A DNA stretch of 64,000 bases from Candidatus Lloydbacteria bacterium RIFCSPHIGHO2_02_FULL_50_18. GTDB taxonomy: Bacteria; Patescibacteriota; Minisyncoccia; Phycocordibacterales; UBA6899. Below the pieces are notes generated by a model that saw nothing but the letters and a program-made list of their open reading frames with translations, ran no database searches and had not been told where the DNA came from. The stretch lies in contig MHLM01000012.1 in assembly GCA_001821395.1 (NCBI GenBank), forward strand, positions 84,107-148,106, in the 5' to 3' direction. Position numbers and translations under genes: made by a program. Numbering within the stretch: the stretch's first letter is position 1; every line of letters begins with the position of its first letter. Shown here one piece after another: positions 1 to 64,000 of this stretch.

Positions 1-128
1 AAATACATAGGGCCACCCTATGTATAAAATATAGGTATATTTTTCAACGTTCTCTTGTGTGCTAGGGGCGTCGCCCGCGCAAATCGGTGAGATGGAGAGA
101 ATGGGGTTGTGCTATTTATTAAACTGTG

Positions 129-137
129 ATATAATAT
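129..137 (+). promoter_or_regulatory. extended -10 element (TGaTATAAT) upstream of CDS 182..961
   Basis: tgatataat at 129-137 is 45 nt upstream of the ATG. GGAGGT RBS lies 7 nt before the ATG at 182. Confidence 0.3.
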
Positions 138-181
138 ATCCGCGTTTGTTTGTTCTTTAATTTACTTATGGAGGTGCCATC

Positions 182-961
182 ATGGCCCAAACTCTCGGTT
201 CTCTCAATGCGAGTGTCCGCAAGGTCACTCTGCAGTTTTCAATGTCACATGGAAATCAGGTCCCCCGCTGGGTGACGTGGATCAAGCCCGAATGTTTCGC
301 TGAGCGTAGCCTGCGCAAGGCAGCCGCTGTTCCTGGAGAACAATTCTTGATCCCGGAAAACGATGCATCGGGTCGTGGTGTCAACGATGTCAGTTTGATT
401 TATGTCGTCGATGACCTTATTGCTGCCGGTTTCACGCTTGTTGAGGCGATCGCTCAGGAGCGTTCTTCCAACAAGGCCGGTGCCCCGGCTTATGCGATGG
501 TGCGGTATTCATTCTATCGGAATGAACTTGCCAAACATTCATCGGACTTCCTACAAAATATGGCGAACATTGTTCGTGATCTTCAAGAATTCCTCGAACT
601 CGCTCTGTGGCGCGTGCGGGGCTTCAGAAATCTGTATTTTCAGGAAGATGGCACAGTGATGGACGGTGCGTATGGCATCTCCGTCAATATGGAGGCGCGA
701 AACCCGCTCTTTGTCGGAAATGACATGACAAAGCCGCAGGTTCGCTGGCAAAAAGATGCTAACGGCGATCGCGTGGGCGATGCCCCTCTTCCGGTCGTTC
801 CGGGGTCCTATGTCAGCGTCATCGACAACGAGGTCAGTCTCTGCGTCGAGCAATCAGCCGAGGTTTCCGACGCTGAGATGCTCGATAGTCAGGGTCGCAC
901 ATGGTCGCAGGTGCTGCGCGAAGAAGATCAAGTGCGTGAAGCATTGTTTGCACAATCGTAA
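182..961 (+). CDS. hypothetical protein (259 aa)
   Basis: Long ORF with GGAGGT RBS. A hairpin plus T-run terminator follows immediately. No family motif recognised. Confidence 0.55.
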   Translation: MAQTLGSLNASVRKVTLQFSMSHGNQVPRWVTWIKPECFAERSLRKAAAVPGEQFLIPENDASGRGVNDVSLIYVVDDLIAAGFTLVEAIAQERSSNKAGAPAYAMVRYSFYRNELAKHSSDFLQNMANIVRDLQEFLELALWRVRGFRNLYFQEDGTVMDGAYGISVNMEARNPLFVGNDMTKPQVRWQKDANGDRVGDAPLPVVPGSYVSVIDNEVSLCVEQSAEVSDAEMLDSQGRTWSQVLREEDQVREALFAQS

Positions 962-974
962 TTTACGTTACACA

Positions 975-1002
975 CACGCCTCCTTCGGGAGGCGTTTTTC
1001 TT
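975..1002 (+). terminator. rho-independent terminator
   Basis: gcctcc-ttcg-ggaggc stem followed by TTTTT. Confidence 0.6.
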
Positions 1003-1037
1003 TAACCGAACGATTCCTATTGTTTTAGGTTTTTGCA

Positions 1038-1066
1038 ACAAAAAACATCCGTGAGGATGTTTTTCT
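1038..1066. terminator. bidirectional hairpin terminator (serves rpmB on minus strand)
   Basis: acatcc-gtga-ggatgt stem flanked by an A-run on the 5' side and a T-run on the 3' side. Confidence 0.5.
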
Positions 1067-1074
1067 ACTTTTGT

Positions 1075-1305
1075 CTACTTGGCCTTTAATTCAAGATGTT
1101 TGCTTGCCTTCATGCAGCGCGTGCAGATCTTGATGCGTCCCCCTGAAAGTCCAGATGCGGTCTTCGCGAGCGCGACCCATTGCAGATTCGGATATTTACG
1201 GCGGTCACCGCTTGGGTTGAACTTGGTCGCACGGATACGGTTCGAATAGCCCCCTGCCATTTTGGAGCCCTTGTCGCAAAGTTTACATACATTTGATGAT
1301 GCCAT
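1075..1305 (-). CDS. rpmB: 50S ribosomal protein L28
   Basis: Translation MASSNVCKLCDKGSKMAGGYSNRIRATKFNPSGDRRKYPNLQWV matches the L28 core (NKTKRRFLPNLQ-like). GGAGGG RBS precedes the ATG at 1305. The ORF-track start at 1368 is an upstream extension. Confidence 0.7.
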   Translation of the reverse strand: MASSNVCKLCDKGSKMAGGYSNRIRATKFNPSGDRRKYPNLQWVALAKTASGLSGGRIKICTRCMKASKHLELKAK

Positions 1306-1381
1306 ATGGTTTTTCCCTCCCCGCACATTACTTTCGTGCTTAGAGTTTGGTGACCGCCATGCTATCATGGGAGCTAATCAC

Positions 1382-2002
1382 ATGCAAGACGTCGACCTCA
1401 TCCAGACTATTTTTTCTATAGCGATCCTTATTTTTTCCGTCGTTGCGCACGAAGTGTCTCACGGCTATATGGCTCAATACCTCGGAGATCCAACCGCACG
1501 GCTGGCGGGTCGACTAACCATGAACCCACTGCGGCATATCGACCCGATAGGGTCAATCTTGGTTCCGCTCATCACACTCTTGATTCCACCCCATTTCGTT
1601 TTTGGATGGGCGAAGCCGGTACCCTATAATCCATACAATCTCCGTGATCAAAAATGGGGGGATTCCAAGGTCGCACTCGCCGGGCCGCTCACGAACCTCG
1701 CTATCGCCTTTATTTTTGGACTGTTTATCCGCTTCGGAGGCGACCTCTTTTCCGGATCAATGATAACCATCATGCATCTTATTGTGTATATCAATATCCT
1801 TCTCGCGGTGTTCAATCTCGTTCCGATCCCGCCGTTTGATGGTTCAAAAGTGGTCTTGAATGCACTACCACTGCGCCGGCGCTATATCGGCGACTACTTA
1901 CAGCGCTATTCGCTCCTACTGCTCGTCATTTTTGCATTTTTCCTTTGGGGGCCATTTTTGCAGCTTATTGATCTGATTTACTCACTATTCGTCGGTCTTT
2001 GA
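1382..2002 (+). CDS. peptidase M50 / site-2-protease-like membrane zinc metalloprotease
   Basis: HEVSHG (HExxH) sits in a TM helix and a downstream NLVPIPPFDG motif is present, with multiple hydrophobic segments. Start chosen at the ATG at 1382, preceded by GGGAG. An alternative start is 1367. Confidence 0.7.
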   Translation: MQDVDLIQTIFSIAILIFSVVAHEVSHGYMAQYLGDPTARLAGRLTMNPLRHIDPIGSILVPLITLLIPPHFVFGWAKPVPYNPYNLRDQKWGDSKVALAGPLTNLAIAFIFGLFIRFGGDLFSGSMITIMHLIVYINILLAVFNLVPIPPFDGSKVVLNALPLRRRYIGDYLQRYSLLLLVIFAFFLWGPFLQLIDLIYSLFVGL

Positions 2003-2144
2003 TCGAATTCGGGCGCTTAAATGCTCGACCTCCTCACGAAAGGTTGCACTTTTCCACCTCTTATAGTAGATTACCGCTACCTAGCCGTACTCCATAAGCG
2101 CGTGCGATCAGGATCACAAATTTCATTTATCGAATATTTAAGTT

Positions 2145-2561
2145 ATGCCAACGATCAACCAACTCGTAAAAAGCAGCAGAAAGCAGGTCGCCCAAAAATC
2201 GAAGGCGATTGCGATGGGTCGCGGTTTCAACTCGATCCAGAATCGACCGATCTTTTACAATTCCCCGTTTAAGCGTGGTGTTTGTACGAAGGTGACGACC
2301 ATGACTCCCCGCAAGCCGAACTCCGCTATCCGAAAGATCGCACGTGTACGCCTCACGAATGGCATGGAGGTCACTGCCTACATCCCGGGAATCGGACACA
2401 AGCTCCAGGAGCACTCAGTGGTCATCGTGCGCGGCGGCCGCGTGAAGGACCTTGGTCTTCGCTATCATATCGTTCGCGGACGACTCGATGCTACCGGTGT
2501 GGACAAGCGCCAGCAGGGCCGCTCGTTGTACGGTGCAAAGCGTGCAGAGGTGAAGAAGTAG
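2145..2561 (+). CDS. rpsL: 30S ribosomal protein S12
   Basis: MPTINQLVK...PKKPNSALRK-like...GGRVKDLPGVRYH are canonical S12 motifs. Confidence 0.95.
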
Positions 2562-2645
2562 TAGTATTCAAGTCTTTACAGAAACTAATATCGCACTGGA
2601 GTACCGACGACTTGCGGGAAAGACCAGTCGAACAAATAAAACAAT

Positions 2646-3116
2646 ATGCGCGGACCAGTAAAGAATCGTAATATCCGAAAGCCGGATGCAAAGTATCATT
2701 CAGTAGAAGTTTCGACACTCATCAACTACGTGATGTGGGAAGGAAAAAAGACCATCGCAACGACGGTCGTTTATGATGCACTTGAGCTCATCAAAACTCA
2801 GCTAAAAGTAGAGGACCCTATCGAAGTCTACAAGGAAGCACTGCGCAACGCCGGACCGATCATGGAAATTCGTTCACGCCGCGTCGGTGGCGCCAATTAT
2901 CAGGTTCCCCGTGAGGTCCGACCCGAGCGCCGCATCTTCCTCGCGCTGCGCTGGATCATCGATGCCGCTCGCTCAAAGAAGGGAGCCGGAATGGCCAAGA
3001 AGCTTGCCGATGAGATCATCTCCGCTTCAAAGAACGAGGGTGAAGCTATCAAGAAACGTGAGAATGTGCACAAGATGGCGGAAGCGAACAAAGCCTTCGC
3101 GCACTTCGCCTGGTAA
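2646..3116 (+). CDS. rpsG: 30S ribosomal protein S7
   Basis: Full-length S7-like sequence (KKTIATTVVYDALELIK ... ENVHKMAEANKAFAHFAW). Confidence 0.95.
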   Translation: MRGPVKNRNIRKPDAKYHSVEVSTLINYVMWEGKKTIATTVVYDALELIKTQLKVEDPIEVYKEALRNAGPIMEIRSRRVGGANYQVPREVRPERRIFLALRWIIDAARSKKGAGMAKKLADEIISASKNEGEAIKKRENVHKMAEANKAFAHFAW

Positions 3117-3274
3117 AAATTTTGTAATTCTGGCGCCCTTCGCGCTTGACTTTGAACGCGAGTCCGACGAACGTACTATGAGGAGTACGTCCGCACGGAC
3201 ATCGCATTCTTGCCGCGCGCGAATTGCATCCAGAATAACAAAATTTTTCGTATCGGCTGCAAAATGCAGCAAAT

Positions 3275-3306
3275 AAAATTCCCTCGAAAGGGGAATTTTA
3301 ATTTTA
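3275..3306 (+). terminator. hairpin plus T-rich tract after rpsG
   Basis: aaattccc-tcgaaa-gggaattt followed by ttttaatttt. Confidence 0.4.
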
Positions 3307-3381
3307 CTAAATCGCGTTGCGGACGTAGTGTTTTATGTTATGGTGACGGAAGATCGTTCAAATTTAATGGAGGAGTGCGTT

Positions 3382-3969
3382 ATGTCCAAGAATTCTTGTG
3401 TCACCGTCATCTACCCGAAATCAATTCCAGTGAATAATGGAGCGGAGAATTGTTTTCTCCTTGGGCCCTGCACAAACGCGCCGCCATATCACGAGGATGT
3501 TATTGATATTTTTGCCCGACTCGCGAGAGAAGACAAAAAAATGATCTCCTTGCGCATCAATTGCCCGAAGCGAGAAGGGGAGATGGTCCGTGCGCTTGAT
3601 GTTGTTGCTCCTCCCGCAGAGATCCATCATACCTATGCCCGTCAGCGGGAATGGGAGTTCGAGACTCAGGAGAGTGCCGCATTTTCTGCCGGTCTCTTGT
3701 TCTGTTTCGTTAAGCAGGGGAATAATGCTGTTCCCGAGAAGGTCTACGGAGCGATCACCCAAGTGGAGTTTGGCTATTGGCTTGCGCGGGCATCGGTCGA
3801 TAGGCGCATACGCATCGCGTATTACTCTGATGGGATATACAACCACCAACTCCGCGTGCTCCTCCATGACATTGAGCGTCTTGCACCATGGCTTCTCCCG
3901 ATGCATACTTCGTTTGAGTCATTGTGTGCGCAGTCGCTCGCATGGGCCAAGCAAGGCCCCTCAAAATAG
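3382..3969 (+). CDS. hypothetical protein (196 aa)
   Basis: ATG at 3382 is preceded by GGAGGAG. A strong terminator follows. This ORF is preferred over the overlapping minus-strand ORF 3421..3906. Confidence 0.45.
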   Translation: MSKNSCVTVIYPKSIPVNNGAENCFLLGPCTNAPPYHEDVIDIFARLAREDKKMISLRINCPKREGEMVRALDVVAPPAEIHHTYARQREWEFETQESAAFSAGLLFCFVKQGNNAVPEKVYGAITQVEFGYWLARASVDRRIRIAYYSDGIYNHQLRVLLHDIERLAPWLLPMHTSFESLCAQSLAWAKQGPSK

Positions 3970-3987
3970 TCCATCAAGCAAGCAATA

Positions 3988-4012
3988 CGAACCGATCCTC
4001 GGTTCGTTTTTC
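3988..4012 (+). terminator. rho-independent terminator
   Basis: gaaccga-tcct-cggttc stem plus TTTTT. Confidence 0.6.
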
Positions 4013-4052
4013 ATTGCAATTTGTGATTCTTAGCCATATTTTCCCGCTTTTT

Positions 4053-4073
4053 TGTCAAGGTTAAACCTTGACA
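4053..4073. promoter_or_regulatory. 21-bp palindrome TGTCAAGGTT-a-AACCTTGACA (candidate operator; contains TTGACA)
   Basis: Perfect 10-1-10 inverted repeat. The same motif recurs at 24929-24951. Confidence 0.4.
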
Positions 4074-4085
4074 TTGATATATAAA

Positions 4086-4117
4086 GAAAAAACCTCCGAT
4101 GAGTCGGAGGTATTTTT
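4086..4117. terminator. bidirectional terminator hairpin
   Basis: cctccga-tgag-tcggagg stem with an A-run upstream and a T-run downstream. The minus-strand gene ends at 4116. Confidence 0.55.
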
Positions 4118-4328
4118 ACGTTTGTTTGCTTGGAACTTTTTCTACTCGGTCGCGAGAGTAGTGCCCGTCAAGCCCGGGAATGTCCGTTGAAGTGCATACG
4201 TTGCTTCCATCACAGTGCCGGACAATGTAGATATTGCCGACCGTGAGCGGTAACGTACGCGATGTTTGCCCCGTTGGCTTCGAAAGCAATTTGACTCGGT
4301 CATTCGAGCGCAGTGTTTGATCAGACAT
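4116..4328 (-). CDS. hypothetical small protein (70 aa), translationally coupled to the upstream gene
   Basis: ATG at 4328 overlaps the stop of the 4321..4671 gene by 8 nt (ATGTCTGA). GGAGGA RBS. Terminator lies immediately downstream. Confidence 0.4.
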   Translation of the reverse strand: MSDQTLRSNDRVKLLSKPTGQTSRTLPLTVGNIYIVRHCDGSNVCTSTDIPGLDGHYSRDRVEKVPSKQT

Positions 4329-4671
4329 GAGCATCCTCCATAAATAGATCCGTTTCCGGGGTGATCCCAATACTTTTGATGATCTGCCCGTTGTCACTCC
4401 GTTCGTTCAGGGTGAAACATACCGTTGCAGTACTGTATCCCACGTGACACTTGCTCAGTTTTCCGAGTAATTTGCCTTGCGCGTAGGCGCTGACTGTTTT
4501 ACCGGTGAGCGTGCAAAGTGCAGTGAGATATTGGTCGTTGCGTGCATGGCCCAAGGCTACCGCACTTAGCTCTTTTGCCAACGGATGTCCCATTTTATTG
4601 AGTACATTGACGGCATTTCGGTATTGTTCCTCACGGTACTTGTGGAGTACGTAGGGAATGGGGAATTGCAT
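4321..4671 (-). CDS. hypothetical protein (116 aa)
   Basis: Clean ORF divergent from fusA. No confident family assignment. Confidence 0.45.
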   Translation of the reverse strand: MQFPIPYVLHKYREEQYRNAVNVLNKMGHPLAKELSAVALGHARNDQYLTALCTLTGKTVSAYAQGKLLGKLSKCHVGYSTATVCFTLNERSDNGQIIKSIGITPETDLFMEDAHV

Positions 4672-4869
4672 TTGCCTCTCCTTGTTTTGATTTTGAACTC
4701 CTGTGTAAAACTATACATAAGATATTGTTCTTGTAAAGATTCTTTGCAGGTTGCTCAAAAGGGGAGTTTTCTATATAGTAACGCCATTAAGTGCCCTTTG
4801 TGGCGTTTTTGTTTACGCGGCAGTTCGCGTTACGGGGAAGATCATTTATTCGTTTTTTATTCACTTTTT

Positions 4870-7017
<2,148 letters not shown>

Positions 7018-7088
7018 ATATATTTCTCGTAGATAAATAAAAGCGATCATTATTTAATGGTCGCTTTTATTTTTGCTATACTATATCC

Positions 7089-7640
7089 ATGTACGATGAT
7101 GAAGATGATGACGACGAAGACGAGGGTGAAATAGGGCTTGATGCAGAAACAGTGCGACGCGAAGAGGCCGAGGTCGTGCAGGGGAAAGCATCCCGTGCTT
7201 TTTATGATGACCTCGCAAAAAAAGAAGATGATCGTCACAATGCGATGCGTCTTGACATGCAACAGCGCGCACTTGCCGCGGGTGAACTCCGTCAAAAATT
7301 ACGCAATAAAGAAACCGAGCTGCACGCGCTCCAACTCAAGATCACTATTGAGGAAGACCGTATCGATTATGAAAAAAAGAAAGCGTACCGTCTTGGAGGA
7401 GGTGAATCTATCGCTACGGGAGATGGAGCAACACGATCTGTCCCGATCCCCATACTCTCAAAAGATGTTGACGCTAAGGATGCTGATCAAGAATTTTCGG
7501 TAGAACACGCTGAAATACACATCAAGCAATTGCAGAGTGAAAAATTGGAGCTTGAAAAGGTGTTGAGCGGAATGAAGGAGCATTTGAATGAAGAAGAGCG
7601 TGCGTTGTCACAACTTCAGCATCAACTCGTTCGCATGTAA
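7089..7640 (+). CDS. hypothetical acidic coiled-coil protein
   Basis: N-terminal poly-D/E tract (DDEDDDDEDEGE) followed by heptad-like E/K/L-rich sequence. Confidence 0.5.
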   Translation: MYDDEDDDDEDEGEIGLDAETVRREEAEVVQGKASRAFYDDLAKKEDDRHNAMRLDMQQRALAAGELRQKLRNKETELHALQLKITIEEDRIDYEKKKAYRLGGGESIATGDGATRSVPIPILSKDVDAKDADQEFSVEHAEIHIKQLQSEKLELEKVLSGMKEHLNEEERALSQLQHQLVRM

Positions 7641-7677
7641 TGGCGTTCTTCTTTTTGTTGCATGATATAATTTGGTC

Positions 7678-8937
7678 ATGCCCGAAGATGAAGCCAACCA
7701 ATCCTCAGCCGCATCCGGGAGTCTAGGCGGTCTTCCCGATAGTGTAGCTCCTTCGGCCAGCGTGGAACCAAAAATAATTTCATCACCAGCACCAATGGTC
7801 TCCTCTGTTGTGTTACCCGTGGCGAATCCTATCGATCCTGCGGCGACAGAGAGTTCCGCAAATAATGAGAAGCATCTGCTACTCATTGCGCATCTATTGA
7901 ATCAGGTTCGCATCAAAAAGTCTGAGATAGGTGCTGCTCGCGATAAGATGGGTCAATTGGGGCGCGAGAGCGCGCAATTGCAAACCGAAATGCACCATAT
8001 TGAGCAAGACGTGCGCCGTGTTGAGGGAGAGTTGTACCAGGTCAAGCTTGATGCCAATAAGCAAGAGAGCACGTCAAAAGGAGAGCAGGTTGGCATGAAC
8101 GATAAAGATACGGAACTGAAAAGGCGGAGCGATGGCATCGCGAGGCTCGAGCGAGATATCGATAAATTGAAGCAAGCGATCGCCGAGCGAGAGCAACGAA
8201 TAGCTGAGATAAAAACTGAAAATAGTTCACTTGCGAAATCAAAGGAGGACCTCAGGCGAAAGATCGAGCTCGAACTTGCAGGCATCAGGGTCAAGGCCGA
8301 AAAAGCACGCGAGAAGGAAACCGCGATACGGCGCATAAAACAAGATCATGAACGGAAAAAGATGGAGATCTTTCACAAGAAGAGTGCGCCTGTTGACCGC
8401 TTACACTCAGCTCTAGATAACCAGCGGGAGGTTTCCCGACTGGAGTCCGACCTGCGGCATATTGAGCAGGAACTGTCGCGCACAGAGGGCGAGCTCCGTC
8501 TTATCGAAACGAGTGAGCACCAAGAAGAGAATACATCAAGGGTGGATCAGGGTGAGATGCGCAATAGGGATATGGTGATCTATAAAACAGGAGATGAGGT
8601 TGTTAAGCTCGGCAGAGAGATAGGGCGGCTGAACGTTGAGATTGCCGAGAAGGAAAGTGAGATAGCAAAGCTGGGCGGTGAAGGTCAGGAGTTGAGAAAG
8701 GGAAGAGAGGAGTTACGGCGACGGTATGAACTCGAGCATTTTAGTGCAAACTCAGGATTTACGCTTGCGCATGAGAAAGAGCTTCAGCTCTCTCGTTTTA
8801 AGCAGGGATTTCTTTTGAAGGAGGATAAGATCAAAAAGAACGAACATGCGCAAATACAACTACGCCATGACCTCATCTCCCTTGAGCAAGATCTGGCAAC
8901 GGTTGAAGCAGAATTGCGTCATGCTAACAGTGCATAG
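7678..8937 (+). CDS. hypothetical long coiled-coil protein (419 aa)
   Basis: ATG at 7678; the ORF track began at a TTG at 7672. Repetitive E/R/K/L-rich segments. Confidence 0.5.
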   Translation: MPEDEANQSSAASGSLGGLPDSVAPSASVEPKIISSPAPMVSSVVLPVANPIDPAATESSANNEKHLLLIAHLLNQVRIKKSEIGAARDKMGQLGRESAQLQTEMHHIEQDVRRVEGELYQVKLDANKQESTSKGEQVGMNDKDTELKRRSDGIARLERDIDKLKQAIAEREQRIAEIKTENSSLAKSKEDLRRKIELELAGIRVKAEKAREKETAIRRIKQDHERKKMEIFHKKSAPVDRLHSALDNQREVSRLESDLRHIEQELSRTEGELRLIETSEHQEENTSRVDQGEMRNRDMVIYKTGDEVVKLGREIGRLNVEIAEKESEIAKLGGEGQELRKGREELRRRYELEHFSANSGFTLAHEKELQLSRFKQGFLLKEDKIKKNEHAQIQLRHDLISLEQDLATVEAELRHANSA

Positions 8938-9049
8938 CTCTTGATGTGTAACACACTCTGCCGTCACGGGAGACGAACTCTTGCGGGGAAATCTAAGGAC
9001 AACGTCAGGTGATGATATGGTTGTGCTTCGATAGTTTATTGTTCAGTAA

Positions 9050-9146
9050 AAGGTATTAAACCCCAGGGCAAGCCCTGGGCTCGCGATGGGCTCGCAAAGC
9101 CTCGCGCGAGTCTAGGGCTGTGCCGCAGGGTATTAAACCTTTTTTA
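9050..9146. other. GC-rich structured element flanked by 11-bp direct repeats GGTATTAAACC
   Basis: ccagggcaagccctgg hairpin and ctcgcgcgag palindrome lie between two GGTATTAAACC copies (9051-9061 and 9131-9141). Confidence 0.3.
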
Positions 9147-9189
9147 GCTCTCCTCGGCACCACGGAGAGTACTTCATTTTTTTATGTTC

Positions 9190-9237
9190 AGAATATTATC
9201 TTAACCTATGCTATAGCATAGGTTAAGATAATATTCT
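9190..9237. repeat. 48-bp perfect palindrome
   Basis: agaatattatcttaacctatgcta|tagcataggttaagataatattct is an exact inverted repeat with no spacer. It is flanked by direct repeats CACCACG(G)AGAGTACTTC at 9159-9179 and 9267-9287. Confidence 0.9.
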
Positions 9238-9388
9238 TGATGTAGATATACATGTGTACACTTTTTTAATCGCACCACGAGAGTACTTCCATTCTTCTAA
9301 GGTGGAGTACCACCAAGAAGAATTGGTCGCTCGATGAAATCGCTCTACATCGGCAATAAAAAAACGAACCCGAGGGTTCGTTTTGTCT

Positions 9389-10129
9389 TCATTCAGTGTG
9401 CTGGCGCATTTTTCGCGCTTCGGCAACAAGTCGCTCGAGCGTGTCCGTTGCGATATGGTTTACCATCTCCGATTCAGTCATTGTGGTCGTATCGATGAGT
9501 TGGATCTGCGGATATTTCGGCGAAAGTTCTTCATGCATCGTCCGATAGCGGTCCACGAGTTTGCGGATCGACGCGGGGTTCGATGTCTCACCGAGCTTGT
9601 CCGAGAGTGCGATACGTTGTCCGCGGCGCATTGCTTCTTCAGGTTCACATACCACGACATAGGAGGCGATGATACGGTCTACCCAAAAACGCAGCAGGAA
9701 GAATTGCTGGATGAGTTCACGCTCTTCACCGGAGAGCAGTCCCTTGTCTTGCCAGTACATCATCCACGCGTACGGGTCAAAGATCGAACGATCAAAGATC
9801 ACCACATCGTAAGCATGACCATGTGTGTAGTCGATGACCATCTCGAGCGCATAGAGTGCGGTGCGGATGTTGTATTCCGGAGTCGTACGCGGAATATGTC
9901 CGATTACTTCGGCGCCTTCTTGCGGAATGTGCACGCGCAATCCTCTGCGTTTCAAGAATTTATAAAGTTCCTTGATGCAGGTCGTTTTTCCCGAATCCGG
10001 AGAACCGGTGAATTCGATAAGGAATGGGCGTGGCAAGAATGTACCTCCGTAACGCACGTCCGTTCGCAGGTATCCGTGCAGCATGTCCGCCATGAGTTCG
10101 AGGCGGGCAATGTCGATGGTTTTTGACAT
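9389..10129 (-). CDS. deoxynucleoside-kinase-like P-loop kinase
   Basis: Walker A FTGSPDSGKTT and an ERS-like IFDRSIFD motif. The plus-strand ORF 9383..10126 is its shadow. Confidence 0.6.
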   Translation of the reverse strand: MSKTIDIARLELMADMLHGYLRTDVRYGGTFLPRPFLIEFTGSPDSGKTTCIKELYKFLKRRGLRVHIPQEGAEVIGHIPRTTPEYNIRTALYALEMVIDYTHGHAYDVVIFDRSIFDPYAWMMYWQDKGLLSGEERELIQQFFLLRFWVDRIIASYVVVCEPEEAMRRGQRIALSDKLGETSNPASIRKLVDRYRTMHEELSPKYPQIQLIDTTTMTESEMVNHIATDTLERLVAEARKMRQHTE

Positions 10130-10182
10130 GAAATACTCTCTTTCTTTTGAAAAAGTACCAAGCTGTGTTTTACTATACCTGA

Positions 10183-10776
10183 ATGATGCTCAAAAATAAT
10201 ACTATACAAACAGGGCCCCGTATTGTGGGCTTTGACATGGATGGGGTGATCATCAACCATGCTCCGAATAAGATCATGCTTGCAAAGCGTTATGCCGTAA
10301 CACTGCGTCCCGAGGAGACGCACTCGGAACTCCTGCCCGGCAAATTCCCCCGCGAGGAGTATCTTGCCTTCCAGAATATGCTTTATGGTAATTCGGATTT
10401 TGCGCTTTCGGCACCGCTCATGCTCGGTGCATTCGATGTTTTGCACGAGATGAAAGATCGTGGCATCCCCTTCGTGCTGATATCCCGCCGCAGGGAACCC
10501 GAAAATGCCATCAGACTTCTTAAGGAGCGCAAATTGTGGGGCGACTTTTTTACCGAAGCAAATGCTTTTTTTGTCGGCACACCGGAAGAAAAGAATGTCG
10601 CAAGCGTACGAGAGGGCGTCACTCATTTCTTTGATGATGAGCGTAAGGTGTTGCGCGCCATACCGGACGTGAAAAGGAGATTTCTCTTTGATTCACTTCG
10701 CCAATTCAATGATGAAGATGAGTTTGAGCGTGTATTTGATTGGAAAATGCTCCGTCAGATCGTTTTTGAGGAATAG
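10183..10776 (+). CDS. HAD-superfamily hydrolase, 5'(3')-deoxyribonucleotidase-like
   Basis: N-terminal motif I VGFDMDGVII, which is DxDG(V/T). Confidence 0.6.
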   Translation: MMLKNNTIQTGPRIVGFDMDGVIINHAPNKIMLAKRYAVTLRPEETHSELLPGKFPREEYLAFQNMLYGNSDFALSAPLMLGAFDVLHEMKDRGIPFVLISRRREPENAIRLLKERKLWGDFFTEANAFFVGTPEEKNVASVREGVTHFFDDERKVLRAIPDVKRRFLFDSLRQFNDEDEFERVFDWKMLRQIVFEE

Positions 10777-10850
10777 GACAAAACGCGGAAGGTGCATAAG
10801 TCGCTTTGAAGGCTGCGGGGGTCTGATACGATGAAGATGAGGAACCTCTT

Positions 10851-11438
10851 ATGACCATTATGCACGAAGAAGGAATAGTCCTTGGGTTTGATCTCGACGG
10901 GGTCATCATCGACCACACGCAAAATAAAATGCTGATCGCTTCGCGCTACGGTATTGAATTAAGTCCAAAAGATACTCACGCCGAGCACATGGGTACGCAT
11001 TTTACTCCTGAACTCTATCGCGTGATCAAATCCCAGCTTTATGATTCAACTGCGCTCGCGCTCGAGGCTCCTTTGATGGCGGGAGCTTTCGCGACATTGG
11101 CAAAACTCCGCGAACAAGGGATCCCATATTTCCTCGTTTCGCTTCAGAAGAATCCCATGCATGCTGCGCATTTGCTCGAAGAGCGGGGTTTGTGGGGTAC
11201 GTACTTCACTCCCGAGAATACGTTATTCGCACGGAATGCTGATGAAAAGCATGCACTCGCGGCGCAGATCGGTGTCACCCACTTCATTGATGATGAACCA
11301 AATATCCTCGACGTGATGATCTCGATCCCGAACCGTATATTATTTGATGCGCGCGGACTGTTTCCCGAAAAAACTGACTATTGCCATGTAGAGAGCTGGA
11401 GTGAGCTTGCTGAAACACTGGGAATGGCGAATCGTTAG
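10851..11438 (+). CDS. HAD-superfamily hydrolase, tandem paralog of 10183..10776
   Basis: LGFDLDGVIIDH. Collinear similarity to the upstream gene across its full length. Confidence 0.6.
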   Translation: MTIMHEEGIVLGFDLDGVIIDHTQNKMLIASRYGIELSPKDTHAEHMGTHFTPELYRVIKSQLYDSTALALEAPLMAGAFATLAKLREQGIPYFLVSLQKNPMHAAHLLEERGLWGTYFTPENTLFARNADEKHALAAQIGVTHFIDDEPNILDVMISIPNRILFDARGLFPEKTDYCHVESWSELAETLGMANR

Positions 11439-11548
11439 CCTCGTACCAGTATCTCAGGTTCATTTTTGCGCTTTGTGGATTTTATGTTATGTTTTTTCAT
11501 ACGCTGTGAATACCGCGCGTAAGTTCTTTTGAATAAAGGAGTTCGAGT

Positions 11549-11860
11549 ATGACTGAGGCATTGCCTTCTTGTCGGGACATGCTGTGTGACGCGTTTGTCC
11601 GTGAATTTGATGAATTGCCGACAGATTCGATCTGGCTGGTAAGCAAGATAGGTTCCGAATTCGCGCTGTCCTCCGCGACGTCGATCGCTTTTAAGGAGTG
11701 GCTTCGACAACATCAGGGATTTTTCAGTAAATTTCCCCGCAGATATTGTGACTGGAAACGGAGCGATGTGCTGCGGTCGTCAAAGATCATCTCCGCTTAC
11801 CGATCGACTTTTTACGTATACATCCTGCCCGATGAGCTAAAGACTTTTCCGGAGTCATGA
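11549..11860 (+). CDS. hypothetical protein (103 aa)
   Basis: AAGGAG RBS 8 nt before the ATG. A terminator follows. Confidence 0.5.
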   Translation: MTEALPSCRDMLCDAFVREFDELPTDSIWLVSKIGSEFALSSATSIAFKEWLRQHQGFFSKFPRRYCDWKRSDVLRSSKIISAYRSTFYVYILPDELKTFPES

Positions 11861-11890
11861 GCATTCCCCGTACCTTTTTGTGTTTCAACA

Positions 11891-11913
11891 CCGAGCATTG
11901 CTCGGTTTTTTAT
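11891..11913 (+). terminator. rho-independent terminator
   Basis: ccgagc-att-gctcgg plus TTTTTT. This invalidates the ORF-track start at 11880. Confidence 0.55.
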
Positions 11914-11924
11914 TTTCACACACG

Positions 11925-12446
11925 ATGACGTACAATAGCACTATGGATATCATTTCACATGGTCTCTATGGCGGTGTGCTTGTCGGCAGAAGGAGCCGTA
12001 AAAGTTTTTGGACTTCGTGTTTTTTTGGTATCGCTCCGGATTTGTTCTCTTTTGGCATTTTTACCGCGAGTATTTGGCTGCAGCTTGCTTCCGGTCCGGA
12101 CTGGTCTTCGGATCACCCTGACGTTTCGCAGATACCCGATTATGTGAATTTGCTCTATGGTATTACCCATAGCCTTGTTATTTTTGCGCTCGTATTCCTC
12201 ATTGTTTGGTTTATAAAAAAGAAACCCGTCTGGGAAATGCTGGCGTGGGGTTTTCACGTTGTACTGGACATTTTCACCCACAATCTCCATTTTTTCCCGA
12301 CACCATTCCTCTGGCCAATATCAGGGTACTATTTTAATGGACATAGCTGGGGTACGTTGGAGGTATTCATCCCGAATCTTACCGTACTTGCCATTCTTTA
12401 TGGCTGGTGGTGGTTTCAAAAAAGGAAGAAACGGGCTACCTCTTAG
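11925..12446 (+). CDS. integral membrane protein (possible membrane-bound metal-dependent hydrolase type)
   Basis: Four or five hydrophobic helices with conserved His residues (ISHGLYGG, HSLVIF, HVVLDIFTHNLH). Start at the ATG at 11925 or 11943. Confidence 0.4.
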   Translation: MTYNSTMDIISHGLYGGVLVGRRSRKSFWTSCFFGIAPDLFSFGIFTASIWLQLASGPDWSSDHPDVSQIPDYVNLLYGITHSLVIFALVFLIVWFIKKKPVWEMLAWGFHVVLDIFTHNLHFFPTPFLWPISGYYFNGHSWGTLEVFIPNLTVLAILYGWWWFQKRKKRATS

Positions 12447-12548
12447 CATATCGCGGGACGGCGCCTCACTTTTCATGCGCAGTTCTCTCTCGATATGAAC
12501 TTCGGATAATTGGGTGCCCCATCATTTAATATCCGCTTAACGTACAAA

Positions 12549-12569
12549 TGTGGAAAAAGCTGTGGATAA
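12549..12569. promoter_or_regulatory. DnaA-box-like 9-mers (TGTGGAAAA, TGTGGATAA) upstream of tuf
   Basis: Perfect reverse-complement DnaA box TGTGGATAA at 12561-12569. Confidence 0.3.
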
Positions 12570-12829
12570 GCAGTGAATAAGGCGGATCGCTAAGAGAGAT
12601 TGACTCTCAGCCCACATCTGGTATCCTGTGCAGACGTTGCTTCATGTGAGTTTTTAGGTTTGAGCCATTCAGTCGAAAGTATGGCTTAAAACAAGGAGGA
12701 AAACGAGCAGTGCACGTGGAATAAAGTTATACGACCATCTCGTATAACCTCTTGTTTTTACAGTATTGGTCATTTCGGTATTATCCGATGTTTCCAACGC
12801 TGAATTATTTAACTAATCAAAAAAGCTTT

Positions 12830-14020
12830 ATGGCAGATTTTGATCGTTCGAAACCGCATGTGAACGTCGGTACCATTGGTCACGTTGACCACGGAAAAAC
12901 CACACTCACCGCTGCGATATTACACGTGCTGCACATGGGTGGATTCGAAGTGAAGATGAAGGGAGTCAACGAGATCGACTCTGCTCCTGAGGAGCGCGAG
13001 CGCGGTATCACCATCGCCCTTTCGCACAATGAGTACTCGACTGCAACTCGCCACTACGCACATATCGATGCGCCGGGCCATGCAGACTATATTAAGAACA
13101 TGATCACCGGTGCCGCTCAGATGGACGGTGCGATCATCGTGGTTGCGGCAACCGACGGCGTTATGCCTCAGACCCGCGAGCATGTCCTTCTTGCAAAGCA
13201 GGTTGGTGTGCCAAAGATCATCGTCTTCTTGAATAAAGTAGACATGGTTGATGACCAGGACTTGGTTGAGCTCGTTGAGGAAGAGGTTCGTGAATTGCTC
13301 ACCAAGCAGGGATTTGACGGTGCAAACTGCCCCGTTATCCGTGGTTCAGCATTGAAGGCTCTTGAGTCAAAGACCATTGATGATCCTTGGGCTGTGAAGA
13401 TCCTTGATCTTGCAAAGGCACTCGATGAGTACATCCCGGTTCCCGTTCGTGAACTCGACAAGCCATTCCTTATGCCCGTTGAAGACGTCTTTTCTATCGA
13501 AGGACGTGGCACGGTCGTTACCGGCCGTATCGAGCGCGGTGTTTGTAAGGTTGGGCAGGAGGTCGAGATCGTTGGTCTCGCAAAGACCGCAAAGTCGACC
13601 ATCACCGGTATCGAAATGTTCAACAAGTCCCTCTCAGAAGGACAGGCTGGAGACAACGCCGGCATCCTTATTCGCGGCATCAAGAAAGAAGATGTTACCC
13701 GCGGACAGGTTTTGGCCGCAACCGGTACTGTTACCCCACACACTGACTTTGAGTCAGAAGTCTATATCCTTTCCAAGGAGGAGGGTGGACGACACACACC
13801 GTTCTTCTCAGGCTATAAGCCACAATTCTATATCCGTACTACTGACGTGACCGGAGAGGTGACGCTCGCAGAGGGTGTCGAAATGGTCATGCCGGGAGAC
13901 ACGGTGACCTTCAAGGTGAAGCTCATCGCGCCTGTCGCGCTTGAGGCACAAATGCACTTTGCTATCCGCGAGGGTGGCAGGACCGTCGGTGCTGGTGTTA
14001 TTACCAAGATCGTTGCATAA
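12830..14020 (+). CDS. tuf: elongation factor Tu
   Basis: [38 protein letters not shown] and NKVDMVDD motifs. Confidence 0.95.
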
Positions 14021-14058
14021 GGCACCATCACCCCATTGTTACTCAACCATAGAATGTC

Positions 14059-14421
14059 ATGACTACAGGAACGGAACACACAAAGAAAGCCGCAAGTGCA
14101 AAGACGAAAGAGGTAGTCTCGAAGCTGCGCATCCGCGTACGCGCATATGAGTACAAGATCCTCGACGCATCGGTGCGTCAGATCATGGATACGGCATTGC
14201 GCTATGATGCAAAGCTTGTCGGGCCGATCCCTCTTCCGACTCAGATCACGAAGTACACGGTCAATCGTTCAGCGTTCATCTATAAGGATGCTCGTGAGCA
14301 GTTCGAGATGCGCGTCCACAAGCGCTTGATCGACATCATGAACCCGACACCAAAGGTGATCGAGGCGCTGACTAACCTTACACTTCCTTCAGGCGTCAAT
14401 ATCGACGTGAAGATGATGTAA
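14059..14421 (+). CDS. rpsJ: 30S ribosomal protein S10 (with N-terminal extension)
   Basis: IRVRAYEYKILDASVRQIMDTA...GPIPLPT match the S10 core. Confidence 0.9.
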   Translation: MTTGTEHTKKAASAKTKEVVSKLRIRVRAYEYKILDASVRQIMDTALRYDAKLVGPIPLPTQITKYTVNRSAFIYKDAREQFEMRVHKRLIDIMNPTPKVIEALTNLTLPSGVNIDVKMM

Positions 14422-14424
14422 TTT

Positions 14425-14523
14425 GAGCGCGAGACTTTGTTATCTTCGCTATAAACCCCGCTCACCGTATATGAATACGGCTCGGGTGGTTCGCAGCTCG
14501 ATGCCTCGTCTCGCATCTCAAAT
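14425..14523 (+). repeat. conserved structured intergenic element, copy A (after rpsJ)
   Basis: About 75% identical to 17334-17424 over about 100 nt (AACCCCGCTC...CTCGGG...GCCTCG...GCATC). The internal hairpin shows compensatory substitutions. Confidence 0.45.
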
Positions 14524-14680
14524 TTCAACATCTTCTTCAGGGTGCTGAACATTTTCTCTGCAAATTTGATCGAATGTCTTACCGTTTTCCGGAAGGAAAG
14601 CGGGGGCTTCGGTTATTACGGAGCAAAGTACTATTCTTTCTTTCGTTTATTCCCATGACATTCCTACTTAAATTACGGAC

Positions 14681-15304
14681 ATGAAATTCCTATTAGCAAC
14701 AAAACAAGAGATGACGCAATACTTCTCGGAAGACGGGAAGTGTATCGCTGCGACGCTTCTTTCCGCGGGCCCAATCACGGTGACCGAGGTGCGTACGAAA
14801 GAGCGCGACGGCTACGAAGCCGTTCAGTTCGGTTTTGGGACGCAGCTTCCAAAACGCGTCAACAAGCCACAGCTCGGCGCCCTCAAGGAGCTCGGTGTAT
14901 TCCGCTTCATGCGTGAATTCCGCCCTAAAACGGGTGGCACTGAGTCATTGAAAGCAGGCGACAAGATCACCGTTGAAGCATTTACTCCCGGAGACGACAT
15001 CGAGGTTTCGGGTATCTCAAAGGGTAAAGGTTTCCAGGGTGTCGTGAAGCGCCACGGTTTCCATGGCGGACCTCGTTCACACGGTCAGAAGCATTCTGAG
15101 CGTGAGCCGGGATCCATCGGTGCGACCGGACCTCAGCGCGTGGTACCGGGTACCCGCATGGCAGGCCGTATGGGCTCGGATCGTGTGACCATCAAGGGTC
15201 TCAAGGTTCTTGCCATTGATCCGACAAACAATCTTCTTCTCGTGTCGGGAGCGATCCCGGGTCGTCGCGGGACATTGATCGAAATTAAGGCAGCTCTTTC
15301 ATAG
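14681..15304 (+). CDS. rplC: 50S ribosomal protein L3
   Basis: Full-length L3-like sequence (KGKGFQGVVKRHGFHGGPRSHGQ). Confidence 0.93.
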   Translation: MKFLLATKQEMTQYFSEDGKCIAATLLSAGPITVTEVRTKERDGYEAVQFGFGTQLPKRVNKPQLGALKELGVFRFMREFRPKTGGTESLKAGDKITVEAFTPGDDIEVSGISKGKGFQGVVKRHGFHGGPRSHGQKHSEREPGSIGATGPQRVVPGTRMAGRMGSDRVTIKGLKVLAIDPTNNLLLVSGAIPGRRGTLIEIKAALS

Positions 15305-15308
15305 GCTT

Positions 15309-16022
15309 ATGACAACAGAAACAACGACAAAGAAAGTTATTGCAAAGAAGGCCATTGATCTCGATGCAACTGTCTACACAATGGACGGAAAGAAGTCGGG
15401 AAACATCAAGCTTCCTGAAACAGTATTCGCAGAAAAATGGAACGCAGACCTCGTACATCAGGTCGTTATCGGTATGCAGGCAAATGCCCGTCAGCCGATT
15501 GCGCACACGAAGGATCGTTCCGAAGTTCGCGGTGGAGGCAAGAAGCCATGGGCCCAGAAGGGTACCGGTCGTGCCCGTCACGGTTCGTCTCGCTCACCGA
15601 TCTGGCGCCACGGTGGTGTCACTCATGGTCCGCGTAATGACCGCGATTTTTCACAGAAGATCAACAAGAAGATGCGCGTAAAGGCATTGTTCGTCGTACT
15701 CTCAAAGAAATTTGCAGACGGACAGCTCCTCTTCATGCATGATCTTTCAATGAAAGAGCCAAAGACGAAAGACGCTCGCGCAATGCTTACGACGTGGGGC
15801 ACTATCGACGGTTTTACACCGCTTGCAACGCGCCGAAAGAACGCACTCTATGTGGTGCTCTCAAAGGCGGATGCATCGGTAAAGAAATCATTCCAGAACA
15901 TGGGCAATGTATTAGTCGGAACAATGGGAACCGTGAATCCGGTCGACCTTCTCTCGTACCGCTATGTCCTCTTTGCAAATCCCGAAGAGTGCATGAAGAT
16001 AATGGAGGCTAAACTGAAATAA
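15309..16022 (+). CDS. rplD: 50S ribosomal protein L4
   Basis: GGGKKPWAQKGTGRARHGS matches the L4 signature. Confidence 0.93.
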   Translation: MTTETTTKKVIAKKAIDLDATVYTMDGKKSGNIKLPETVFAEKWNADLVHQVVIGMQANARQPIAHTKDRSEVRGGGKKPWAQKGTGRARHGSSRSPIWRHGGVTHGPRNDRDFSQKINKKMRVKALFVVLSKKFADGQLLFMHDLSMKEPKTKDARAMLTTWGTIDGFTPLATRRKNALYVVLSKADASVKKSFQNMGNVLVGTMGTVNPVDLLSYRYVLFANPEECMKIMEAKLK

Positions 16023-16023
16023 T

Positions 16024-16470
16024 ATGGCAACACTCTTCAATAAAAAGTCTCCCGTCAAAAAGACGGTAGCAACAACCGATGTTGCAAAGGCGAAAGCCGC
16101 AAAAGTGGAGAAGGCAGACAAGAAGGACGAGGTCGCAGCACTCAAGGTCAAGGAGGCCGGAAGTGTGCGCGCAAAGAAGGGGGGACTCGAGCTCAACATG
16201 ATACTCGTTCGTCCGCATATCACCGAGAAAGCAACCGATCTATCCGAGCACAACGTCTACGCATTTGAGATCGCACGTATGGCGAACAAGGCGCAGGTCC
16301 GTCAGGCGATCGAGAAGTTCTACAAAGTGAAACCCGTCAAGATCGCGATCATCATGGGTATCGCAAAGTACATGAAGAATCCTCGTACCGGTCGAATGCA
16401 GACAAAAAAGATTGCAATTAAAAAGGCGCTCGTCTACTTGAAAAAAGGAGACAAGATTGAGTTTGTATAA
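16024..16470 (+). CDS. rplW: 50S ribosomal protein L23 (K/A-rich N-terminal extension)
   Basis: L23 core ILVRPHITEKAT...YAFEIARMANKAQVRQAIEKFY. Confidence 0.9.
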   Translation: MATLFNKKSPVKKTVATTDVAKAKAAKVEKADKKDEVAALKVKEAGSVRAKKGGLELNMILVRPHITEKATDLSEHNVYAFEIARMANKAQVRQAIEKFYKVKPVKIAIIMGIAKYMKNPRTGRMQTKKIAIKKALVYLKKGDKIEFV

Positions 16471-16481
16471 ATCTTATCAAC

Positions 16482-17327
16482 ATGAAAACATTCAAACCAT
16501 TAACGCCTAGTCTGCGTAACACCGTCCTCACTCCCTATAAGGAGCTCCTCTCCGGCGATTCGAAAGCAATCCCGAAGAGTCTTACGAAAGGAAAGCGAAA
16601 GACCGGTGGCCGCAATAACCAGGGTCGCATCACCATGCGGCACATTGGCGGAGGCAACAAGAACCTGAAGCGCGATGTCGACTTCAAATACAAGAAGCGT
16701 GACGTCTTGGGTCGCGTCGAAGCGGTCCAGTACGATCCCTTGCGCACCGCATTCATCGCCCTCGTTGTCTACAAGGACGGAGAGCGCGTGTATGTCGTCG
16801 CACCGAAGGGGATGAAGAAGGGAGACACGATGATCACGAGTGAGAAGGCCGCCCCTACGGTAGGGAACCGACTTCCGCTCAAGAAGATCGCCGTCGGTAC
16901 CTTCGTGTACAACGTTGAGGTCCAGCCCGATGGAGGAGCAAAGCTTGCTCGCTCTGCCGGAAACTTCATCGAAGTCATCGCCAACGATATGGGCTACGCA
17001 TTCTTGAAGATGCCGTCATCCGAGGTCCGCAAGGTCCCCGAGAATTGTTGGGCATCGATCGGAGGAGCTTCGAACGATCAGCACAAGCTCCGCAAGGAGG
17101 GAAAGGCCGGTCGTAACCGCTGGAAGGGTATCCGACCACACGTGCGCGGTTCAGCCATGAACGCCGTCGACCATCCTCATGGAGGTGGAGAAGGCCGCAT
17201 GGGTCGCGGTATGCGACGCCAGAAGTCACGCACCGGTAAGTTCATCGGCAAGGGACAGAAGACCAGATCGCCGAAGAAGTATTCGAACGTGTTCATTGTC
17301 TCTCGCCGAAAGGTGGGCAAGAAGTAA
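16482..17327 (+). CDS. rplB: 50S ribosomal protein L2
   Basis: GGGNKNLKR...RSAGN...HPHGGGEGR are L2 motifs. Confidence 0.95.
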   Translation: MKTFKPLTPSLRNTVLTPYKELLSGDSKAIPKSLTKGKRKTGGRNNQGRITMRHIGGGNKNLKRDVDFKYKKRDVLGRVEAVQYDPLRTAFIALVVYKDGERVYVVAPKGMKKGDTMITSEKAAPTVGNRLPLKKIAVGTFVYNVEVQPDGGAKLARSAGNFIEVIANDMGYAFLKMPSSEVRKVPENCWASIGGASNDQHKLRKEGKAGRNRWKGIRPHVRGSAMNAVDHPHGGGEGRMGRGMRRQKSRTGKFIGKGQKTRSPKKYSNVFIVSRRKVGKK

Positions 17328-17333
17328 AAATTT

Positions 17334-17424
17334 TCGCGCATTGCTTTGTTGTCATCGTCGCGAACCCCGCTCGTCATATACGAATATGCCTCGGGAGGTA
17401 TCGCAACTCGACGCCTCGCACTGC
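17334..17424 (+). repeat. conserved structured intergenic element, copy B (after rplB)
   Basis: See copy A. It sits directly after the rplB stop. Confidence 0.45.
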
Positions 17425-17462
17425 ATCGAAAATATTTACTTCTTTCTAAGATTGAAGGAAAA

Positions 17463-17492
17463 CAAAACCGCTTACTAAGCGGTTTTGTTGTA
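17463..17492 (+). terminator. rho-independent terminator
   Basis: aaccgctta-ct-aagcggtt plus TTTGTTG. Confidence 0.6.
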
Positions 17493-17567
17493 TACAAGCA
17501 CTTATGTGTCAAAAGTTTTTATACATAAGAAAATTGACATTCTTATGTATGAGGATATAATACTTCA

Positions 17568-18654
17568 ATGAGTAAAAAACCAGCTATTGTCGAACCCCTC
17601 AAATTAGATGGCTTAGGGCTAGACTACAACAGGTTTGCAGAAGAACTTTCAACCGCCGAATATGCGCTCGGGTTAATTGAGGGTATGCAAAAAAACTACT
17701 AAACCCAAATCTTTTGATTAGTCCCCTAACCGCCAAGGAAGCAGCTGCGAGTTCTAAGATAGAAGGAACACAAAGTGATGTGTCCGATGTATTTATGTTT
17801 GAGGCGGGTGGGGAAACTAAACATGCAGATACACGTGAGGTTGTGAATTACCGTCGAGCAATGCGTTTGGCCATGACGGAGATTAAAAAAGGAAGAGAGG
17901 TAAGCAGTCATCTGGTAGAGACCCTTCACGGAGTATTATTGAAAGATGTCCGTCATATTGGCAATCTTGGAAAATATAGAGAAGGACAAGTTTGGATTGC
18001 CGAACGATCTGGTGATCCAATTGAGAAAGCGATATACGTCCCACCCGAGGCAATACACGTGCGCGGGTTGGCTCAGAATTTGATTGAATACATAAACGTG
18101 GGGAAGGAGAATGCATTGATTAAGGCAGGCGTTGCACACTATCAGTTTGAGGCAACTCATCCATTTGATGATGGGAATGGGAGAATTGGGAGACTCCTTA
18201 TTCCAATTGTGTTACACAGACATCAGAGATTGTCATCACCAATTCTTTATCTTAGCGGCTACTTTGATGATCATCGAGATGAATATATCGCGAGGCTCCA
18301 TGCATTGGATGATGGTGCTGATATGGAAGATTGGTTAAAATTTTTTTACATTCGGTTAGCCAGCAGCTCGGTCAAACACAAAAAATAATTGAAGGAATTT
18401 ATGAACTCTATGACCAGCTTAGACTTGAAAATAGGGGGATAAAATCACCATTCGTTATTCCCCTCATTGATATGATGTTTGAGATGCCAATTTTTACGTT
18501 GGCCATGGTGCAAGAATCAACTAAATGCTCGAGCTATATAACTGCATCGACACTAATTAAGAGAATGATTGATGCGGGTCATGTTGAAAATGTAGGAAAG
18601 GTTGGAAGGGAAAAGCTTTATGAATTCCGCTCGCTTGTAAAAGTATTAAAATAA
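17568..18654 (+). pseudogene. Fic/Doc-family protein interrupted by two -1 frameshifts at homopolymers
   Basis: HPFDDGNGRIGRLL is the Fic motif. The N-terminus (frame of 17568) stops at 17700. The middle is ORF 17714..18388 and the C-terminus is ORF 18331..18654. Frame switches occur at A7 (17689-17695) and T7 (18341-18347). Confidence 0.7.
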
Positions 18655-18782
18655 TCAATGAATCTGTCCTGGTAAGGAAATTAATCACAATTGATTTCAC
18701 AAAATTTTTACTTCCTTTACTTCCCACTGAAACCCATGTAGTTTGACGGGGGATTGATACGTACTTTAACAGGAGAAATCCG

Positions 18783-19440
18783 ATGAGTATTGGTGAAAAT
18801 GTTTTTGAGCGTACGGGTCCTTCGACCATGTCGGCGCGCGGTTTCTACGGCGCACTGGGATTGATCGTCGCGTTTGGGCTCTGGTTATCAAGTCTCGTGG
18901 CGGCAGAGTTCACTGCATGGCAGCCGTCACTCATGGTGATACTGCTTGTCGGGCTCGGCATCCCGATCATCGGCATTGTGATCGCTGCGAAGTCTGAGAC
19001 TCCAGCGATCTCATTCCTCGGCTACCTCATGGTGGCGGTGCCATTCGGGATGCTCCTGGGGCCAACGCTCAATCAGTATTCGCCCGAGGTCGTGCAAAAG
19101 GCGATGTTCTACACCGCGGCGACCACGCTCGTCATGGGTGCGGCGGGCGTGCTCTATCCGAATTTCTTTGCGCGGATCGGCGGCGCACTCTTCATGGCTC
19201 ATGGCACTCATCGGGCTTGTCGTTGTGCGCGTCATCGGCATCTTTATTCCCGCATTGGGCAACATGTCGGCCATCGACTATATTTCTGCGGGTATCTTCT
19301 CGCTTTACATCGGCTACGATATGTACCGTGCAAGTGCAATGCCGCACACGCTCGACAATGCCGTTGACGCCGCATTGTCCCTGTATCTCGACATCATCAA
19401 TTTGTTCCTCAGTTTGCTCCGGATATTCGGCAAGAATTGA
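18783..19440 (+). pseudogene. Bax-inhibitor-1/YccA-family membrane protein disrupted by a 7-bp tandem duplication
   Basis: The C-terminal frame encodes LYLDIINLFLSLLRIF, the BI-1 signature. tcatggc is tandemly duplicated at 19192-19198 and 19199-19205. Removing one copy restores a single 218-aa ORF. Confidence 0.65.
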
Positions 19441-19592
19441 TCGTTTCGTTTTAAACTCGGCATACGCCGGGTTTTTTGTTGCATGTATTTGTCACGATGG
19501 TTGATCTCAGCCTCGCGAGCTGGTGGTGTTGCGTCTCACAGCCACTTGTGTTTGTATGGTCACAGCGTTCATTTGATCACAAAGGAGAATTC

Positions 19593-20093
19593 ATGTTGCT
19601 CGACAAATTGGTTCCCGTTCTCGGTACGCCCATTCGCATTGGTGTACTTATGGAAAGCAGTGGCGATGGAACAAAAATACCATTTTTCCTCATCGATTTT
19701 GGTAAAGAGTATCCATCGATCGAACCGTTGATCGCCAGAAATGGCACAATGACGCTCGACATCGTACCGGATGGTGACCACTGTACTTTCCACGTCACTG
19801 GAGATCGGATGGTCAGCGAGCTCACTCCCGAGCTTTTGAATCGCGCGCTCGCCGCACCGCCTGAGACGAGGAACCAAGTATTGTTCGGGCAGGGAAGGCC
19901 CGAATTCGCTTCAAGTGTTACGCTTTCAGGCGAATCATGCGAGCAATTCATCGAAGCATTCACTGCAGGCGGCGGGTTCTGGCTTCTCGTCACGCTCAGT
20001 CAGTCCGGAACTCGATCCGTGATCGCTCCAGACGGTGAGATCATTCGTACTGAGTCGTGTTCGCGCTTGGAACTTGAGTATCTCTTGGGTTAA
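19593..20093 (+). CDS. hypothetical protein (166 aa)
   Basis: AAGGAG RBS at 19581. A strong terminator follows. Confidence 0.45.
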   Translation: MLLDKLVPVLGTPIRIGVLMESSGDGTKIPFFLIDFGKEYPSIEPLIARNGTMTLDIVPDGDHCTFHVTGDRMVSELTPELLNRALAAPPETRNQVLFGQGRPEFASSVTLSGESCEQFIEAFTAGGGFWLLVTLSQSGTRSVIAPDGEIIRTESCSRLELEYLLG

Positions 20094-20114
20094 GGTTTGC
20101 CGTGCAACACCCCG

Positions 20115-20150
20115 ACGTGTCGGGGTGTTTTTGTTTTTTCGGTAAATAAA
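20115..20150 (+). terminator. rho-independent terminator
   Basis: acaccccgac-gtgt-cggggtgt plus TTTTTGTTTTTT. Confidence 0.6.
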
Positions 20151-20168
20151 AACTCCGCAGATGCGGAG

Positions 20169-20528
20169 TCAGTCGGGCTTGAAAAGTTTTGCAAGAAGTT
20201 CTTGCGGGAGAATGTTCGGATCGAGCGGCAATGCATCCAATTCGTCAGCCGACCCTATCGTCTCTCGCGACTCAGCGATCTCGAGTGTGCGGACGAGGAG
20301 CAATATCAATGCAGTGATATATTGCCGGAATTCATCAGCGGTCTGCGTAGCTACCTCTTCGTGTGCACTTTTTGCACGCTCCCCGATCAGTTCAATGAGT
20401 CCTCCAAGAGAGGGATTAATTTCTTTTAATCGCAGTACGTGAGTCGTAATGTGTGCAATGAGGGCCGGCCGTAATTGTGGAAGTTCACGGCTTGCCGCCA
20501 AAACATCCAAGGGCATGACATGTTTCAT
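20169..20528 (-). CDS. hypothetical protein (119 aa), predicted all-alpha
   Basis: ORF is followed on the minus strand by the ctccgc/gcggag hairpin plus a T-run (20156-20178). No confident family. Confidence 0.4.
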   Translation of the reverse strand: MKHVMPLDVLAASRELPQLRPALIAHITTHVLRLKEINPSLGGLIELIGERAKSAHEEVATQTADEFRQYITALILLLVRTLEIAESRETIGSADELDALPLDPNILPQELLAKLFKPD

Positions 20529-20689
20529 GGATACTCCATGTGGTGAACAGTGCGCTTACTCTGTTGTACGCGCGAGCGTATGTTGTGTCAAGAAATAGCG
20601 ACTGCATCCCATTTTGTTGTTGAATGGAATGTTTCATCCCGCCCCGTCTGCTCGCTTTACATCTTTTATTGTTGCGTTAGAGTAAGCAT

Positions 20690-21010
20690 ATGTTTAACTT
20701 CAATAAAAAACCGATCCCTGAAGATCGAATAATGACGTGGGAGGAGGAGGCGACCTTCCCCATTGAGCTCCAAGAAGCAGCTCTCTCGAGTTTGATAGAA
20801 GTCGCACAGCGGCAAGGAGCATCTTCGGTCGATCTTGAAAAACAATTGAATACGATTGAGATCAAGAGACGGGTCATTCTCTGGCTCGGAACTTTTCCTG
20901 ATATAGCAGAGAAGAATGCTGCGATCGAACGGGCAAATGCGGAGGGTTTGCCGCCGGAGATATTCACTACTCCGGAGTTTGTTGCTCCGGAAGTTGAGAC
21001 GCTCCAATAG
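20690..21010 (+). CDS. hypothetical protein
   Basis: ORF only. A terminator-like hairpin lies at 21058-21090. Confidence 0.35.
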   Translation: MFNFNKKPIPEDRIMTWEEEATFPIELQEAALSSLIEVAQRQGASSVDLEKQLNTIEIKRRVILWLGTFPDIAEKNAAIERANAEGLPPEIFTTPEFVAPEVETLQ

Positions 21011-21057
21011 GCGGTGTGCCGTGGTCTTTTGACCTTGCCACCCCTGGTCTTTGAACG

Positions 21058-21090
21058 AAAAACCCGCTCATTAGTAGCGGGTTTTTGTAA
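21058..21090. terminator. bidirectional hairpin terminator
   Basis: cccgct-cattagt-agcggg flanked by A- and T-runs. Confidence 0.4.
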
Positions 21091-21918
21091 CAGAGCTCCC
21101 CTATTTCTTTCCTCCCTTCTTCGGCTTCTTTGCCTCCTTCTTGATGTTGTTGTCTCCGCGTCCCATGTTGTATGCGTCTATTGATAATATTGCACAATTA
21201 TATCATGACACAGCAAAACACCACCGCACATTTGTGCGGTGGTGTTTTGCTTGTTGTTATTTCACTACGACCTTCTTTGGCTTTTTCTTATTTTTCTGCT
21301 GTGCATTGTTTCCTTTTGCCATGACGTATTGCTTATACTGCTAATGAACGAACGTATCTTCAGTGTAGCAGATTTTCGTCATGACATGAAAATGCCCGGT
21401 TGTACCCATGTTGATAGTGGTCATACGGACCGACCCATGCTTATTTGCAAAAACAGGGGATAACTTTCACTACGGAAGGCGCTTTGAGGCTATAATGGTG
21501 ACAACATTTTCGCACATTACGCGCTGGGTGCTTTTGGAGTAAAAAGCGAGCAGGACGTAGTGTGAGAAGATCCACAAAATGGATCCTTATGCTATGTTCC
21601 AGCGAATGGACATATCGTTGCGGAGAAACAAAAACTTCGTTAACGGTAGAGGTTAGTCGTATATCTTTCTTATCAACATCGTGGATACGCGTTCGTTGCC
21701 TACAGCAAGGAATGTGAAAAGTGATGAAGAGAAGTACTCTGGAGCCAATTTTTATGAATCCGTTGTCGAGTGCTAAAAAGCAAAAGTAACGATCGCCAAT
21801 CGTCCTCCCGCATAAAAAAGTATCTGTAGTACTTTTTATGCCAGAGTGCATGCTCATCGAAAGATATCAACGAATTGTCATAGCGCCGCGTTCAGGCAAG
21901 AACGCGGCGTTATGTATT

Positions 21919-22041
21919 GAGGATTGAGAACATAGCAAATTTCTTTGTTGAAACATGAACATGCAAGCAAGCCGTACTCCGAGTACGGCTTGCTTGCATG
22001 TTCATGTTTCGTCTCGAACTTTGCATATGTTCTCAATCCTA
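21919..22041. repeat. about 123-bp nested imperfect palindrome with a near-perfect 59-bp core at 21951-22009
   Basis: aaacatgaacatgcaagcaagccgtactc-c-gagtacggcttgcttgcatgttcatgttt is flanked by the outer inverted repeat aggattgagaacata / tatgttctcaatcct. Confidence 0.7.
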
Positions 22042-22125
22042 AAGGATGAATGTCCAATCGCTACTGTTGCGATTTTTTTATTATCTGGCAGTCTGAGTAC
22101 AGAATGGTCTTCGAGGGAGGCAGGA

Positions 22126-22812
22126 ATGGTTCAAGCATCAGTCAACAAAGAGCAACTAGATAAGCTTCGAAATACTTATTGCGATGCAGCGCAGTACTTG
22201 GGTGTCCCACGCACAAGTGCAGAACGATGTTTCACGAAACTCGCGCAATACTATGCTGAACCGCATCGGCGCTATCATACGCTGGCTCATCTGCACCAGT
22301 GCATGGTTGAGTTTGCGGATGTAGTGTGGCACAGTCAGGATCCTGCGCTCATTGTCATGGCTATTTTTTACCATGATATTACGTACGACGTTCATCGCAA
22401 CGATAACGAAGCGAAGAGTGCGTTGTATTGGAAATTCATTGCCCGCCATGTACTCGAAGTGAAGAACGAAGGATTCATCGCCGAGGTCGCCCGATTGATC
22501 GAACTTAGCGGCGAACATCGTACGGACCCTGTCACTGATCCTGATGCCGCGCTCTTCCTCGACGTCGACATGTCGATTCTAGGAGCTGACGCACCGGAGT
22601 ACGACGCATATGCGGCCGCAGTGCGACAGGAGTATGCGCACTGCAGTGACGATGAATGGGCGTTTGGTCGCGTTGCGAAGTTCCTTGATCCGACCTTGTG
22701 TGAGGACAGAATATTTCTCACTGATATCTTTCGTCAAAAATATGAAGAAAATGCGCGCGCAAACCTGATGGAAGAGCGTTGCCGCTATCAAAAAAACCTA
22801 CCGCTCGCATGA
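22126..22812 (+). CDS. HD-domain metal-dependent phosphohydrolase
   Basis: Ordered H...HD...D motifs: YHTLAHLHQ, IFYHDITYD, FLDVDMSILG. GAGGGAGG RBS precedes the ATG at 22126. Confidence 0.55.
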   Translation: MVQASVNKEQLDKLRNTYCDAAQYLGVPRTSAERCFTKLAQYYAEPHRRYHTLAHLHQCMVEFADVVWHSQDPALIVMAIFYHDITYDVHRNDNEAKSALYWKFIARHVLEVKNEGFIAEVARLIELSGEHRTDPVTDPDAALFLDVDMSILGADAPEYDAYAAAVRQEYAHCSDDEWAFGRVAKFLDPTLCEDRIFLTDIFRQKYEENARANLMEERCRYQKNLPLA

Positions 22813-22824
22813 GCGGTTTTTTCT
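22799..22824 (+). terminator. rho-independent terminator overlapping the stop codon
   Basis: ccgctc-gcat-gagcgg plus TTTTTT. Confidence 0.6.
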
Positions 22825-22911
22825 TGACAAAGAGTATTTGTTGTGGAGAATCAAGAACGGCAGTCCCAATAGGGAAAGCCGTTCTTTTACAACCAACCGA
22901 AAGGATAACTC

Positions 22912-23760
22912 ATGAGCGAGATAGCCGAAAAAGTAAACCCATCGACCGATGGGCAGATGAAAGACCTCACCAGCGTTCTGGTGACCGCCATGCCCGATCA
23001 CGAAAAATTCCCACGGGAACAAATCGAGTATTGGATGAAAAACAAGCGCTTGCTCGCGGCAAAGGTGCGCGCAGTGCTTGAGGGGGCCCCACGTGGCCTT
23101 GGGCAAACAACGCAAGAAGTGCTGCAATCCTGGGAGCGATTTTATCGCGAGATACTCAAAATAAAAGTCGACTTCTCGGATATCGATACTCCGCCACGTT
23201 TTAGTGAATTTAAGGCCATTATTCCCGTGATCTCATCTATTTCCGCAGAAGAAATTGTCGGTTTACTCACGAAAAATTTCAATCATGAATTTAGTTTGAG
23301 AGACTTTCAGTGCAACTTAGATGAGCTCTCGCACTTGCGTCCGGAGGGGCACTATGCGGTTTTGCACCGAGGTACTCGAATGCCCGATCTCGATATGCAG
23401 ATCACCAGGCAGCGAGCTACTGAGGGTGTGGTCGCGAGGTACACTTGCGTACATCCTCCCGTCGATGCTTCTTCATTTATGAATCCAAGGGAGTACATCC
23501 TTTTTGCGGCGTTCAACGTCTGGATGACATCTGGTCGTCACTCGTCACCATGGTTCGACTACGACATTGCTGGCACTAATTTTATTGGCGAGAGAGCGCT
23601 CCCTGGAACCGCGTTCCCACAGATGGATGCTTTTGATCGACCACTGGCCGCGTGTTGCCACTCTAGCAATAACCATGAGTGCCACATTGAACACCCTTGT
23701 GGCTTTGAAAATTCCTACGGGCGACTTGTGAAAGTACTTTCTTCCTTGCGCATCGCATAA
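22912..23760 (+). CDS. hypothetical protein, paralog of 30268..31089
   Basis: AAAGGA RBS. Collinear similarity to the other copy (W..F..+D...IIP ... Y.V.HRG...PD). Confidence 0.5.
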   Translation: MSEIAEKVNPSTDGQMKDLTSVLVTAMPDHEKFPREQIEYWMKNKRLLAAKVRAVLEGAPRGLGQTTQEVLQSWERFYREILKIKVDFSDIDTPPRFSEFKAIIPVISSISAEEIVGLLTKNFNHEFSLRDFQCNLDELSHLRPEGHYAVLHRGTRMPDLDMQITRQRATEGVVARYTCVHPPVDASSFMNPREYILFAAFNVWMTSGRHSSPWFDYDIAGTNFIGERALPGTAFPQMDAFDRPLAACCHSSNNHECHIEHPCGFENSYGRLVKVLSSLRIA

Positions 23761-23793
23761 CGTGTTTATCACCACCGAGAAATCGGTGGTTTT

Positions 23794-24864
23794 TTATATG
23801 ATGAGCATTCCGTCGCCGAATGAGTAGAAGCGGAATTTTTCCCTTATGGCGATGTCGTAGAGCGCGAGGATGTCGCGCTTCGCTCTTTTGTGTTTGAGGA
23901 GTGCGTCGACCAAGAGCATGAGTGATGAGCGAGGGACGTGGAAGTTCGTAATAAGCCCATCTGCAATCTTGAATTCGTACGGCGGGTAGATAAATATATT
24001 CGTAGGCTTAGAACATTGCTCAACACTCCAAGGTTCCACCTTGGAGTGTTGGATTGCAGCGGATTCGAGGGTACGCATGGCGGTAGTGCCGACGGGGATG
24101 ATGGGAATACCCGCCGCTTTTGCACTATTTATTTTTTTTGCGCTTTCCTTTGTGATATCGAGATACTCCGCAAAAAGTTTTTTACTTTTGAAATTTTGTT
24201 CATCAATCGGCGCAAAGGTACCCGCACCTACATGAAGCGTGACCTCCGTACGCGTGATGTGTTCACGTTTCATTTTTTCGAGTAAGCGATCGGTGAAATG
24301 GAGCGACGCCGTTGGTGCTGCAATTGACGCGGGATATTTCGCGAGAATACTTTGGTATTTTTCACGCAATGTGTGCTCGGACATCGTATTGCCCTTGATA
24401 TATGGGGGTATTGGCGTCACACCCTCTTTCTCGAGCAAACTCCAAAGGCTGCCTTTGGATACACTGGGATTGAAAAAGAAAAATTGCTCTTCTTGTCTTT
24501 CGACCTCAAGGTGCGCCCCTGACTTAAAGAAGAGTTTGGCACCGGGAAGGATCTTGCGGTCGACCACTCCTTTAATAGAGATGTCGCCGGGACGGAATTC
24601 ATTCATCATGAGAAGCACCTCGATCTTGCCGCCCGTTTCTTTGGAAAGCCACAATCGGGCAGGAACGACCTTTGTATCATTAAAGACAAGCAGGCTGGGT
24701 TTGGGGAGATATTGGTCAATATTCCGGAAAACATCAAAATGCACCTTATCAGTTTTCGTATCGTAGACGAACAATCGAGCGGAATCTCGCGGAGAAGCGG
24801 GCTCATTGGCGATAAGCCCCTCAGGGAGGTGGTAGTTATAATCATCGAGAGAGATCATGTGCAC
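23794..24864 (-). CDS. queA: S-adenosylmethionine:tRNA ribosyltransferase-isomerase
   Basis: VFNDTKVVPARL, GGKIEVLL, IPPYI, AAPTASLHFT, TLHVGAGTF, VGTT..R.LES, TNFH.P.S.L are all canonical QueA blocks. Confidence 0.9.
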   Translation of the reverse strand: MHMISLDDYNYHLPEGLIANEPASPRDSARLFVYDTKTDKVHFDVFRNIDQYLPKPSLLVFNDTKVVPARLWLSKETGGKIEVLLMMNEFRPGDISIKGVVDRKILPGAKLFFKSGAHLEVERQEEQFFFFNPSVSKGSLWSLLEKEGVTPIPPYIKGNTMSEHTLREKYQSILAKYPASIAAPTASLHFTDRLLEKMKREHITRTEVTLHVGAGTFAPIDEQNFKSKKLFAEYLDITKESAKKINSAKAAGIPIIPVGTTAMRTLESAAIQHSKVEPWSVEQCSKPTNIFIYPPYEFKIADGLITNFHVPRSSLMLLVDALLKHKRAKRDILALYDIAIREKFRFYSFGDGMLII

Positions 24865-24928
24865 ATGCTATCAGGTGAAGCAATATGGGCAAGCTTTTCT
24901 ATGTTTAGCAACGTATTTTCGACTTTTT

Positions 24929-24951
24929 TTGTCAAGGTTTAACCTTGACAA
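24929..24951. promoter_or_regulatory. second copy of the TGTCAAGGTT-N-AACCTTGACA palindrome, upstream of queA
   Basis: ttgtcaaggtt-t-aaccttgacaa lies 65 bp upstream of the queA start on its template side. Confidence 0.4.
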
Positions 24952-25034
24952 TTTTAAGTGGTGCGTTTGCGGCTACGATAATATTCCACAGATAATCCAC
25001 AGAGTTATCAACAGCAAAATGTAATAATTATGGC

Positions 25035-25069
25035 AAAAAATAACCCCAACCCTTCGGTCGGGGTTGGGG
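25035..25069 (-). terminator. terminator for minus-strand gene 25074..25313
   Basis: ccccaaccc-ttcggtc-gggttgggg hairpin with a plus-strand A-run, which reads as a T-run on the minus strand. Confidence 0.5.
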
Positions 25070-25073
25070 TAGG

Positions 25074-25313
25074 TCAGTCGACCTCTGTGATGGTAAACTT
25101 TTCGCTGCAGGAGTAGAGGAAGCCCTCCTCGAGTCCCCAACAGAAAAAGAACATCCCGTCGCCCTCCTTGGGGGGCACCCCATCCTTATTCGAAACGGTC
25201 GTTACTCCACCTTCGCGAGTGACTTTGACGTCAACGTAGGACCTGGTGGAACTTAAATCTTCCATAAATTCTGCGTGCTCATCTTCGGTGAGTATCGCTG
25301 TGGCTATTTTCAT
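25074..25313 (-). CDS. hypothetical small protein (79 aa)
   Basis: AAGGAG RBS 6 nt before the ATG. A terminator lies downstream. Confidence 0.5.
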   Translation of the reverse strand: MKIATAILTEDEHAEFMEDLSSTRSYVDVKVTREGGVTTVSNKDGVPPKEGDGMFFFCWGLEEGFLYSCSEKFTITEVD

Positions 25314-25476
25314 TGTTGCTCCTTCGGTTTGGTTTTTGAGTCTGACATGACATTAGCACGAAAAATATTTATGTCAATAATTTGATATTCCTATATTTTA
25401 TAACATATTTTGACTTAATTCGAACGCCACACCTAGGAAGTGAGGGAAATAGGTCTTTTGGGAGACTTCACGGGCT

Positions 25477-25585
25477 TGAAATACGCACCTGGGAGCGAGG
25501 TATTGCTTTTTGAGGGGCTACGGACCGCGGCGGCGGGAGTTTGAGGAAAAAGTCAGCAGACTTTTATCCGTGCCCTCAAAAAGCA
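25477..25585 (+). repeat. hairpin-forming repeat element, copy 1 (family TTGCTTTTTGAGRG...CYCTCAAAAAGCAA)
   Basis: It is the reverse complement of 29479-29636 at both ends, each about 45 nt at over 90% identity. It contains an internal long-range inverted repeat. Confidence 0.6.
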
Positions 25586-25750
25586 ATGCCGAGCGTATAC
25601 ATTGACTTCTTTGGGCTGTTTAAGTAGTATCTAGCACAAGGTATTTCAAATAGTTTCACTCTACGCCGTGGGAGGATCAGGGGCGTTGGGAAATCTATAT
25701 CGAAAAATCGCCAAATCGCCCAAAAGGCTTAGAAAAACTTTTATAAACAT

Positions 25751-26095
25751 ATGACAAGATCACTAAAAAAGGGACCATACGTGTACGAGAAATTGCTCAA
25801 GAAGATCGAGGGCAAGAAGCCGGATGTTGCCGGTGTAATTAAGACCTGGGCGCGTGCGTCGCAGATCTCACCTGAGATGGTGGGGCATACCTTCGGTGTG
25901 CACAATGGCAAGGACTTCATTGAGGTAAAGGTCAGCGAGGAGATGGTTGGACATCGTCTCGGTGAATTCTCAGGAACCCGCAAATTCTATCGTCACGGTG
26001 GAAAGATGCAAAAGGACCTTGAGGCTAAACAGAAGGAAGCCGAGATCTCTGCAGCAAAGGCCGCAAAGGGAGCTGATGCCGCTAAGAAAAAATAA
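25751..26095 (+). CDS. rpsS: 30S ribosomal protein S19 (K/A-rich C-terminal tail)
   Basis: KKGPYV...[25 protein letters not shown] match the S19 core. Confidence 0.95.
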
Positions 26096-26104
26096 TTCAT
26101 TACT

Positions 26105-26560
26105 ATGGAAATCACCGCTAAACTCTCTCAGTATCGTCAGGCTCCCCGCAAGGTCCGGCTTGTTGCTACCCTCTTAAAGGGTATGACTGTCGAAAACGCG
26201 CTTGTTGAACTTTCTCATCGCACAAAACGTGTTGCCCCGATCTTTCACAAGCTCGTCTTGTCTGCCGTTGCAAATGCAAAGATGCAAGGACTCGACGAGA
26301 AGACACTCATCGTTAAAGGCATCCGTGTCGACAAAGGACCGGTGCTGAAACGTTCCCGCCCTCGCGCACAAGGTCGCGCATTCCCGATTCATAAGCATAC
26401 GAGTCATATCGTAGTAACGCTTACCGATGGAGCAGTCGCCGACACAAAGACAACAACAACCGCAACCGCCGACACAAAGACCGTAAAGGTAGCTGTTGCA
26501 AAAAAGGTCGTTGCAAAGAAGTCCGTTACCAAGAAAAAAGTAGCCGCCACGGCGAAGTAA
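26105..26560 (+). CDS. rplV: 50S ribosomal protein L22 (C-terminal T/A/K-rich extension)
   Basis: L22 core AKLSQYRQAPRKVRLVATLLKGMTVENAL. Confidence 0.93.
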   Translation: MEITAKLSQYRQAPRKVRLVATLLKGMTVENALVELSHRTKRVAPIFHKLVLSAVANAKMQGLDEKTLIVKGIRVDKGPVLKRSRPRAQGRAFPIHKHTSHIVVTLTDGAVADTKTTTTATADTKTVKVAVAKKVVAKKSVTKKKVAATAK

Positions 26561-26570
26561 TTTTTATCCT

Positions 26571-27275
26571 ATGTCACATCATGTACATCCATATGCACAT
26601 CGGTTAGGAATCCTCCGTGATTGGAAGTCGCGTTGGTTCGCCGATCGTGGTCAGTATCAAGAATATTTAAAAGGTGACGTTCTTTTGCGTGAGTTTCTTG
26701 AGAAGAAGCTTCGCGGCTCACACGTCTCCGAAATTGTCATGGAGCGCAATGACAAAACTTGGAAGATCCTCATCAAGACTGCACGACCGGGACTCATTAT
26801 CGGTCGCAGCGGAGAGGGCGCAGTAAAATTGAAGAATGACGTACTTTCGAAACTCGCCCGCTTAAAGATGAAGCATCCGAAAGACATCAAGATCGAGATA
26901 GAGGAAGTGCGCAGTCCTGAGTCGAATGCGGCGATAGTCGGTCAGATGACTGCCGAGGGACTTGAGAAGCGTATGCCATTCAAGCGTGTGATCAAGCAGT
27001 TGCTTGAGAAGGTGATGGCGAATCGCGACGTTAAGGGAGCACGCATCGAACTTTCCGGACGTTTGGGTGGTGCAGATATGTCTCGCCGCGAGTTTGTGAA
27101 GGCAGGCAATATTCCACTGCAGACCATTCGTGCCGATGTTGATTTTGCACGAGAGAAGGCTTTCCTTCCTTACGGCATCATCGGTATTCAGGTGTGGATA
27201 TACAAGGGTGAAGTGTTTGCCGAGAAGGCAAAGGCTGTGGTCGCACCAAAGGCACAGGGGGCTCATCACTCATAA
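26571..27275 (+). CDS. rpsC: 30S ribosomal protein S3
   Basis: KH and S3-C domains (IIGRSGEGAVKLK, ELSGRLGGADMSRREFVKAGNIPLQTIRADVDF). Confidence 0.95.
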   Translation: MSHHVHPYAHRLGILRDWKSRWFADRGQYQEYLKGDVLLREFLEKKLRGSHVSEIVMERNDKTWKILIKTARPGLIIGRSGEGAVKLKNDVLSKLARLKMKHPKDIKIEIEEVRSPESNAAIVGQMTAEGLEKRMPFKRVIKQLLEKVMANRDVKGARIELSGRLGGADMSRREFVKAGNIPLQTIRADVDFAREKAFLPYGIIGIQVWIYKGEVFAEKAKAVVAPKAQGAHHS

Positions 27276-27288
27276 TCAGAACAGGCTT

Positions 27289-27714
27289 ATGTTATTTCCA
27301 AAAAAAGTAAAACATCGTAAATGGCAGTCGGATCGCTGGAACCGCAAGAAGAATCGCATCGAGTCGCGCGGAACGACCCTCGCCTATGGTGCATATGGAT
27401 TGAAGGCGGAGACCGAGTCACGCATCACTTCAAATCAGATCGAAGCTGCACGCCGCGTATTATCGCGCAACGTCGGAAAAACAGGACGCGTATGGATCCG
27501 CGTATTCCCGGATAGACCATATACACAGAAAGGAGCCGAAGTTCCGATGGGTAAGGGTAAGGGAGATCCTCAGGGGTTTGTCGCAGAAATACTTCCGGGT
27601 CGCATCATCTTTGAGATCGACGGAGTGACGTTTGTGCAGGCAAAGGAAGCAATTAGAAAAGCCGGGTCGAAACTTGCAGTCCTCTCACGTATGGTTACTC
27701 GCGATATTGTCTAA
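27289..27714 (+). CDS. rplP: 50S ribosomal protein L16
   Basis: MLFPKKVKHRKWQSDR...; the ORF-track start at 27130 is an upstream extension through rpsC. Confidence 0.93.
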   Translation: MLFPKKVKHRKWQSDRWNRKKNRIESRGTTLAYGAYGLKAETESRITSNQIEAARRVLSRNVGKTGRVWIRVFPDRPYTQKGAEVPMGKGKGDPQGFVAEILPGRIIFEIDGVTFVQAKEAIRKAGSKLAVLSRMVTRDIV

Positions 27715-27724
27715 TCCCATCTAT

Positions 27725-27916
27725 ATGAAAATCACAGAAATACGAAAGATGTCGGACAAAGAAATCGAGAAGGCACTCGTTGAACAGCGCGCAGAGGTCA
27801 AGCAATTCCGTTTTGATATTACGGGAAGCAAGGCAAAAGATCTGAAAGCAGGTGCAAATGCAAAGAAGGCCGTTGCGCGTCTCTTGACCGAACTTTCATC
27901 TCGGAACGAGAATTAA
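27725..27916 (+). CDS. rpmC: 50S ribosomal protein L29
   Basis: MKITEIRKMSDKEIEKALVEQRAEVKQFRF. Confidence 0.9.
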   Translation: MKITEIRKMSDKEIEKALVEQRAEVKQFRFDITGSKAKDLKAGANAKKAVARLLTELSSRNEN

Positions 27917-27918
27917 TC

Positions 27919-28227
27919 ATGACGACTATGGAAACCAAAACAATACAAACGAAAAAGCAGTCGATGGTCGGGGTCGTTGTGTCCGACAAGATGGACAAAA
28001 CACGAGTCGTCCTGGTTACTCGCTACGAGCAGCATCCAAAGTATAAGAAGTACGTGAAGCATCACAAACGCTACAAGGTGCACGATGCAAAAAATGAGTT
28101 CAAGGTCGGGGACAAAGTGCGTATCGAAACATGTGCGCCACTTTCAAAGCATAAGGCCTTCACCGTGGTCGAAAAGGTCGGAACTCAGGACGTTGAACAG
28201 TACATGAAGACGCGCGGAGCAGCATAA
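27919..28227 (+). CDS. rpsQ: 30S ribosomal protein S17
   Basis: VGVVVSDKMDKTRVVLVTRYEQHPKYKKYVK...FKVGDKVRIETCAPLSKHKAFTVVE. Confidence 0.93.
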   Translation: MTTMETKTIQTKKQSMVGVVVSDKMDKTRVVLVTRYEQHPKYKKYVKHHKRYKVHDAKNEFKVGDKVRIETCAPLSKHKAFTVVEKVGTQDVEQYMKTRGAA

Positions 28228-28239
28228 TCAGACAAATAT

Positions 28240-28608
28240 ATGATACAACCACGCACAATAGTAAAGATCGCTGATAATTCCGGAGGAAAGGTCGGACGTA
28301 TCTTTAAGGTTCTCGGCGGTTCGAAGAAGCGCTATGCGGGTCTCGGTGATCTCGTCGTGCTTTCTGTACAGACCGCAGAACCACGTAAGGGAGTGAAGAA
28401 GGGCGAGGTCTGCCGCGCGGTCGTCGTGCGCGTAGCAAATGCTTTTCGCCGACATGACGGATCGTACATCCGTTTTGACGAGAATGCGGTCGTGCTGATC
28501 GATGCAAAGAATGAGCCTCGTGCCGGTCGCGTTTTTGGCCCGATCCCTCGTGAGATCTCAGAAAAGGGATTCAAAAAGATTATTTCTTTGGCCCCTGAGG
28601 TCGTTTAA
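28240..28608 (+). CDS. rplN: 50S ribosomal protein L14
   Basis: MIQPRTIVKIADNSGGK... Confidence 0.95.
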   Translation: MIQPRTIVKIADNSGGKVGRIFKVLGGSKKRYAGLGDLVVLSVQTAEPRKGVKKGEVCRAVVVRVANAFRRHDGSYIRFDENAVVLIDAKNEPRAGRVFGPIPREISEKGFKKIISLAPEVV

Positions 28609-28621
28609 TTTCAATCGGCTT

Positions 28622-28855
28622 ATGCATATAAAAAAAGGAGACGAAGTAGTGATCCTCTCGGGAGATGATAAGGGGAAAAAGGGTAAGGTCGCTCATGTGA
28701 TGCCGAAGCTCGGCACCGCGGTCGTCGAGGGCCTCAACATGCGAAAGAAGCATCAGCATGCTCGTCAGGATGGAAAGAAGGGGCAAGTCATCGAAATAGC
28801 CATGCCGCTCCGTGTGTCCAAGTTGGCATTGGCAGACAAGCCAAAGAAGAAATAA
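28622..28855 (+). CDS. rplX: 50S ribosomal protein L24
   Basis: MHIKKGDEVVILSGDDKGKKGKV... Confidence 0.9.
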   Translation: MHIKKGDEVVILSGDDKGKKGKVAHVMPKLGTAVVEGLNMRKKHQHARQDGKKGQVIEIAMPLRVSKLALADKPKKK

Positions 28856-28865
28856 TTGAACAACC

Positions 28866-29477
28866 ATGAACGTCCCAACAATAAAAGAAAAGATAAAGTC
28901 CGCATATCCAAAGCTGAAAGAGAAGCATGGATATAAGAACGTCATGCAGGCACCTAAGGTGGAGAAGGTCATCATTTCCGTGGGCACCGGTAAGATGTCC
29001 CGCAATGACAAGAAGAAGAATGAGTTCGTCGCGAGCCGGCTTGGTATGATCACCGGACAGAAGGCGTCTGCACGAAAGGCAAAACAATCGATCGCTTCGT
29101 TCAAGCTTCGTGAGGGTGATGTCATCGGACAGATGGTCACGATGCGCGGGAGCAAAATGATGGGTTTCCTCGACAAGCTTGTGAACGTGGCTATCCCGCG
29201 TACGCGCGACTTCCGAGGATTCCGTGCCGCCTCGATCGATGCAATGGGGAATTTCACCCTTGGTATCAAGGAGCACACGATCTTCCCTGAGACTGCAGAT
29301 GAAGACCTGAAAGACGTCTTCAGCCTCGCACTCACTGTCGTTCTTTCAACGAGGAACAAGGAGGAGTCCATTGATTTCTTGGAGCACCTTGGTTTCCCGT
29401 TCCGCGAAACTGCGAACGAGGGAAAGAAAAAGAAAGAGAAGAAGGTTGACGCCCCAAGTAAGAAGTGGAAGAAGTAA
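28866..29477 (+). CDS. rplE: 50S ribosomal protein L5 (K-rich C-terminal tail)
   Basis: L5 core (NVMQAPKVEKVIISVGTGK ... FRGFRAASIDAMGNFTLGIKEHTIFPE). Confidence 0.95.
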   Translation: MNVPTIKEKIKSAYPKLKEKHGYKNVMQAPKVEKVIISVGTGKMSRNDKKKNEFVASRLGMITGQKASARKAKQSIASFKLREGDVIGQMVTMRGSKMMGFLDKLVNVAIPRTRDFRGFRAASIDAMGNFTLGIKEHTIFPETADEDLKDVFSLALTVVLSTRNKEESIDFLEHLGFPFRETANEGKKKKEKKVDAPSKKWKK

Positions 29478-29478
29478 T

Positions 29479-29636
29479 TACCGCTCAGCATTGCTTTTTG
29501 AGAGCACGGATAAAAGTCTGCTGACTTTTTCCACCGCAAGGGTACTTCCAATTTCATACTCCCTATGGTCGTTGAAATTTAGGTCGCTCACACCTCGCAC
29601 TGCCCGGCTCCGTAGCCTCTCAAAAAGCAATACTTC
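29479..29636 (-). repeat. hairpin-forming repeat element, copy 2 (inverted relative to copy 1; about 70-nt extra internal segment)
   Basis: It starts immediately after the rplE stop. Both ends are reverse-complementary to 25477-25585. An internal long-range stem GCATTGCTTTTTGAGAG / CTCTCAAAAAGCAATAC is present. Confidence 0.6.
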
Positions 29637-29719
29637 GCTCCCAGGTTCGTTTTTCGAGCGGGGATCCGAAAAGACTTATTGTCTTCGCCCAAGAGGATCG
29701 GAGTTCGCGTTTGAAATAC

Positions 29720-29750
29720 AAAACCCGCTCATTTGAGCGGGTTTTGTTCT
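29720..29750 (+). terminator. rho-independent terminator
   Basis: cccgctc-atttg-agcggg plus TTTTGTT. Confidence 0.6.
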
Positions 29751-29833
29751 TTTGAGAATAAGCTCAATGAGGCCCTTTACTTTTTTGAAAAAAAGCAGAA
29801 TCTGAGAAGAGTTGTTTTTATTGAGAGGTAGAG

Positions 29834-30202
29834 ATGCAGATCCGCTTTCGGGTTCGCGAACTCGCTTTGGCAATTCGGGAATTTCTCGTCGGTGTCTTTG
29901 TCTTCTTCCGGCGGTCAGTGAAAAGAAGGGATGAAGTACGATATTGCTTCATGTGCCAAGAGTACGGCCATCCGCTTACTAAAGTATCGTTCATGATCCG
30001 CACAGAAGCGCGGAGGGGGGCAAAGAAGGAGGCGCCATTCTCGGTCATGGAACTCCACGTGTGCAGTATGCATCATCCTGACAAGGACGTCGTCGGGGCA
30101 GACCTGTCCGAGGAAACACGATCATTTCTTCGAAACAATGATGCTGCCGCAGCGTGTGTCTACTATTACCATGATCCCGATCATGTTTTCCGCCTCGGAT
30201 AA
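29834..30202 (+). CDS. hypothetical Cys/His-rich protein (122 aa)
   Basis: GAGGT RBS. Its 3' end plus terminator are duplicated at 31107-31179. Confidence 0.35.
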   Translation: MQIRFRVRELALAIREFLVGVFVFFRRSVKRRDEVRYCFMCQEYGHPLTKVSFMIRTEARRGAKKEAPFSVMELHVCSMHHPDKDVVGADLSEETRSFLRNNDAAAACVYYYHDPDHVFRLG

Positions 30203-30216
30203 GAGGTGGTTTTTTT
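30143..30216 (+). repeat. 73-bp direct repeat, copy 1 (includes terminator hairpin ccgcctcggataagaggtgg plus T7)
   Basis: About 93% identical to 31107-31179. Confidence 0.7.
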
Positions 30217-30267
30217 ATACTCCGTACGTTATCCAAAGGTAATTGGACAAAGTAGCAAAAATGCAAT

Positions 30268-31089
30268 ATGGTCAGTACGGAAAAGCTAGCCCCGGGCTCC
30301 ATCGTGGGAATATTCTTTGAGAAGGAACAGTCCATGCAAACAGATAAGACAGACTCGGCTTCTGCAACGCCGGAACAACTCGCGATGCTTACTGGCGAGT
30401 TCGCTCTGGCTCTGGCTAAGGCAAAGCCATCCGCCGCTCTCATGCAGCATCTGCTCCGAAGCAGGGTGGCAACACGGAAGATGATCATCGCGGCCCTATC
30501 GACGCAGGGAAGAATCAGTCACACGATTGATCCTCGCCTCGTGCAGTGTCAAAAGCTATGGGAGAAACTCGGAGTGGTGCTCGACTGCATGGACAATCTT
30601 GTCATGCCGGAAATCCCATCCGGTTGGCGCGGTATCGCCATCATCCCACCACTCACAAATGAAGCACTCCTCGCTCTTTGCAAAAAGCACTTTCCGATAT
30701 GGTCGAAACGCGATGGCCTCGACAATATCTTGAGAGAACAAAATCGACCACGATGCACCTACGTCGTCGTCCATCGTGGTGGTATGGAGCCGGATAAAGA
30801 GCATCGTAATAAGAGTCATGATGATGCGGTCAATGAAGGTTTGTATTTTTTGACGCTGAAGGAGCGTATCTGCATCGAGCTTCTTCATTTCATAAAAACA
30901 GGCAAGCATTTTGATGTTAAGGGGACCATGACAGTCACATCCTCGCTGACGATGGGTGGCGATGCGTTTAATGTGTATTGGAGTTCGCATATTCAGACGT
31001 TCATTGTGGATGGTTGCCGTACGGTGACTTCGTACTCGACGAATGGGCTTCGTCAGGCCGTTTTCTTTGGATTGAAGCCTTACCGTTGA
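30268..31089 (+). CDS. hypothetical protein, paralog of 22912..23760
   Basis: Flanked by the 73-bp direct repeats. The start may be the ATG at 30334 (GAGAAGGAA RBS). Confidence 0.5.
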   Translation: MVSTEKLAPGSIVGIFFEKEQSMQTDKTDSASATPEQLAMLTGEFALALAKAKPSAALMQHLLRSRVATRKMIIAALSTQGRISHTIDPRLVQCQKLWEKLGVVLDCMDNLVMPEIPSGWRGIAIIPPLTNEALLALCKKHFPIWSKRDGLDNILREQNRPRCTYVVVHRGGMEPDKEHRNKSHDDAVNEGLYFLTLKERICIELLHFIKTGKHFDVKGTMTVTSSLTMGGDAFNVYWSSHIQTFIVDGCRTVTSYSTNGLRQAVFFGLKPYR

Positions 31090-31106
31090 TTGCTGAGCCG
31101 ACACTT

Positions 31107-31179
31107 GTGCCGCAGCGTGTGTCTACTATTATCATGATCCCGATCATGTTTTCCGCCTCGGTTAAGAGGCGGTTTTTTT
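31107..31179 (+). repeat. 73-bp direct repeat, copy 2
   Basis: See copy 1. It ends in ccgcctcggttaagaggcgg plus T7. Confidence 0.7.
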
Positions 31180-31211
31180 ATAAGACAAATTTTTGACTTT
31201 CCTGAAAGTTA

Positions 31212-32261
31212 ATGTATGGTGAGCACTGGTTTTGTACTTTTATATCTAACCTGAGGAAAGACATGGACATTAATACGTCTGACCCCGGTGACAATGGACG
31301 ACGGGGTATCGATAGGGGTTTGAGCGACAGGCGCGAGTATGACCTTGCCAGGACCCTCATTGGAACGTTGCTGTTCGTTAAGTTATATCGAGCTGCAGGC
31401 GCTCTCAAGTTCCTGAAGGCGCTCAAGGTTCTTGGTCCTCTCATGATGGTGGTCTCCGGAATTTTCACGGGAGAGATCTATTCTCTCGTCATGAAAACCT
31501 CCCTTGTTGTGGGGCTGCTATTTTCTCTTGCGGTGCATGAGCTCGGTCACTATGTTGCGACGAAGCGATGCGGCCTCCGCGCGGCGTGGTGGCTCTTCAT
31601 TCCATTCGTCGGAGCGTGGATGGAAGCGCCGGATTTTCGTTCCCGCAATGACGAGGCGTGCATCGCTTTTGGTGGTCCTTTCATCGGAGGGATATTTTCT
31701 CTGATATTGTTCTGTGCATGGTTGGTACTACCGCTGTCCAATGAATGGGGAAATATTCTCTTCACCATAGCTTTCCTTTCGACGATGTTGAATCTCTTCA
31801 ATATGATCCCGCTTTCGCCGCTTGATGGCGGAAGGATCACCGAAGGGGTGAGTATCTGGTTTCGCGTCGCAGGGTTCGTTGTATTGATCACGCTTTCTCT
31901 CTATACCGCTCAAGCATCGATGGCTCTTGTGTGGTTGCTGGTGATGAGTGAAGTTCGGATGTCCGCACGATTGAGGTTTGTCACGGCGGCGCTCATGCTG
32001 ATCCTTATGGCGGTACTCATTATACTGGGGTATCACGGGCCTTCCGCTCTTGAAGATTGGTGCTATTTTGCGGTCGGCGTATGGCTGCTCTCCGCTTTTT
32101 ATAAGCGTTGGAAGAATCCGCCCCCTCGGCATGATCATCGCAATGTCAGATTGACTCCAGCGGAGCGAAAAAAATGGAAACGTTCGTACTGTGGGCTCCT
32201 TCTTTTCCTCATCGTATTGTTTGCCGCATTTTTCCCTCACATGAGCAAACTTGCTTTTTGA
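31212..32261 (+). CDS. peptidase M50 / site-2-protease-family membrane metalloprotease
   Basis: HELGHYV (HExxH) in a TM helix and NLFNMIPLSPLDGGRI, the S2P LDG motif. Multiple TM helices. Start may be 31263. Confidence 0.7.
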   Translation: MYGEHWFCTFISNLRKDMDINTSDPGDNGRRGIDRGLSDRREYDLARTLIGTLLFVKLYRAAGALKFLKALKVLGPLMMVVSGIFTGEIYSLVMKTSLVVGLLFSLAVHELGHYVATKRCGLRAAWWLFIPFVGAWMEAPDFRSRNDEACIAFGGPFIGGIFSLILFCAWLVLPLSNEWGNILFTIAFLSTMLNLFNMIPLSPLDGGRITEGVSIWFRVAGFVVLITLSLYTAQASMALVWLLVMSEVRMSARLRFVTAALMLILMAVLIILGYHGPSALEDWCYFAVGVWLLSAFYKRWKNPPPRHDHRNVRLTPAERKKWKRSYCGLLLFLIVLFAAFFPHMSKLAF

Positions 32262-32267
32262 GTTGAA

Positions 32268-32298
32268 TAACTCGCCGATAATCTCGGCGAGTTTTTTG
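32268..32298 (+). terminator. rho-independent terminator
   Basis: ctcgccga-taat-ctcggcgag plus TTTTTT. Confidence 0.6.
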
Positions 32299-32368
32299 TG
32301 CATTGTTGAATTGCATACTGTTGAGAGCAGTACTATACTTTATGTACATTAATATATATCCTCTCGTC

Positions 32369-35113
32369 ATGTCCTCAACAAAAAGGTTTTTTTCACTGTG
32401 CATGTTTGGCATATTCCTCCTTCCCTCACTCGCCGCTGCTGACACCACCATCTCCTCCAACATCACCACGAATCAAACCTGGACCACGGCAAGCAGTACA
32501 TACATCGTCACCACCGGTATTGCGATCAACGCAGGTGTCACCCTCACCATCAACCCCGGAGTGATCGTGAAGTTCAGCGGGATCATGTCCGGCATCACCG
32601 TGAATGGGACGTTAAACGCCCAAGGAACCGCACTTGCACCGATATACTTCACCTCATACAAAGATGACACCGTGAATGGTGATACGAATGGCGATGCGAC
32701 CTCAACAACCCCAGCCGGGGGCGACTGGTTTTGGTTCTCCATTCCCGCGGGCGGAGCAGCAACGATCGACAACGCGATCATCCGCTATGGCGGCAGTTTC
32801 AATACTGCGCTGTTCTATAATAACGGAGGTAACCTCACCCTTGCGAACTCCGAAGTCGCATCCAGTTCCAAGTATGGCATCTGGACATATTCCGGCATAT
32901 CAACTATCGCTTCTTCCACCATCGATCACAACGCGAGCTACGGTATCTATCATACGGGAGGCACCACTACCGTTGCCACGAGTACGATCCGCGATCACAG
33001 CACCTATGGCTTCTCCACCCAGAGCGGAACTGGAAATCTCATCCTCACCAACAATATCTTTTCCGGTAATCTTCAAGGTGGAGGACTGGTGAACTTGGCC
33101 GACAGTGCAAACGTGACCCATACGAACAACAGTGCAACGGGGCAAGGAAAGGGTGGCATGGTCATCTATGGTTCTCCCAATAAGGCACAGACATGGGGAG
33201 CAGACCCGCTCTTCCCGTATATTATCTCAACGACAACAGGGTCGGTCACCGTGAGTACGTATGCCATCACCCTCAATCCCGGTGCGATCATCAAATTTGA
33301 AGGAACAACCGCAGGGTTTGCGGGCAATTCAGGCACCTTCACTGCCGCGGGAACTACACAATCTCCCGTATATTTCACCTCCATCAAGGACGACACCGTG
33401 GGTGGCGACACCAATGGGAATGGCACGGGTACCACTCCATCTGCGGGGGATTGGGATGGTCTCATGTCCCAGAACTATAGCAATCTCACGTTGAACAATA
33501 CCGTGATCCGCTACGGTGGCTCAAAGATGCTCTATGCCAACGGTGTGAACAGCGTCATCAACCTATTCAACTCAGAAGTTGCCAGCAGTTCAAGTGCGGG
33601 AATCTATAGTGATGCAGGAACAGTGAATGCCACCGGTACGAGCATTCACGACAATCGCTACGGCTATTATCACGGCAATGTCCAAGGCAATAGCATTGCC
33701 CACATTGCCAATGCCGGCAACACCATCTATCGCAATAGCACCTATGGTATTTATAACAATGGAACCGCCCTCGTGAATGCCGAGCAGGTATACTGGCCGG
33801 CGACAACAACGGGAGCGACGATGAATGGGCCGTATAGTACAAGCACCAACCCAGGGGGGCATGGAGATGCTGTGCTCCCCACATACATCGACTTTGATCC
33901 TTGGCTCTCTACCGTGTCAGGAAATATCGCAACGAATACCACGTGGACTGCTTCGAGTACATATGTCATTGATGGAACGCTCACGGTGAATGCGGGGACG
34001 ACACTCACGATTCCTGCAGCTACGGTGGTGAAGTTTGCCAATGCAACCTCAAAGATCAGCGTCTCGGGGAGCTTGGTTGCAGATTCTGCAGCGTCTTCCT
34101 CACGAATATATTTCACGTCAATCAAGGATGATGCGGTGGGAGGGGATACCAATGGAGATGGGGGTGCGACTTCACCTGCTGCGGGAGATTGGGATGGGAT
34201 CAAAGTGAATGCGGGAGGCGTTGCAACACTGAACTTCATTTCTGCTCGCTATGGAGGAAGTGGTGGGCCCATGCTTTGGAACTATGCAGGAACGTTGGAT
34301 CTTAATAATTCAGAAATTGCGAGCAGTAGTAATACGGGAATCTTCCATTCCTCGGGTGCCACGCAATTAATAGTTCGAGCTTGTGATATTCACAACAATA
34401 ATTATGGCATATTTGTTGACGACAGCTCGCTTGTGACAATCGGCAGCAACAATATTCATGGCAATGTTGTGGGAGTAAATGATAATACTTTTTTTGGGAT
34501 TGATATTAGATATAACTATTGGGGTGATGCAAGTGGCCCATATAATTCTGTCTATCACCCGACTGGGACCGGTGATACCATCGTTGAGAATGCGTTTACG
34601 CTTGTTTCTCCATGGTTAGACAGGGTACATTATTTGTATTTCTTAAACCACAATTTGGTTACTTCGATTACCAGTGGAGTATTGGATTGGAATTGGTTCA
34701 ACGGCACATCTACTTATGCGACGGCTTGGTATGCAGGAGTTAACACATGGAACACATATGGAAATTCGGTTGGAGGAGTTACTTTTGCAACAAGTACCAC
34801 GGCAACATCCTCAGCTGATTTACTCGTTTTGGACATGGCTAGCTCATCTAGTGATTTATTCTATGCCATCTACGACCCCTTTGTTACTCCTACGGAAATT
34901 AAATTTAACCCTTATTATATGAACACTGCAACTGCTAATATAAGGCAAATGACCACAACTCATGAACTTGGTCATGCCCTAGGGCTTTGGCACAGTTATA
35001 TAAACAACATCATGATTGCATCCCCAGCTTCAACTACTGGTCAGGTTTCACTGGGCACTCAAGATATGTTGGATTACGATTATTGTTGGGTGAGTCATAA
35101 TTGTGGGATATAA
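32369..35113 (+). CDS. secreted beta-helix repeat protein with C-terminal metzincin-type zinc protease motif (914 aa)
   Basis: Signal peptide MSSTKRFFSLCMFGIFLLPSLAAA. Three modules of about 250 aa each end in (I/A)RYGGS and carry repeated NSEVASSS, IYFTS(I/Y)KDD, GDTNG and GDWDG motifs. C-terminal THELGHALGLWHS matches HExxHxxGxxH. Confidence 0.6.
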   Translation: MSSTKRFFSLCMFGIFLLPSLAAADTTISSNITTNQTWTTASSTYIVTTGIAINAGVTLTINPGVIVKFSGIMSGITVNGTLNAQGTALAPIYFTSYKDDTVNGDTNGDATSTTPAGGDWFWFSIPAGGAATIDNAIIRYGGSFNTALFYNNGGNLTLANSEVASSSKYGIWTYSGISTIASSTIDHNASYGIYHTGGTTTVATSTIRDHSTYGFSTQSGTGNLILTNNIFSGNLQGGGLVNLADSANVTHTNNSATGQGKGGMVIYGSPNKAQTWGADPLFPYIISTTTGSVTVSTYAITLNPGAIIKFEGTTAGFAGNSGTFTAAGTTQSPVYFTSIKDDTVGGDTNGNGTGTTPSAGDWDGLMSQNYSNLTLNNTVIRYGGSKMLYANGVNSVINLFNSEVASSSSAGIYSDAGTVNATGTSIHDNRYGYYHGNVQGNSIAHIANAGNTIYRNSTYGIYNNGTALVNAEQVYWPATTTGATMNGPYSTSTNPGGHGDAVLPTYIDFDPWLSTVSGNIATNTTWTASSTYVIDGTLTVNAGTTLTIPAATVVKFANATSKISVSGSLVADSAASSSRIYFTSIKDDAVGGDTNGDGGATSPAAGDWDGIKVNAGGVATLNFISARYGGSGGPMLWNYAGTLDLNNSEIASSSNTGIFHSSGATQLIVRACDIHNNNYGIFVDDSSLVTIGSNNIHGNVVGVNDNTFFGIDIRYNYWGDASGPYNSVYHPTGTGDTIVENAFTLVSPWLDRVHYLYFLNHNLVTSITSGVLDWNWFNGTSTYATAWYAGVNTWNTYGNSVGGVTFATSTTATSSADLLVLDMASSSSDLFYAIYDPFVTPTEIKFNPYYMNTATANIRQMTTTHELGHALGLWHSYINNIMIASPASTTGQVSLGTQDMLDYDYCWVSHNCGI

Positions 35114-35124
35114 CATTGAAAACC

Positions 35125-35853
35125 ATGAACAAAGATATAAAAGATATAATAATCCTTCTTACTGCACTCCTGCTCTCTGCCATCGTCATTGCTGGAATAT
35201 ATTACAGAGCAAAAAGAATACCCGAAGAAACTCCAGGAACCTTGAAAAGATATCAGCTCCAAGGAACACCTGATCATCCGGCGATGTTTTATCCTACCGA
35301 TCTGACTAAAGATATAAACCTATTGGGCTCATCTCATGATGTTTTCATAGGAAAAGTCATTTCTCAAACTGGTGACAAAGAAACTCAGATTGGACCACGC
35401 ACACAATATTCGGTGGAAGTTATTGATAATATTAAGGGTAAGTTAAAAGATATTGTAACCATTGACATGCTGGGTGGTTATGACAAAGATGGCAAGTTGG
35501 TAGTAATCGAAGAAAATGATTCAACTGATTTTCTCCTTAAACCAGGCTCAACTTACCTCTTTGCTACCCGTTATAACGAAGAAGAGGATTGGTATACTCT
35601 AATTTCTCACCCGAATGCTCGAAAAATTATAAGTACAGATAACACAAAAAATGAAGCCGCTCTCATGGCTCTCATCGACCAAGACGAAAAGGTAAAATCC
35701 TTTGAATCCGCATACGCCCATGAAGTTCTCCTCGACGCCGACATCGCCCACGGAAATACTCGTAACTCCTTCCAGTCTCTCGCACCAGCGGAAAAAGCCG
35801 CCGCCCAATCCCGCGCTGATGCGGCAAGAGCCTTGCTTGAGGCAATGCAGTAA
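35125..35853 (+). CDS. hypothetical N-terminally membrane-anchored protein
   Basis: MNKDIKDIIILLTALLLSAIVIAGIYY TM anchor. Its 5' region is duplicated at 36093-36276. Confidence 0.45.
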   Translation: MNKDIKDIIILLTALLLSAIVIAGIYYRAKRIPEETPGTLKRYQLQGTPDHPAMFYPTDLTKDINLLGSSHDVFIGKVISQTGDKETQIGPRTQYSVEVIDNIKGKLKDIVTIDMLGGYDKDGKLVVIEENDSTDFLLKPGSTYLFATRYNEEEDWYTLISHPNARKIISTDNTKNEAALMALIDQDEKVKSFESAYAHEVLLDADIAHGNTRNSFQSLAPAEKAAAQSRADAARALLEAMQ

Positions 35854-36092
35854 GATGCTTCTGCGGGGGTATACTTATTTGTGAACACAACGGCTCATGA
35901 ACAAAAAAATACTAAAATACACACTTGTCATCTTTGGGATATTCCTGCTCGGAGGCGTCGCGTTGTCGATCCATTTGTTCATCCAAAGTAAATTTGGTGT
36001 TTACGCTCCTCTAGATCGCGGATTTCCGGTAAGGACATTCCATCCAACGGGTATTAGTATTGATCAACCCAGCATTTGAATGGATACCTATC

Positions 36093-36276
36093 ATAATTGT
36101 GGGATATAACATTGAAAACTATGAACAAAGACATAAAAGATATAATGATTCTTCTTATTGCACTTCTACTCTCCATCGTCGTCATTGCTGGAATATATTA
36201 CGGAATAAAAAGTACTCAAGGAACTGTAGTTTCAACATATTCTCATCAGGGAACGCCTGAAAATCCGGCAATGTAG
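36093..36276 (+). pseudogene. truncated duplicate of the 35096-35290 junction (gene fragment encoding MNKDIKDIMILLIALLLSIVVIAGIYY...)
   Basis: About 80% nucleotide identity over about 185 bp. It includes the last 20 nt of the upstream gene (HNCGI stop) and the first 51 codons of the downstream gene, then a stop. Confidence 0.4.
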
Positions 36277-36791
36277 AATTTCATAGAAAACAATAATTAT
36301 GGAAGCTCTAAAAAATGAATTAAAGAAAACAATGGTCGTATGGAGAGATGCGTTAATCTGAGAAAAAAGATTTGCTAATCTGAAAAAGCTATTCCTCGTT
36401 ATTTTGGGTGTGGCTGTGTTTATCATTATCTTTCCGATGCCAACGAGGTGCAGGATAGAAAATCATGGAGCATATAGGCCGGCTAACGATTTAGTAATTG
36501 GTGCATACGTGGTTCGTGATTGTTACCCACCAAACCGTGCTGAATTTTGGCAGAACCCACAATTGAGTTTTGAATTTCGCTGGTTATTTGTTCCCACGTT
36601 AGACAGTATAACTGGTCATCGAGGTGTCAGTGTAATAAATATCCATCTATAAGGTAATCCCACATTCGCGTAAGCAATAAAAACTGCTACAAGGCGGGTC
36701 TTTGTTTTTTGTCTGGGCTATTCCTCGCGAGCACTAAGGTGTTCGCATATTGCTGGTCTGCGATAATCTAGTCTTATATAATAGACTCATA

Positions 36792-37214
36792 ATGAAACAA
36801 AATATACTCCTCGCGCTTACTGTTGCGGGCTTACTTTTCTCGGGTTATCTCGGCGGACTGAAGTTGTTTTCCGACACGTGTGCATTTAACGAGACATGCG
36901 CGACATTTTTAGGGTACCCGACGTGTTATTACGGCTTTGCGATGTACCTCTTGATCTTTGTCCTTCTTCTCGCGTCGCGTTTCGGGAAGATGGGCGTTTC
37001 CCGCGCTCGGTACGGAGTAGCCGGTATCTCTTTTGCGGGCATTCTTTTTTCCGGATATTACAGTTTCCGCGAGTTATCAACTCTTCTTCGTGGGGATATT
37101 TCCGATTTTTTGCTCGGATTGCCGACCTGCGCATACGGATTCATCATGTATGTGGCTATTTTGGGCTTTGCGTTGTCATCGATACGAGAAATTCAAAAGA
37201 AGAAGTTGAACTAG
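36792..37214 (+). CDS. hypothetical 4-TM membrane protein with internal duplication (PTC(Y/A)YGF motif twice)
   Basis: The two halves share FSGY...G(Y/L)PTCxYGF(A/I)MY. The ATG at 36792 follows a terminator-free AT-rich leader. Confidence 0.45.
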   Translation: MKQNILLALTVAGLLFSGYLGGLKLFSDTCAFNETCATFLGYPTCYYGFAMYLLIFVLLLASRFGKMGVSRARYGVAGISFAGILFSGYYSFRELSTLLRGDISDFLLGLPTCAYGFIMYVAILGFALSSIREIQKKKLN

Positions 37215-37423
37215 CTGCTATTTTGCAGAAAAATTGAGATATTTTATTCTGTGTCGTCACAAATTGACAGTCGTTGAGCCATTTGTTAGTATCCAAGCAC
37301 GTTTCTTTTGATCCGCCTTTCTCCTTTTTGACCCCAAATCTTGGGAGCAAGAAGAAAACAGGCGTGATATTGAAAGGGCGTATTATGTCCGACCGCGTCG
37401 AGGTTGGTATTTATCTATTTATT

Positions 37424-37606
37424 ATGGCAAAAAAATCAACAATTGCACGACAACTCACCCCGAAATTTCCGGGTCGAGCAGTCAATCGCTGTTTTAAGTG
37501 CGGGCGAAAACGCGGCTATATGAGAGCTTTCGATCTCTGCCGTATCTGTTTTCGTGAATTAGCAAACGAGGGAAAGGTCCCCGGAATAAAGAAATCATCA
37601 TGGTAA
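37424..37606 (+). CDS. rpsN: 30S ribosomal protein S14 type Z (zinc-ribbon form)
   Basis: [10 protein letters not shown]...[38 protein letters not shown] includes a CxxC...CxxC ribbon. Confidence 0.9.
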
Positions 37607-38007
37607 TCACCGACCCAATCGCAGACATGTTCATGCGCATCAGGAATGGCGGTGCCGCCAAGAAGACGGTGGTGTATATCCCATTTTCTGATCTCAAGAT
37701 GCGTATCGCAAATACGCTTATGAAGGAAGGATATTTAAGTTCAGTGTCAAAGAAGATACTCAAAGGCCGTATCACGGAGCGCATGATCGCCGTTGGTATC
37801 ATTTATAGTGAGGACAAGCTTCCCCTCGTTCGAGGAATGGAGCGTGTCTCTCGTCCGTCGTGTCGTTCATATATTGGTGCAAAGGAACTGCGTCCGGTCA
37901 ACCAGGGTCACGGCATCATGCTTCTTTCGACTCCAAAGGGTATTCTCACGGGAGAAGAAGCCCGCAAGGAGCACGTGGGAGGTGAAATTATTGGCAAAAT
38001 CTGGTAA
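37600..38007 (+). CDS. rpsH: 30S ribosomal protein S8
   Basis: [17 protein letters not shown]... Confidence 0.95.
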
Positions 38008-38018
38008 TTCCCATCACT

Positions 38019-38552
38019 ATGTCCCGTTTAGCTAAAAAACCAATAATCATTCCCGAGAAGACGACCGTCACACTTCTTGACCACGTTGTCACTGTTAAGG
38101 GTCCGCTTGGAACACTTTCACGCGCATTTCCAAAGGTCATCGACGTAGCCATCACCGAAGGTCAGATCAATGTTTCACTCAATAATCCTAGCCGAGATTT
38201 CAAGGCACTTCTTGGTACCGCCTGCTCGCATATCAAGAATATGATCGCAGGGGTCAATAAGGTCTATGAAAAGAAGCTCATCATCGAAGGTATCGGCTAT
38301 AAGGCAGACGCGAAGGGCCAGTTACTCACGATGGCGCTCGGCTTTTCACATCCCGTGAAGCTTGAGGCACCGGAGGGGGTCACCGTTGTCACTGAGAAGG
38401 GTTCCATGACGATCTCCGGTATCAGTAAGGAGGCGGTCGGACAATTCGCTGCGACTGTACGCTCTTGGAAGGTCCCTGAGCCGTATAAGGGAAAAGGCAT
38501 TCGTTACTCCGATGAGGTTATTCGCCGTAAACAGGGTAAGAAAACCGCATAA
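38019..38552 (+). CDS. rplF: 50S ribosomal protein L6
   Basis: MSRLAKKPIIIPEKTTVTL... Confidence 0.95.
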   Translation: MSRLAKKPIIIPEKTTVTLLDHVVTVKGPLGTLSRAFPKVIDVAITEGQINVSLNNPSRDFKALLGTACSHIKNMIAGVNKVYEKKLIIEGIGYKADAKGQLLTMALGFSHPVKLEAPEGVTVVTEKGSMTISGISKEAVGQFAATVRSWKVPEPYKGKGIRYSDEVIRRKQGKKTA

Positions 38553-38553
38553 T

Positions 38554-38904
38554 ATGAAAAAGACAGAACTCAAAAACTATCATCGCATGCGACGACACAA
38601 TCGCATCCGTGCAAAAGTGTCGGGTACCGCAGCGATCCCTCGTTTGGCGATATTCCGATCTGCACGACACATCACCGCACAATTGATCGACGACGAGAAG
38701 TCATTCACGATCGCCGCTTCAGGTGACGTGAAGAGCGTGAAGGGCACGAAGCTCGAGCACGCAACTGCCGTCGGTACGGACATCGCAGCAAAAGCAAAGG
38801 AGAAAAAGATCACCAAGGTCGTATTTGATCGCGGTGGATTCCTCTACGCAGGTCGCGTGAAGGCACTCGCCATCGCTGCACGGGCTGCTGGTCTCATATT
38901 TTAA
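38554..38904 (+). CDS. rplR: 50S ribosomal protein L18
   Basis: MKKTELKNYHRMRRHNRIRAKVSGTAAIPRLAIFRS... Confidence 0.93.
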   Translation: MKKTELKNYHRMRRHNRIRAKVSGTAAIPRLAIFRSARHITAQLIDDEKSFTIAASGDVKSVKGTKLEHATAVGTDIAAKAKEKKITKVVFDRGGFLYAGRVKALAIAARAAGLIF

Positions 38905-38918
38905 TCTTGACTATTACT

Positions 38919-39590
38919 ATGGAAGAAAAAACACAACAAACAGCTCCAGTAGCTCCGGCCAAGGTCGCAACACAAGGCGGCGTACCGGTGCGTGCGTATA
39001 CCCCTCGCCCTGCAGGCGGTGCTCCCCGATCTTCGGGCGGAGCACGCGTAGGAACGGGACGTGGCGGTGCAAAACCGCCTGAGCGCCGAGGTGGCGGTCG
39101 CGGTGGACGCACTGATCGTCCGAAACCAGAATATGACCAGAAGTCAATCGATGTGCGACGCGTTGCACGTGTCGTTGCAGGAGGTCGCCGCTTCTCTTTT
39201 TCGGTCGCAATGATCATCGGCGATAGGAAGGGCAAGGTCGGAGTCGGTACCGGGAAGGCCGGTGATATCTCGATGGCCATGGACAAGGCGGCAAAGGATG
39301 CCAAGAAGCACATGATCACCGTGAAGCTCACGAAGACGAACTCGATCCCGCATGAAGTGTTCGCGAAGGCGTCGAGTGCGGTCGTAGAGATCCTTCCCGC
39401 ACCATCGCGCGGACTGGTCGCAGGATCAGCGATGCGTAACTTGCTTGAACTCGCAGGTATCACGGATGTTTCGGCAAAGATTCGCAGCGGTTCAAAGAAC
39501 AAGCTTAATATGGCACGCGCTGGGATCAAGGCGCTTTCCACTCTTCGTCCTCGTGTACGAAAGGAGGCCGCAGTTACTCAAGAGAAATAA
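38919..39590 (+). CDS. rpsE: 30S ribosomal protein S5 (G/R-rich N-terminal extension)
   Basis: S5 dsRBD and C-terminal domain (VRRVARVVAGGRRFSFSVAMIIGD...GTGKAGDISMAMDKA). rplO follows directly, with no L30 gene. Confidence 0.93.
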   Translation: MEEKTQQTAPVAPAKVATQGGVPVRAYTPRPAGGAPRSSGGARVGTGRGGAKPPERRGGGRGGRTDRPKPEYDQKSIDVRRVARVVAGGRRFSFSVAMIIGDRKGKVGVGTGKAGDISMAMDKAAKDAKKHMITVKLTKTNSIPHEVFAKASSAVVEILPAPSRGLVAGSAMRNLLELAGITDVSAKIRSGSKNKLNMARAGIKALSTLRPRVRKEAAVTQEK

Positions 39591-39601
39591 GCCACAGACA
39601 T

Positions 39602-40033
39602 ATGCAACTCAATCAACTAAAACGCGTTCACAGGAACAAGGATGACAAGCGTGTCGCACGCGGTGGAAAACGCGGAAAGACTGCGGGCCGCGGAACGAAG
39701 GGTCAGAAGGCTCGCGCCGGACATCGTATGCGTCCTGAAATGCGTGACATCATCAAGAAGTTCCCGAAGAATCGCGGATACAAGAATCAGTCTTTCGAGG
39801 TGAAACCACAGCCGGTCAATCTTCTCGTCATCGAGACCTCGTTTGCCGCAGGCGAAGCAGTCAATCCGGAGACACTGCTCGCAAAGAAGCTTATCAACAG
39901 GGTGGGCGGAAGGATGCCAAAGGTCAAGATCCTCGCAATGGGCAAGCTCACAAAGAAAGTGATCGTTACCGGTTGTGCGTTCTCGAAGACCGCACAGGAG
40001 CACATTGAGGCAGCGGGAGGGACAATTCAATAA
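39602..40033 (+). CDS. rplO: 50S ribosomal protein L15
   Basis: MQLNQLKRVHRNKDDKRVARGGKRGKTAGRGTKGQKAR... Confidence 0.93.
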   Translation: MQLNQLKRVHRNKDDKRVARGGKRGKTAGRGTKGQKARAGHRMRPEMRDIIKKFPKNRGYKNQSFEVKPQPVNLLVIETSFAAGEAVNPETLLAKKLINRVGGRMPKVKILAMGKLTKKVIVTGCAFSKTAQEHIEAAGGTIQ

Positions 40034-40036
40034 TCG

Positions 40037-41332
40037 TTGGGCAAGAGCCCCACATTAACCATGAACAATTTTTTCTACAAACTACGCTTGATGATCTCTG
40101 ATCCGTCACTACGAGGGCGACTCCTCTTTGTTGTCGGAGCACTGGCCGTCTTCCGTATCGCCGCTTCGATCCCAATTCCGGGAGTCGATCACGCTGCACT
40201 GCTCCAGTTTTTCCAGAACAATCAGTTCCTGGGACTCTTGAATGTGTTTTCGGGATCGGGACTCTCAACACTCTCCATTGTCATGCTTGGTGTCGGACCG
40301 TATATCACGGGTTCCATCATCATGCAGCTCCTTACGATGATGTCGCCAAAACTGAAGGCGATGTATCACGAGGAAGGGGAGATCGGTCGCAAGAAATTCA
40401 CTCAGTATTCACGCTTACTTACGGTGCCACTCGCAATGCTTCAGGGGTATGGATTGCTTGTATTGCTGGCGCGCCAGGGGGTGCTCGGAGATCTGAATCC
40501 ATTCCAGTTGTTCGTAAACGTACTCATTGTTACGGCAGGTTCCCTTTTCCTGATGTGGATCGGTGAGCTAATCTCTGAGTTCGGTATCGGCAATGGCGTC
40601 TCGATCCTCATCTTCGCAGGTATCGTCTCGCGTATTCCTACGGTTGCCTCTCAGACCTTGGTCTCCTACAACCCTCAGGATATACCGCTCTATCTTGCCT
40701 TCACCATCGCGGCAGTGGTTATCATCGCCGGGGTCATCGTCATGACCGAAGCGGAGCGACCGGTGCCGATCACGTATGCGAAGCGCGTGCGTGGCGGAAA
40801 GATGTACGGAGGAGTCTCTACTTACTTGCCGCTTCGTGTGAACCAGGCAGGTGTGATCCCGATCATTTTTGCTCTTTCGATCTTGCTTTTTCCTCAGCTT
40901 ATCGGAGGATTTCTCTCTGGGCTCGCTAATCCGACGGCGCAGATGATCGGTGAATTCATGAAGACGAACTTTTCGCAGGGATGGATCTATTCGATCTGCT
41001 ACTTTGCGCTTGTCTTCCTCTTCACGTTCTTCTATACCGCAGTGACGTTCGATCCGGAAGCGGTTGCAACCAACCTTCAAAAGTCGGGTGCGTTCATTCC
41101 GGGAGTTCGACCGGGTGCAGCGACGGCAGAGCATATTGCGAAGATCCTCACTCGTACGACATTTGCAGGAGCATTATTCCTCGCAGGGGTCGCAGTATTG
41201 CCGCTTATCATGCAGTCGTTCACGGGAAACCAATCGCTTGCGATCGGTGGTACCGCACTCTTGATCGTTGTGTCGGTTGTGCTTGATCTTATCAAGAAAA
41301 TGGACGCACAACTCTCGATGCGCGAGTATTAA
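40037..41332 (+). CDS. secY: preprotein translocase subunit SecY
   Basis: Ten TM segments. Conserved LNVFSGSGLSTLSIVMLGVGPYITGSIIMQLL and GISILIFAGIV blocks. Confidence 0.95.
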   Translation: MGKSPTLTMNNFFYKLRLMISDPSLRGRLLFVVGALAVFRIAASIPIPGVDHAALLQFFQNNQFLGLLNVFSGSGLSTLSIVMLGVGPYITGSIIMQLLTMMSPKLKAMYHEEGEIGRKKFTQYSRLLTVPLAMLQGYGLLVLLARQGVLGDLNPFQLFVNVLIVTAGSLFLMWIGELISEFGIGNGVSILIFAGIVSRIPTVASQTLVSYNPQDIPLYLAFTIAAVVIIAGVIVMTEAERPVPITYAKRVRGGKMYGGVSTYLPLRVNQAGVIPIIFALSILLFPQLIGGFLSGLANPTAQMIGEFMKTNFSQGWIYSICYFALVFLFTFFYTAVTFDPEAVATNLQKSGAFIPGVRPGAATAEHIAKILTRTTFAGALFLAGVAVLPLIMQSFTGNQSLAIGGTALLIVVSVVLDLIKKMDAQLSMREY

Positions 41333-41579
41333 AAAACGAGCAATTTGGGCGCACTACAGGTTTGTCATCGGGTATGACCCCACGTCAACGTACGAGAGTA
41401 CGTCTCGTGAGGATCATCCCTCGACGCACCCGTATTGCATCCCAAATTGTTCGTTTTTGTTTTGTCTTAAAATCATGAACATTTGGTTGTCGCGAATATC
41501 GTTGTAGCCGGCAAGTAGATCAAAACACAAAAGACCCGAAAGGGTTTTTTGTTTTATCGTTTTTTGATACACTCTCTTT

Positions 41580-42185
41580 ATGAATAAAGAAACATTTATC
41601 TTCATTGGGGCATCGGGATCAGGAAAAGGAACGCAGGTTGCCTTGCTCAAAGAAGAACTGCTCAAAAAAGATCCGACTACTCCGATCTTCTATCTTCAGA
41701 CCGGACAGTACTTTCGTGAATTCATCAAAGATGATACTCTCGCGTCGCGTATCGCAAAAGATGCGATCAACAATGGCGAGCGTGCACCGGACTTTTTGGC
41801 GATGTATATCTGGTCAAAGGTGTTCGTCGAAAATCTCAAAGGAGAGGAGCATCTCATTATTGATGGTTCCCCGCGGTCGTTGAATGAAGCGCGAAATCTC
41901 GATATCGCGCTCAAGTTCTTTAAACGCGAACATCCCGCCGTCATTTATATCAATGTATCACGGAAGTGGTCGTTCGATCATTTGATGGCACGCGCAACGA
42001 AGGAGGGTCGCATTGACGATAACGCGGAGAGTATCAATAAGCGCATTGCATGGTTCGATGCAGATGTTCTTCCCGCCATCGAAAAATTCCGTCGCGATAG
42101 AGATTATGATTTTGTGGAGGTGAACGGTGAGCAATCGATCGAGGCTGTCCATCGCGACATCATGGCGAATGTGTTTGGGGTGTAA
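41580..42185 (+). CDS. adk: adenylate kinase
   Basis: FIGASGSGKGTQ P-loop and LID region. Confidence 0.93.
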   Translation: MNKETFIFIGASGSGKGTQVALLKEELLKKDPTTPIFYLQTGQYFREFIKDDTLASRIAKDAINNGERAPDFLAMYIWSKVFVENLKGEEHLIIDGSPRSLNEARNLDIALKFFKREHPAVIYINVSRKWSFDHLMARATKEGRIDDNAESINKRIAWFDADVLPAIEKFRRDRDYDFVEVNGEQSIEAVHRDIMANVFGV

Positions 42186-42283
42186 CGTTCACTTTTGAGC
42201 ACAAAATAGTGTTGATCAAACAGACTCGTGCTCACACCCGATCGCCGCTTTTTTATTCCGGAGAACGATGCTAGTATGCCGAT

Positions 42284-43048
42284 ATGGCCAAATTTAAGAC
42301 AAAAGAGGAGATCGTCCTTCTGCGAGAGTCCGGAAAACGCTTGGCGCGGGTACTCCATGCCGTAGCAAAGGAGATCAAGCCGGGGGTGACCACGCAATAT
42401 CTCGATGAAGTCGCCGAGCGGCTCATTCGTGAAACGGGCGATACTCCGCCATTTTTGAACTACACTCCGGTCGGTGCACGAAGACCGTACCCCGCGGCGC
42501 TTTGTGTGTCGGTGAATGACGAGATCGTGCACGGCATCCCGAGTGATCGCGTACTGAAGGAGGGCGATATCGTCTCTATCGATCTTGGACTCACACACAA
42601 AGGAATGATCACTGATGCGGCGCTTACTGTCCCGGTGGGCAAGGTCTCAAATAAGATATTGGAATTGATCTCAGAAACAGAACGCTCACTCAAGGAGGGC
42701 ATTCGCGCTATGCATCCCGGAGGACACATCGGGGATATCGGTGCAGCCGTTGAGCGTGTTGCGCATCAGCATGGGTACGGTATCGTGCGTGAGCTTGGCG
42801 GTCATGGGGTAGGGCATGCGGTGCACGAAGACCCCTATGTTCCCAATTACGGAAAAAAACATTCCGGTCCGATACTCAAGCCCGGTATGGTCTTGGCGCT
42901 TGAGCCGATGTTCATGTTGGGAAGTGAAGATATTCGGCTTATGCCGGACGGGTATACGATCATTACGGAAGACGGCTCTCTCTCTGCGCACTTTGAACAT
43001 ACGGTTGTCGTCACTGAAACAGGAGTAGAGATACTGACGAAGGAATAG
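42284..43048 (+). CDS. map: methionine aminopeptidase type I
   Basis: Pita-bread fold motifs (VCVSVNDEIVHGIP, DIVSIDLG, HGVGHAVHEDP, LEPMF). Confidence 0.93.
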   Translation: MAKFKTKEEIVLLRESGKRLARVLHAVAKEIKPGVTTQYLDEVAERLIRETGDTPPFLNYTPVGARRPYPAALCVSVNDEIVHGIPSDRVLKEGDIVSIDLGLTHKGMITDAALTVPVGKVSNKILELISETERSLKEGIRAMHPGGHIGDIGAAVERVAHQHGYGIVRELGGHGVGHAVHEDPYVPNYGKKHSGPILKPGMVLALEPMFMLGSEDIRLMPDGYTIITEDGSLSAHFEHTVVVTETGVEILTKE

Positions 43049-43056
43049 CGATCACC

Positions 43057-43260
43057 ATGTCGATACAGTCAACAGTTCGATATGAATGTGAGCAAGAACA
43101 GGTGAGTGTTCGCTCTGCTTTTGATGTGTTCGTCGCGGAACTGGATGCTATCGATCAGGAGCATGAACTCTTGCTTCAGGATGCGGTGCAGATATTAGAA
43201 GAGCGGGCTGTGAACAAACTCCGTGCACAGATAAGTAATCCCTTTCAACATGGAACCTAA
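43057..43260 (+). CDS. hypothetical small protein (67 aa)
   Basis: ORF immediately after map. It overlaps the start of the next gene by 11 nt. Confidence 0.35.
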   Translation: MSIQSTVRYECEQEQVSVRSAFDVFVAELDAIDQEHELLLQDAVQILEERAVNKLRAQISNPFQHGT

Positions 43261-44644
43261 CGAATTTCCATCGGATGAATTGCAGCCCTCCGCCTACCAT
43301 CCCGAAGAAACAGCGGAGTCGGCAGACCTTTCTCTACTTGAGGATGCTCTCTACCCTGAGGAAAACACTGAAAATGCTGCAGCAGCAGCGGTTGTAGGAG
43401 AGCATGAGGCTATGGCGCTCCGGCAATCGGAGCGAGATCTATCGCAGGAGATAGTCACGCTCCAAGAAAAATTTGAAACGTTGCTCAAGGAGAGCGAGGT
43501 GGAACTATCGCTTGGTGCGAGCAGTCTTGATGCGTCTGCGCATGCGTTTGGTTTGGATGCTGCTGAAAAAAATGAAGCGCTTGAAACGATAGGGTGGAGC
43601 GCTCGCGAGCAAGATCTCCGAGAGCGTCTGCATCAAAGCACCGAGCGATTAGCTAAAGCACTAAGAGAAGGCGCGGGGGTTGTGTCGACTGCTTTTGTGC
43701 TCGGTATTTCAACTCCTGCGTATGCTGAAACGCCCACCGCGCCACTCGAGTCGCTCACCCGAGCGAGTGTTGCTACAGAGACGGGGGAACGGAGCCCGCT
43801 TCCGTCGTACGAGGAGGTGAAAGAACAATTCCGCGCATCAGCACTCATCGCCCTGACAGAAGAGCGAGCGGTCTTTGTGCGGACAAAGGACGGCGAACCA
43901 ATGAAGACGATGATACTCACGAAGGGGAAGTCCGTGTCGGTGGGATTTTCTGATACTGAGCTGAAGGAGCTTTCTGCCGCAATGAAGTCGAGCACGGCGG
44001 AGATCGAAGACGTGCATACTCATCCGATCAATGCCTTAAAGGCCGTCGGCTTGATCAGCGGGGAGGATGCCGACAAGATGGTCCGCGGCGAACTAGCGCC
44101 TGCTTCTGCGGAGCCGTCATCGCAGGACTGGAACATTCTTTTTATGAATGATGAGACCTATAATTTTCCTCCTGGGCAGATGTCTCAACGCGTGATCGAT
44201 GCCACAGGTGAGTGGACGCAGGGAATAAGCGACAGCGGCTCTCCATTCATCGTCGGCATGCGCAAGGGGATGAAGGAGCTGAAACAGATCGGACTAGACG
44301 GCTTTGATCTCACTGCTGACGAGAAAGCGTATCTGGAAGAGAGCATCGCCCAAGATGAGACCTCGTTCCATGCGCTTCAGAAGATCATAAACAGTGATAG
44401 TGTCGACCCTCTTGCGAGTGCGACACGAAAGAAACTGGTAAATGGCATAGGGAAGGTGATGAGTAAATATGTTTCTCTTGAAGATGTGAGAAAATATAGT
44501 GAGCTGACGGAGCCGCGCTCCGCAGCAATGAATAGGGAGGAGCGGAAAGCCCGCGTGCTTCGCATGGAGGAGCTTGCCCCCCTGCTTGGTTTTCGGCTGA
44601 AATACACGCCGCATGAGGTTCCGCCGGATGCTACAGTTAAATAA
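43250..44644 (+). CDS. hypothetical protein (464 aa) with one predicted TM/signal-anchor segment
   Basis: Acidic N-terminus and a hydrophobic GAGVVSTAFVLGISTPAYA segment. The stop is 3 nt before the next start. Confidence 0.5.
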   Translation: MEPNEFPSDELQPSAYHPEETAESADLSLLEDALYPEENTENAAAAAVVGEHEAMALRQSERDLSQEIVTLQEKFETLLKESEVELSLGASSLDASAHAFGLDAAEKNEALETIGWSAREQDLRERLHQSTERLAKALREGAGVVSTAFVLGISTPAYAETPTAPLESLTRASVATETGERSPLPSYEEVKEQFRASALIALTEERAVFVRTKDGEPMKTMILTKGKSVSVGFSDTELKELSAAMKSSTAEIEDVHTHPINALKAVGLISGEDADKMVRGELAPASAEPSSQDWNILFMNDETYNFPPGQMSQRVIDATGEWTQGISDSGSPFIVGMRKGMKELKQIGLDGFDLTADEKAYLEESIAQDETSFHALQKIINSDSVDPLASATRKKLVNGIGKVMSKYVSLEDVRKYSELTEPRSAAMNREERKARVLRMEELAPLLGFRLKYTPHEVPPDATVK

Positions 44645-44646
44645 TA

Positions 44647-45927
44647 TTGAACGCCTTATATCATATGGAACGATCCGAGAGACAATGTGAATCATCAAGA
44701 GCAACAACCACCGAAGGACGACCCTCCGTCCCCGAGGATGCGCCGAAGCTCGCAGACTGGATCGAGGAAGAACTCGGAGATACGGAGCTTGCGGATTTTT
44801 TGCGCGCGCATCCGGAGGGAGTGGAACTTCTCTCGAACGGAGAGGCGATACTGCCACACACGGTATTTGATGTTGTCGAAGATCTTATTGATGCAGACCC
44901 TGCGTTTGCTCAAGAACTTGCCTGCACACTGGATCGGGAGCGACTTTTTCCCGAACTTTCATATCAGAAGGGGGTGGGGAATGTGACTGAGGAGGAGGTC
45001 GCTGATGCATTCAGAGAAAGAAAATTCATTGTCGCACGAGATCGCACTGCACTACATGAGGGTCAGGTGGAAATGAGTGAAGTTGATCGGCACATTACCC
45101 ATGCTGCGAATATTGCGCTTTCTCAGCTGAGAGAAATATACGGACTCCCTGAATTTACTGTTCCTGACGAAGCCGTACGCATCATTTTCGGAACCGACGA
45201 CGTATTTGTCCATGAATCGGGGAAACCACTGACGGCTTCTTTTTCACAAGGACTGCAAAACGTGTATTTCCCGGAGGATGCAAATGTTAAACAGCGTCTG
45301 AACAGTATATTTCACGAATTCACCCATTTTCATTCCTACGGTTCATTTCAGGTGGACCGTATGCAAGATGGAGGTTCTGCGACAAGCGACTATCGCGTTG
45401 GGCTAAAGGTCCGAGCGCGACAAGTGAAGGGCTCGCCAACCACCGCCTATCTTGAGTCGCTCAATGAGGCGGTCACCGAAGAAACCGCAAATCGTCTTTG
45501 TCGCGATATCTCTGAGGATGACCCCGATCTTGGTATGTTTGCGAAAGATGGACATGACTTTTCAAAATACATCACTGAGGAATATCCGGAGATGCTCACG
45601 GAGGGCAACTTGCGTCCATATTGGATCAGCTACGGGAAAACAAAAGAAAATGGTGATGTTCCGGTCTTTTCCTCATATGCAGAAGAAAGAAATGTGATGT
45701 TTGATATGTTCAAAAAGATCTACGAGAGAAATCCGAACCTATTCGACGGGAAGTCTCCCGATGAAGCAGAGAATGAGCTTTTTGAGATGCTGCAAAAAGC
45801 CATGTTCACCGGCAACATCCTTCCTTTTGGCCGGTTATTCAATGACACATTCGGTCGGGGGAAATTTCGTGAGTTTGGACACTTACAAACGATCGGGGAG
45901 CAGCAGTCTTTTGTCGAAGGGCTGTAG
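44647..45927 (+). CDS. hypothetical protein with HExxH motif (candidate zincin-like metallopeptidase)
   Basis: IFHEFTHFH in an otherwise unrecognised 426-aa soluble protein. Confidence 0.5.
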   Translation: MNALYHMERSERQCESSRATTTEGRPSVPEDAPKLADWIEEELGDTELADFLRAHPEGVELLSNGEAILPHTVFDVVEDLIDADPAFAQELACTLDRERLFPELSYQKGVGNVTEEEVADAFRERKFIVARDRTALHEGQVEMSEVDRHITHAANIALSQLREIYGLPEFTVPDEAVRIIFGTDDVFVHESGKPLTASFSQGLQNVYFPEDANVKQRLNSIFHEFTHFHSYGSFQVDRMQDGGSATSDYRVGLKVRARQVKGSPTTAYLESLNEAVTEETANRLCRDISEDDPDLGMFAKDGHDFSKYITEEYPEMLTEGNLRPYWISYGKTKENGDVPVFSSYAEERNVMFDMFKKIYERNPNLFDGKSPDEAENELFEMLQKAMFTGNILPFGRLFNDTFGRGKFREFGHLQTIGEQQSFVEGL

Positions 45928-46048
45928 GGCATTTCCTGCTTCGTCCGCCGCGCTGTAGGACCATCGCGTGCTATTGATGCTGAACACGCGGTTTTCTGCT
46001 GAAATACACGCCACATCCATCTTTCTCAAGCGCTGCTGTGCGGATAAT

Positions 46049-46079
46049 CTTACTCACGTGACAGAATGTGTTATATAAT
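46049..46079 (+). promoter_or_regulatory. sigma70-type promoter (TTACTC ... tgtTATATAAT) for the ATPase gene, near-leaderless
   Basis: TATAAT at 46074-46079 lies 9 nt upstream of the ATG at 46089. Confidence 0.4.
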
Positions 46080-46088
46080 GAACATTCC

Positions 46089-49000
46089 ATGGAGCATCAT
46101 GAAGGACAATTTGAGTCACCCAAGTTTTCTTCGCCGGAAGAAGAGCTGAAGTATCTGCGTGAGCGCGTCGCGCAAAAGGAGCAACAGTTGTGGCAGGAGC
46201 AGGAGCCCGTACAAAAAGAATCAGTGATCTCAGGTCAGGTCCTTGAATATGCAGAGTCGTCACCCGCAGCAAGACTGGAAGAGCACATGATCATCGAAAA
46301 TCCGCAGTTCGAGACGGTAGTTGAGCACTTGAGCTCCCTTCCTCATCGTGAGAAAGTGCGCGAACTATATCGTATCCTTGCCGAAAAAGGCGTCTTGAAT
46401 GCGATCAACGTCGCGCGGGCGCAGAATAATCCGCATATTGAAGAAGACTTCCATCGTGTGCTTGTTGAATATGTAAAGACGGGCGTTCTGGTTCCCGGTC
46501 TTGATAAGGAGAGGGAGCTTGCCAAGGAATTACGTATGACCGTGTTTGAGGTGACTCTTCCCTACGCCGGAGCACAGGAAGGTGTTACACTTGCATCATT
46601 TCATGACGTCGTGACCGCAATGGAGCGCTTTTATATCGGCATGATCCCTCCACCCGGTTCCTCCGCAGCACCGTATGGTCCGATTGCACTCGAGCTCGTG
46701 TTGTCTAATTTTTCAAGTGATATTGTTTTCTTTATCACCGTAGAAGAGCACATGAAGGATCTTTTTGTGAAGCAGATCCTCGGCTCATTCCCCACGGCGA
46801 AGATCGAAGAGTGTCCCGGTGACTTTAATATCTTCAATGAATTCGGTATTTCGGTGGCATCCTATGCTGAACCATTGGGAAATTTTATCTATCCGATACA
46901 ATTAATGGAGGAGGCAGAGAAGGATCCGCTCACGACCATCCTTAATTCTTTCACGAAGATCGAGAGGAACGGTGAGGGTGCCGCAATCCAGATCATACTT
47001 TATCCTGATACCGGAAATATCGACGGAAAGATCAAGTACGGCATCCATCAGTTGGGACAACACGTTCCCGCGTCTCGCGCCACGAATATCCCTCTTTCTA
47101 CGGGGGGTGTCATCACTAAATCGCTGACGGAATTTTTTCATACTCAGCTGAAGACCGAGAAAAAGGATGAGGCCACGCAGGCAAAGGAAGCAGAAACGAA
47201 TGCGAAAGCAAAAGAACTCATGGAAGAGAAGATCAAGGCACCGCTCATCCGGGCAAATATCCGCATCGTTGCTTCTTCGACGACGCGTGAGCGTGCCGAA
47301 ATGATTCGCATGTCGATAGAGGCGGCGTTCAGTCAATTCAATCGACCGCAAGCGGGAGGGGTCAAGTTCACGAAGACGGTGAATAAAAAACTTGAAGAGT
47401 TGCTCCATCATTTTACCTATCGCGAGGTGAACGACAGTGAGGCGCTTATCTTCAATTCAAGAGAACTTGCATATCTTTACCATCTTCCGCTTACGGTATC
47501 TCAAAAGGATGCACCACAACTGAAGACCGTACAGGCATCATCCGCTCCCGCGCCGGCTGACTTGCCGCATGAGGGGACATTGATCGGCGTCAACAAGTAT
47601 CGCGGTGAGTCGCGCGAGATACGGCTAACGAAGGCGGACCGCCTGCGGCATCTCTATACGATCGGACAAACAGGAACAGGGAAGTCCGTCTTCCTCAAAA
47701 ATCTTGCGGTCCAGGACATTTTGGCCGGGAATGGCGTCTGTTTCATTGATCCGCACGGTTCCGACGTACAGGATGTGCTTGCGGCTATACCAAAGGAGCG
47801 CATCGATGACGTGATCTATTTTGATCCTTCCTACACGAAGCGGCCATTTGCACTGAATATGCTGGAATACGATGTTGACCATCCCGAGCAAAAGATCTTT
47901 GTCGTGAATGAAATGCTTGCGATATTCAAGAAACTCTACTCCTCGAGTCCTGAATCAATGGGTCCCGCTTTTGAGCAGTATTTCAGAAATGCGACAATGC
48001 TCGTGATGGAGGATCCTGAAAGCGGGAACACGCTGCTTGAGATACCGCGCGTGCTTGCGGATCCCGCATTTCGCAATCTCAAACTATCGCGTTGCAAGAA
48101 CCCCATTGTGGTGCAGTTCTGGAGAGATATAGCAACGAAGACATCGGGCGAATCCGGTTTGCAGAACATGATTCCCTATATCACCAATAAGTTCGACGTA
48201 TTCATCTCGAATGACGTGATGCGTCCGATCATCGCACAGGAGAAATCCTCGTTCAATTTCCGCGATATTATGGACAACAAGAAGATCCTTCTGGTGAATC
48301 TCGCAAAAGGCAGCCTTGGGGAGATGAATGCAAATCTCCTTGGGCTCATCATTATCGGAAAATTCCTTATGGCGGCAATGTCGCGCGTTGATTCATTCGG
48401 AAAATCGCTTCCTGATTTTTATCTGTACGTCGATGAATTCCAGAACATCGCTACTCCATCGATCTCGGCCATCCTCTCTGAGGCGCGCAAATACGGACTC
48501 TCACTCAATCTTGCTCATCAATTCATCGGTCAACTTCCCGAAGACATCAAGGCGGCAGTTTTTGGTAATGTCGGCAATATGGTGGTGTTCCGCGTCGGCA
48601 CCGAAGACGCGCAGTTTCTGGAGTCTCAGTTTGCGCCGATATTCAAGGCGTCTGACATCATGAAGATCGAGAATCGCAATGCCTATGCGAAGATCCTGAT
48701 TAACGGAAAGCCGGTATCTCCGTTCAATGTCGAAATGCTTCCACCGCCCGAGGGGCACCCCGAAGTTGTTGAGCAGCTGAAGAATCTGTCTTATCTGAAG
48801 TACGGACGGGACCGAAAGATCGTCGATGATGCAATATTGAAACGTTATATGTCCGCGCAACAAAATCCTCAGCCCGCAGGCGTGGCGGCAGTGAGATCAG
48901 TCACACCGATAGCTTCGGTACCCGTCCAATCCGGAGCCGTCGCCCCGGTTCAGTCACAAATTCTTCGTCCGGTCGTTATGTCGGCACCTCTTTCGGTTCC

Positions 49001-49265
49001 CACAGTTCCGGTAAGTGTCCCTCCAGCAACGGCAGTCGTTCCGTTTCCAGCAGTCCCGTTGCCGTCCAGTCCCGTATCTCCTCTCAATACTGCGCCACAA
49101 GCCACAACGCAGTTTGCGCAAGCATTCGTGCGTGCGGATCAAGTGGCACCCTCGAACGTTTCACTCTCTCTACCCGAGATGCCCGCATTCAAGATGGCTG
49201 AGGAGCCGGACAACAAGGTCCCCCCAGTCCCTGGAGCTTTTGGCAGTGTATTTTCCCAAAAATAG
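46089..49265 (+). CDS. HerA/FtsK/TraD-VirD4-superfamily P-loop ATPase with large N-terminal domain and Pro/Val-rich C-terminal tail (1059 aa)
   Basis: Walker A IGQTGTGKS and Walker B LYVDEFQNI precede the LNLAHQ sensor. About 470 aa of unassigned N-terminal sequence. The ORF track began at a GTG at 46068. Confidence 0.65.
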   Translation: MEHHEGQFESPKFSSPEEELKYLRERVAQKEQQLWQEQEPVQKESVISGQVLEYAESSPAARLEEHMIIENPQFETVVEHLSSLPHREKVRELYRILAEKGVLNAINVARAQNNPHIEEDFHRVLVEYVKTGVLVPGLDKERELAKELRMTVFEVTLPYAGAQEGVTLASFHDVVTAMERFYIGMIPPPGSSAAPYGPIALELVLSNFSSDIVFFITVEEHMKDLFVKQILGSFPTAKIEECPGDFNIFNEFGISVASYAEPLGNFIYPIQLMEEAEKDPLTTILNSFTKIERNGEGAAIQIILYPDTGNIDGKIKYGIHQLGQHVPASRATNIPLSTGGVITKSLTEFFHTQLKTEKKDEATQAKEAETNAKAKELMEEKIKAPLIRANIRIVASSTTRERAEMIRMSIEAAFSQFNRPQAGGVKFTKTVNKKLEELLHHFTYREVNDSEALIFNSRELAYLYHLPLTVSQKDAPQLKTVQASSAPAPADLPHEGTLIGVNKYRGESREIRLTKADRLRHLYTIGQTGTGKSVFLKNLAVQDILAGNGVCFIDPHGSDVQDVLAAIPKERIDDVIYFDPSYTKRPFALNMLEYDVDHPEQKIFVVNEMLAIFKKLYSSSPESMGPAFEQYFRNATMLVMEDPESGNTLLEIPRVLADPAFRNLKLSRCKNPIVVQFWRDIATKTSGESGLQNMIPYITNKFDVFISNDVMRPIIAQEKSSFNFRDIMDNKKILLVNLAKGSLGEMNANLLGLIIIGKFLMAAMSRVDSFGKSLPDFYLYVDEFQNIATPSISAILSEARKYGLSLNLAHQFIGQLPEDIKAAVFGNVGNMVVFRVGTEDAQFLESQFAPIFKASDIMKIENRNAYAKILINGKPVSPFNVEMLPPPEGHPEVVEQLKNLSYLKYGRDRKIVDDAILKRYMSAQQNPQPAGVAAVRSVTPIASVPVQSGAVAPVQSQILRPVVMSAPLSVPTVPVSVPPATAVVPFPAVPLPSSPVSPLNTAPQATTQFAQAFVRADQVAPSNVSLSLPEMPAFKMAEEPDNKVPPVPGAFGSVFSQK

Positions 49266-49354
49266 TCTTTAAGTGTCGAAGAATTTCGCTGAAACGTACT
49301 GTTTTTTCGGCATCTTTGCTACAATAAGTTGGCTAACGGGCGCGGAAAATATCT

Positions 49355-49384
49355 TTTGACAAAGTACAAAATTATTGATATAAT
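49355..49384 (+). promoter_or_regulatory. perfect consensus sigma70 promoter TTGACA-N18-TGaTATAAT driving a leaderless mRNA of the giant gene
   Basis: TTGACA at 49355-49360, TG at 49376-49377, TATAAT at 49379-49384. The ATG at 49391 is 6 nt after the -10 hexamer. Confidence 0.6.
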
Positions 49385-49390
49385 GATAAT

Positions 49391-52300
49391 ATGAACGAAT
49401 TTCCTGAAGACATTAAGGTGCAAGGGGAGACGGTTGAAGCGCGCGGTCTGCGCTGGAAAACGGAAGAAGACGATCTGCAGCGCTTGCTTCTGGAAAATAA
49501 TGTTTCGACTGAGGCGTCGGATATGTTGATTGACCAGCTTGCCCGGAAACATCGGACGGAGGAAGAGAACAACGACGTCTTTCCGACCATGGATGATTTC
49601 GACCGCTATGAAAGGGCGATGTCTTTTGGCACATCTGAACGGGGAGAGGATGTATCACCCGCACAAAATGAACCACCTGCCGCGATCGAAGCCGTTGCGA
49701 CGATCGTTGAACGTGAAGAAGAGGATAAGCCCGGGCAACTGTCACAAGAGATGAAGGAGGCGCTCGTGAGAGAATTGAATACGACCAAAGACGAGATCGA
49801 TCAGGCGTGGAGTGTCATTCGCGTCTATGGCGGTGAGAAAAAGGACGGCATCATTCCCGAAAAAAGAACGTACACTGAAGAAGAATTCTTGAATGCAAGG
49901 AGAACATACGATCAATTGCGTACGAAGGCGAAAGAGTTGGCGCTTGAAGTAGCCGGAGGAGAGCAGCTCTTTGGTGCGGTCAAGATTCCCGATCTTGTGG
50001 TGATGGATAGTTATAACGAGAAGGTTTCAGCGAGGACGAGGGATGAGCGTAAAGTAAGGGAGCGTGCACTCCCAAAAGAGGAACGAGATGCATATTACGA
50101 TGCGCTTGCTCGTAAGCGAGCGTTTGTGCAGGCGCTTACCGATAACGGCGTGCGAAAGGATATGGCACTTGGTCTCTATGGCGAGTTCGCCGACAAAGCG
50201 ATCGCTCTTGATAAGTTTTCGCAAGTGCTTGAACATGAATTGAAAGAGGGAGATGCGCCGAAGCTCTCGGGGGGACGAGAATACCATCTGCTGAAGTGGC
50301 ATGGCATCAAAGAAGGTTCGTCGTGGGATGAGATCGCGGCACAGGTCCATGCGCTGCTTGATGCATATCATACCGTTCCTCCTCATGTGGAACGCGTGCG
50401 CGAAGAAGTGCCATCATTAGTACCTCTTATGGATGCAAAGGAGGCAGGGGTCGTTCCCACTACTCAGTCACATGCCGATACTGCAGGAATACCGAGCGCA
50501 CCTTTTTCCGAAATGGATGAGCAGTTTCCGTCCGATGCCGGTGCGGTGGACGAGGCCGTTCCACAGGAGGTGATCGATGGGTGGAAAGAACAGGGCATCA
50601 TGATCAAGCCGGGCACGACGGGAGCGGAGTTAGGAACGATATTGCGAAATGTTGGTGGCGCACGCGGGATGGAATCGATTGCAGCGACCCAAGCGCAGGT
50701 TGAGCTTACGGAGATTGCTCCGGTGGAAGAGACCGACTCGGTCGTACTAGCTCCATTGGTGACTACCGATACAGAGACACCGGCAGAAACACCTATTGAA
50801 GAGGAGGCATTACCTCCCCCGATCGAGGCTGTCGTGTCGGCTCCTTCAGGTGTGGAGGATGTTTTGCCACAAGTGGAGATAAGTCCCGAGCAGCAATCAC
50901 TCACACCGCTATCGTGGGAAGAGGTTGATGCGCAGATGGCAGGTTCTGATCTTGAAGTAGTACAACATGCACGAGCTGAATGGGAGCGGCGGACAAATGC
51001 GGCATTAGCATACAGTAAAGAAAAAGGCACGTTTGGTGCTCTGCGGGAAACTCTGCGTACGATCAGGGATGGTTTTGGTAATACGATCCCCGAAAAATGG
51101 TTGAAAGAATTTCATGAAGTCCCCGATGTGGCACGATATTTGCGCGAACATCCGATTGCCGAGGGAGTCAGTGCCGCGCCGGAAGTTGTTACGACGGTAT
51201 TGTCGAATAAGCAGCTCGAGGATATGGCTGAGGCCGGTCAGTGGGATAACAAAAAAGATACGACTGCAGAGACGGAGTTTGAGATGCGTGAAGGCGGGAA
51301 GAAGAATAAAGAGAATATCTTTCTTGAGAAAGCGATCAGTGCGTTCCGTGCTACCCCGAGTATGGATTTTGCGATGGTCAAGGCCGCGATCGATGCCGGC
51401 AATAAGCCGACAAGTGAAGTGATCGGGGATCTTCTTGCGCGAGGACTCGTCACGCTGACTCCCCCGGGGACATATACATGGGTTGAGACTGCCGATGCGC
51501 CTGAAATTTCCGTCATTCCTGAAACGGAAGCTCTGGATATTCCTTTCATTCCAACTATTCCTACGATCCCGCAGCCGGTGGTTCCTGCCGCATCGCTACC
51601 TGTTGTACCAGAATCTATTCCTCAACTGACACCGCTCCATGAAGCTCCCGCTACGCTCTCTTCCTACGATGCAGCTCTTGAAGAGCAGTGGAACGCACGG
51701 GATAAAAAATTTCAAGCGCCTGACTGGGAGCTTGTTCCGATGGAAAAAGCGGAGTCTGAAGCATCTCCTCAATTAACCGCGGAAGAAGAAAAAGAACTGA
51801 ATGAGGTTGGTACATTATGGGCTTCATTTCTTGATCGTGAATACGGGCTTGATATCGAGGGAAAAGAAATTGCGCCGATTACCGAGGAGGCGGTCATTGC
51901 AAACGGGGAAGCGTTGGAGACACTTGCACTTACTTCAGGTTTACCGGAAGAGGCACTTGGACGTGTCCAAGCCGCGGAAGCGGTCGGCGACACCGTTCCC
52001 GGCGATGTCACATATCAGTTCGAAAGAAAATTCGGAGTGAGCGGAGCAATGCTCGAAAGGATAGCGTCATTCAGCGGCCTCTCGGCCGGGCAGCAATTAC
52101 TTGTCCTCAAAAATCTCGAGCAGCTTACACTTACTGATATCACCAAAGAGGCAAAAGCAAAACAGCAGGCGGAATGGGGAAATACGAAGTGGTGGAAAAG
52201 AGGACTGCAGATGATCGCATCTCTCGGCATGAAGCCGGAGTATCGCACCGCAGAGCTCGAAAAAGAACTGCTCGCAAAAACACAAGAGTCAAAAGCACAG

Positions 52301-54622
52301 CCCGAAACCCCTGAAGCGGTCCACCGAAAGGCGAAGACGCTTTCATACATTGAATCGCTCGCGAAGGTCGCACAAGAAGGACCGGAAGTGATCGTCGAGA
52401 ATGGGGAGCCCCGTACCAATTATCTTTCTTCTAAGGACCTCATTCCACAGAAGGAGGGGGGTACAGTGAGCGAAGAACAGAAAATTACGATCGAGAATTT
52501 CAATCGTTCTGCCAGCGCTTATGCAACAATCCCACATGGATGGACATACGGAACGACCGAACTTTCGAAGGAAGATCGTGCGCAATTTGAGCAAACCAAA
52601 CTTGCTTATGATGTTGCACGTGCGTCCCTGCTTTATTCGTACAAAGACCGCTTCAAAGAAGAGGGAGAAGCTCCCGCTCGTGCGGAGATGCATGCGCTTC
52701 GCGAGATGAACAAGCTTGATGAGCGGGTCACGCTCGATCAGTTGTTCAATAGTAATCCTGATGCTGAAGCGGCTTTGCAGAATATTGCGGACACCTCCGC
52801 GATGACCCGTGCGGCGAAAGAGTTCTGGAAATCGAAGGGCATGTTCATTCTCTATGGTGGTCTTACGCGTGCGGCAGCGGTCTCCGCAGCGGGAGTACTT
52901 GCGGTGCCGACCATGGGCGCATCGATCTATGCCGCTCTCGCCGTGGGCGGGGTGGGCTACGGGGCAGCACTCGGAGCGGGCTATGGCGTAGGACACGGCA
53001 TCGGTCAAAAAGAGGGAAAGAAACTGATGAAAGAAAAGCGTGAAGACGGACGCATGGGTGAGGACGATAAACGAGAGGAGTTTGAATACTCGAGCCCTAT
53101 GCATGATGAAAAGGGGGCGGTCGTGAAGGATCAATTTGGTGAAGCGGTGGTGGAAACAAAGAAGCGCAAGATCAAAGCATTCACCGATGCGACCTTTTTC
53201 ACTGACCGTATCGATACGCTTACCGCAAAGCTTGAGCAATCCCCGACGCCTGAATCTCGCATGTTGATCGAAAAAAAGATCGCGGAGACGGTCGCGCTCA
53301 TGTCTGCAAAACTTTCACGTGGCATGATCAACTTTGCCGGATCCTCGCTTCCCGGAAATGACGTGCGTAAGGGGGAGACGATAGGGAATCGATTGTCATT
53401 TATGCAAGCCATGACGAAGGGTGCGATCGAGACGAGTGTTGATGGTGCAAAACTGGAACAAGAGGCGGAGCGACTGGTCGGTCTTCGCGAGGCTATCATC
53501 ACGGAGGCACAGAAGAATGAGATCAAGCATATCGCCGCAAAAGCAGCAAAAACACGAGCTGCGTTTGCTCTTGCCGGTGCGGGGCTGTCACGTGTTATGA
53601 GTTTTGGTGTTGGGGTCTACCGAGACGGAATGCCAGATATTGCAAAGAATATCGCACGACTTGATCATACTATTGCACAACGTATCTCAAGTGGAGCACC
53701 GGAAAGCATCGAGGAGATCACCGAGATTCCTGCGCCGGAGGAAATAGCTTCAGTACCCAAGTTGGAAATGAGCGCTCATGGCGCGCCGGAACTTGATTTT
53801 CGTGATCCGGCAAGCTACGCCGTTTATATGAAAGAAATGAACAGCGTTTTCGAGCGACAGGTCTCAGCATCTGAGGTGCGGGCATTATGGCAAACAGACG
53901 TACCATCTTCCTCTATGTCGTCTGAATACTATGAGAGTATCCAAGGGAAGACACACAACGCCATTGTCGGGGCAATGTTGGACAAAAATACTCCGCTCAC
54001 CGAGGAAGAGCTCGCTGATATTTATCGGCATTTCGGATACAACGAAACAATGGGGAGACAATTTCCGAATGAAATGGGGCTGGACAAGAATGAAACGATC
54101 ATTGGAGCAGTGAAGCCGTCGCTTCCACTACCGCCACTCCCGTCGGAAATGCCACCGTCACTTCCTCTTCCACCAAATACCTCAACACCCGGAACCGAAA
54201 CATGGGCGAAATTACGGAGGCCGATGCCGGAGGATGCCGTGCTTTCGGACCAGCGAACATTCGGCAGTCAGCCGGAGAATATCTCTCCGCGCATGCCCTT
54301 GAATGAAGTGGCACCACACGTTCCGACCGATGCAGAGATGGCGCTGTCAGTTGCACGAATTGAGACAAGCATTCACCGTTACCTTACGAGTAACGAGGTT
54401 GTTACTTTTAAAAGTCTGAAAACGCTCGAGTTGAGCACGTCAGACCACGAGACGCGCGATATGGTGATCGATGCAGAAAACTTTCTCGTTGAAGAGATGA
54501 CAAAAGGGCCGCTTTCACCTTCGCAAATGTATCATCTCCTCGAACAATATTCGCTCCAAGAAACGATAACCGTCGTTCGGGATGCGGACCTTGAACGAGA
54601 GTTGTTCCAACGAAGACCATAG
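49391..54622 (+). CDS. giant hypothetical protein (1743 aa) with Pro-rich linkers and Gly-zipper TM segments
   Basis: Single uninterrupted ORF. Predicted TM or amphipathic segments lie near residues 1150-1200 (AAVSAAGVLAVPTMGASIYAALAVGGVGYGAALGAGYGVG) and near 1390. All internal opposite-strand ORFs are shadows. Confidence 0.6.
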   Translation: MNEFPEDIKVQGETVEARGLRWKTEEDDLQRLLLENNVSTEASDMLIDQLARKHRTEEENNDVFPTMDDFDRYERAMSFGTSERGEDVSPAQNEPPAAIEAVATIVEREEEDKPGQLSQEMKEALVRELNTTKDEIDQAWSVIRVYGGEKKDGIIPEKRTYTEEEFLNARRTYDQLRTKAKELALEVAGGEQLFGAVKIPDLVVMDSYNEKVSARTRDERKVRERALPKEERDAYYDALARKRAFVQALTDNGVRKDMALGLYGEFADKAIALDKFSQVLEHELKEGDAPKLSGGREYHLLKWHGIKEGSSWDEIAAQVHALLDAYHTVPPHVERVREEVPSLVPLMDAKEAGVVPTTQSHADTAGIPSAPFSEMDEQFPSDAGAVDEAVPQEVIDGWKEQGIMIKPGTTGAELGTILRNVGGARGMESIAATQAQVELTEIAPVEETDSVVLAPLVTTDTETPAETPIEEEALPPPIEAVVSAPSGVEDVLPQVEISPEQQSLTPLSWEEVDAQMAGSDLEVVQHARAEWERRTNAALAYSKEKGTFGALRETLRTIRDGFGNTIPEKWLKEFHEVPDVARYLREHPIAEGVSAAPEVVTTVLSNKQLEDMAEAGQWDNKKDTTAETEFEMREGGKKNKENIFLEKAISAFRATPSMDFAMVKAAIDAGNKPTSEVIGDLLARGLVTLTPPGTYTWVETADAPEISVIPETEALDIPFIPTIPTIPQPVVPAASLPVVPESIPQLTPLHEAPATLSSYDAALEEQWNARDKKFQAPDWELVPMEKAESEASPQLTAEEEKELNEVGTLWASFLDREYGLDIEGKEIAPITEEAVIANGEALETLALTSGLPEEALGRVQAAEAVGDTVPGDVTYQFERKFGVSGAMLERIASFSGLSAGQQLLVLKNLEQLTLTDITKEAKAKQQAEWGNTKWWKRGLQMIASLGMKPEYRTAELEKELLAKTQESKAQPETPEAVHRKAKTLSYIESLAKVAQEGPEVIVENGEPRTNYLSSKDLIPQKEGGTVSEEQKITIENFNRSASAYATIPHGWTYGTTELSKEDRAQFEQTKLAYDVARASLLYSYKDRFKEEGEAPARAEMHALREMNKLDERVTLDQLFNSNPDAEAALQNIADTSAMTRAAKEFWKSKGMFILYGGLTRAAAVSAAGVLAVPTMGASIYAALAVGGVGYGAALGAGYGVGHGIGQKEGKKLMKEKREDGRMGEDDKREEFEYSSPMHDEKGAVVKDQFGEAVVETKKRKIKAFTDATFFTDRIDTLTAKLEQSPTPESRMLIEKKIAETVALMSAKLSRGMINFAGSSLPGNDVRKGETIGNRLSFMQAMTKGAIETSVDGAKLEQEAERLVGLREAIITEAQKNEIKHIAAKAAKTRAAFALAGAGLSRVMSFGVGVYRDGMPDIAKNIARLDHTIAQRISSGAPESIEEITEIPAPEEIASVPKLEMSAHGAPELDFRDPASYAVYMKEMNSVFERQVSASEVRALWQTDVPSSSMSSEYYESIQGKTHNAIVGAMLDKNTPLTEEELADIYRHFGYNETMGRQFPNEMGLDKNETIIGAVKPSLPLPPLPSEMPPSLPLPPNTSTPGTETWAKLRRPMPEDAVLSDQRTFGSQPENISPRMPLNEVAPHVPTDAEMALSVARIETSIHRYLTSNEVVTFKSLKTLELSTSDHETRDMVIDAENFLVEEMTKGPLSPSQMYHLLEQYSLQETITVVRDADLERELFQRRP

Positions 54623-54772
54623 GAACAGAGCGTGAGACTGATTCCTCCGCGCTTTTACAAGACCAACACCCCCCCCCTAATGTGTGGGGGTGTTGTGCTA
54701 TTCATCCATGAAGTTGCGTGCTTTCTCGTATCTGCTACGATGGAGCACAATTAGGAATAATCTAAACTTCGT

Positions 54773-55381
54773 ATGGAGAAAAAGCATCCCAAATTCGAGC
54801 GCACATTCGTCATCCTTAAGCCGGATGCAATACAGCGCACGCTTATCGGAGAAGTCATTAAGCGTTTTGAGCGTACGGGGTTGAAGACGGTCGGTATGAA
54901 AATGATCGTCGCAACACGTGAACAGACCGCAGCGCATTATGGAAAGGATGATGCGTGGTGCGAAAAAGTAGGTGGACGCATCATCGGGGATATAGAGCGA
55001 GAGGGAGGTAAGGCTGAGAAGTCGGCTTTGGAGTATGGCCGTGACATATTGAACGGTCTGTTGGATTTCCTGACTTCTTCACCGATCGTGATCATGGCTC
55101 TTGAAGGCAATCAGGCGGTCGGCGTCGTCAAAAAGATCGTTGGTGGGACGGAACCCCTTTCCTCGGATGTCGGTACTATCCGCGGTGATTTCACGAGTGA
55201 TTCATACGAGATCGCTGGTGTGGACGGACGAGCGGTGCGAAACATCGTGCATTGTTCCGATCAGGTGTCCGAAGCGGAACGTGAGCTCAAGGTCTGGTTC
55301 AAAGAAGGCGAATTGATCAAGTACACACATGTCGGGGAGCGAATGCTGTACGATGTGAACATGGACGGCATCCTCGAGTAA
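54773..55381 (+). CDS. ndk: nucleoside diphosphate kinase (with internal insertion)
   Basis: FVILKPDAIQRTLIGEVIKRFERTGLK and the active-site NIVHCSD (NxxHxSD). Confidence 0.9.
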   Translation: MEKKHPKFERTFVILKPDAIQRTLIGEVIKRFERTGLKTVGMKMIVATREQTAAHYGKDDAWCEKVGGRIIGDIEREGGKAEKSALEYGRDILNGLLDFLTSSPIVIMALEGNQAVGVVKKIVGGTEPLSSDVGTIRGDFTSDSYEIAGVDGRAVRNIVHCSDQVSEAERELKVWFKEGELIKYTHVGERMLYDVNMDGILE

Positions 55382-55514
55382 TCGCAAATTTGGGCACATG
55401 ACCGCGTTGTGTTCGGCGTGAACTCCCGCGATGTATATGAATACACCTTGGGAGTATCACTTCTCCACGCCTTGTCCTGTATCCCCAATATGCAATTGCT
55501 CACATGAGACTTGG

Positions 55515-55543
55515 GGAAAACCTTGTAAAAACAAGGTTTTTTC
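55515..55543 (+). terminator. rho-independent terminator after ndk
   Basis: accttg-taaaaa-caaggt plus TTTTTT. Confidence 0.5.
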
Positions 55544-55621
55544 TGTGGATAAACACGGGAAAAGGCTGTGGAGAAGTCTGAGCGAGATAGGTGTATAAGC
55601 TGTGGATTGCCTGTGGGTAAA
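55544..55621 (+). promoter_or_regulatory. cluster of four same-orientation DnaA-box-like 9-mers
   Basis: TGTGGATAA (perfect), TGTGGAGAA, TGTGGATTG and TGTGGGTAA within 78 bp. Confidence 0.35.
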
Positions 55622-55888
55622 AGGTGTATAATAAAAAGGTATTCGGAAAAACCCTAGTTCTGGAACAGGGCTGACCGAATCACCATGACCCCAGGGTCAC
55701 TGGTTGAGGTTGCCCACTTGTATACACATTAGGTTCCCTCCGGATACAGTTTCTTTTTAAGACATCTCGCGCCGTTATGTACGGGCGAGATGTTTTTCTT
55801 ATAAAAGAATTCATAGCGGATCTTATCTGCGCATGACGGCACTACTTCGTTCCGTAAATATTTGTTACGATTGACGCACAACTTCCGT

Positions 55889-56296
55889 ATGGCAAAAAAA
55901 TTTCCAACCTGGGTACTCGCGTTGCTCGTCATCCTCATTGGATCGGTCAATGGGTTAGCAGAGTATAAACATCTCTATTTTTATATTTGGTGGCTTGATA
56001 TTCCAATGCATCTCTTCGGTGGGTTATGGGTAGGCCTCTCCATCCTGACCTATGTTTTTTCCTATCGACAGGAGTGGGTAAAGAGCGATACGCTACGCAC
56101 GGCATTTCTGCTCGCGGTATCGGGTACTTTTTTTGTCGGTATCGGGTGGGAGCTCTTTGAATTTTACGTCGACCGCGTGGACGGCCTTATTCGTTTTGAT
56201 TTAATTGATACAATTTCTGACGTCTGCAACGGGATGATCGGTGCCGGTGTGGGGACAGCGTTATTCTTTTGGAGAGGGTATAATAGGATGACATGA
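55889..56296 (+). CDS. hypothetical membrane protein (4 TM)
   Basis: Hydrophobic ORF. ATG at 55889. Confidence 0.45.
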   Translation: MAKKFPTWVLALLVILIGSVNGLAEYKHLYFYIWWLDIPMHLFGGLWVGLSILTYVFSYRQEWVKSDTLRTAFLLAVSGTFFVGIGWELFEFYVDRVDGLIRFDLIDTISDVCNGMIGAGVGTALFFWRGYNRMT

Positions 56297-56410
56297 TTCA
56301 TTGGGGATGCGAACTGCGGTGCTCAGATGCTGTGCTGATATTATCTGCCGCCGACCGCTACTCCTGTATCGGCTTGTGCCCCAAATTTATACACGATAAT
56401 CGCTAAGGAA

Positions 56411-57778
56411 ATGTCACAACAAGCAAAAGTCGGTTTTTTCGGCGGAGTCGATTCAGTTACCGGTTCGAACTTTCTGTTTGAGGCGGACGGAAAGCGCATC
56501 CTTATCGATTGCGGTCTGTATCAAGGAGAAAAATACGCCGATGATCGGAATCGTGAGGAATTTGGGTTTGACCCAAAGTCGATCGATATTTTGCTCGTGA
56601 CACACGCACATATTGATCATATCGGACGGATCCCAAAACTCGTGCGCGAAGGTTTCAGCGGGAAAATATATTCAACGCCGCCAACTGAAGAGCTTACGGA
56701 AATAATGCTACTCGACACGACGCGCATACTCGCACATGAAGCGATCGTTGACGGCAGAGAGCCGATCTATACTGAGCGCGACGTGCGCGACACCATGAAA
56801 CTTTGGACATCACACGAGTACTATGCGTCATTTGCCATCACCCCGGCGCTCTCGTGCGAATTCAAGGATGCCGGACATATCCTCGGATCGGCGATGATGT
56901 TCCTCACATGGAACGGAACGACCATGGTATTCACTGGTGACCTCGGTAATTCTCCGACACCGCTCCTTCGTGACACAGACTCGATCAAGGGTGCAACCTA
57001 TCTGCTCATGGAGTCGGTCTATGGTGACCGCAACCACGAGGGACGTGAAGAGCGTAAAGAATTACTCCGTGGGATCATCACCGACTCTATCGCACACGGT
57101 GGAGTGCTCATGATTCCCGCATTCTCGATCGAACGTACACAAGAACTCTTGTTCGAGCTGAATGATCTTGTTGAGCATCATAATCTTCCCGACGTGAAGA
57201 TCTATCTCGATTCACCGCTCGCGATAAAAGCGACCGAAGTCTATCGGAAGAGCGATAAATATTTCAATCAAAATGCGCAGCACATCATCAAGACCGGCGA
57301 TGATGTATTTAAGTTCCCACGGCTCTATTTTACGGAAACAAAGCAGGAATCAATGGAGATATGGGAAACGAAGGGTCCGAAGGTCATCATGGCGGGTTCC
57401 GGAATGGCTAACGGCGGACGCATCGTGCATCACCTGAAGCATTATTTGCATGACTCGAAGAATGTCGTCTTGCTTGTTGGATATCAGGCAGCTGGAACTC
57501 CCGGTCGGAAGCTTGCCGAGGGTGCGAAAGTTGTCCGATTGAACGGTGATGACGTTGCCGTCAAAGCGAAGGTTCTCCAATTGCACGGCTATTCAGGGCA
57601 CAAAGACATGGATCACCTCATGGAGTTTGTTGAGGGTGGGAAAGATACCCTCAAAAAGATTTTTGTTACTATCGGTGAGCCGAAATCCTCGATGTTCCTG
57701 GCGCAGCGTATCCGTGACTATCTCGGTCTCGATGCCATCGTCCCAAGTCCGAAGGATGAGCACACCTTGGAATTTTAA
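56411..57778 (+). CDS. metallo-beta-lactamase / beta-CASP family RNA-metabolising hydrolase (RNase J-like)
   Basis: THAHIDH motif 2, and the Asp/His motifs of the MBL fold. beta-CASP-like C-terminal region (HLSGHADMDHL-like YSGHKDMDHL). Confidence 0.8.
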   Translation: MSQQAKVGFFGGVDSVTGSNFLFEADGKRILIDCGLYQGEKYADDRNREEFGFDPKSIDILLVTHAHIDHIGRIPKLVREGFSGKIYSTPPTEELTEIMLLDTTRILAHEAIVDGREPIYTERDVRDTMKLWTSHEYYASFAITPALSCEFKDAGHILGSAMMFLTWNGTTMVFTGDLGNSPTPLLRDTDSIKGATYLLMESVYGDRNHEGREERKELLRGIITDSIAHGGVLMIPAFSIERTQELLFELNDLVEHHNLPDVKIYLDSPLAIKATEVYRKSDKYFNQNAQHIIKTGDDVFKFPRLYFTETKQESMEIWETKGPKVIMAGSGMANGGRIVHHLKHYLHDSKNVVLLVGYQAAGTPGRKLAEGAKVVRLNGDDVAVKAKVLQLHGYSGHKDMDHLMEFVEGGKDTLKKIFVTIGEPKSSMFLAQRIRDYLGLDAIVPSPKDEHTLEF

Positions 57779-57780
57779 TT

Positions 57781-58461
57781 ATGGATTCGGGCGAGATAAA
57801 CATAGCGATCAGTACTTCGTGGGAAATATTTCTTCACGATGAGTTGGCGAAGCCATACTTTGTGAAATTACGCGAGAGTATGAGCGACGCATATCGTTCT
57901 GGTCCGGTATTTCCGTCGGCGCAAAACATATTTCGCGCTTTTGAATTATGCGCACCTGATGACGTGAAGGTGGTTATTTTAGGGCAGGATCCGTACCATA
58001 CGCCCGGCGTTGCCGATGGACTCGCATTCTCGAGTTTTCCTCAAAATCCGATACCTCCATCACTAAAAAATATTTACAAAGAGATAGAAAACGAGTTTGG
58101 GTATACCTGCGAACCAACTCCCGATCTCTCCCGCTTCGCATCGCAGGGAGTCCTTCTTTTGAATGCATCTCTGACTGTTCAGTCTGGACTTGCGAATTCA
58201 CACGCATTATTCGGATGGCACACATTCACCAATGCGGTCATCAGCATTATCTCCCGTGAATGTGAACACGTGGTTTTTGTTCTCTGGGGAAATTATGCTC
58301 GCGAAAAGCGCACACTAATCGACGGAACAAAACACCTCATTCTCGAATCTCCACATCCGTCACCTCTCTCTGCTCACAGAGGATTCTTTGGAAACGGCCA
58401 TTTCAAAAAGGCGAATGAGTATCTGAAGAGGCATGGAAAAAGGGAGATCGTCTGGTGCTAG
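57781..58461 (+). CDS. ung: uracil-DNA glycosylase family 1
   Basis: GQDPYHTPG, VLLLNASLTV, HPSPLSAHRGFFG. Confidence 0.9.
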   Translation: MDSGEINIAISTSWEIFLHDELAKPYFVKLRESMSDAYRSGPVFPSAQNIFRAFELCAPDDVKVVILGQDPYHTPGVADGLAFSSFPQNPIPPSLKNIYKEIENEFGYTCEPTPDLSRFASQGVLLLNASLTVQSGLANSHALFGWHTFTNAVISIISRECEHVVFVLWGNYAREKRTLIDGTKHLILESPHPSPLSAHRGFFGNGHFKKANEYLKRHGKREIVWC

Positions 58462-59651
58462 AGACTGTCTGCATTGAATACGTGCGAGCAGCCCCGGCAC
58501 TCCATATTTGGTATACTCACAGAATGGCCGGAATAATGGTGATCAATAAAATATCCAAGCATTGGGGAGGACTGCTCTCGCTGCTTCGGCGCCATGGGCA
58601 TCACATCTCACTCATGATGTGTCTCACCGGCTTTGTACTTGATTCGACCTTTTTACCAAGCATCGACCATATCGCGACGCAGATCATCAGCGTATGTTAT
58701 TTTGGTATTGCAATAATCGCGCTCTTTTTTTCGCAGGCAATCACGACAAACAAAATTCGGGCCCCTTGGCTATTGTTGATCTCCCCGCTCTTTCCGCTCA
58801 TCATTCAATTTGTATTCGGAGGACTCTTGAGTGTCGTTTTTGTTTACTATTTCCGTAGTGCATCGCTGTCGGTAAGCTGGCCGCTCATACTCTTACTCGG
58901 TGCACTCATGGCGGGGAATGAGCTGTGGAGGAAGCGTCTCGAACAGCTAGAATTTCAAGTAACCGTACTTTTTCTTTTATTTTTATTCTTTAGCATATTC
59001 ACGATACCGCTTTTTCTCGGGTCGATCGGCACGATGACATTCCTACTGTCTGTGCTTGTGAGCATCGGGATGTTGTGGCTCCTCCTCCTCTTGTTGTCGG
59101 TCGTTGCGTTCGGTGCACTGAAAAAAAAGATATACCGGCTTTTCCTTATGCCCTTCTTCTCCGCTTTACTTGTGGTCGGTCTCTACTTTGCCAATATATT
59201 GCCGCCTATTCCGCTTGTCACGCGTGCTGATGGGGTCTTTCACTCACTCGCTCGCAATGTGTCAGGTGAATACGTCGGTAGCCGAGAAGATGAGACGTGG
59301 AGACAGCGCTATTTTTCGCTTTGGTACCCTCCAGTCTACCATCGCTTTCCCGGAGAATCCATCTTTTTTTATAGTGCGGTATACGCACCGGTCCAACTGC
59401 ATACGCCCATCATTCATTTGTGGCAGTACCGAGATACGGCGAGCGGTCGTTGGGTCGATGCTGTGCGTGTTGAGTTTCCCATGAGTGGAGGAAGGGAAGC
59501 GGGGTATCGCGGATATTCTGAAAAGCAGTATGCACCGGCCGGATCATGGAGAGTGCTTGTCGAGACCGTGGACGGGCGGACGATCAGCCGAAAGAAGTTT
59601 GTCGTTGTTGATGTCGACAGCCATGCGCTCACAAGGCAAATAGCATTATGA
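58455..59651 (+). CDS. hypothetical polytopic membrane protein with C-terminal soluble domain
   Basis: About 8 TM helices. Start uncertain (58455 or the ATG at 58524). Confidence 0.45.
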   Translation: MLETVCIEYVRAAPALHIWYTHRMAGIMVINKISKHWGGLLSLLRRHGHHISLMMCLTGFVLDSTFLPSIDHIATQIISVCYFGIAIIALFFSQAITTNKIRAPWLLLISPLFPLIIQFVFGGLLSVVFVYYFRSASLSVSWPLILLLGALMAGNELWRKRLEQLEFQVTVLFLLFLFFSIFTIPLFLGSIGTMTFLLSVLVSIGMLWLLLLLLSVVAFGALKKKIYRLFLMPFFSALLVVGLYFANILPPIPLVTRADGVFHSLARNVSGEYVGSREDETWRQRYFSLWYPPVYHRFPGESIFFYSAVYAPVQLHTPIIHLWQYRDTASGRWVDAVRVEFPMSGGREAGYRGYSEKQYAPAGSWRVLVETVDGRTISRKKFVVVDVDSHALTRQIAL

Positions 59652-59711
59652 TCGCAGCTGATCAAATAAAAACCGCTCTAATGATAGAGCGGTTTTTGTC
59701 TGAGCTGCTGT

Positions 59712-60059
59712 TTATTTCATTACCTCTTTCGCAACGCGATTGAAGGTTTCAGTATTGAATTCGGCGAGGGTCGCGAAGATTTTACGATCGATAAGAATCT
59801 TTTTCTTTGTCGCGACACCGATGAATTTTGAGTATGAGTAGCCGAGTGGGCGCAGTGCTGCGTTCATTTTGACCTGCCACATACGGCGGAAGTCGTTTTT
59901 CTTGTCCTTGCGATGGGTGAACTGGTAGACGCCGGCTTTCCTGAGTGCGACCTTTGCCTCGATCTCTTTCTTGGAACGGCCGTGACGGTAGCCCTTTGCG
60001 GCTGTGAGTACCTTCTTGCGACGTTTATTGGATGTGACTCCTCGTTTTACGCGTGACAT
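59712..60059 (-). CDS. rplT: 50S ribosomal protein L20
   Basis: MSRVKRGVTSNKRRKKVLTAAKGYRHGRSK... Confidence 0.95.
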   Translation of the reverse strand: MSRVKRGVTSNKRRKKVLTAAKGYRHGRSKKEIEAKVALRKAGVYQFTHRKDKKNDFRRMWQVKMNAALRPLGYSYSKFIGVATKKKILIDRKIFATLAEFNTETFNRVAKEVMK

Positions 60060-60094
60060 ATAATGGTGTTAGCGGTGATTGCGGTAATGAGTAA

Positions 60095-60286
60095 TTAGAC
60101 CCCGAGAAGAAAACGCTGCTTTGCCTTGCTCGACATCGGAAGGTCAACACGATGTTTCTTGATGAGCTGCTTACTGCGGCTCTCTTTTGCATTGAAGTGG
60201 TTGATCCCCGGCTTACGAAGGAGCACTTTGCCCGTCTTTGTGACCTTGACGCGCTTTGCGTATGATTTATGTGTTTTTGTTTTCAT
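60095..60286 (-). CDS. rpmI: 50S ribosomal protein L35
   Basis: MKTKTHKSYAKRVKVTKTGKVLLRKPGINHF... Start taken at the internal M to avoid overlap with infC. The ORF-track start is 60301. Confidence 0.85.
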   Translation of the reverse strand: MKTKTHKSYAKRVKVTKTGKVLLRKPGINHFNAKESRSKQLIKKHRVDLPMSSKAKQRFLLGV

Positions 60287-60287
60287 A

Positions 60288-60860
60288 TTATTTTGCTTCA
60301 ATTGTTGGCGGCGGTACCGCCTTGTCGGTCTTTTCGGTTACTTCTTTCTTCTTACTGCCTCTTTCAATTACTATCGTTAGTCCCTTCGGGCTCTTTTTCG
60401 GTTCCTCTGCGACCTTATAGTCCTCGGAAACAAGGCGCAGTATTCGGTCAAGCCGCTCTTCGAGAAACTTGGGCTCCATGTACTTGGTACGTCCCGGAAG
60501 GAAGAGGTCCAGCTTCACTCGGTGCGACTCTCGAAGCCATTCCGAGGCTTTCTTTGCCTTAAGTTCGAGATCTCGCTCTGATGTTCCTATCTTTATTTGG
60601 ACGTTCTTCGTCTCTGTGACATGTGCTTTCGCCCGTGCATCCCTATCTTTCTTTTGGGTCGTGTACTGGAATCTACCATAGTCCGTTATTTTTGCAACGG
60701 GGGGGGTGGCGTTGGGGGATATTTCGATCAGATCGAGACCCCTTTCCATTGCAAGTTTGATGGCTTCCGTGGTTGTCATGTTGCCGAGACTGCCATCATC
60801 GTCGATGACGCGAAGCATCGGAGCCTTAATCTGGTGGTTTATTCGAGTTTTTTCTTTCAT
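60288..60860 (-). CDS. infC: translation initiation factor IF-3 (K/E-rich C-terminal extension)
   Basis: INHQIKAPMLRVIDDDGSLGNM...GLDLIEISPNATPPVAKITDYGRF. IF3 may use a non-canonical start; the ORF extends to 60926. Confidence 0.85.
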   Translation of the reverse strand: MKEKTRINHQIKAPMLRVIDDDGSLGNMTTTEAIKLAMERGLDLIEISPNATPPVAKITDYGRFQYTTQKKDRDARAKAHVTETKNVQIKIGTSERDLELKAKKASEWLRESHRVKLDLFLPGRTKYMEPKFLEERLDRILRLVSEDYKVAEEPKKSPKGLTIVIERGSKKKEVTEKTDKAVPPPTIEAK

Positions 60861-60974
60861 GAGATTGAGACCGACAGTGTAGCAGATATCGTAAAAAACG
60901 TACAGTCTGTAAGGCTTTTTTGCCAAAATGAAGACCCCCGCGATCAGGCGGGGGCGTTGATGGAAGGTCGGAAC

Positions 60975-61172
60975 TTAAATACCCTTTTGCTCCGGCGTAG
61001 TACTTGCTTCTTGCAGCATCCGGATGAGCTCATCAGGGATACTGGCTTCCTCACCAAGAAAGATGCTTTCAACAGGGGCTTTTTTGCCAGAATTGGCCTT
61101 AGTTCCCACTTTCTTGTTCATTCCGAACATGTCTTTTATGAACGCGACGATACGATCTTTTTTCACGGTCAT
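60975..61172 (-). CDS. hypothetical small protein (65 aa)
   Basis: GGAGA directly upstream of the ATG at 61172. Hairpin cccccgc-gatcag-gcggggg downstream at 60943-60962. Confidence 0.4.
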   Translation of the reverse strand: MTVKKDRIVAFIKDMFGMNKKVGTKANSGKKAPVESIFLGEEASIPDELIRMLQEASTTPEQKGI

Positions 61173-61271
61173 TCTCCTATGGTAGTGTGGGGTGAAATAA
61201 ATACTTTTGAATTGTAGCACAATCGTCACTCTGTGTCAAATAATAACCCCCTCTTTTGTGAGGGGGTTTGT

Positions 61272-62570
61272 TCAGAGCATTCCGCACTGCATCATTGATT
61301 CGATCTCATCCGGATCTTTCGGCGCAAGATGAGAAAGGGTCACGGGACCACTTCGTGTGATGAGTATGTCATCTTCGATGCGGATCCCGATATCTTTGTA
61401 TTCTTTTGCCCCCTTCGCTTCCCGAACATAGAGACCCGGTTCGACGGTGAGTATCATTCCTTCGGAAAGGAATCGCTCCGCCCGCGCTGTTTCTTTGTTC
61501 CACGCATAGTCGCCGACGTCATGCACGTCCAGTCCAAGCCAGTGGCTCGTTCCGTGTGGAAAGAATCTTCTGTCTAAGTCGCGAAGTACAGCGTCATCAG
61601 GATCCTTTGCTGTGATGAGTCCGACCCGCAGCAATCCCTCGGCGATGAATTTTCTCGCGACCTCATCGAGGTATCCAACAGAGATCCCCACCTTGGCGCA
61701 CTTGATCGCTTCCGTCTGTGCACGAAGGACGATCTCGTAGAGCGTGCGTTGCGGCTTGTTCCATAGTCCGGAAACGGGAAATGTTCGCGTGATGTCGGAG
61801 GCGTAACCCTCGAGTTCACATCCTGCATCGATAAGCAGCAGTTCGCCGTCTTTTAATTGCGCGCTGTTTCTCGTGTAGTGCAGCGTGCAGGCATTTTTTC
61901 CGCTTGCGACGATCGAGGGATAGGCGTGAAGCGGATCTCCTCCCGCCCGACGGAACGCACGGGAGAGCTCTGCTTCGACCTCGTATTCATACATCCCCGG
62001 TTTGACGAGGAAAAGAATGTCACGATGTGCCGCACCACTCACGGTACATGCTCTCCGCATGATGTCTATCTCGTGAGCATCTTTTATGAGTCGCATTTCC
62101 CCGATGAGATACTTTATGTCGTGACCTCTTCCGTTGCGCTCTAGTCCCTGCACGGCCGAAGCAAATGGTCCGGTGTGGGCCGAGGTGCATGCAACGACTT
62201 GAGCATGATCAGTGATACTTCTCACTTTTTTGTAGAGTAGATCGGCGCTGGTCAGTCCGTATGCTTCATCAAACCCAAAGATGCGTACCGCGGCCTTAGG
62301 TCCGATGCTTTTCCCCGCAAACAGTTCAGTGGATTTATTATTTTTCTGATAGAACAGTATTGAGCAAGGTTTCTCACCGCCCTTAATGAGCAGTAGCGCA
62401 TCGTGTTCTTGCCAGCCGGTCAGATAAAAGAAATCGCTATCCTGTTTGAACGGGTATTCCACGTCGCGATTACGCAGGCGCGTGGTGTTTCCGGGAATGA
62501 GGGCAATACACCCCTCCCCGATCCGTAGTCCAAGTGCATGGCGACGTTGTGCGTATCTGTTGCGAAACAT
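61272..62570 (-). CDS. pepP: Xaa-Pro aminopeptidase, M24B family
   Basis: HGTSHWLGLDVHDVG and other pita-bread metal ligands. N-terminal creatinase-like domain. Confidence 0.85.
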   Translation of the reverse strand: MFRNRYAQRRHALGLRIGEGCIALIPGNTTRLRNRDVEYPFKQDSDFFYLTGWQEHDALLLIKGGEKPCSILFYQKNNKSTELFAGKSIGPKAAVRIFGFDEAYGLTSADLLYKKVRSITDHAQVVACTSAHTGPFASAVQGLERNGRGHDIKYLIGEMRLIKDAHEIDIMRRACTVSGAAHRDILFLVKPGMYEYEVEAELSRAFRRAGGDPLHAYPSIVASGKNACTLHYTRNSAQLKDGELLLIDAGCELEGYASDITRTFPVSGLWNKPQRTLYEIVLRAQTEAIKCAKVGISVGYLDEVARKFIAEGLLRVGLITAKDPDDAVLRDLDRRFFPHGTSHWLGLDVHDVGDYAWNKETARAERFLSEGMILTVEPGLYVREAKGAKEYKDIGIRIEDDILITRSGPVTLSHLAPKDPDEIESMMQCGML

Positions 62571-62680
62571 TAGTCTTCCTTTCGAAGAAATAAAAAGTAC
62601 TACTGAAATTCAGGCTAGCGAAAAATATGGATATAGTCGAGCGAACAAGCCGCAAGATATGTGGCGTGCACATTTGCATA

Positions 62681-62727
62681 TTTCAACCACGGTGCGCTAG
62701 GGCGTATGGTGGTTGAAATTTTTTTGC
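62681..62727 (+). terminator. orphan plus-strand hairpin plus T7 (possible sRNA 3' end)
   Basis: tttcaaccac-17nt-gtggttgaaa plus TTTTTTT. No plus-strand CDS upstream. Confidence 0.3.
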
Positions 62728-62743
62728 CATAAAAAAGCCGCAC

Positions 62744-62766
62744 CTGTTTTTGGTGCGGCGGTGATA
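62744..62766 (-). terminator. terminator for the minus-strand Ubl gene
   Basis: gccgcacc-tgtttttg-ggtgcggc preceded on the plus strand by AAAAAA. Confidence 0.5.
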
Positions 62767-62798
62767 TTGTGTCCTCTGTGCGAGACGGACGAAAGAAC

Positions 62799-63044
62799 TC
62801 AGGAGCCTTGGGGACGTTCAGTGACGCGCAGTTCGACCTTTGCGTCGGCCGGGACAACGGTATCTTCGGTGGCCGGTTTGCCGTTGACGCTCACGTTGCG
62901 ATTCTTGAGGTCAAGGCCAAGTGTTTTGGCCATTTCGCTCACGGTCGTTGCGGTCATCGGGACTTCGACGTCCTTCGTCTCAGTTTTCCCCTTGAGGGGG
63001 ATCTGACTCAGGGTCACGGTCATCGAACCTTTTACTTTTGCCAT
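62799..63044 (-). CDS. small beta-grasp (ThiS/MoaD/ubiquitin-like) protein, 81 aa
   Basis: MAKVKGSMTVTL...VSVNGKPATEDTVVPADAKVELRV matches the ThiS/MoaD pattern. AAGGAG RBS. The C-terminus is ...ERPQGS, with no terminal GG. Confidence 0.55.
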   Translation of the reverse strand: MAKVKGSMTVTLSQIPLKGKTETKDVEVPMTATTVSEMAKTLGLDLKNRNVSVNGKPATEDTVVPADAKVELRVTERPQGS

Positions 63045-63045
63045 T

Positions 63046-63723
63046 TCAATTCTCCTTGATGGGTTGGGGATACACGAACACTTCGGACTCATTTCGTTCG
63101 AGGTGTGCGTACTCGGTTCTACCAGACTTCCAGAACTTTGCCAAGCCCTTCACGGCTTCGGCGGCCACAGCGCTCGAGATATAGATGATGCTGTGCAGCC
63201 CGCACATTTGCCGTGCTGCGTGGCTTGAGTCATAGCTCAGGTAGTGCTCGTAGTGTGCAATGTCTTCCACTTTGCATGGGCGGATGGTGAACACCTGGAA
63301 GAATTCCTCTGCGACCCGAGTATCAATGAGGATGTCCACGAATGGATTCTTTTTCACTATTCGCCAGATTGTTTGCCGTGCTTCCATTGTGTCGACGCAG
63401 CAAACGACGCTTCCTTTGATCGCTTCACCTTCGTATTTTCTCCTTTCGGTTTTGACGACGACTCCGGTATCGCGTAGGATCGTTGCCGCGAGTGCGTCGA
63501 CTTTGTACTTCCCGTAGTCCGAGCGACCATAGAGTGACGGTCCGATGTTGTGCGAATCGATGGAGTCATGATCCCACACGGTGAGATCGGTGACGCCGAT
63601 GCGTGCCAACATTGACGCGACGTGACTTCCGACCGAGCCTGCGCCCAAGAGGTGGACCGCCCTGACTTCTTTAGGGGAAATGAAATTACGCTGCTGAGAG
63701 AAATTTAGCTCATTCGAACTCAT
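63046..63723 (-). CDS. E1-like ThiF/MoeB-family adenylyltransferase (225 aa)
   Basis: Rossmann LLGAGSVGSHVASMLARIGVTDLTVWDHDSIDSHNI and VCCVDTMEARQ. GGAGG RBS. ATGA overlap with the upstream gene. Confidence 0.7.
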   Translation of the reverse strand: MSSNELNFSQQRNFISPKEVRAVHLLGAGSVGSHVASMLARIGVTDLTVWDHDSIDSHNIGPSLYGRSDYGKYKVDALAATILRDTGVVVKTERRKYEGEAIKGSVVCCVDTMEARQTIWRIVKKNPFVDILIDTRVAEEFFQVFTIRPCKVEDIAHYEHYLSYDSSHAARQMCGLHSIIYISSAVAAEAVKGLAKFWKSGRTEYAHLERNESEVFVYPQPIKEN

Positions 63724-64000
63724 GTATTTACCTCCGTTGTGTTCGATTCTTCGAGTGGCCATTCTTCGATCTTATGCCATATGACGAGGTCCGGCGTGTA
63801 GCTCTCAAGCCACAAAAGAATGTAGTTGAGTGCATCCGCATATTCATGCTCCACCAAAGCGTCGTCGACAGTCGCGCCGATATTTCCGAGGCATTGGCCG
63901 TTATGGGCTGAGATGTGTGGATGGGGCTCGCCCGTCGGGTGACATGATTCTTCCACCCATACGAGTGCGGCACCATCGAGTTCGAAGTGAACGGTAAATG
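63720..64000 (-). CDS. UBC/E2-like protein, 5'-truncated by window edge
   Basis: HPHISAHNGQCL has the same spacing as the E2 HPN-x7-C motif HPNIxxxGxICL. It is followed by ALNYILLWLESYTPD, similar to E2 LLSIxxLLxxPNPxxP. Confidence 0.45.
   Translation of the reverse strand, partial: FTVHFELDGAALVWVEESCHPTGEPHPHISAHNGQCLGNIGATVDDALVEHEYADALNYILLWLESYTPDLVIWHKIEEWPLEESNTTEVNT

Follow-up and report, generated by a model that had tools for sequence, protein, structure and literature searches.

A split str-S10-spc operon in Candidatus Lloydbacteria: likely lineage-wide modules with hotspot junctions and a candidate structured RNA

Insertion and subsequent disconnection of operon clusters have been described in Gammaproteobacteria and Bacilli (Brandis 2021, PMC8046335). 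The locus analysed here lies in a window (the whole stretch analysed) of 64,000 nucleotides from an uncultured groundwater Ca. Lloydbacteria of the Parcubacteria (CPR). It is chromosomal and resembles the canonical str-S10-spc(-alpha) cluster in that 27 genes from rpsL to map keep the same relative order, whereas their contiguity is lost at 5–7 junctions. Two of the breaks, rplB/rpsS and rplE/rpsN, are internal to S10 and spc operons of the E. coli type, rpsJ is joined to tuf and followed by a spacer before rplC, rpmD is absent, and neither infA, rpmJ nor the alpha operon follows map. This arrangement is likely to represent a lineage-wide modularised operon of about eight colinear modules, whose junctions are hotspots, several of them punctuated by a hairpin family, R1.

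Layout of the locus and contents of the gaps

The genes are colinear yet split into rpsL-rpsG, fusA, tuf-rpsJ, rplC-rplB, rpsS-rplE, rpsN-secY, adk and map (Table 1). Non-core DNA of 1.75, 5.8, 0.26, 8.4 and 7.9 kb separates the ribosomal blocks, an 11.7-kb block follows map, and 23.9 kb of the 40.9 kb covered by the cluster is taken up by the four large gaps. A sequence-only reading had described the conserved gene order as broken at these points, and both genes and gaps lie where it had placed them; the "260-nt structured repeat" that it reported between rpsJ and rplC is a 259-nt spacer in which the repeat occupies the first ~115 nt. Its observation that no L30 gene stands between rpsE and rplO also holds, since the rpsE stop at 39590 and the rplO start at 39602 leave 11 nt between them. 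L30 is known to be missing throughout the CPR (bioRxiv 10.1101/2022.01.07.475337), and its absence has no connection with the insertions. The rpsG product, S7, is 100% identical to that of Ca. Lloydbacteria RIFCSPHIGHO2_01_FULL_49_22.

Table 1. Features of the locus (window positions)
Feature	Coordinates	Strand	Remarks
Module 1: rpsL, rpsG	2145-2561, 2646-3116	+	translations; Pfam S12/S7 on identical public contigs
Gap i1	3117-4869		1.75 kb; 213-aa hypothetical gene on +, small genes on -
R1 copy	3122-3245	+	5 nt past rpsG stop; 40.9 bits (model R1), 76.4 bits (model R2)
Terminator-like hairpin	3274-3300		downstream of rpsG R1 copy
Module 2: fusA (EF-G)	4870-7017	+	715 aa per public-assembly gene calls
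Gap i2	7018-12829		5.8 kb; also 103-aa ORF, YdjM-like membrane protein
Hairpin	7035-7072		downstream of fusA
i2 coiled-coil pair	7089-7640, 7672-8937
i2 AAA_28 P-loop gene	9389-10129	-	Pfam
i2 tandem HAD/NT5C paralogue pair	10183-10776, 10851-11438		Pfam
Promoter-like sites	12600-12627, 12757-12784		before tuf; consensus matches
Module 3: tuf, rpsJ	12830-14020, 14059-14421	+
R1 copy	14416-14532	+	overlaps rpsJ stop codon; 113/109 bits; first part of spacer
rpsJ/rplC spacer	14422-14680		259 nt
Module 4: rplC-rplD-rplW-rplB	14681-17327	+
R1 copy	17325-17442	+	overlaps rplB stop codon; 136/129 bits
Gap i4	17328-25750		8.4 kb; includes hypothetical genes
Terminator-like hairpin	17461-17489		downstream of rplB R1 copy
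i4 consensus promoter	17534-17561		ahead of SoFic pseudogene
i4 SoFic-type pseudogene	17570-18654		three pieces
i4 BI-1 pseudogene	18783-19437
R1-like hairpin	21924-22040		inside gap i4
i4 queA	23794-24864	-
i4 79-aa gene	25074-25313	-
E2 copy A	25440-25600	+	upstream of rpsS promoter-like site
Promoter-like site	25602-25630		before rpsS; consensus match
Module 5: rpsS, rplV, rpsC, rplP, rpmC, rpsQ, rplN, rplX, rplE	25751-29477	+
Gap i5	29478-37423		7.9 kb; includes two hypothetical genes
E2 copy B	29478-29690	-	starts directly past rplE stop; 56-nt extra loop segment
Intrinsic terminator (predicted)	29718-29747		downstream of E2 copy B
i5 M50 peptidase	31212-32261
i5 secreted beta-helix protein	32303-35113		936 aa; zincin-like C-terminus
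i5 low-GC 250-aa gene	35101-36652		with decayed partial duplicates
i5 VKOR-like gene	36750-37214
Promoter-like site	37264-37292		before rpsN; consensus match
Module 6: rpsN, rpsH, rplF, rplR, rpsE, rplO, secY	37424-41332	+	without rpmD
rpsN	37424-37606	+	60 aa, Zn-ribbon type
R1 copy	41338-41456	+	5 nt past secY stop; 91/99 bits
Intrinsic terminator (predicted)	41527-41552		downstream of secY R1 copy
Module 7: adk	41580-42185	+
Module 8: map	42284-43048	+
Post-map block	43049-54772	+	11.7 kb; four genes, up to ndk
ndk	54773-55381	+
R1 copy	55383-55498	+	1 nt after ndk; 104/99 bits

The DNA between the modules behaves as ordinary chromosome. Its composition is native, and a backbone of the coiled-coil pair, the HAD pair, BI-1 and queA changes slowly. 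Alongside this backbone lies fast-turnover accessory DNA, partly defence-like (across genomes: SoFic, R-M and the candidate defence gene PDC-S33) and partly decaying to pseudogenes. Both pseudogenes named in the sequence-only reading were recovered: the Fic gene is of SoFic type and is interrupted by an in-frame TAA (17702-17704) and a frameshift near 18331-18388, and BI-1 differs from intact orthologues by a 7-nt tandem duplication (TCATGGC).

The genes of gap i1 gave no Pfam matches; orthologues of i1_3328 and i1_4116c occupy the same position in species with 92–95% S7 identity and are absent from the species with 83%. The two HAD genes of gap i2 share 39% identity. This block is common to five related loci (L009, L010, L016, L099 and L100), and its coiled-coil pair is detectable in L101/L103 at 30–33% identity. 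BI-1, i4_20690 and queA are the conserved anchors of gap i4 in L009/L104, where the other genes differ. The cargo of gap i5 is unlike that of the closest species, which carries a type III/II MTase and an 861-aa gene there, and unlike that of a species whose L5 is 87% identical, where Cu-oxidase-like and DoxX genes are found. The post-map block holds no infA or alpha-operon gene and includes a VirD4/TraG-like protein of 1065 aa and a protein of 1743 aa; in the relatives L046, L054 and L043, ndk lies directly 3' of map.

Inherited junctions and changing cargo

About 100 related Parcubacteria loci were compared with a gap criterion of >300 nt; relatives were chosen by similarity to L2, L5 and S7, which limits coverage to Parcubacteria. 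Such a gap separates rplB from rpsS in 23 of 27 loci (with 8 further open-ended cases), rplE from rpsN in 26 of 42 (with 10 open-ended), secY from adk in 14 of 25 and adk from map in 10 of 24. The junctions fusA/tuf and rpsG/fusA also belong to the few that are open in relatives, and the remaining 18 scored 0–1 each. The breaks are inherited and common to the lineage, the same few junctions being open in nearly all sampled Parcubacteria and the others closed.

The closest species carries colinear modules on one 45-kb contig, with an rplB/rpsS gap of 11.4 kb and R-M-type cargo after rplE, and the cargo, defence-like genes and pseudogenes included, changes even relative to this species. A relative with a 409-kb contig has other fusA/tuf cargo and retains the coiled-coil pair. 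In sample 3300009777, rplB and rpsS are found on different contigs that probably come from one genome, in which the modules would be unlinked. These comparisons bear out the earlier suggestion of a lineage with this operon as a gene-gain hotspot, as a fixed small set of junctions is used across Parcubacteria and the contents turn over; an identical ancestral arrangement among relatives, also considered at that stage, exists for the break points and not for the contents.

The proposed comparison of insert and core composition gave GC values of 0.48–0.51 against 0.52, and the RSCU of the inserts correlates with that of flanking genes at r = 0.73–0.86, the exceptions being the Fic pseudogene and one low-GC gene. 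The SoFic-type gene, which has a GC of 0.36–0.43 and a perfect consensus promoter to itself, has the look of a recent foreign acquisition. Together with the low-GC, decaying duplicates at 35–37 kb, the R-M and candidate defence genes that occupy these junctions in related genomes and the VirD4/TraG-like gene after map, it would fit a series of recent insertions of mobile elements or genomic islands into the ribosomal locus of this genome. However, GC and codon usage are native in most insert genes, no integrase, transposase, phage gene, tRNA or flanking direct or att repeat was found in the locus, and species down to 73–82% r-protein identity have the same break points and backbone genes. Repeated integration as a recent, genome-specific event, the other suggestion of the sequence-only reading, is largely refuted by the shared break points and must be considered improbable.

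The possibility of chimeric junctions had also been raised, in which assembly or binning would have joined r-protein blocks to unrelated DNA; the source is a metagenome, assemblers may be led astray by junction repeats, and the palindromic element E2 is where some short contigs end. Nevertheless, the same junctions recur in 28–198 kb contigs of ENA re-assemblies, in two JGI assemblies and in Logan unitigs from different runs, the closest species has the same module order on a single contig, and the cumulative GC skew is monotonic over the whole window. The junctions are thus reproduced in at least four independent assemblies, which excludes an assembly artefact and leaves a minute chance to any chimera.

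In the lineage-wide modular operon, new cargo probably enters through recombination that uses the flanking ribosomal genes, which are highly conserved, as anchors. The single example is L016, where a displaced rplB 3' remnant adjoins a defence-like cassette.

The R1 hairpin family and the E2 element

Two repeat pairs noted earlier proved to be real. The pair at 14425/17334 extends to R1, a family of ~115-nt hairpins with six copies in the window, and the pair at 25477/29479 is a second palindromic element, E2, whose copies are inverted relative to each other, flank rpsS-rplE and are restricted to this genome among those compared. Both are multi-copy intergenic imperfect palindromes (E2 160–210 nt), R1 occurs at many junctions in various genomes, including some outside ribosomal genes, short-read contigs break at E2, and in L020 an rpsN-adk block has been translocated upstream of queA-rpsS. 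Selfish palindromic DNA of the MITE/REP/ERIC type, with recombination between copies producing breaks, translocations and insertions and with no RNA function, would account for these features, yet several properties of R1 make this reading unlikely, though not negligible. Its copies are old and positionally orthologous, with 90–97% identity between orthologues and 65–73% between paralogues; orthologues 3' of rpsJ occur in L009, L010, L012, L015, L016 and L064. The rplB copy is 91–96% identical to the L011/L014 copies and hence conserved above the adjacent essential gene, rplB itself being 77–79% identical in nucleotides. The structure is kept by compensatory changes in 24 of 34 pairs, matched by none of 500 shuffles, and 88% of cells are paired, compared with 30–47% in slid controls. 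R1 is also strand-asymmetric: the + strand scores 61–129 bits and the - strand 15–24, all six window copies are co-oriented with transcription, and an invariant U-G pair would give a C-A mismatch on the opposite strand. Neither target-site duplications nor transposase genes were observed.

The rpsJ copy has a minimum free energy of -35.8 kcal/mol (z = -4.3), the rpsG copy was also detected as a 134-nt imperfect palindrome, and an Rfam search with R1 returned no match. R1 is put forward here as a candidate new structured RNA. It is most likely transcribed, as part of a 3'-UTR or between cistrons, and would serve as mRNA punctuation. R1 is probably not a terminator, because it lacks a U-tract and is also present in unbroken junctions of relatives (rplW/rplB, rplN/rplX, rplC/rplD and tuf/rpsJ); this presence further means that R1 alone does not define the break points.

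Conservation of R1 above rplB and its conserved unpaired motifs suggest a protein-binding surface. An autoregulatory site for an r-protein or another RNA-binding protein, coordinating the separated units, would agree with this and with the position of four of the six copies next to translation genes (4 in the 17-kb core and 2 in 57 kb elsewhere), and RNA structures with a narrow phylogenetic range are reported to regulate many r-protein operons (PMC3616713). Several observations speak against such a role: the copies lie 3' of genes and not in 5' leaders, one follows ndk and one is within insert i4, and in the pooled loci the higher density near core genes (4.7 against 2.9 per 100 kb) does not reach significance (p = 0.16). 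Autoregulation is accordingly improbable.

Transcription units and comparison with described systems

Each module probably forms its own transcription unit, as judged from predicted signals: modules would end in an R1 hairpin and/or an intrinsic terminator, and most would start anew from a promoter-like site of their own. Promoters and terminators were called by consensus match; terminator-like sites exceed expectation (35 vs 19 expected; 49 vs 20), and the sequences directly upstream of rplC, adk and fusA yielded no promoter-like site. If the modules are separately transcribed, insertions at the junctions would therefore spare co-transcription and be tolerated, as is proposed here, and R1 may punctuate the transcripts by processing, 3'-end protection or insulation.

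Intergenic palindromes of the ERIC, REP and Correia types, and the hairpins of phage T7, can stabilise or process mRNA. R1 resembles ERIC/IRU, REP/BIME and Correia-type repeats and the T7 intercistronic RNase III hairpins as a multi-copy imperfect palindrome at apparently transcribed, gene-co-oriented intergenic or 3'-UTR sites. In contrast to them, it is unrelated in sequence and without an Rfam match, neither terminal inverted repeats with target-site duplication nor a RAYT or transposase could be found, and the R1 copies, ancient and positionally orthologous, are constrained in structure and sequence. With core-gene-flanked hotspots and defence islands, the locus shares variable cargo between conserved genes, rapid turnover and pseudogenisation, whereas its flanks are essential ribosomal genes within a usual operon, an integrase or tRNA target is lacking, and much of the cargo resembles housekeeping genes (queA, M50 protease, HAD phosphatases).

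The operon clusters of Brandis 2021 (PMC8046335) are similar in that few genes invade junctions and later events disconnect neighbours fully, most inserted genes are not from distant HGT, and transposable-element events are few. Those events fall mainly between operons, whereas the recurrent junctions here include intra-operon positions, are used across a class-level lineage and hold cargo of up to 8–11 kb. Operon-cluster decay is the known theme, to which this locus would add a lineage-wide modular operon with hotspot junctions and a candidate RNA.

Modular arrangement of the ribosomal gene cluster

All ribosomal genes named in the sequence-only reading were found on the + strand in canonical order, and the 27 of 27 genes from rpsL to map are colinear as in the canonical str-S10-spc superoperon. 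The contiguity of such a superoperon is lost, with about 30 unrelated ORFs lying in four large gaps of 1.75, 5.8, 8.4 and 7.9 kb (inserts i1, i2, i4 and i5), which together account for 23.9 kb of a span of 40.9 kb; these lengths and that of the 259-nt rpsJ/rplC spacer agree with the sizes first proposed. Downstream of map, an 11.7-kb block precedes ndk, a gene located directly 3' of map in several relatives, and the infA-rpmJ-alpha operon was not found there, as no IF-1 or r-protein domains occur among the post-map genes. The post-map block (43049-54622) codes for proteins of 464 and 426 aa, for a VirD4/TraG-like coupling protein of 1065 aa and for a 1743-aa protein that lacks a Pfam match; a perfect TTGACA-17-TATAAT promoter (49356-49384) stands ahead of the gene for the last, and several relatives also have VirD4-like homologues after map.

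Positions of gene modules, inserts and palindromic elements in the window
Feature	Position	Strand	Remarks
rpsL	2145-2561	+	
rpsG	2646-3116	+	
R1 copy after rpsG	3122-3245	+	covariance model
i1 (rpsG/fusA gap)			hypothetical genes
fusA	4870-7017	+	
i2 (fusA/tuf gap)			coiled-coil protein pair, AAA_28 P-loop protein, tandem HAD/NT5C-like paralogues, YdjM-like membrane protein
tuf	12830-14020	+	
rpsJ	14059-14421	+	
R1 copy after rpsJ	14416-14532	+	covariance model
rplC-rplD-rplW-rplB	14681-17327	+	
R1 copy after rplB	17325-17442	+	covariance model
i4 (rplB/rpsS gap)			SoFic-type Fic gene, BI-1, several hypothetical genes, queA (opposite strand)
R1 copy inside i4	21924-22040	+	covariance model
E2 copy A	25440-25600		inverted relative to copy B
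rpsS to rplE	25751-29477	+	
E2 copy B	29478-29690		inverted relative to copy A
i5 (rplE/rpsN gap)			M50 protease, 936-aa beta-helix/zincin protein, low-GC gene with decayed partial duplicates, VKOR-like protein
rpsN to secY	37424-41332	+	
R1 copy after secY	41338-41456	+	covariance model
adk	41580-42185	+	
map	42284-43048	+	
R1 copy after ndk	55383-55498	+	covariance model

The ribosomal proteins place the window in the CPR/Parcubacteria (Ca. Lloydbacteria), with their closest relatives inside this lineage, L30 absent and several proteins extended. S7 and L5 are 100% identical to the proteins of Ca. Lloydbacteria RIFCSPHIGHO2_01_FULL_49_22, the Rifle aquifer bacterium to which the window is assigned, and the genome contigs matched by the r-proteins of the window carry the names Lloydbacteria or Parcubacteria. 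Low-complexity extensions typical of the lineage occur at the Lys/Ala-rich N-terminus of L23 (16024-16470, 148 aa), in the C-terminal tail of L22 (26105-26560, 151 aa) and at the Gly/Arg-rich N-terminus of S5 (38907-39590, 227 aa). The absence of an L30 gene (rpmD) between rpsE and rplO, also recognized in the initial inspection, follows from the distance of only 11 nt between these genes. All CPR bacteria are known to lack L30 (bioRxiv 10.1101/2022.01.07.475337), and its absence here is ordinary and not connected with the insertions.

The suspicion that the junctions derived from chimeric assembly was dispelled by independent assemblies. The junctions rplB/insert, insert/rpsS, rplE/insert, insert/rpsN, rpsG/insert/fusA and fusA/insert recur on contigs of 28-198 kb from different ENA re-assemblies, two JGI assemblies and Logan unitigs, and several Rifle assemblies hold contigs identical to the window. 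The closest related species (GCA_043719805.1; L2 96% identical, core genes ~87% identical in nucleotides) presents the identical module order on one 45-kb contig. In addition, the cumulative GC skew climbs monotonically over the whole window.

Shared break points with varying cargo

For the comparison with relatives, ~100 related loci were fetched via L2, L5 and S7 and annotated with the window proteins, a junction with a spacer >300 nt being regarded as open. Open junctions were nearly confined to one fixed set. The rplB/rpsS junction was open in 23 of 27 loci, plus 8 in which rpsS was not reached within up to 10 kb, and rplE/rpsN in 26 of 42, plus 10 that were open-ended; secY/adk (14/25), adk/map (10/24), fusA/tuf (2/3) and rpsG/fusA (1/1) followed, and rpsJ/rplC exceeded the threshold in 4 of 24 loci with each spacer <360 nt. 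Each of the 18 other junctions was open in 0-1 of 20-70 loci. Because relatives open at the same junctions, the break points belong to the lineage as a whole rather than to this genome in particular.

The cargo at these positions changes between genomes. The rplB/rpsS gap of the closest species measures 11.4 kb and has BI-1, a small gene and queA in common with the window, the remaining genes being different, and a type III/II methyltransferase and an 861-aa gene replace the window's cargo 3' of its rplE. A genome represented by a 409-kb contig lacks i1 and carries other genes at fusA/tuf, where the coiled-coil pair is kept (30-33% identity). The modules themselves can also be reordered and are probably sometimes separated: in a species with 87% L2/L5 identity the rplB and rpsS-map blocks lie on separate contigs of one sample, and in the more distant locus L020 the rpsN-adk block, including rplO-secY-adk, stands upstream of queA(-)-rpsS. 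In L029, likewise a more distant locus, an inverted rpsG-rpsL-M50 group was observed directly upstream of tuf, with fusA elsewhere.

Another related locus, L016, bears what may be traces of an insertion. In its region 10846-12290, a two-gene cassette encoding an HTH/mad1-like 242-aa protein and a 98-aa protein sits between rplB and its R1 hairpin, a member of the palindromic family described below. Slightly further downstream, a candidate defence gene, PDC-S33 (E = 6.8e-125), is encoded on the other strand. A displaced 22-codon 3' remnant of rplB (22 residues identical, ~70% nucleotide identity) separates the cassette from the elements that originally lay downstream, suggesting that incoming DNA may have recombined inside rplB. 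No remnants of r-protein genes were found at the junctions of the window.

Comparison of base composition and codon usage revealed that the inserts are mostly native. Their GC content is 0.48-0.51 against 0.52 for the core, and their codon usage (RSCU) correlates with that of ordinary flanking genes at r = 0.73-0.86. A foreign composition was rejected except for the only two outliers, the Fic pieces (GC 0.36-0.43) and the i5 gene i5_35101 (GC 0.417). The two pseudogenes and the paralogue pair predicted in the inserts were verified. The Fic gene of i4, a PADLOC SoFic match (2.3e-69) in which Pfam recognized the Fic_N, Fic and SoFic C-terminal domains, is broken at an in-frame TAA and at a frameshift, leaving ORFs of 44, 224 and 107 aa, the intact form having ~360 aa; BI-1 in i4 is disrupted by a tandem duplication of 7 nt that its intact orthologues lack; and the tandem HAD/NT5C-like genes of i2 are 39% identical to each other.

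An integrative mobile element or genomic island found no support in any of three respects, namely an integrase or transposase, an att target with repeats, and deviating composition. Pfam scans of all insert ORFs gave no integrase, recombinase, transposase or phage gene; a tRNA/tmRNA scan of the window found none, and therefore no tRNA-targeted island is present; and no direct repeats bracket any insert in the window. Between the two explanations put forward in the sequence-only reading, repeated integration is unsupported in view of the missing mobile-element genes, tRNAs and bracketing repeats and of the native composition, while a lineage in which the operon is a hotspot for gene gain is supported by the shared junctions and changing cargo.

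Several smaller repeats and ORFs were observed within the inserts. A 75-nt repeat of i5 (30145-30219 and 31108-31182, 96% identical) spans a gene 3' end with its terminator, and a ~190-nt repeat (35095-35287 and 36091-36274, 79% identical) duplicates the 5' end of the low-GC gene 35101-35853, its second copy falling among decayed ORFs (35.9-36.7 kb, GC ~0.40). On the - strand of i1 (4116-4671), overlapping ORFs of 93 and 116 aa in different frames may represent another frameshifted gene, corresponding to one 129-aa gene in the related locus L100. A 37-nt repeat (86% identical), located between convergent genes of i1 (4037-4073) and upstream of queA (24914-24950), holds the palindrome TGTCAAGGTT(T)AAACCTTGACA, which places a TTGACA hexamer on both strands, and may be an operator or bidirectional promoter element. 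Further palindromes comprise a perfect one of 48 nt between convergent i2 genes (9190-9237), a perfect or near-perfect one of 40 nt in i4 (21212-21251) and one of 127 nt (21917-22043) that is an R1-like copy and overlaps the annotated start of ORF 21955; this gene therefore probably starts downstream, at ~22126.

The R1 hairpin and the E2 palindromes

The two repeat pairs previously noticed at the junctions proved to be distinct elements. The pair at 14425 and 17334 belongs to R1, a family of ~115-nt long hairpins. Three window copies share one fold, and a fourth, after secY, was found by nhmmer. When 13 copies from five genomes are aligned, the consensus hairpin comprises 34 pairs, 24 of which have changes on both sides; 88% of the cells are paired compared with 30-47% for slid partners, and 0 of 500 shuffles reached the observed values. 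By the generic standard of compensatory substitution, R1 behaves as a conserved structured RNA. With two covariance models, R1 and R2, six window copies were detected, each on the + strand, where they score 61-129 bits versus 15-24 on the other strand. Five of the six start from 6 nt before to 5 nt after the end of a stop codon, and a terminator-type hairpin lies 20-80 nt 3' of four.

R1 is a candidate for a new family of structured RNA. Rfam 15 gave nothing at the gathering threshold over the whole window, and a low-stringency scan (E <= 10) around R1 and E2 returned only chance-level or terminator-type matches. A literature search for a prior description of the CPR breaks or of the hairpin found none, which is not proof of novelty. 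The lack of a T-run/U-tract and the presence of copies inside intact junctions make R1 unlikely to be an intrinsic terminator: in relatives, copies occur within the unbroken rplW/rplB, rplN/rplX, rplC/rplD, tuf/rpsJ and rpsL/rpsG junctions. Judged by its anatomy, with neither cassette arrays nor core-site motifs, R1 does not appear to be an integron attC site. A specificity for ribosomal genes is unsupported in the pooled loci, where no significant concentration near these genes was detected (p = 0.16), and weakly supported within this genome, in which four of the six copies fall in the 17-kb core that makes up 23% of the sequence; the 10 kb upstream of the window hold no copy.

The most plausible reading of R1 is a punctuation element in transcribed RNA, which would serve as a processing site, for 3'-end protection or for insulation. 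The main rival, compatible with this function, is that R1 is a selfish REP/ERIC/MITE-like repeat, and its copies, six in 64 kb and >40 in the related loci, are all intergenic, imperfect palindromes as in such families. No target-site duplication or transposase was found around R1 within the window, and the copies are old and positionally orthologous, following rplB in eight loci or more and rpsJ in seven. Paralogues within the window are 65-73% identical and rplB-linked orthologues 90-97%; between locus L014 and the window, R1 is 96% identical and the neighbouring rplB gene 79%.

The second repeat pair (25477 and 29479) corresponds to E2, a palindromic element of 160-210 nt whose two inverted copies bracket the rpsS-rplE block. 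Their arms share 82-96% identity, and copy B includes 56 nt of additional loop sequence. Copy A lies upstream of the promoter-like site of rpsS and copy B directly 3' of rplE; short Logan contigs stop inside copy B, ~55 nt past this gene. E2 was found in none of the related loci and only in this genome. The inverted copies could support inversion of the essential rpsS-rplE block, of which no inverted form was seen. Pairing of the copies in one rpsS-rplE mRNA is unlikely because the predicted rpsS promoter is downstream of copy A.

Operon modularization and known operon-cluster decay

The junctions at which the cluster is split recur across the lineage, the DNA between its modules is compositionally native, the cargo turns over and the structure of R1 is conserved. 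Terminator-like sites occur at twice the expected frequency (35 versus 19; 49 versus 20), and promoter-like sites precede tuf, rpsS and rpsN, which suggests that each module may form its own transcription unit. Insertions would be tolerated at the module boundaries if the modules are separate in transcription, and cargo may be swapped by recombination anchored in the conserved flanking genes. A bolder proposal, advanced tentatively and regarded by us as doubtful, is that R1 constitutes a new functional class of RNA 'punctuation', an intercistronic or 3'-UTR hairpin bound by a nuclease or RNA-binding protein that sets mRNA ends in Parcubacteria, and that its presence at boundaries let the most conserved bacterial operon split into independently expressed modules, whose boundaries later served throughout the lineage as landing pads for accessory and defence genes.

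The 16 'syntenic' ribosomal proteins (rp16) are the standard marker set for the placement of CPR genomes and are often required on one scaffold. If Parcubacteria routinely hold 2-11 kb of variable DNA at rplB/rpsS and rplE/rpsN, sometimes with the parts unlinked, then marker recovery, binning and chimera checks are affected, and the same junctions are convenient places to search for strain-variable and defence genes. At specific, reproducible positions, selection to keep ribosomal genes co-transcribed can relax, and R1 is a well-supported candidate structured RNA in a lineage whose regulatory RNAs have hardly been characterised by experiment.

The modularization described here is a new form of the known decay of operon clusters. 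In Gammaproteobacteria and Bacilli, a junction first takes in a few genes and its neighbours become disconnected in later steps (PMC8046335), and the pattern of the window lineage agrees with such an invade-then-disconnect process. The events in those groups fall mainly between operons, whereas two recurrent junctions of the window lineage lie inside the E. coli-type S10 and spc operons.

Follow-up and report, generated by a model that had tools for sequence, protein, structure and literature searches.

REP sequences and their cognate RAYT (TnpA-REP) proteins together form REPtrons, which are known from E. coli and Pseudomonas (Nunvar 2010; Ton-Hoang 2012; Messing 2012, PDB 4ER8; Bertels & Rainey 2011, PMC3116915). 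Published REPs influence termination and mRNA stability (PMC3733652). In the classification of the TnpA-Y1 family by Quentin et al. [quoted passage not shown] The subclass 2.6 hairpin of Flexibacter litoralis reads GCGCAAGGT-TCT-ACCTTGTGC (PMC6006769).

A text search of that survey (PMC6006769) gave no mention of Parcubacteria or Microgenomates, and the CPR apparently fell outside it. A literature search retrieved no paper linking RAYT or REPIN with Patescibacteria/CPR, and a full-text search for the two 10-mers of the repeat discussed here returned unrelated primers only. The repeat belongs to a kind already known from other genomes and occurs in a group for which no published description was found. 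The CPR/Patescibacteria have tiny genomes, few known regulators and few described repeats.

The DNA analysed, referred to below as the window, is a stretch of 64 kb from a Candidatus Lloydbacteria genome (CPR). Two palindromes in it are very probably solitary copies of a REP-like hairpin element, the cognate protein of which is a RAYT-like Y1/HUH transposase (TnpA-Y1 family) widespread in CPR/Patescibacteria.

The two palindromes in the window

The motif TGTCAAGGTT-N-AACCTTGACA was found in exactly two copies, at 4053-4073 with A as spacer base (TGTCAAGGTT-A-AACCTTGACA, copy 1) and at 24930-24950 with T (TGTCAAGGTT-T-AACCTTGACA, copy 2), neither being assigned to a strand. Both exact matches of the identical 21-bp 10-1-10 inverted repeat, which a preliminary description had placed at two distant intergenic sites, were refound. 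The second site had been given as 24929-24951, which is the same site with one extra complementary T/A pair added to the real 21-mer. No further match was present in the window with up to three mismatches, nor with up to five, and none of 100 dinucleotide-preserving shuffles of the window yielded any match.

Copy 1 is flanked by T/T and its palindrome ends at the 21-mer, with no extension outward. Copy 2, recorded with 11-nt arms, has two more complementary pairs, T/A at 24929/24951 and T/A at 24928/24952. The features noted earlier around the copies were recovered as well: a run of six to seven T residues precedes each, and TTGACA is present on both strands of each. Upon single-strand folding both form a stem of 9-10 bp with a 3-nt loop (z about −5.5 to −6.3), with hairpin energies in single-stranded DNA of −8.2/−8.5 kcal/mol for copy 1 (z about −6) and −9.2/−9.5 kcal/mol for copy 2. 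There was no Rfam match in the window at gathering thresholds, and no tRNA gene.

Copy 1 is located in a convergent intergenic spacer, confirming its reported place between a hypothetical gene on the + strand and a convergent pair of small genes. To its left, a + strand ORF ends at 3969 and is followed by a terminator-like hairpin at 3987-4007; to its right, a two-way terminator-like hairpin at 4092-4111 closes the small ORFs on the − strand. Copy 2 indeed lies upstream of queA (PF02547, − strand), at 66-72 bp, and downstream of the preceding − strand ORF, which has its terminator at 25043-25070. A ComEC-type competence gene is located just upstream of the window.

Within the queA coding region a perfect 14-3-14 palindrome, CAACACTCCAAGGT-TCC-ACCTTGGAGTGTTG, occupies 24021-24051 (no strand assigned). 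It has a CAAGGT/ACCTTG apical stem and a 3-nt loop in common with the repeat and coincides with an insertion of 5-6 residues that distinguishes the encoded QueA from 1VKY and 1WDI, two solved structures of the enzyme. It is possibly a diverged relative of the two copies, its membership of the repeat family being uncertain.

Spread, conservation and placement of related copies

Copies of the 21-mer occur widely across CPR genomes and groundwater metagenomes. Loops of 0-4 nt were permitted in the genome scan. Among the matches listed, at least 14 with a one-base spacer were outside the window organism, all in MAGs; 13 of these belonged to named CPR lineages and one was unclassified. The lineages concerned are Taylor-, Gottesman-, Lloyd- and Zambryskibacteria, Saccharibacteria, Parcubacteria and UBA6023. 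The strict 21-mer was present in at least 117 metagenome stretches, often in several copies per contig. A family with a loop longer by 3 nt was abundant in the genome scan, in Chryseobacterium, Aquirufa and a Deinococcales MAG. Copy number looks low, with two copies in 74 kb here (the window plus 10 kb upstream) and, in related contigs, about one additional copy for every 50 kb; the REPs of E. coli are much denser than two copies per 74 kb. A search of 2.9 million viral contigs did not turn up the 21-mer and so gives no sign of a phage vector.

At the CPR loci, 134 copies were perfect, five had one mismatch, four had two and none had three, and several of the double-mismatch variants were compensatory. 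The three pairs just outside the 21-mer were paired in 82%, 63% and 60% of cases (G-U counted), with all four Watson-Crick types represented at the first outer pair and three at each of the others. For this foot the covariation score was 0.167 versus 0.103 ± 0.007, a value reached by none of 500 shuffles. The flanks are variable and covarying, without GTAG or GTGG, so the canonical 5' GT[AG]G tag of REPs is absent. Because the changes are compensatory and the foot covaries, the conserved unit is the hairpin and not the linear sequence alone.

Placement was assessed on 137 non-redundant related sites, found by exact match. About 71% were intergenic (21 in convergent, 26 in co-directional and 10 in divergent spacers), while about 29% lay in-frame inside coding frames, among them those of LigA, UvrC, UvrD, Dus, TruB and KsgA. 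Copies are concentrated at gene 3' ends. The placement follows the rules published for REPs and agrees with the REP surveys (PMC3733652, PMC6006769). Across 274 oriented flanks no general conserved motif or guide tetranucleotide was found, AGCGG[GC]AAAA occurring at three sites only. DnaA boxes were apparently enriched near copies, which may reflect intergenic location alone.

A survey of neighbouring genes returned the Y1 transposase as the only strongly recurrent neighbour, with 28 instances at 18 loci; no regulator gene, functional theme or queA recurred beside the motif. The preliminary description had proposed looking for further sites, their link to promoters and a cognate regulator. Further sites do exist, in CPR genomes and metagenomes, and in place of a regulator gene it is the transposase that recurs with them.

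These results bear on the function first suggested for the palindromes, that of an operator for a dimeric helix-turn-helix regulator controlling a small regulon including queA. The perfect 10-1-10 dyad upstream of queA, overlapping TTGACA hexamers, is what such an operator might look like. However, copy 1 sits between convergent genes, and the preference of related sites for convergent and co-directional spacers and coding frames, without any regulator recurring nearby, argues against a regulon. Covarying flanks are the signature of a hairpin, and the variants are perfect or compensatory, not showing the graded degeneracy of operator sets. With a Y1 transposase as the protein genetically tied to the motif, an operator function is exceedingly improbable, and neither operator nor regulon is supported.

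A selected genome-wide DNA signal unrelated to transposition was also considered, either a DNA-uptake sequence serving competence in CPR or a chromosome-organisation site of the parS/matS type. The exact sequence is common to several CPR phyla, it stands in-frame in essential genes, and the competence gene upstream of the window would suit the first of these functions. LigA, Dus and UvrC carry a copy at the same position in diverged orthologs, although this conservation arises partly by construction, the sites having been picked by exact match. DNA uptake sequences occur at about one per kb and are maintained in orthologs. Known uptake sequences are far denser than the repeat is here, and among the 120 closest Dus homologs the repeat is patchy and decaying, with one exact and two decayed copies. 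Moreover, duplex-binding signals do not need a covarying foot, the repeat has a close and recurrent linkage to a transposase gene, and the same stem with a different loop accompanies RAYT homologs in Bacteroidota. There is accordingly hardly any probability left for a selected signal of this kind.

The coding copies were also considered as precise insertions of 21 nt, an idea upheld neither by the length of LigA nor by the Dus loop. LigA with a copy shows no apparent change in length compared with E. coli LigA, and the Dus copy sits in a hypervariable loop that is only two residues longer than in the nearest relatives.

The Y1 transposase linked to the repeat

The 21-mer is dispersed through CPR genomes, and in many independent loci a pair of copies brackets a gene, which is the layout of a REPtron. 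In related CPR loci, pairs 670-735 bp apart enclose an ORF of 212-229 aa with an HUH motif (MPNHFHLL) and a Tyr motif (YIHLNP). The NHFH of the former is near-invariant; in the latter the catalytic Tyr, Y142, is invariant and the remainder invariant or nearly so. The ORF was assigned to PF01797 (Y1_Tnp) with E-values of 1e-8 to 6e-10, and the best NCBIfam model was the REP-associated tyrosine transposase, at 36-64 bits under its 80-bit cutoff. Copies stand on either side of the transposase gene at no fewer than 11 distinct loci (0-2 mismatches, compensatory variants counted), and at about 10 others, situated at contig ends, just one flanking copy can be seen. Upstream, 22-32 nt separate the end of the copy from the transposase ATG; downstream, the copy overlaps the stop codon or directly adjoins it.

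Three transposase loci were collected without reference to the motif. Variants with one mismatch flank the gene on both sides in one of them (L248), and diverged CAAGG..CCTTG hairpins lie upstream of it in the other two (L244 and L246), where a few genes separate it from the ribosomal L10/L12 genes downstream. No tnpB was present next to the transposase gene. No transposase homolog was detected in the 64-kb window (by tblastn) or in the 10 kb upstream, so the link of the repeat to the window genome rests on the identity of the 21-mer.

An AF2 model of the CPR transposase (pLDDT 83, pTM 0.84) had its best PDB fold match in 4ER8 (E 1.5e-4, TM 0.63), the complex of the E. coli RAYT (TnpA-REP) with a REP hairpin, the TnpA structures of IS608, ISDra2 and IS200 ranking next. 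Sequence-only PDB searches with the transposase gave nothing significant.

The Pfam family, described as ‘Transposase IS200 like’, the hairpin-bracketed gene, as in IS200, and source annotations reading simply ‘transposase’ would also suit the ends of an ordinary autonomous IS200/IS605-type element, with solo copies as its eroded remnants and not as REP-type satellites. The same perfect palindrome is, however, present at both ends of the gene, where distinct left and right subterminal hairpins would be expected, and there are about 3.5 solo copies for each gene-flanking one, the solos carrying no gene remnants. In addition, the protein of about 220 aa is longer than IS200 TnpA, its closest structure is that of a RAYT and not of IS608 or IS200 TnpA, there is no TnpB gene next to it, and its gene lies shortly upstream of the L10/L12 genes in two diverged genomes. 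Remnants of such an element are therefore a very unlikely origin of the two copies.

TAnnnT stands 16-19 nt after TTGACA in 10 of 13 transposase loci, and the ATG comes 6-7 nt beyond it. This spacing suggests that at transposase genes the TTGACA of the repeat is placed as the −35 box of a leaderless-looking promoter: the 3' arm of the upstream copy would supply the −35 box, and the −10 box would lie 6-7 nt before the ATG. We infer a leaderless transposase mRNA and possible autoregulation.

Copies might likewise be kept as co-opted expression signals, being portable −35 boxes in either direction or hairpins that stop or stabilise transcripts, which is compatible with a REP origin. The promoter-like spacing at the transposase loci, the clustering of copies at gene 3' ends and the reported effects of REPs on termination and mRNA stability (PMC3733652) argue for this. 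Copy 2 was also flagged as weakly terminator-like on the + strand, with AATTTTAAG as its tail, at a place where no gene ends. Neither window copy, however, has a −10 box at 15-19 nt after TTGACA on either strand, and a sigma-70 promoter scan used neither TTGACA. Copy 1 was not flagged as a terminator, has no T-run after its stem and already lies between two better terminator-like hairpins. The flanks are not conserved as tails or U-tracts across the 137 sites, and Rfam gave no match. An expression signal is, on balance, an unlikely reason for the maintenance of the copies. A sigma-B-like reading (GTTTAA-N15-GGGAAA) was dropped, as it fits one strand of copy 1 only. The fallback offered by the preliminary description, a promoter-embedded palindrome or mini repeat, fared better than its operator: a mini repeat of REP type it appears to be, and the embedding in a promoter applies at transposase genes, where the repeat provides the putative −35 box, but not to the window copies, which lack a −10 box.

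For the REP-like element and its transposase, a mechanism can be proposed by analogy with E. coli TnpA-REP/REP and IS608. The transposase would recognise the hairpin once it has folded in a single strand, such as the lagging-strand template, and cutting and rejoining beside it would seed or move copies; both window copies may be products of such hairpin processing. They are probably passive, without a regulatory role at their sites or on queA.

A broader proposal, which we make tentatively and consider doubtful, is that of an ancient, mostly vertically inherited and domesticated system for processing single-stranded DNA, made up of the hairpin and its Y1 enzyme and common to CPR and Bacteroidota. 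One short hairpin would serve the enzyme as substrate, act as −35 box or operator for the leaderless promoter of the enzyme gene, and provide a signal tolerated or used by the host and kept even in replication and repair genes. If so, the identity of the stem across phyla would reflect long-term purifying selection and not recent spread.

The consequence for the window itself is modest. Identification as a REP-type repeat guards against annotating such a palindrome as operator, promoter or terminator. The repeat may serve as a marker for CPR contigs in metagenomes, and with its putative enzyme it offers a compact natural substrate-enzyme pair for studies of hairpin recognition by HUH/Y1 proteins. 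It would also be a concrete case of a repeat that doubles as −35 box for the promoter of its transposase.

Comparison with described systems

Like IS608 and ISDra2 of the IS200/IS605 family, the CPR system has a protein of the HUH/Tyr catalytic superfamily and a hairpin-bracketed gene, and recognition of hairpins in single-stranded DNA may be shared as well. Those elements end in two subterminal hairpins that differ from each other, and they are multicopy as wholes, whereas the dispersed unit in CPR is the hairpin alone. TIRYT/TIRtron systems (Di Nocera et al. 2013, PMC3733652) also have a Y1 gene between inverted repeats that can form small dispersed families, some TIRs being self-complementary. 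In contrast to the CPR system, their published TIR consensus GGGGWSAS is unrelated to the repeat, and TIRYT proteins have C-terminal HTH domains (PMC3733652), none of which was detected by Pfam in the CPR protein.

The REPtron is matched in several respects. In both systems a short hairpin repeat is mainly extragenic and prefers gene 3' ends, two copies bracket a Y1/HUH transposase gene, and occasional copies stand in-frame in genes, notably those of replication and repair; 4ER8 is also the structure nearest to the fold predicted for the CPR protein. The CPR element differs in being a perfect palindrome with a 9-10 bp stem and a 3-nt loop, where REPs are imperfect and 35 bp long, in lacking the 5' GT[AG]G tag, in its low copy number and in a core sequence common to several phyla, REPs being species-specific. 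Its repeat would furthermore supply the −35 box of the transposase promoter, and its protein scores under the cutoff of the curated RAYT model.

As the GT[AG]G tag is absent, the CPR element was grouped with the ‘atypical’ non-GTAG hairpins and not with canonical REPs. It resembles those of subclass 2.6 in this absence, in stems of 9-10 bp, 3-nt loops and copies elsewhere in the genome, and it has the CAAGGT/ACCTTG core in common with the hairpin of Flexibacter litoralis. Identity between the CPR and the Bacteroidota proteins is only 26-31%, and the CPR motifs NHFH, LFQG/LFES and YIHLNP also resemble subclass 2.1. The RAYT homologs of Chryseobacterium, Aquirufa and Kaistella are flanked by TGTCAAGGTT-NNN-AACCTTGACA, the same stem with a loop 3 nt longer, and one Chryseobacterium copy is in-frame within the transposase gene itself. 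REPtron-like systems thus very probably exist in CPR, with an unusually short, perfect, non-GTAG hairpin and a stem common to Bacteroidota RAYT loci.

Two copies of the palindrome in the window

Both distant intergenic copies of the exact 10-1-10 palindrome reported in the preliminary description were confirmed in the window sequence. TGTCAAGGTT-N-AACCTTGACA is found at 4053-4073 (site 1, centre A) and 24930-24950 (site 2, centre T); the range 24929-24951 given there for the second includes one further complementary pair. No other copy was present in the window at up to three mismatches, nor at up to five, and none of 100 dinucleotide-preserving shuffles of the window held a match to the 21-mer. 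As single-stranded DNA, both sites were predicted to fold into a stem of 9-10 bp with a loop of 3 nt (-8.2 to -9.5 kcal/mol, z about -6). DNA identical to that of the window occurs in several groundwater metagenome assemblies, and its S7 and S19 proteins match entries of Candidatus Lloydbacteria MAGs (CPR/Parcubacteria) at full identity.

On its left, site 1 is preceded by a forward-strand ORF without Pfam match, ending at 3969, and a terminator-like hairpin (3987-4007). A two-way terminator-like hairpin on the right (4092-4111) closes two small reverse-strand ORFs, so the spacer holding site 1 is convergent. Site 2 is located 66-72 bp upstream of queA (PF02547, reverse strand) and downstream of a 79-aa reverse-strand ORF with a terminator at 25043-25070. 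A Y1 gene was found neither in the window nor in the preceding 10 kb. Both copies are solos and probably passive.

The left flanks of the two copies (4020-4052 and 24897-24929) share about 30 nt of similarity (TAGC.A..TATTTTC.C.C-T6-7). On the reverse strand, the flank of site 1, AAAAAGCGGGAAAAT, also adjoins copies of a Saccharibacteria MAG (L018) and lies downstream of a transposase gene in another locus (L139); it is not a general feature across sites. The S12-S7-fusA (str) order is broken at 2145-7017, with about 1.7 kb between S7 and EF-G occupied by site 1 and three ORFs without Pfam match (one forward, two reverse). S19 (25751-26095) comes after queA, not after an S10 cluster.

Other palindromes were also seen. 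A perfect 30-1-30 palindrome of 61 bp at 21950-22010 (GAAACATGAACATGCAAGCAAGCCGTACTC-C-GAGTACGG...GTTTC), unrelated in sequence to the 21-mer, extends imperfectly to about 21920-22045 with outer inverted similarity (GGATTGAGAACAT...ATGTTCTCAATCC); it is located in a spacer between divergent genes, where it overlaps the ORF at 21955-22812 at its first ATG. The perfect 48-bp palindrome at 9190-9237 (AGAATATTATCTTAACCTATGCTA/TAGCATAGGTTAAGATAATATTCT) is situated in a convergent spacer, between ORF ends at 8937 (forward) and 9389 (reverse). The inverted repeat at 21212-21251 (perfect, 19-2-19; AGCAAAACACCACCGCACA..TGTGCGGTGGTGTTTTGCT) resembles a two-way terminator, and similar A-run/stem/T-run palindromes are located at 29718-29747 and 17461-17489.

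Distribution and conservation of the hairpin

In a pattern scan of genomes, one for each species, with GTCAAGGTT-N(0-4)-AACCTTGAC, further sites were found in MAGs of the Patescibacteria (CPR); others were found in metagenomes. Among the matches listed, all 14 one-base-spacer matches outside the window organism were in MAGs, 13 from named CPR lineages and one unclassified; the lineages were Taylor-, Gottesman-, Lloyd- and Zambryskibacteria, Saccharibacteria, Parcubacteria and UBA6023. The 3-nt-spacer matches listed belong to a large family of their own, seen in Chryseobacterium, Aquirufa and one Deinococcales MAG. In the latter (JAWKPU01; L014, L015, L020, L022 and other loci) GTCAAGGTT-NNN-AACCTTGAC reaches a high copy number (at most 5 in 8 kb); it is also common in Chryseobacterium and Aquirufa. 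The strict 21-mer was found in at least 117 metagenome stretches, often several on one contig, and was absent from viral contigs.

Removal of duplicates from the matches listed left 137 related sites, about 29% in long open frames and about 71% intergenic. The intergenic sites comprised 21 convergent, 26 co-directional and 10 divergent ones, a split resting on crude ORF calls. In coding copies the frame used was always the single stop-free one, encoding S-R-(L/F)-N-L-D. The palindrome often extends into the flanks, whose sequence is itself variable: complementarity at positions 1-5 outside it was 78%, 60%, 49%, 39% and 33%, against 25% by chance. When the sites were aligned without gaps, the first three pairs beyond the 21-mer were paired in 82%, 63% and 60% (G-U included), with all four Watson-Crick types at the first and three at the second and third. 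The covariation score was 0.167 versus 0.103 ± 0.007 in shuffles, none of 500 being as high. Copies at CPR loci carried no mismatch in 134 cases, one in 5, two in 4, three in none and four in 6, and several double changes were compensatory pairs (e.g. TATCAAGG..CCTTGATA and ..GGCT.AGCC..). Flank covariation, variant spectrum and placement therefore point to a hairpin-forming repeat rather than a duplex operator. The operator of a dimeric helix-turn-helix regulator, as first proposed, is contradicted by these three properties and by the neighbours, since no regulator gene recurs at the 137 sites; the alternative of a mini repeat was upheld.

In one metagenome organism (L204 at 1421, 2088, 8632 and 9498; L186/L224) the 21-mer forms the core of a composite repeat, about 70 bp long (..TTCCAAGTTCGCGAA.CAGAG-[21-mer]-CTGTCGTGTGTTTGGAAGACC). 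This longer unit carries an outer inverted repeat of its own and is present four times in 14 kb. Two copies 5 bp apart lie at 785-831 of contig L200, one or both within a glycosyltransferase-like ORF. In contig L108 an ORF terminates exactly at the copy (4449-4469), which stops 4 nt short of the first base of a tRNA-Ala(CGC) gene; the related contig L169 has the same sequence, tRNA-like by similarity to L108, after its copy (8894-8914).

The enclosed transposase gene

Copy pairs spaced 670-735 bp enclose an ORF of 212-229 aa that carries both an HUH (MPNHFHLL) and a tyrosine (YIHLNP) motif. It matched Pfam Y1_Tnp ('Transposase IS200 like', E 1e-8 to 6e-10), and its top NCBIfam model was 'REP-associated tyrosine transposase' (RAYT) at 36-64 bits, under the 80-bit cutoff. 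Copies were present on both sides of the gene at 11 distinct loci (1-2-mismatch variants included) and on one side at about 10 more, at contig ends. The transposase was the sole strongly recurrent family among the neighbours of the 137 sites (28 instances at 18 loci). The family counts 2960 homologs at E ≤ 1e-10, labelled 'transposase' in Taylorbacteria, Parcubacteria and Pacebacteria MAGs. Three homologs picked without reference to the motif were all consistent: in L248 the gene lies between 1-mismatch variants on both sides, at L244 the same upstream position is taken by a diverged hairpin (ATCAAGGAC-T-GTCCTTGAT), and L246 has the hairpin TCAAGGTC-G-GACCTTGG.

A PDB search by sequence alone gave no significant match. 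The AlphaFold2 model (pLDDT 83, pTM 0.84) had as top structural match 4ER8, the E. coli RAYT with its REP hairpin (E 1.5e-4, TM 0.63), followed by the IS608, ISDra2 and IS200 transposases. This top match contradicts an ordinary IS200-type element, as do the identity of both ends, the predominance of solo copies and the similar placement of the gene in two diverged genomes (L244 and L246), a few genes upstream of ribosomal L10/L12 genes. An uptake or chromosome-organisation signal is likewise contradicted by the low density of the repeat, its patchy presence at orthologous positions and its link to the transposase. A ComEC-type competence gene (PF03772), relevant to the uptake reading, is located about 8-10 kb before the window begins (L250, 235-1806).

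Dispersed identical hairpins of conserved structure, with REP-like placement, and the bracketing of a RAYT-like gene as in a REPtron were observed. By analogy with E. coli TnpA-REP and IS608, the enzyme would recognise the folded hairpin on single-stranded DNA and cut and rejoin beside it, whereby copies would be made or moved.

At 10 of 13 transposase loci a TAnnnT hexamer (exactly TATAAT in two) lies 16-19 nt after the TTGACA of the upstream copy, with an ATG 6-7 nt beyond, and the repeat is thus able to supply a -35 box. This spacing suggests a leaderless transposase transcript. In general the repeat may have been co-opted as a promoter or terminator, but at the two window sites the sequence gives no support for this; no -10 box follows TTGACA at that spacing on either strand of either copy, and the promoter-embedded palindrome is not supported there. 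Three direct DnaA-box-like 9-mers (TATTCCACA, TAATCCACA, TTATCAACA; each 8/9 to TTATCCACA) are located at 24984-25013, 34-64 nt from site 2, where no GC skew switch was seen. Around the 137 sites (up to 100 bp away) perfect DnaA boxes are about 5-fold commoner than in the loci as a whole, which may reflect intergenic location only.

Intragenic copies and comparison with known REP families

In-frame copies were found in LigA, UvrC, UvrD/PcrA, a MutY-like protein, Dus, TruB and KsgA. LigA carries the copy at three different positions, by lineage. Orthologous pairs have the site in common, with flanks of only 48-74% identity; this sharing is partly by construction, as sites were chosen by exact match. 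In Dus the site lies in a hypervariable loop of 3 to >60 residues, with SRLNLD in one and decayed versions in two of the 120 closest homologs; this suggests that copies are gained sporadically and decay in loops that tolerate them, and not that each site is under strong selection. REPs behave in the same way in published surveys, including a bias to replication and repair genes (PMC3733652; PMC6006769). queA itself contains a perfect 14-3-14 palindrome (24021-24051) whose apex, CCAAGGT-TCC-ACCTTGG, is REP-like. The encoded QueA has 5-6 extra residues at this position compared with the solved structures, and the palindrome may be an intragenic relative that has diverged from the repeat.

Canonical REPs have a 5' GT[AG]G tag at the hairpin foot, whereas the CPR repeat has none and is therefore not a canonical REP. 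TnpA-Y1 genes of subclasses 2.6 and 3 are flanked by 'atypical' hairpins without GT[AG]G, and the subclass 2.6 hairpin of Flexibacter litoralis, GCGCAAGGT-TCT-ACCTTGTGC, has the CAAGGT/ACCTTG core in common with the CPR repeat (Quentin et al. 2018, PMC6006769). RAYT homologs of Chryseobacterium, Aquirufa and Kaistella are 26-31% identical to the CPR proteins, and such Bacteroidota genes (including L051, L033 and L105) are flanked by TGTCAAGGTT-NNN-AACCTTGACA. In the Chryseobacterium locus L051 a copy lies in-frame inside the RAYT gene itself, encoding VKVQNLD; a copy within the transposase gene is also described for subclass 2.4 (PMC6006769). In their motifs (NHFH, LFQG/LFES, YIHLNP), the CPR proteins are also similar to subclass 2.1, for which Quentin et al. 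(2018, PMC6006769) found no REP. Our literature search found no paper joining RAYT or REPIN with CPR. The repeat and its gene probably form a REP/RAYT-type system of the CPR, whose hairpin is atypical, very short and conserved across phyla.

Follow-up and report, generated by a model that had tools for sequence, protein, structure and literature searches.

The closest described counterpart of the sites reported here is the operator of PaaX, the repressor of the phenylacetate catabolon in Escherichia coli and Pseudomonas, which combines a winged helix with a Cas2-like domain. The PaaX box is ~15 bp. Our family resembles this system in that its protein matches the Pfam PaaX_M domain, has E. coli PaaX (8a39) as its best structural match and is predicted to combine the same two domains, and in that its sites are palindromic and overlap the apparent promoter of the regulated gene, as is the case for a repressor. 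However, the family protein is only ~190 aa and lacks the PaaX C-terminal domain, no phenylacetate pathway genes adjoin it, and its sites are 38–50 bp long with a GCTATAGC centre and bracket the regulator's own gene. Moreover, what is very probably another copy, a palindrome at 9190–9237 of the window (the whole 64-kb stretch of DNA analysed here), has no regulator gene nearby. A second comparison is with repressors that use auxiliary operators and looping (LacI, GalR and DeoR type): the family, too, has 2–3 copies of one palindromic site, 0.13–0.9 kb apart, with one at the promoter and one downstream of the gene. Here the differences are that the family sites are much longer, that looping would be our reading of the layout, and that the lone window site cannot loop.

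Two further systems share the form of the site. Integron attC sites and pdif modules are imperfect or perfect palindromes with conserved AAC…GTT around a variable part, and they delimit single genes, as the family sites do in L056, one of the loci described below. In contrast to these, the family sites are shorter, have no extrahelical bases and come with neither an integrase nor an Xer gene; what they bracket is in each case a gene of one family, syntenic and not mobile, and the upstream copies carry a promoter. We rejected the window site as an attC site because TCTTAAC/GTTAAGA fail the outer R/Y positions of RYYYAAC…GTTRRRY, and because the site is 48 bp rather than 57–141 bp, has no bulges and is single, with no integrase from −19 to +5 kb. 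We similarly rejected a dif site, since cumulative GC skew shows a monotonic rise over the window and does not switch near 9.2 kb, and since the palindrome is fully symmetric whereas dif has a 28-bp 11-6-11 architecture with an asymmetric core. Protelomerase targets (N15 telRL, PY54, phiKO2) are likewise spacer-less perfect palindromes of ~40–56 bp, but the window site is chromosomal, between fusA and tuf, and its family is tied to a PaaX-like gene. This candidate was also rejected, as there is no protelomerase gene among the neighbours (fusA, coiled-coil genes, AAA_28, NT5C genes and tuf) and the palindrome core is absent from viral contigs.

A 48-bp perfect palindrome between convergent genes

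The sequence at 9190–9237 is an exact 24+24 palindrome of 48 bp without a spacer (AGAATATTATCTTAACCTATGCTA followed directly by TAGCATAGGTTAAGATAATATTCT), just as a first-pass annotation of this DNA had described it. Its 22-bp core, AACCTATGCTATAGCATAGGTT (9203–9224), has identical copies in two other loci, L056 and L057, and the octamer GCTATAGC at its dyad centre (9210–9217) occurs nowhere else in the window. By arithmetic, ~2e-10 palindromes with 24-nt arms are expected by chance in 64 kb, and in 100 dinucleotide shuffles of the window the 24-mer arm had 0 copies even at 3 mismatches. No further copy of the palindrome half was found within the window.

The possibility of a foldback assembly artefact, raised in the first-pass annotation, is refuted by comparison of assemblies. 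The AAA_28 gene beside the palindrome is present on 19 contigs, and the palindrome is exact in six independent assemblies derived from different samples and assemblers (ENA megahit, JGI, ANAN16 scaffolds), four of which carry the whole 451-bp gap exactly. The AAA_28 protein is 100% identical to one from Candidatus Lloydbacteria RIFCSPHIGHO2_01_FULL, a member of the Patescibacteria (CPR) from Rifle groundwater. The genes that flank the palindrome are different from one another, unique and syntenic, with no mirror images, and this, together with the identical sequence across assemblies, excludes a foldback. Three short contigs (L006, L008 and L009) end inside the palindrome, at its centre or 6 nt past it, which could be read as the sign of an artefact. 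However, two Logan contigs reach 30 nt into the palindrome before they stop, a distance of k−1 for k=31 and the break expected because a de Bruijn unitig must end at a true palindrome. Across the short-k assemblies L006, L008 and L009, the breaks come at k−1, 24 or 30 nt into it. Contig ends k−1 into a palindrome thus offer a practical signature for recognising true palindromes, and the suspicion of an assembly artefact is lifted from this one.

The palindrome lies in a gap of 451 bp (8938–9388) between convergent genes. The gap holds no credible ORF (none >35 aa except one that runs through a terminator), and tRNA and tmRNA scans and Rfam searches at gathering and E-value thresholds returned only generic hairpin-to-miRNA noise, in agreement with the earlier call of a non-coding interval. 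The left neighbour encodes a coiled-coil protein of 421 aa with no Pfam family (7672–8937, plus strand). The right neighbour had been called a kinase gene; it is present and convergent (9389–10129, minus strand) and conserved across Paceibacteria, and its product is better described as an AAA_28 or thymidylate-kinase-like P-loop protein.

Both neighbours are followed by terminator-like elements. A G+C-rich imperfect hairpin of 96 nt (9048–9143, plus strand), bounded by GGTATTAAACC repeats at 9052 and 9129 and followed by TTTTTT to about 9145, corresponds to the GC-rich element previously noticed at 9050–9146 and is the probable terminator of the coiled-coil gene. A bidirectional intrinsic terminator at 9361–9384, the only one reported by a terminator scan of the gap, has its stronger T-run on the minus strand and so terminates the AAA_28 gene. 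With a terminator on either side, one for each convergent gene, the palindrome probably does not act on the transcripts of these genes, and no annotated gene start adjoins it. We rejected the palindrome itself as an intrinsic terminator because it has 29% G+C and no T-run on either strand. A promoter scan found no site in the gap that scored 9 of 12 or more; weak promoter-like hexamers (TTAACC-N17-TAAGAT, 8/12, read by eye) occur symmetrically on both strands of the palindrome. The intergenic region as a whole folds strongly (z = −10 to −11). As a separate observation, the 96-nt hairpin with its 11-bp direct repeats GGTATTAAACC resembles a small insertion with a target duplication; neither the repeat nor the hairpin has another copy within the window, and in one scaffolded assembly, L007, the hairpin coincides exactly with a run of N (~1340–1380).

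Two direct repeats, GCACCACGGAGAGTACTTC (9157–9175) and, with one indel, GCACCACGAGAGTACTTC (9272–9289), both on the plus strand, stand ~40–60 nt either side of the palindrome, and GGAGAG in the first is the 3′ arm of a small hairpin at 9147–9170. The repeats are real, although the coordinates first given for them (9159–9179 and 9267–9287) were a few bases off. They have no other copies within the window and are specific to this locus, not occurring around other family members; the earlier annotation treated them as part of the element, but they are no feature of the family. One speculation is that divergent transcripts from the palindrome would carry the repeats in complementary sense. A nested hairpin, CCATTCTTCT..GGTGGAGTACCACC..AGAAGAATTGG, previously placed at 9285–9324, was recovered by folding at 9289–9326 (plus strand).

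Perfect palindromes of this size had been considered rare, but this one is not unique even within the window. A second, longer one at 21950–22010 (30+1+30; GAAACATGAACATGCAAGCAAGCCGTACTC-C-GAGTACGG…) forms the core of a ~120-nt imperfect hairpin (21920–22041, fold z = −15) in the gap upstream of an ORF with its start near 22127. The adjacent ORFs match no Pfam family, and the palindrome is unrelated in sequence to that at 9190 and lacks GCTATAGC. Other unrelated perfect palindromes, of 32–46 bp, are found in L015 (4608–4649), L016 (10090–10135), L041 (11122–11153 and 11368–11405), L043 (10070–10111) and L079 (9848–9886); several are spacer-less, and none looks like a terminator. It seems that Paceibacteria repeatedly tolerate, or use, long palindromes. 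Perfect AAAAC…GTTTT inverted repeats (19+2+19, 14+1+14 and similar) at 21212–21251, 17461–17489, 29718–29747 and 59668–59697 of the window look like bidirectional intrinsic terminators.

The palindrome lies in a hypervariable interval between fusA and tuf

The gap and its neighbours belong to a ~5.7-kb insertion of non-ribosomal genes between fusA and tuf (7018–12751). An AAA_28-NT5C-NT5C block, with its two diverged NT5C-like paralogues, is kept in relatives (L010–L013, L017, L053). Between fusA and the AAA_28 3′ end, each relative examined has different content (coiled-coil genes, a gene for a lipoprotein-like protein, a NUDIX gene, other ORFs or next to nothing), which makes this stretch a hotspot of local gene turnover. 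With blastn, nothing matching the intergenic sequence turned up among 46 related loci, and the orthologous positions (L010–L013, L053, L074 and L075, with 64–77% protein identity) are taken up by other genes or short gaps. Therefore, neither positional conservation nor covariation at this locus could be used to evaluate the palindrome at 9190. We also noted that the longest fusA ORF (4585–7017) has 810 aa from its first ATG while public gene calls have 715 aa; the upstream 95 codons are probably untranslated.

A family of palindromic sites brackets short PaaX-like genes

The lead to a wider family came when metagenome contigs were scanned for the central 22-mer AACCTATGCTATAGCATAGGTT, with matches on two unrelated contigs. 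In L056 two copies are exact and a third is degenerate (4 mismatches); in L057 one copy is exact and the other carries 1 mismatch. The outer arms of these copies are unlike those in the window, yet they are symmetric, and one L056 copy is a 50-bp perfect palindrome. On both contigs the copies bracket a gene of ~190 aa that matches Pfam PaaX_M. With eight further independent loci (L058, L059, L061, L062, L064, L076, L077 and L079), the same layout of site, gene and site is found in 10/10 independent Paceibacteria loci. The centre of the upstream site is 17 nt before the ATG in 3 loci, 33–41 nt in 5 and 69 or 101 nt in 2, while the centre of the downstream site is 19–77 nt past the stop codon. 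A third copy is present in L061 and in L056; in L056 it is 0.9 kb from the PaaX-like gene, ahead of other genes. Just upstream of the PaaX-like gene, L056 also encodes type IV secretion components (160–6099; VirB4/TraG-like ATPase, PrgI and T4SS pilin).

The sites are 38–50 bp long, and dyad symmetry to at least ±16–19 bp is among the traits that define them. The GCTATAGC centre is common to eight lineages, while two have GC-rich centres, GACGGCCGTC and CACGGTCGTAGG. The arms are lineage-specific, and the upstream and downstream copies of each gene have matching arms. All 16 occurrences of GCTATAGC in the ten PaaX-like loci fall within the gene-flanking sites; all are within ~1 kb of the PaaX-like gene and 15 are within ~110 bp. 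In 484 kb of control Paceibacteria loci (L010–L055, L074 and L075), GCTATAGC occurs 0 times, compared to ~7 expected. This suggests that GCTATAGC is avoided genome-wide outside its functional sites.

We aligned 17 sites on the dyad, among them the window site. GCTATAGC is identical in all 17, as is an A:T at ±11 (alignment columns 14 and 35). Symmetry is complete in the window site (24/24 positions) and ranges from 16 to 24 of 24 in the other members. The window site does differ in some respects. Its outer arm, AGAATATTATC, departs from the family consensus ATACAC (as do the arms in L077, CACCACCAAAC, which are not of the (C)ATACAC/GTGTAT(G) type); it is the only exception among the 17 in having T/A rather than A/T at ±15; and it is a single site, not one of an upstream and downstream pair within ~110 bp of a PaaX_M gene. 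We nevertheless consider it very probable that the window palindrome is a member of the GCTATAGC-centred family. This family is defined here; literature searches (PaaX with Patescibacteria; Cas2-like plus winged helix plus palindrome; GCTATAGC) returned nothing relevant on such a system of gene and sites, and no description of the sites.

The bracketed protein and its inheritance

The bracketed proteins match PaaX_M, the Cas2-like middle domain of PaaX, with E values of 1.6e-19 and 1.8e-18 for the L056 and L057 proteins, and the short PaaX-like family has >3,374 database matches in Patescibacteria. The fold was evaluated on family proteins of other genomes, none of them from the window. An AlphaFold2 model of one of these, P0121, has a mean pLDDT of 75, with the Cas2-like domain >90 and the N-terminus poorly predicted. 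With this model, Foldseek found E. coli PaaX (8a39) as the best match and 3kfw (Rv0674) as the third, followed by many Cas2 proteins; a profile search with a family protein also matches 3kfw. The helix-helix-helix-wing layout of the N-terminus is presumably that of PaaX. Thus, the ~190-aa protein is predicted to be a short PaaX-type winged helix joined to a Cas2-like domain, without the PaaX C-terminal domain. The Cas2-like domain retains the conserved FDI Asp and a QxSVW motif. We rejected the N-terminal hydrophobic stretch as a transmembrane helix, since its layout fits helices 1–2 of the PaaX winged helix (the model is of low confidence there).

The gene appears to stay in place while its sites change. 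CAP-SNase-PaaX-like is the gene order in both L057 and L076, and pilins-PaaX-like…PMM-glycosyltransferase that in both L061 and L077; the gene for P0240 adjoins SMC in all 10 places in which it was found. The upstream and downstream sites co-diverge in each lineage while the position of the PaaX-like gene remains syntenic, which points to vertical co-evolution of gene and sites. No target-site duplications or direct repeats were found around other bracketed family members, and a collection of viral contigs contained neither the palindrome nor the PaaX-like protein family. Fixed synteny, sites that diverge in place and the absence of duplications and of viral copies together argue against a cassette or transposon.

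The window has no such gene. An HMM search of the 64 kb and of 9.8 kb further left (−19 to +55 kb from the palindrome) found no PaaX-like gene, and the six-frame translation of the gap, searched by HMM for traces of such a gene, yielded nothing but negative scores. A weak tblastn match at 14995–15258 was rejected as spurious, as it is antisense to rplC. With no PaaX-like gene nearby and a single site, the window palindrome is an orphan.

Symmetry of the sites and overlap with promoters

In the alignment of sites, 83.8% of symmetric cells are complementary, compared to 65.7% in shuffles (0/500 shuffles were as high), and in 19/24 symmetric pairs both sides change. Double changes account for 78 cells, and single changes of the G-T type are scarce. 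When the partner is slid by 1–3 columns, pairing collapses to 22–46%. The upstream and downstream copies of one locus are not independent and inflate these covariation counts, but the pattern across lineages is still clear. Since wobble intermediates are lacking, the symmetry speaks for duplex DNA, as read by a multimeric protein or extruded as a cruciform, and against an RNA stem.

The upstream sites are placed at or near apparent promoters. A −10-like hexamer is found exactly −12 to −7 from the ATG in five loci: TATAAT in L056, L058 and L079, TATGAT in L059 and TAGAGT in L062 (at L056 6336, L058 3073, L079 6001, L059 3001 and L062 3001). This position leaves no room for a Shine-Dalgarno sequence, and thus these PaaX-like genes look leaderless. 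With its centre 17–41 nt before the ATG in 8/10 loci, the upstream site either forms part of the core promoter or directly borders it, which in sequence terms is the classical position of a candidate autoregulatory operator.

Interpretation of the window site and its alternatives

Regulator binding, one of several functions suggested for the palindrome at first pass, is the best-supported reading, in that the family brackets a PaaX-like winged-helix gene and overlaps its promoter. We propose that the sites are double-stranded DNA recognition sites, read in the family as a pair around the PaaX-like gene. Autoregulation would be the simplest mechanism: the encoded protein, as a dimer or tetramer, would bind both sites, and the ~0.65 kb between them might then be looped. 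With respect to the window palindrome, we hold at about even confidence that a short PaaX-like regulator, encoded at another place in the genome, binds it in trans as an operator-type DNA site, possibly a solo one left in a hypervariable interval after the loss of the gene once bracketed. It may otherwise serve as the operator for short unannotated divergent transcripts, in line with the weak hexamers on both strands. The comparisons show family membership, association with the gene and DNA-type symmetry, from which we infer the identity of the binding protein and the consequence at 9190.

The sites might be recognised by a different DNA-binding factor, of which the PaaX-like gene is the most regular target and the window site another. 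Identity in the central 18–22 bp does not track the protein phylogeny: the L056 and L057 proteins are 38% identical yet have the same core AACCTATGCTATAGCATAGGTT, while relatives of the L057 protein at 68–70% carry GACGGCCGTC or CACGGTCGTAGG centres. This mismatch is odd for simple co-evolution of regulator and operator, and the orphan in the window and the third L056 site, which fronts other genes 0.9 kb away, would also be at home in such a regulon. We consider this reading unlikely, if one to be taken seriously, given how closely GCTATAGC sites keep to the PaaX-like gene, their absence from the 484 kb of other Paceibacteria DNA and the lineage-specific arms common to upstream and downstream copies, which are most simply explained if the product of the bracketed gene binds them.

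A recombination or resolution site had also been proposed, and in a broader form the sites could be substrates of recombination, cassette boundaries like those of attC or pdif modules, or targets of hairpin or cruciform cleavage by the Cas2-like domain, with the window palindrome a solo junction left after excision. Genes are bracketed by the same site (three sites delimit two genes in L056), the orphan and downstream copies are perfect palindromes of 48–50 bp, the Cas2-like domain keeps the FDI Asp and the QxSVW motif, AAC/GTT flank the centre as in attC R boxes, by our reading of the sequence, and the interval is hypervariable among relatives. We regard this explanation as improbable, however, because the PaaX-like gene is inherited vertically at fixed syntenic positions with sites that diverge in place, there are no target-site duplications, and viral contigs hold no family member. 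Moreover, the sites have neither the extrahelical bases nor the length of attC, and the upstream copies are built into the core promoter. Gene calls from about −19 to +5 kb around the window site include no recombinase or integrase, and the earlier proposal is thus unsupported. It follows a similar line to suppose that the short winged-helix and Cas2-like proteins of Patescibacteria and the GCTATAGC palindromes constitute a DNA-processing system rather than a repressor-operator pair, which we judge to be rather a long shot. If this were true, the Cas2-like domain might, for instance, target cruciforms or hairpins extruded at the sites, or exchange or resolution between sites might allow the genes that they enclose to be gained and lost. 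The lone perfect 48-bp palindrome in its hypervariable interval would then be a scar of such an event, or its landing pad.

The palindrome could instead function as an RNA hairpin (22-bp stem, 4-nt loop), as a signal for processing, stability or termination or as the target of a Cas2-like RNase. Both strands fold strongly, as does the region around them, and the downstream copies are in the position of a 3′ UTR of the PaaX-like gene. But nearly all symmetric changes are double Watson-Crick changes with hardly any G-U intermediates, the upstream copies overlap leaderless −10 elements and so cannot be transcribed whole, and the window copy, A+T-rich and without a T-run, is located between the terminators of both convergent genes and has only generic hairpin matches in Rfam. 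An RNA role is accordingly doubtful.

A neutral origin, in which template switching or inverted duplication made the palindrome and a reduced genome, perhaps lacking palindrome-cleaving nucleases, tolerates it, would fit the unrelated long perfect palindromes at 21950–22010 and in L015, L016, L041 and L043 and an intergenic region without a counterpart in relatives; it is very unlikely in view of the same 22-bp core in two unrelated genomes, the site architecture in 10 loci and the absence of GCTATAGC from ~550 kb otherwise. A foldback or chimeric assembly has a negligible probability, as the 451-bp interval is identical across assemblies from different samples and assemblers.

Implications for gene regulation in Patescibacteria

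Patescibacteria (CPR) account for much of bacterial diversity, and almost nothing is known of their gene regulation. That a ~190-aa PaaX-like protein, and a very common one, should be encoded between paired copies of a long palindrome is a regularity at the level of a family, and provides a concrete, testable pair of cis-element and trans-factor for organisms without genetics. It also comes with a rule for finding targets, namely GCTATAGC inside a 40-bp dyad. The window site stands out as an orphan in a fast-changing interval, and the apparent leaderless promoters of the PaaX-like genes are a further lead.

Follow-up and report, generated by a model that had tools for sequence, protein, structure and literature searches.

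Downstream of rpsJ and again downstream of rplB, the genome of Candidatus Lloydbacteria bacterium RIFCSPHIGHO2_02_FULL_50_18 (GCA_001821395.1), an uncultured groundwater bacterium, carries two similar segments of about 100 nt, which raises the question of what kind of element recurs at the ends of these genes and whether it acts as RNA, as DNA, or not at all. The segments lie in a 64,000-nt stretch (MHLM01000012.1:84107-148106), referred to below as the window, and an earlier reading based on the sequence alone (the sequence-only reading) had offered as candidate functions a ribosomal protein (r-protein) autoregulatory or attenuator RNA, a small-RNA family, and an insertion-target or MITE-like element. 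CPR bacteria have tiny, streamlined genomes with a minimal RNA-decay machinery, and to our knowledge interspersed structured repeats have hardly been described in them; full-text literature searches returned nothing specific on CPR repeats or on repeats embedded in stop codons. The segments belong to a new MITE/ERIC-like repeat family with an unusual embedding in stop codons, whose known range is a narrow clade of Candidatus Lloydbacteria (CPR/Parcubacteria).

Two related hairpins at the ends of rpsJ and rplB

Both segments, named copies A and B, are present where the sequence-only reading had placed them, and its estimate of about 75% identity agrees with our values (72% over 71 nt ungapped, 74-75% in alignment). 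Covariance-model E-values of about 1e-28 put the similarity between them far beyond chance, and the central stems covary as described, with CCGTAT/ATACGG in one copy and CATAT/ATATG in the other. The overall fold is different from the small central hairpin with an outer CCCG/CGGG helix that had been proposed: the whole segment and some 10 nt of flanking sequence at either end form one hairpin. In copy A, the base consists of GAAGATGATGTAA, which comprises the last three rpsJ codons and the TAA stop, paired with TTTCAACATCTTC, and the core begins within the rpsJ stop codon (stop end 14421; core from 14420). This copy reached covariance-model scores of 117 and 111 bits and, folded with its flanks, -58.3 kcal/mol with 9 flank pairs. 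The core of copy B begins 1 nt past the rplB stop (17327), its base pairs AAGAAGTAAA (the final two rplB codons and the stop) with TTTACTTCTT, and it scored 119 and 115 bits with 10 flank pairs. Orthologues were found in related loci, namely L014 and L009 for copy A and L017 for copy B. The rpsJ-rplC gap of 260 nt, singled out earlier as unusual, is indeed long, given that relatives without the element have 137-145 nt at this place. The rplB gene is the end of the S10 operon in this clade, and the terminator reported after copy B was recovered as a hairpin with a T-run (Table 1), 3' of which a perfect sigma-70-type promoter serves an inserted Fic module.

Copies in the window and in other genomes

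Although the two copies first described are both real, the covariance-model search raised their number to at least six in the window, all on the + strand, at a density of about one per 10-12 kb. The genes upstream of copies C, D, and F were assigned by Pfam as NDK, SecY, and S7, respectively. Copy C scored 112 and 96 bits and folds at -46 kcal/mol (z -4.95), with a base in which GAG-TAA-T is paired with ATTGCTC. Copy D scored 70 and 95 bits, folds at -66.5 kcal/mol with 10 flank pairs, and has an orthologue after secY in the related locus L024, the interior of which differs. Copy F is more weakly matched (30.5 and 50.7 bits; -66.4 kcal/mol) and its base pairs TAAAAATTTTGT with AACAAAATTTTT. 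Copy E, which scored 38 and 40 bits, adjoins no stop codon; it has perfect 30-nt arms, -82.8 kcal/mol, 55 Watson-Crick pairs, and no minus-wobble mismatches, its only mismatches being the conserved asymmetric loops of the family. A minus-strand match at 9042-9144 (19-27 bits) belongs to another long hairpin and was left out of the count, and the 10 kb further upstream of the window (L029) contained no copy. On the right-hand side, a look-up with the ThiF-like protein to reach beyond the window gave no record.

Table 1. Coordinates of the repeat copies, the genes at the base of copies A and B, and the terminator-type sites in the window.
Feature	Position	Strand	Core	Remarks
Copy F, after rpsG/S7 (stop 3116)	3113..3249	+	3126-3236	
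Intrinsic-terminator-like site after copy F	3274..3300	+		
rpsJ (S10)	14059..14421	+		Pfam Ribosomal_S10; stop codon forms base of copy A
Copy A, full hairpin	14409..14535	+	14420-14524	Core plus locus-specific basal stem
rplB (L2)	16482..17327	+		Last codons and stop paired within copy B
Copy B, full hairpin	17319..17444	+	17329-17433	
Intrinsic-terminator-type hairpin and T-run	17461..17489	+		From fold; 17 nt past copy B hairpin, 28 nt past core
Copy E, divergent near-perfect palindrome	21917..22042	+		Promoter-side spacer before gene starting near 22126
Copy D, after secY (stop 41332)	41332..41458	+	41342-41447	Basal stem directly after stop
Intrinsic-terminator-like site	41527..41552	+		About 70 nt past copy D hairpin end (41458), before adk
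Copy C, after ndk (stop 55381)	55376..55501	+	55387-55489	
Terminator-type hairpin and T-run after copy C	55513..55544	+		From fold only; missed by consensus scan

Outside this genome, further copies were found in the Lloydbacteria MAG GFS_12411 and in other groundwater contigs. When 185,579 species genomes were scanned with an IUPAC pattern, 7 matches came up, and only 3 of them, all in GFS_12411, were confirmed by the model; those in Verrucomicrobiota, Bacteroidota, and Solirubrobacterales were not model-confirmed and represent chance. The same type of scan gave three true matches out of seven in JGI metagenomes and none in viral contigs, and phage records gave no blastn match. Paralogues are only 55-75% identical, and orthologous copies predate the separation of the species. 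No Rfam 15 family matched at the gathering score anywhere in the window, and relaxing the threshold to E<=10 for copies A and D with their surroundings brought up nothing relevant and no ribosomal leader. No transposase, integrase, or reverse transcriptase was present among the 36 window proteins scanned against Pfam, Y1_Tnp (RAYT) matched neither these proteins nor the Pfam lists of neighbouring loci, no mobilising enzyme appeared in the precomputed Pfam lists for about 150 kb of related loci, and neither the window nor the related loci contained an insertion sequence with matching ends that could be the parent.

Anatomy and covariation of the hairpin

Each copy is one long imperfect hairpin of about 125-135 bp with a conserved core of about 105 nt, which is laid out as AATTTGGGCGCA ... 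GTTGTC ... variable apical stems ... CTCGACGCC ... TGCATCCCAAATT, the interior being the variable part of the element. A locus-specific basal stem of 8-12 bp extends the hairpin into the upstream stop and last codons. Covariation goes well beyond the first two segments: across 10 copies, 94.3% of cells pair and double changes occur in 25 of 35 pairs, a level that none of 500 shuffles attained, and slid controls pair in only 30-44%. An independent MAFFT/RNAalifold run gave 36 pairs, 32 of them with double changes, the flank stem included. For example, the rpsJ stop codon changes from TAA to TAG in L009 and is offset by a T to C change on the 3' arm. The asymmetric loops and bulges (C vs AT; TTT vs CTC; GTTGTC vs GACGC) are retained by every copy, irrespective of species. 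The sequence-only reading was right to see here a repeat with a covarying structure and not a duplicate in decay or a remnant of coding sequence.

The flanks are complementary at all 13 loci tested, with a mean of -10.0 kcal/mol for own flanks against -2.6 +/- 2.1 for cross pairs, and this also applies to copy E and L025_B, although no stop codon is involved in either. The flanks are inverted complements, and no direct repeats indicative of a target-site duplication were found at them. The element ends are AATTT/AAATT, and CGTC occurs only internally, in about half of the copies; since L009 has AGTT...AACT ends, the terminal AATT is part of the stem and not a duplication. In L009, moreover, the 3' arm and flank have been replaced, the former 3' end can still be found about 40 nt further downstream, and a perfect 17-nt new base (AAATGATGTAGTTTTGG / CCAAAACTACATCATTT) adjoins this displaced end. 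A pre-existing palindromic target was considered and rejected: TTTACTTCTT is missing in relatives without the element after rplB, and the complement of the rplB end, being absent from them, therefore arose with or after the element.

Gene contexts and turnover among relatives

At nine of 11 independent sites, the core starts between -2 and +12 nt from a co-oriented stop codon, and eight of these starts fall within +10; a rough chance estimate for nine of 11 within +10 is 6e-11, which is slightly optimistic because one site lies at +12. The upstream genes in the family include rpsG, rpsJ, rplB, secY, ndk, a gene for an ABC ATPase, and one for a secreted fn3/phosphatase-like protein. Downstream, the copies are followed either by the upstream gene's own intrinsic terminator or by the next cistron. 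Separate terminators lie after copies B, C, D, and F, 17-69 nt beyond the hairpin and 28-80 nt beyond its core, while the element itself has no T-run after its long hairpin, as an intrinsic terminator would. Copy A and the copies between rplW and rplB are intercistronic and must consequently be read through. No promoter-like site was found in the scanned surroundings ahead of copies A, B, D, and F.

When related genomes were compared, the rplW-rplB site was filled in GFS_12411 and in L025 and empty in this genome, and close relatives with the same operon lacked the element after rpsJ and rplB. For instance, L027 and L028, the S10 proteins of which are 91-92% identical, have short spacers and no element after rpsJ. 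Position can also be kept while sequence changes, as in the secY copies (copy D and L024) and in L025 and L026, where long stop-embedding hairpins follow rpsJ and are no longer detected by the model. These comparisons indicate that copies are gained and lost at individual sites and that retained ones keep the hairpin by paired changes.

Strand asymmetry

The antisense strand folds better than the sense strand by 5-17 kcal/mol in all ten copies, and the consensus energy is -43.5 for antisense vs -29.4 for sense. Wobble-type mismatches favour the antisense strand as well, with 61 vs 24 overall and 31 vs 4 in the variable stems. Ordinary strand mutation bias was rejected as the cause, given that the local background skew runs the opposite way, and the antisense wobble bias is the one unexplained result of the analysis. 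Quasipalindrome template switching is an established mutational mechanism (PMC7202029). Since the arms of a DNA palindrome can co-evolve by template switching and the wobble test favours antisense, the covariation is weakened as evidence for RNA; the sequence-only reading was correct about the covariation itself, and its step from there to a functional RNA is less secure than it looks. For genome scans, this is a caution that covariation in a palindromic DNA repeat does not in itself amount to evidence of a functional RNA.

Comparison with known repeat systems

Among the candidates originally listed, the MITE-like element comes closest. The family has terminal inverted repeats (AATTTGGGCGCA / TGCATCCCAAATT), a length of about 105-135 bp, a long hairpin, no conserved ORF, and dispersed copies (six in 64 kb) with presence/absence differences, but no direct-repeat target-site duplication. 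In Correia repeats, the RNA hairpin affects the stability or processing of the upstream message through RNase III. ERIC/intergenic repeat units, Correia, RUP, and SMAG have been reviewed as MITE-like hairpin repeats, and for the ERIC RNA hairpin an effect on the stability or processing of the upstream message through RNase E is described (PMC3184786). The Lloydbacteria repeat resembles the ERIC type in its length (about 100-130 bp), in being as a whole an imperfect palindrome that gives one long hairpin, in its dispersed intergenic location mostly at gene 3' ends with presence varying between relatives, and in lacking coding capacity and presumably being co-transcribed. It differs in that no direct-repeat target duplication such as TA is present and the flanks are inverted complements, in that the stem enters the upstream stop and last codons at nearly every site, in the uniform orientation of copies relative to the gene with paralogues only 55-75% identical, in its host, which is a CPR bacterium and has a very small genome, and in its strand asymmetry towards antisense.

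REPs carry a GTAG or CGTC foot on a 20-40 nt palindrome, and two inverted REPs make a REPIN (PMC3733652, PMC3116915); REP/REPIN-RAYT systems have been described in PMC3116915, PMC3733652, and PMC2817692. Both are extragenic palindromes located where genes end, the REPIN hairpin measures about 100 nt, paired changes maintain the structure, and a single-stranded-DNA stage is proposed. In E. coli, REPs that lie no more than about 15 nt from the stop codon reportedly stall terminating ribosomes, and a hairpin as near the stop codon as the one described here would likewise interfere with the terminating ribosome. In contrast to REPs, the Lloydbacteria ends have no GTAG/CGTC foot, the arms are not self-palindromic and form no REP doublet, the DNA examined contains no RAYT gene, and about one copy per 10-12 kb compares with hundreds of near-identical REP copies. 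As for attC sites, the repeat is similar to them, by resemblance only, in being an imperfect palindrome (57-141 nt in attC) whose start lies at or on the stop of the preceding ORF, with conserved ends, a variable centre, conserved extrahelical bases, and the bottom strand as the structured one. However, the aligned ends lack the RYYYAAC / GTTRRRY core sites, Pfam found no integrase nearby among the 36 window proteins, and, instead of an array of promoterless cassettes, the repeat follows core housekeeping genes whose order is conserved.

Possible modes of action

On balance, we lean towards a dispersed, non-autonomous, MITE/ERIC-like palindromic family sited on stop codons that most likely serves as a cis-acting, co-transcribed 3' hairpin and is not specific to r-protein genes. 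If it acts at all, a co-transcribed 3' hairpin is the most likely form of action, a function that we infer, with + strand transcription deduced only from position. The element would be transcribed within the mRNA and form a very stable 3' or intercistronic hairpin, the base of which the terminating ribosome would have to melt, and the hairpin may protect the message upstream of it against 3' exonucleases or serve as a double-strand site for processing. The family is kept beside essential, highly expressed genes (S7, S10, L2, SecY, NDK), whose stop codons lie within a hairpin of about 60 bp, and acting as RNA it would provide a compact model of how mRNA fate is determined by a 3' hairpin and the terminating ribosome. 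Against selection on a sense-strand RNA stands the strand test, a second protective hairpin would be redundant where a terminator follows, and template switching in DNA palindromes could yield both paired changes and complementary flanks without any RNA function. The assignment to a MITE-like family, for its part, has to contend with the absence of a mobilising enzyme from the Pfam scans of the window and related loci.

Two rival explanations lie at the level of DNA. The repeat may be a single-stranded-DNA element, a tentative possibility that we rate below an even chance, in which the folded bottom (antisense) strand would be recognised by an HUH/tyrosine-type transposase or recombinase encoded elsewhere, or made as cDNA; the mRNA hairpin would then be a by-product, and the orientation observed would be the stable one, in which the strand that folds is on the leading-strand template. 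The wobble bias, the lower antisense MFE and consensus energies, the composition opposite to the local skew, the gain and loss of sites, and the replaced 3' arm in L009 are all in its favour, as are the asymmetric bulges, which persist even in the near-perfect copy E as expected of a protein recognition site. It is weakened by the lack of a transposase, integrase, or reverse transcriptase in the window proteins and the related loci, of a direct target duplication, and of the foot or core sites (AAC/GTT) typical of REPs and attC, by the old orthologues and divergent paralogues, which give no sign of recent bursts, and by the tight stop-codon link, which it does not predict. A structure-specific mobile or recombination hairpin of a new kind, homing just past stop codons as bottom-strand ssDNA or cDNA, we consider unlikely; its target flank of about 10 nt would be duplicated inverted instead of direct, and it would be mobilised by an enzyme that no repeat family has so far been associated with. 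Should the repeat act as DNA, its bottom-strand bias and the inverted copy of the flank would point to an undescribed mechanism of insertion or palindrome growth. Equally doubtful is that the copies are neutral DNA palindromes, functionless relics of an old insertion wave with arms homogenised and flanks copied by template switching. The complementary flanks at every locus, two of them without a stop codon, the missing complement of the rplB end in element-free relatives, the new base beside the displaced 3' end in L009, and the precise absence of the rplW-rplB element in this genome would fit such an origin, yet template switching should erase mismatches, whereas identical loops and bulges are kept across species, and neither the 31:4 strand bias of transitions, nor the uniform flank-stem length of 8-12 bp, nor the stop-codon adjacency is predicted.

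The two remaining candidates of the sequence-only reading fare worse. A trans-acting sRNA family made from independent small-RNA genes would account for a stable conserved structure in several copies, and is nonetheless very improbable: no promoter-like site precedes copies A, B, D, and F, there is no space for one when the start is 0-12 nt from the upstream stop, within the base of the hairpin, the variable interior is the opposite of a seed region, and the basal stem is built from locus-specific sequence, coding sequence included. An r-protein autoregulatory or attenuator RNA of the S10 operon is hardly credible at all, even though four of the five stop-adjacent window copies follow genes of the str/S10/spc cluster (rpsG, rpsJ, rplB, secY) and copy A lies between rpsJ and rplC. 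It is already contradicted by the contexts of ndk, the ABC ATPase, and the fn3/phosphatase-like protein, as well as secY, and neither rpsJ nor rplB is followed by the element in relatives whose S10 is 91-92% identical; in addition, the copies lie 3' of genes, mostly before terminators and not in leaders, and no Rfam ribosomal leader matches. Another conserved hairpin, nearer rplC at about 14566-14618, is a better leader candidate.

Distribution of the repeat family

The two similar segments directly after rpsJ and rplB, which the sequence-only reading had described as a pair, are real (72-75% identity in alignment), and their central stems, CCGTAT/ATACGG and CATAT/ATATG, are present as stated, but they belong to a family of at least six copies in the window. 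Searching for repeats brought up a third copy, behind the ndk gene (54773-55381), and a covariance model built on three copies and run without filters over the window detected six copies, all on the + strand. A second model, built on ten copies, recovered the identical six. The search for further copies suggested by that reading added four in the window and others in relatives. Scores were 95-115 bits in the sense orientation versus 14-26 bits in the antisense, which shows that the element is asymmetric.

Positions of the family members and adjoining genes in the window (gene names at the copies are Pfam-based)
Feature	Position	Strand	Setting	Flank stem
Copy F	core 3126-3236	+	after rpsG/S7	
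tuf	12830-14020			
rpsJ	14059-14421			
Copy A	core 14420-14524	+	after rpsJ	GAAGATGATGTAA pairs with TTTCAACATCTTC
rpsJ-rplC spacer	259 nt		then rplC, rplD, rplW, rplB	
rplB	16482-17327		then terminator and foreign genes	
Copy B	core 17329-17433	+	after rplB	AAGAAGTAAA pairs with TTTACTTCTT
Copy E	core 21928-22031	+	in spacer	
Copy D	core 41342-41447	+	after secY	AAAAACGAGC pairs with GTTCGTTTTT
Copy C	core 55387-55489	+	after ndk	GAGTAAT pairs with ATTGCTC

S10 genes identical to that of the window were located on Rifle-aquifer groundwater contigs. When species genomes were scanned with a pattern, true matches came only from the MAG Candidatus Lloydbacteria GFS_12411, which bears orthologous copies behind rpsJ and rplB and further copies behind an fn3/phosphatase-like protein, behind an ABC ATPase, and in the rplW-rplB gap. 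Scanning metagenomes added three true matches, one of them behind secY of a more distant relative. No copy was found in the 10 kb farther upstream of the window, no family match in viral contigs and phage records, and no match to the element in Rfam. The repeat family is confined to a narrow CPR clade.

Hairpin structure and position on the stop codon

The core in full forms one imperfect hairpin. In the ten-copy alignment, fitted to the covariance model, pairing holds in 94.3% of cells, and 25 of the 35 pairs have changed on both sides; none of 500 shuffles reached the observed pairing, and slid partners paired at only 30-44%. MAFFT, run independently on 14 copies plus flanks, yielded 36 pairs, with double changes in 32. 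The outer half keeps conserved sequence (AATTTGGGCGCA, GTTGTC, CTCGACGCC, and TGCATCCCAAATT) and fixed asymmetric loops (C opposite AT; TTT opposite CTC), while the inner stems are wholly different from locus to locus, with pairing nonetheless kept. This is a dispersed, structurally constrained palindromic repeat family.

Minimum-energy folds with 30-nt flanks added 8-12 pairs of locus-specific sequence, which brings the stop codon, and in many cases the final two or three codons, into the hairpin base. The 14-nt flanks of a copy pair with each other at a mean of -10.0 kcal/mol, versus -2.6 +/- 2.1 kcal/mol when the 5' flank of one copy is combined with the 3' flank of another. In the related groundwater locus L009, rpsJ ends in TAG, and the partner base on the 3' arm is C in place of T. 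Relatives without the post-rplB element have no complement of the rplB end either, indicating that flank complementarity arose with or after the element, not earlier. Copy E and the L025_B copy of a relative lie away from stop codons, and their flanks too are complementary. Nine of 11 independent sites have the core beginning at -2 to +12 nt relative to a co-oriented stop codon (eight within +10); a rough null for 9/11 within +10 gives 6e-11, slightly optimistic since one site is at +12. The family is embedded on stop codons. A distinct terminator-type hairpin stands 17-69 nt past the hairpin end (28-80 nt past the core) of copies B, C, D, and F, as had been noted for B; copy A lies between cistrons, as do the copies that relatives carry between rplW and rplB.

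Variation among relatives

Copies A and B resemble their GFS_12411 orthologues more than their paralogues, and hence are older than these species. The secY copies, D and that of locus L024, have their ends in common, with the interior replaced and pairing retained. Four relatives were fetched (L025-L028; S10 91-92% identical). L025 carries copies at rplW-rplB and behind the rplB terminator, and its post-rpsJ site holds a 135-nt hairpin that embeds the stop and is no longer detected by the model; a similar hairpin after rpsJ in L026 was also missed, and L027 and L028 have spacers of 137-145 nt with a short hairpin only. The rplW-rplB site, occupied in GFS_12411 and L025, reads TAAATCTTATCAACATG in the window, the element and the added flank complement being precisely absent. 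In L009 the 3' arm is new, and with a perfect 17-nt base it lies beside the displaced old 3' end. The filled and empty rplW-rplB site, the varied post-rpsJ spacers, and this rewriting indicate that sites are gained, lost, and rebuilt. In L009, a strain whose S10 protein is identical, positions 1046-1105 show both arms of the copy A outer stem rewritten and a perfect new base, with ~40 nt of extra sequence preceding what is left of the old 3' end (GTATCTCAAATTCCAACATC).

Strand bias and possible function

The antisense strand folds better than the sense by 5-17 kcal/mol in all ten copies (consensus energies -43.5 versus -29.4). When each left arm was aligned to the reverse complement of its own right arm, transition mismatches comprised 61 sense A.C (antisense wobble) versus 24 sense G.U, and 31 versus 4 in the copy-specific inner stems; these counts are inflated by orthologues, and their direction is uniform. 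The elements had a GC skew of -0.09, against +0.05 for the whole window and +0.10 for third codon positions, so the local composition skew runs opposite to theirs. The strand signal may reflect either a stage as single-stranded DNA or selection weakening the mRNA-strand hairpin. Finding a place for an antisense RNA is difficult, as the terminators just downstream look bidirectional.

The r-protein autoregulator proposed earlier does not fit a family that is not r-protein-specific, with copies also behind secY, ndk, the ABC ATPase, and the fn3 protein. We infer instead that the upstream gene and the element share a transcript, in which the hairpin, lying at the 3' end or between cistrons, would work in cis in the manner of ERIC and Correia elements (PMC3184786); ribosomes terminating there would then have to open the hairpin base. 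ERIC/MITE-type hairpin repeats are the closest in way of working, although the direct target duplication of a MITE was not found. The strand bias counts against a simple function as sense RNA, and a competing explanation is a bottom-strand DNA element served by an enzyme not seen. The element resembles attC in sitting on the stop codon with a bottom-strand bias, but it differs in showing no attC core sites, integrase, or cassettes; the GTAG/CGTC foot and doublets of REP/REPIN were likewise absent. Neutral palindromes could also be maintained and lengthened by template switching (PMC7202029), although the conserved asymmetric loops speak against this process in pure form.

Other features of the window

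A nested hairpin (ACCGTTTTCC-GGAA-GGAAAGCGG inside CGAA/TTCG) at 14566-14618, in the spacer that separates copy A from rplC, is conserved through compensatory changes in GFS_12411, L027, and L028, even in genomes without the repeat, and makes a better candidate rplC-operon leader. A second long-hairpin family (GCATTGCTTTTTGAGRG ... CYCTCAAAAAGCAATRC) has two copies in opposite orientations (25468-25600 and 29476-29662), one upstream of rpsS and the other 4 nt past the rplE stop, bracketing the rpsS-rplE block; the minus strand of the stop-adjacent copy is again the one that folds better (-72.9 versus -57.6 kcal/mol).

The str/S10/spc ribosomal cluster (2145-41332) is interrupted by unrelated genes and lies in five blocks: rpsL-rpsG; fusA; tuf-rpsJ...rplB; rpsS...rplE; and ...secY-adk-map. 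All four fetched relatives are likewise broken after rplB, with different gap genes in each. In the window, a perfect TTGACA-16-TATAAT promoter 3' of the copy B terminator serves a Fic module directly past rplB, composed of a 44-aa ORF and a Fic-domain gene (17534-18654). At this position the sister genome L017 has another two-gene module (1222-2032), which may be a toxin-antitoxin pair, and the post-rplB site looks like a swap hot spot for modules.

Other structures and repeats include an unrelated 120-nt hairpin at 9030-9150 (-59.9 kcal/mol, z -6.7) and, in the same spacer, a perfect AT-rich palindrome of ~50 nt (9187-9240); a 75-nt direct repeat, 96% identical and including a terminator, that flanks the gene 30268-31089 (30145-30219 and 31108-31182); a 122-nt direct repeat of 89% identity (35095-35216 and 36091-36212); and an operator-like palindromic box, TTGTCAAGGTTWAACCTTGACA, occurring twice (4037-4073 and 24914-24950). 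About 1 kb downstream of copy C lies a beta-CASP/RMMBL ribonuclease gene (RNase J/CPSF-like; 56411-57778), a candidate enzyme for processing such hairpin RNAs, beside a UDG-family glycosylase gene (57781-58461); the proximity of both to copy C is probably coincidental. Two very large adjacent genes occupy 46068-54622; the 1743-aa product had no match in Pfam, and the 1065-aa product gave a weak TraG/TraD coupling-protein match.
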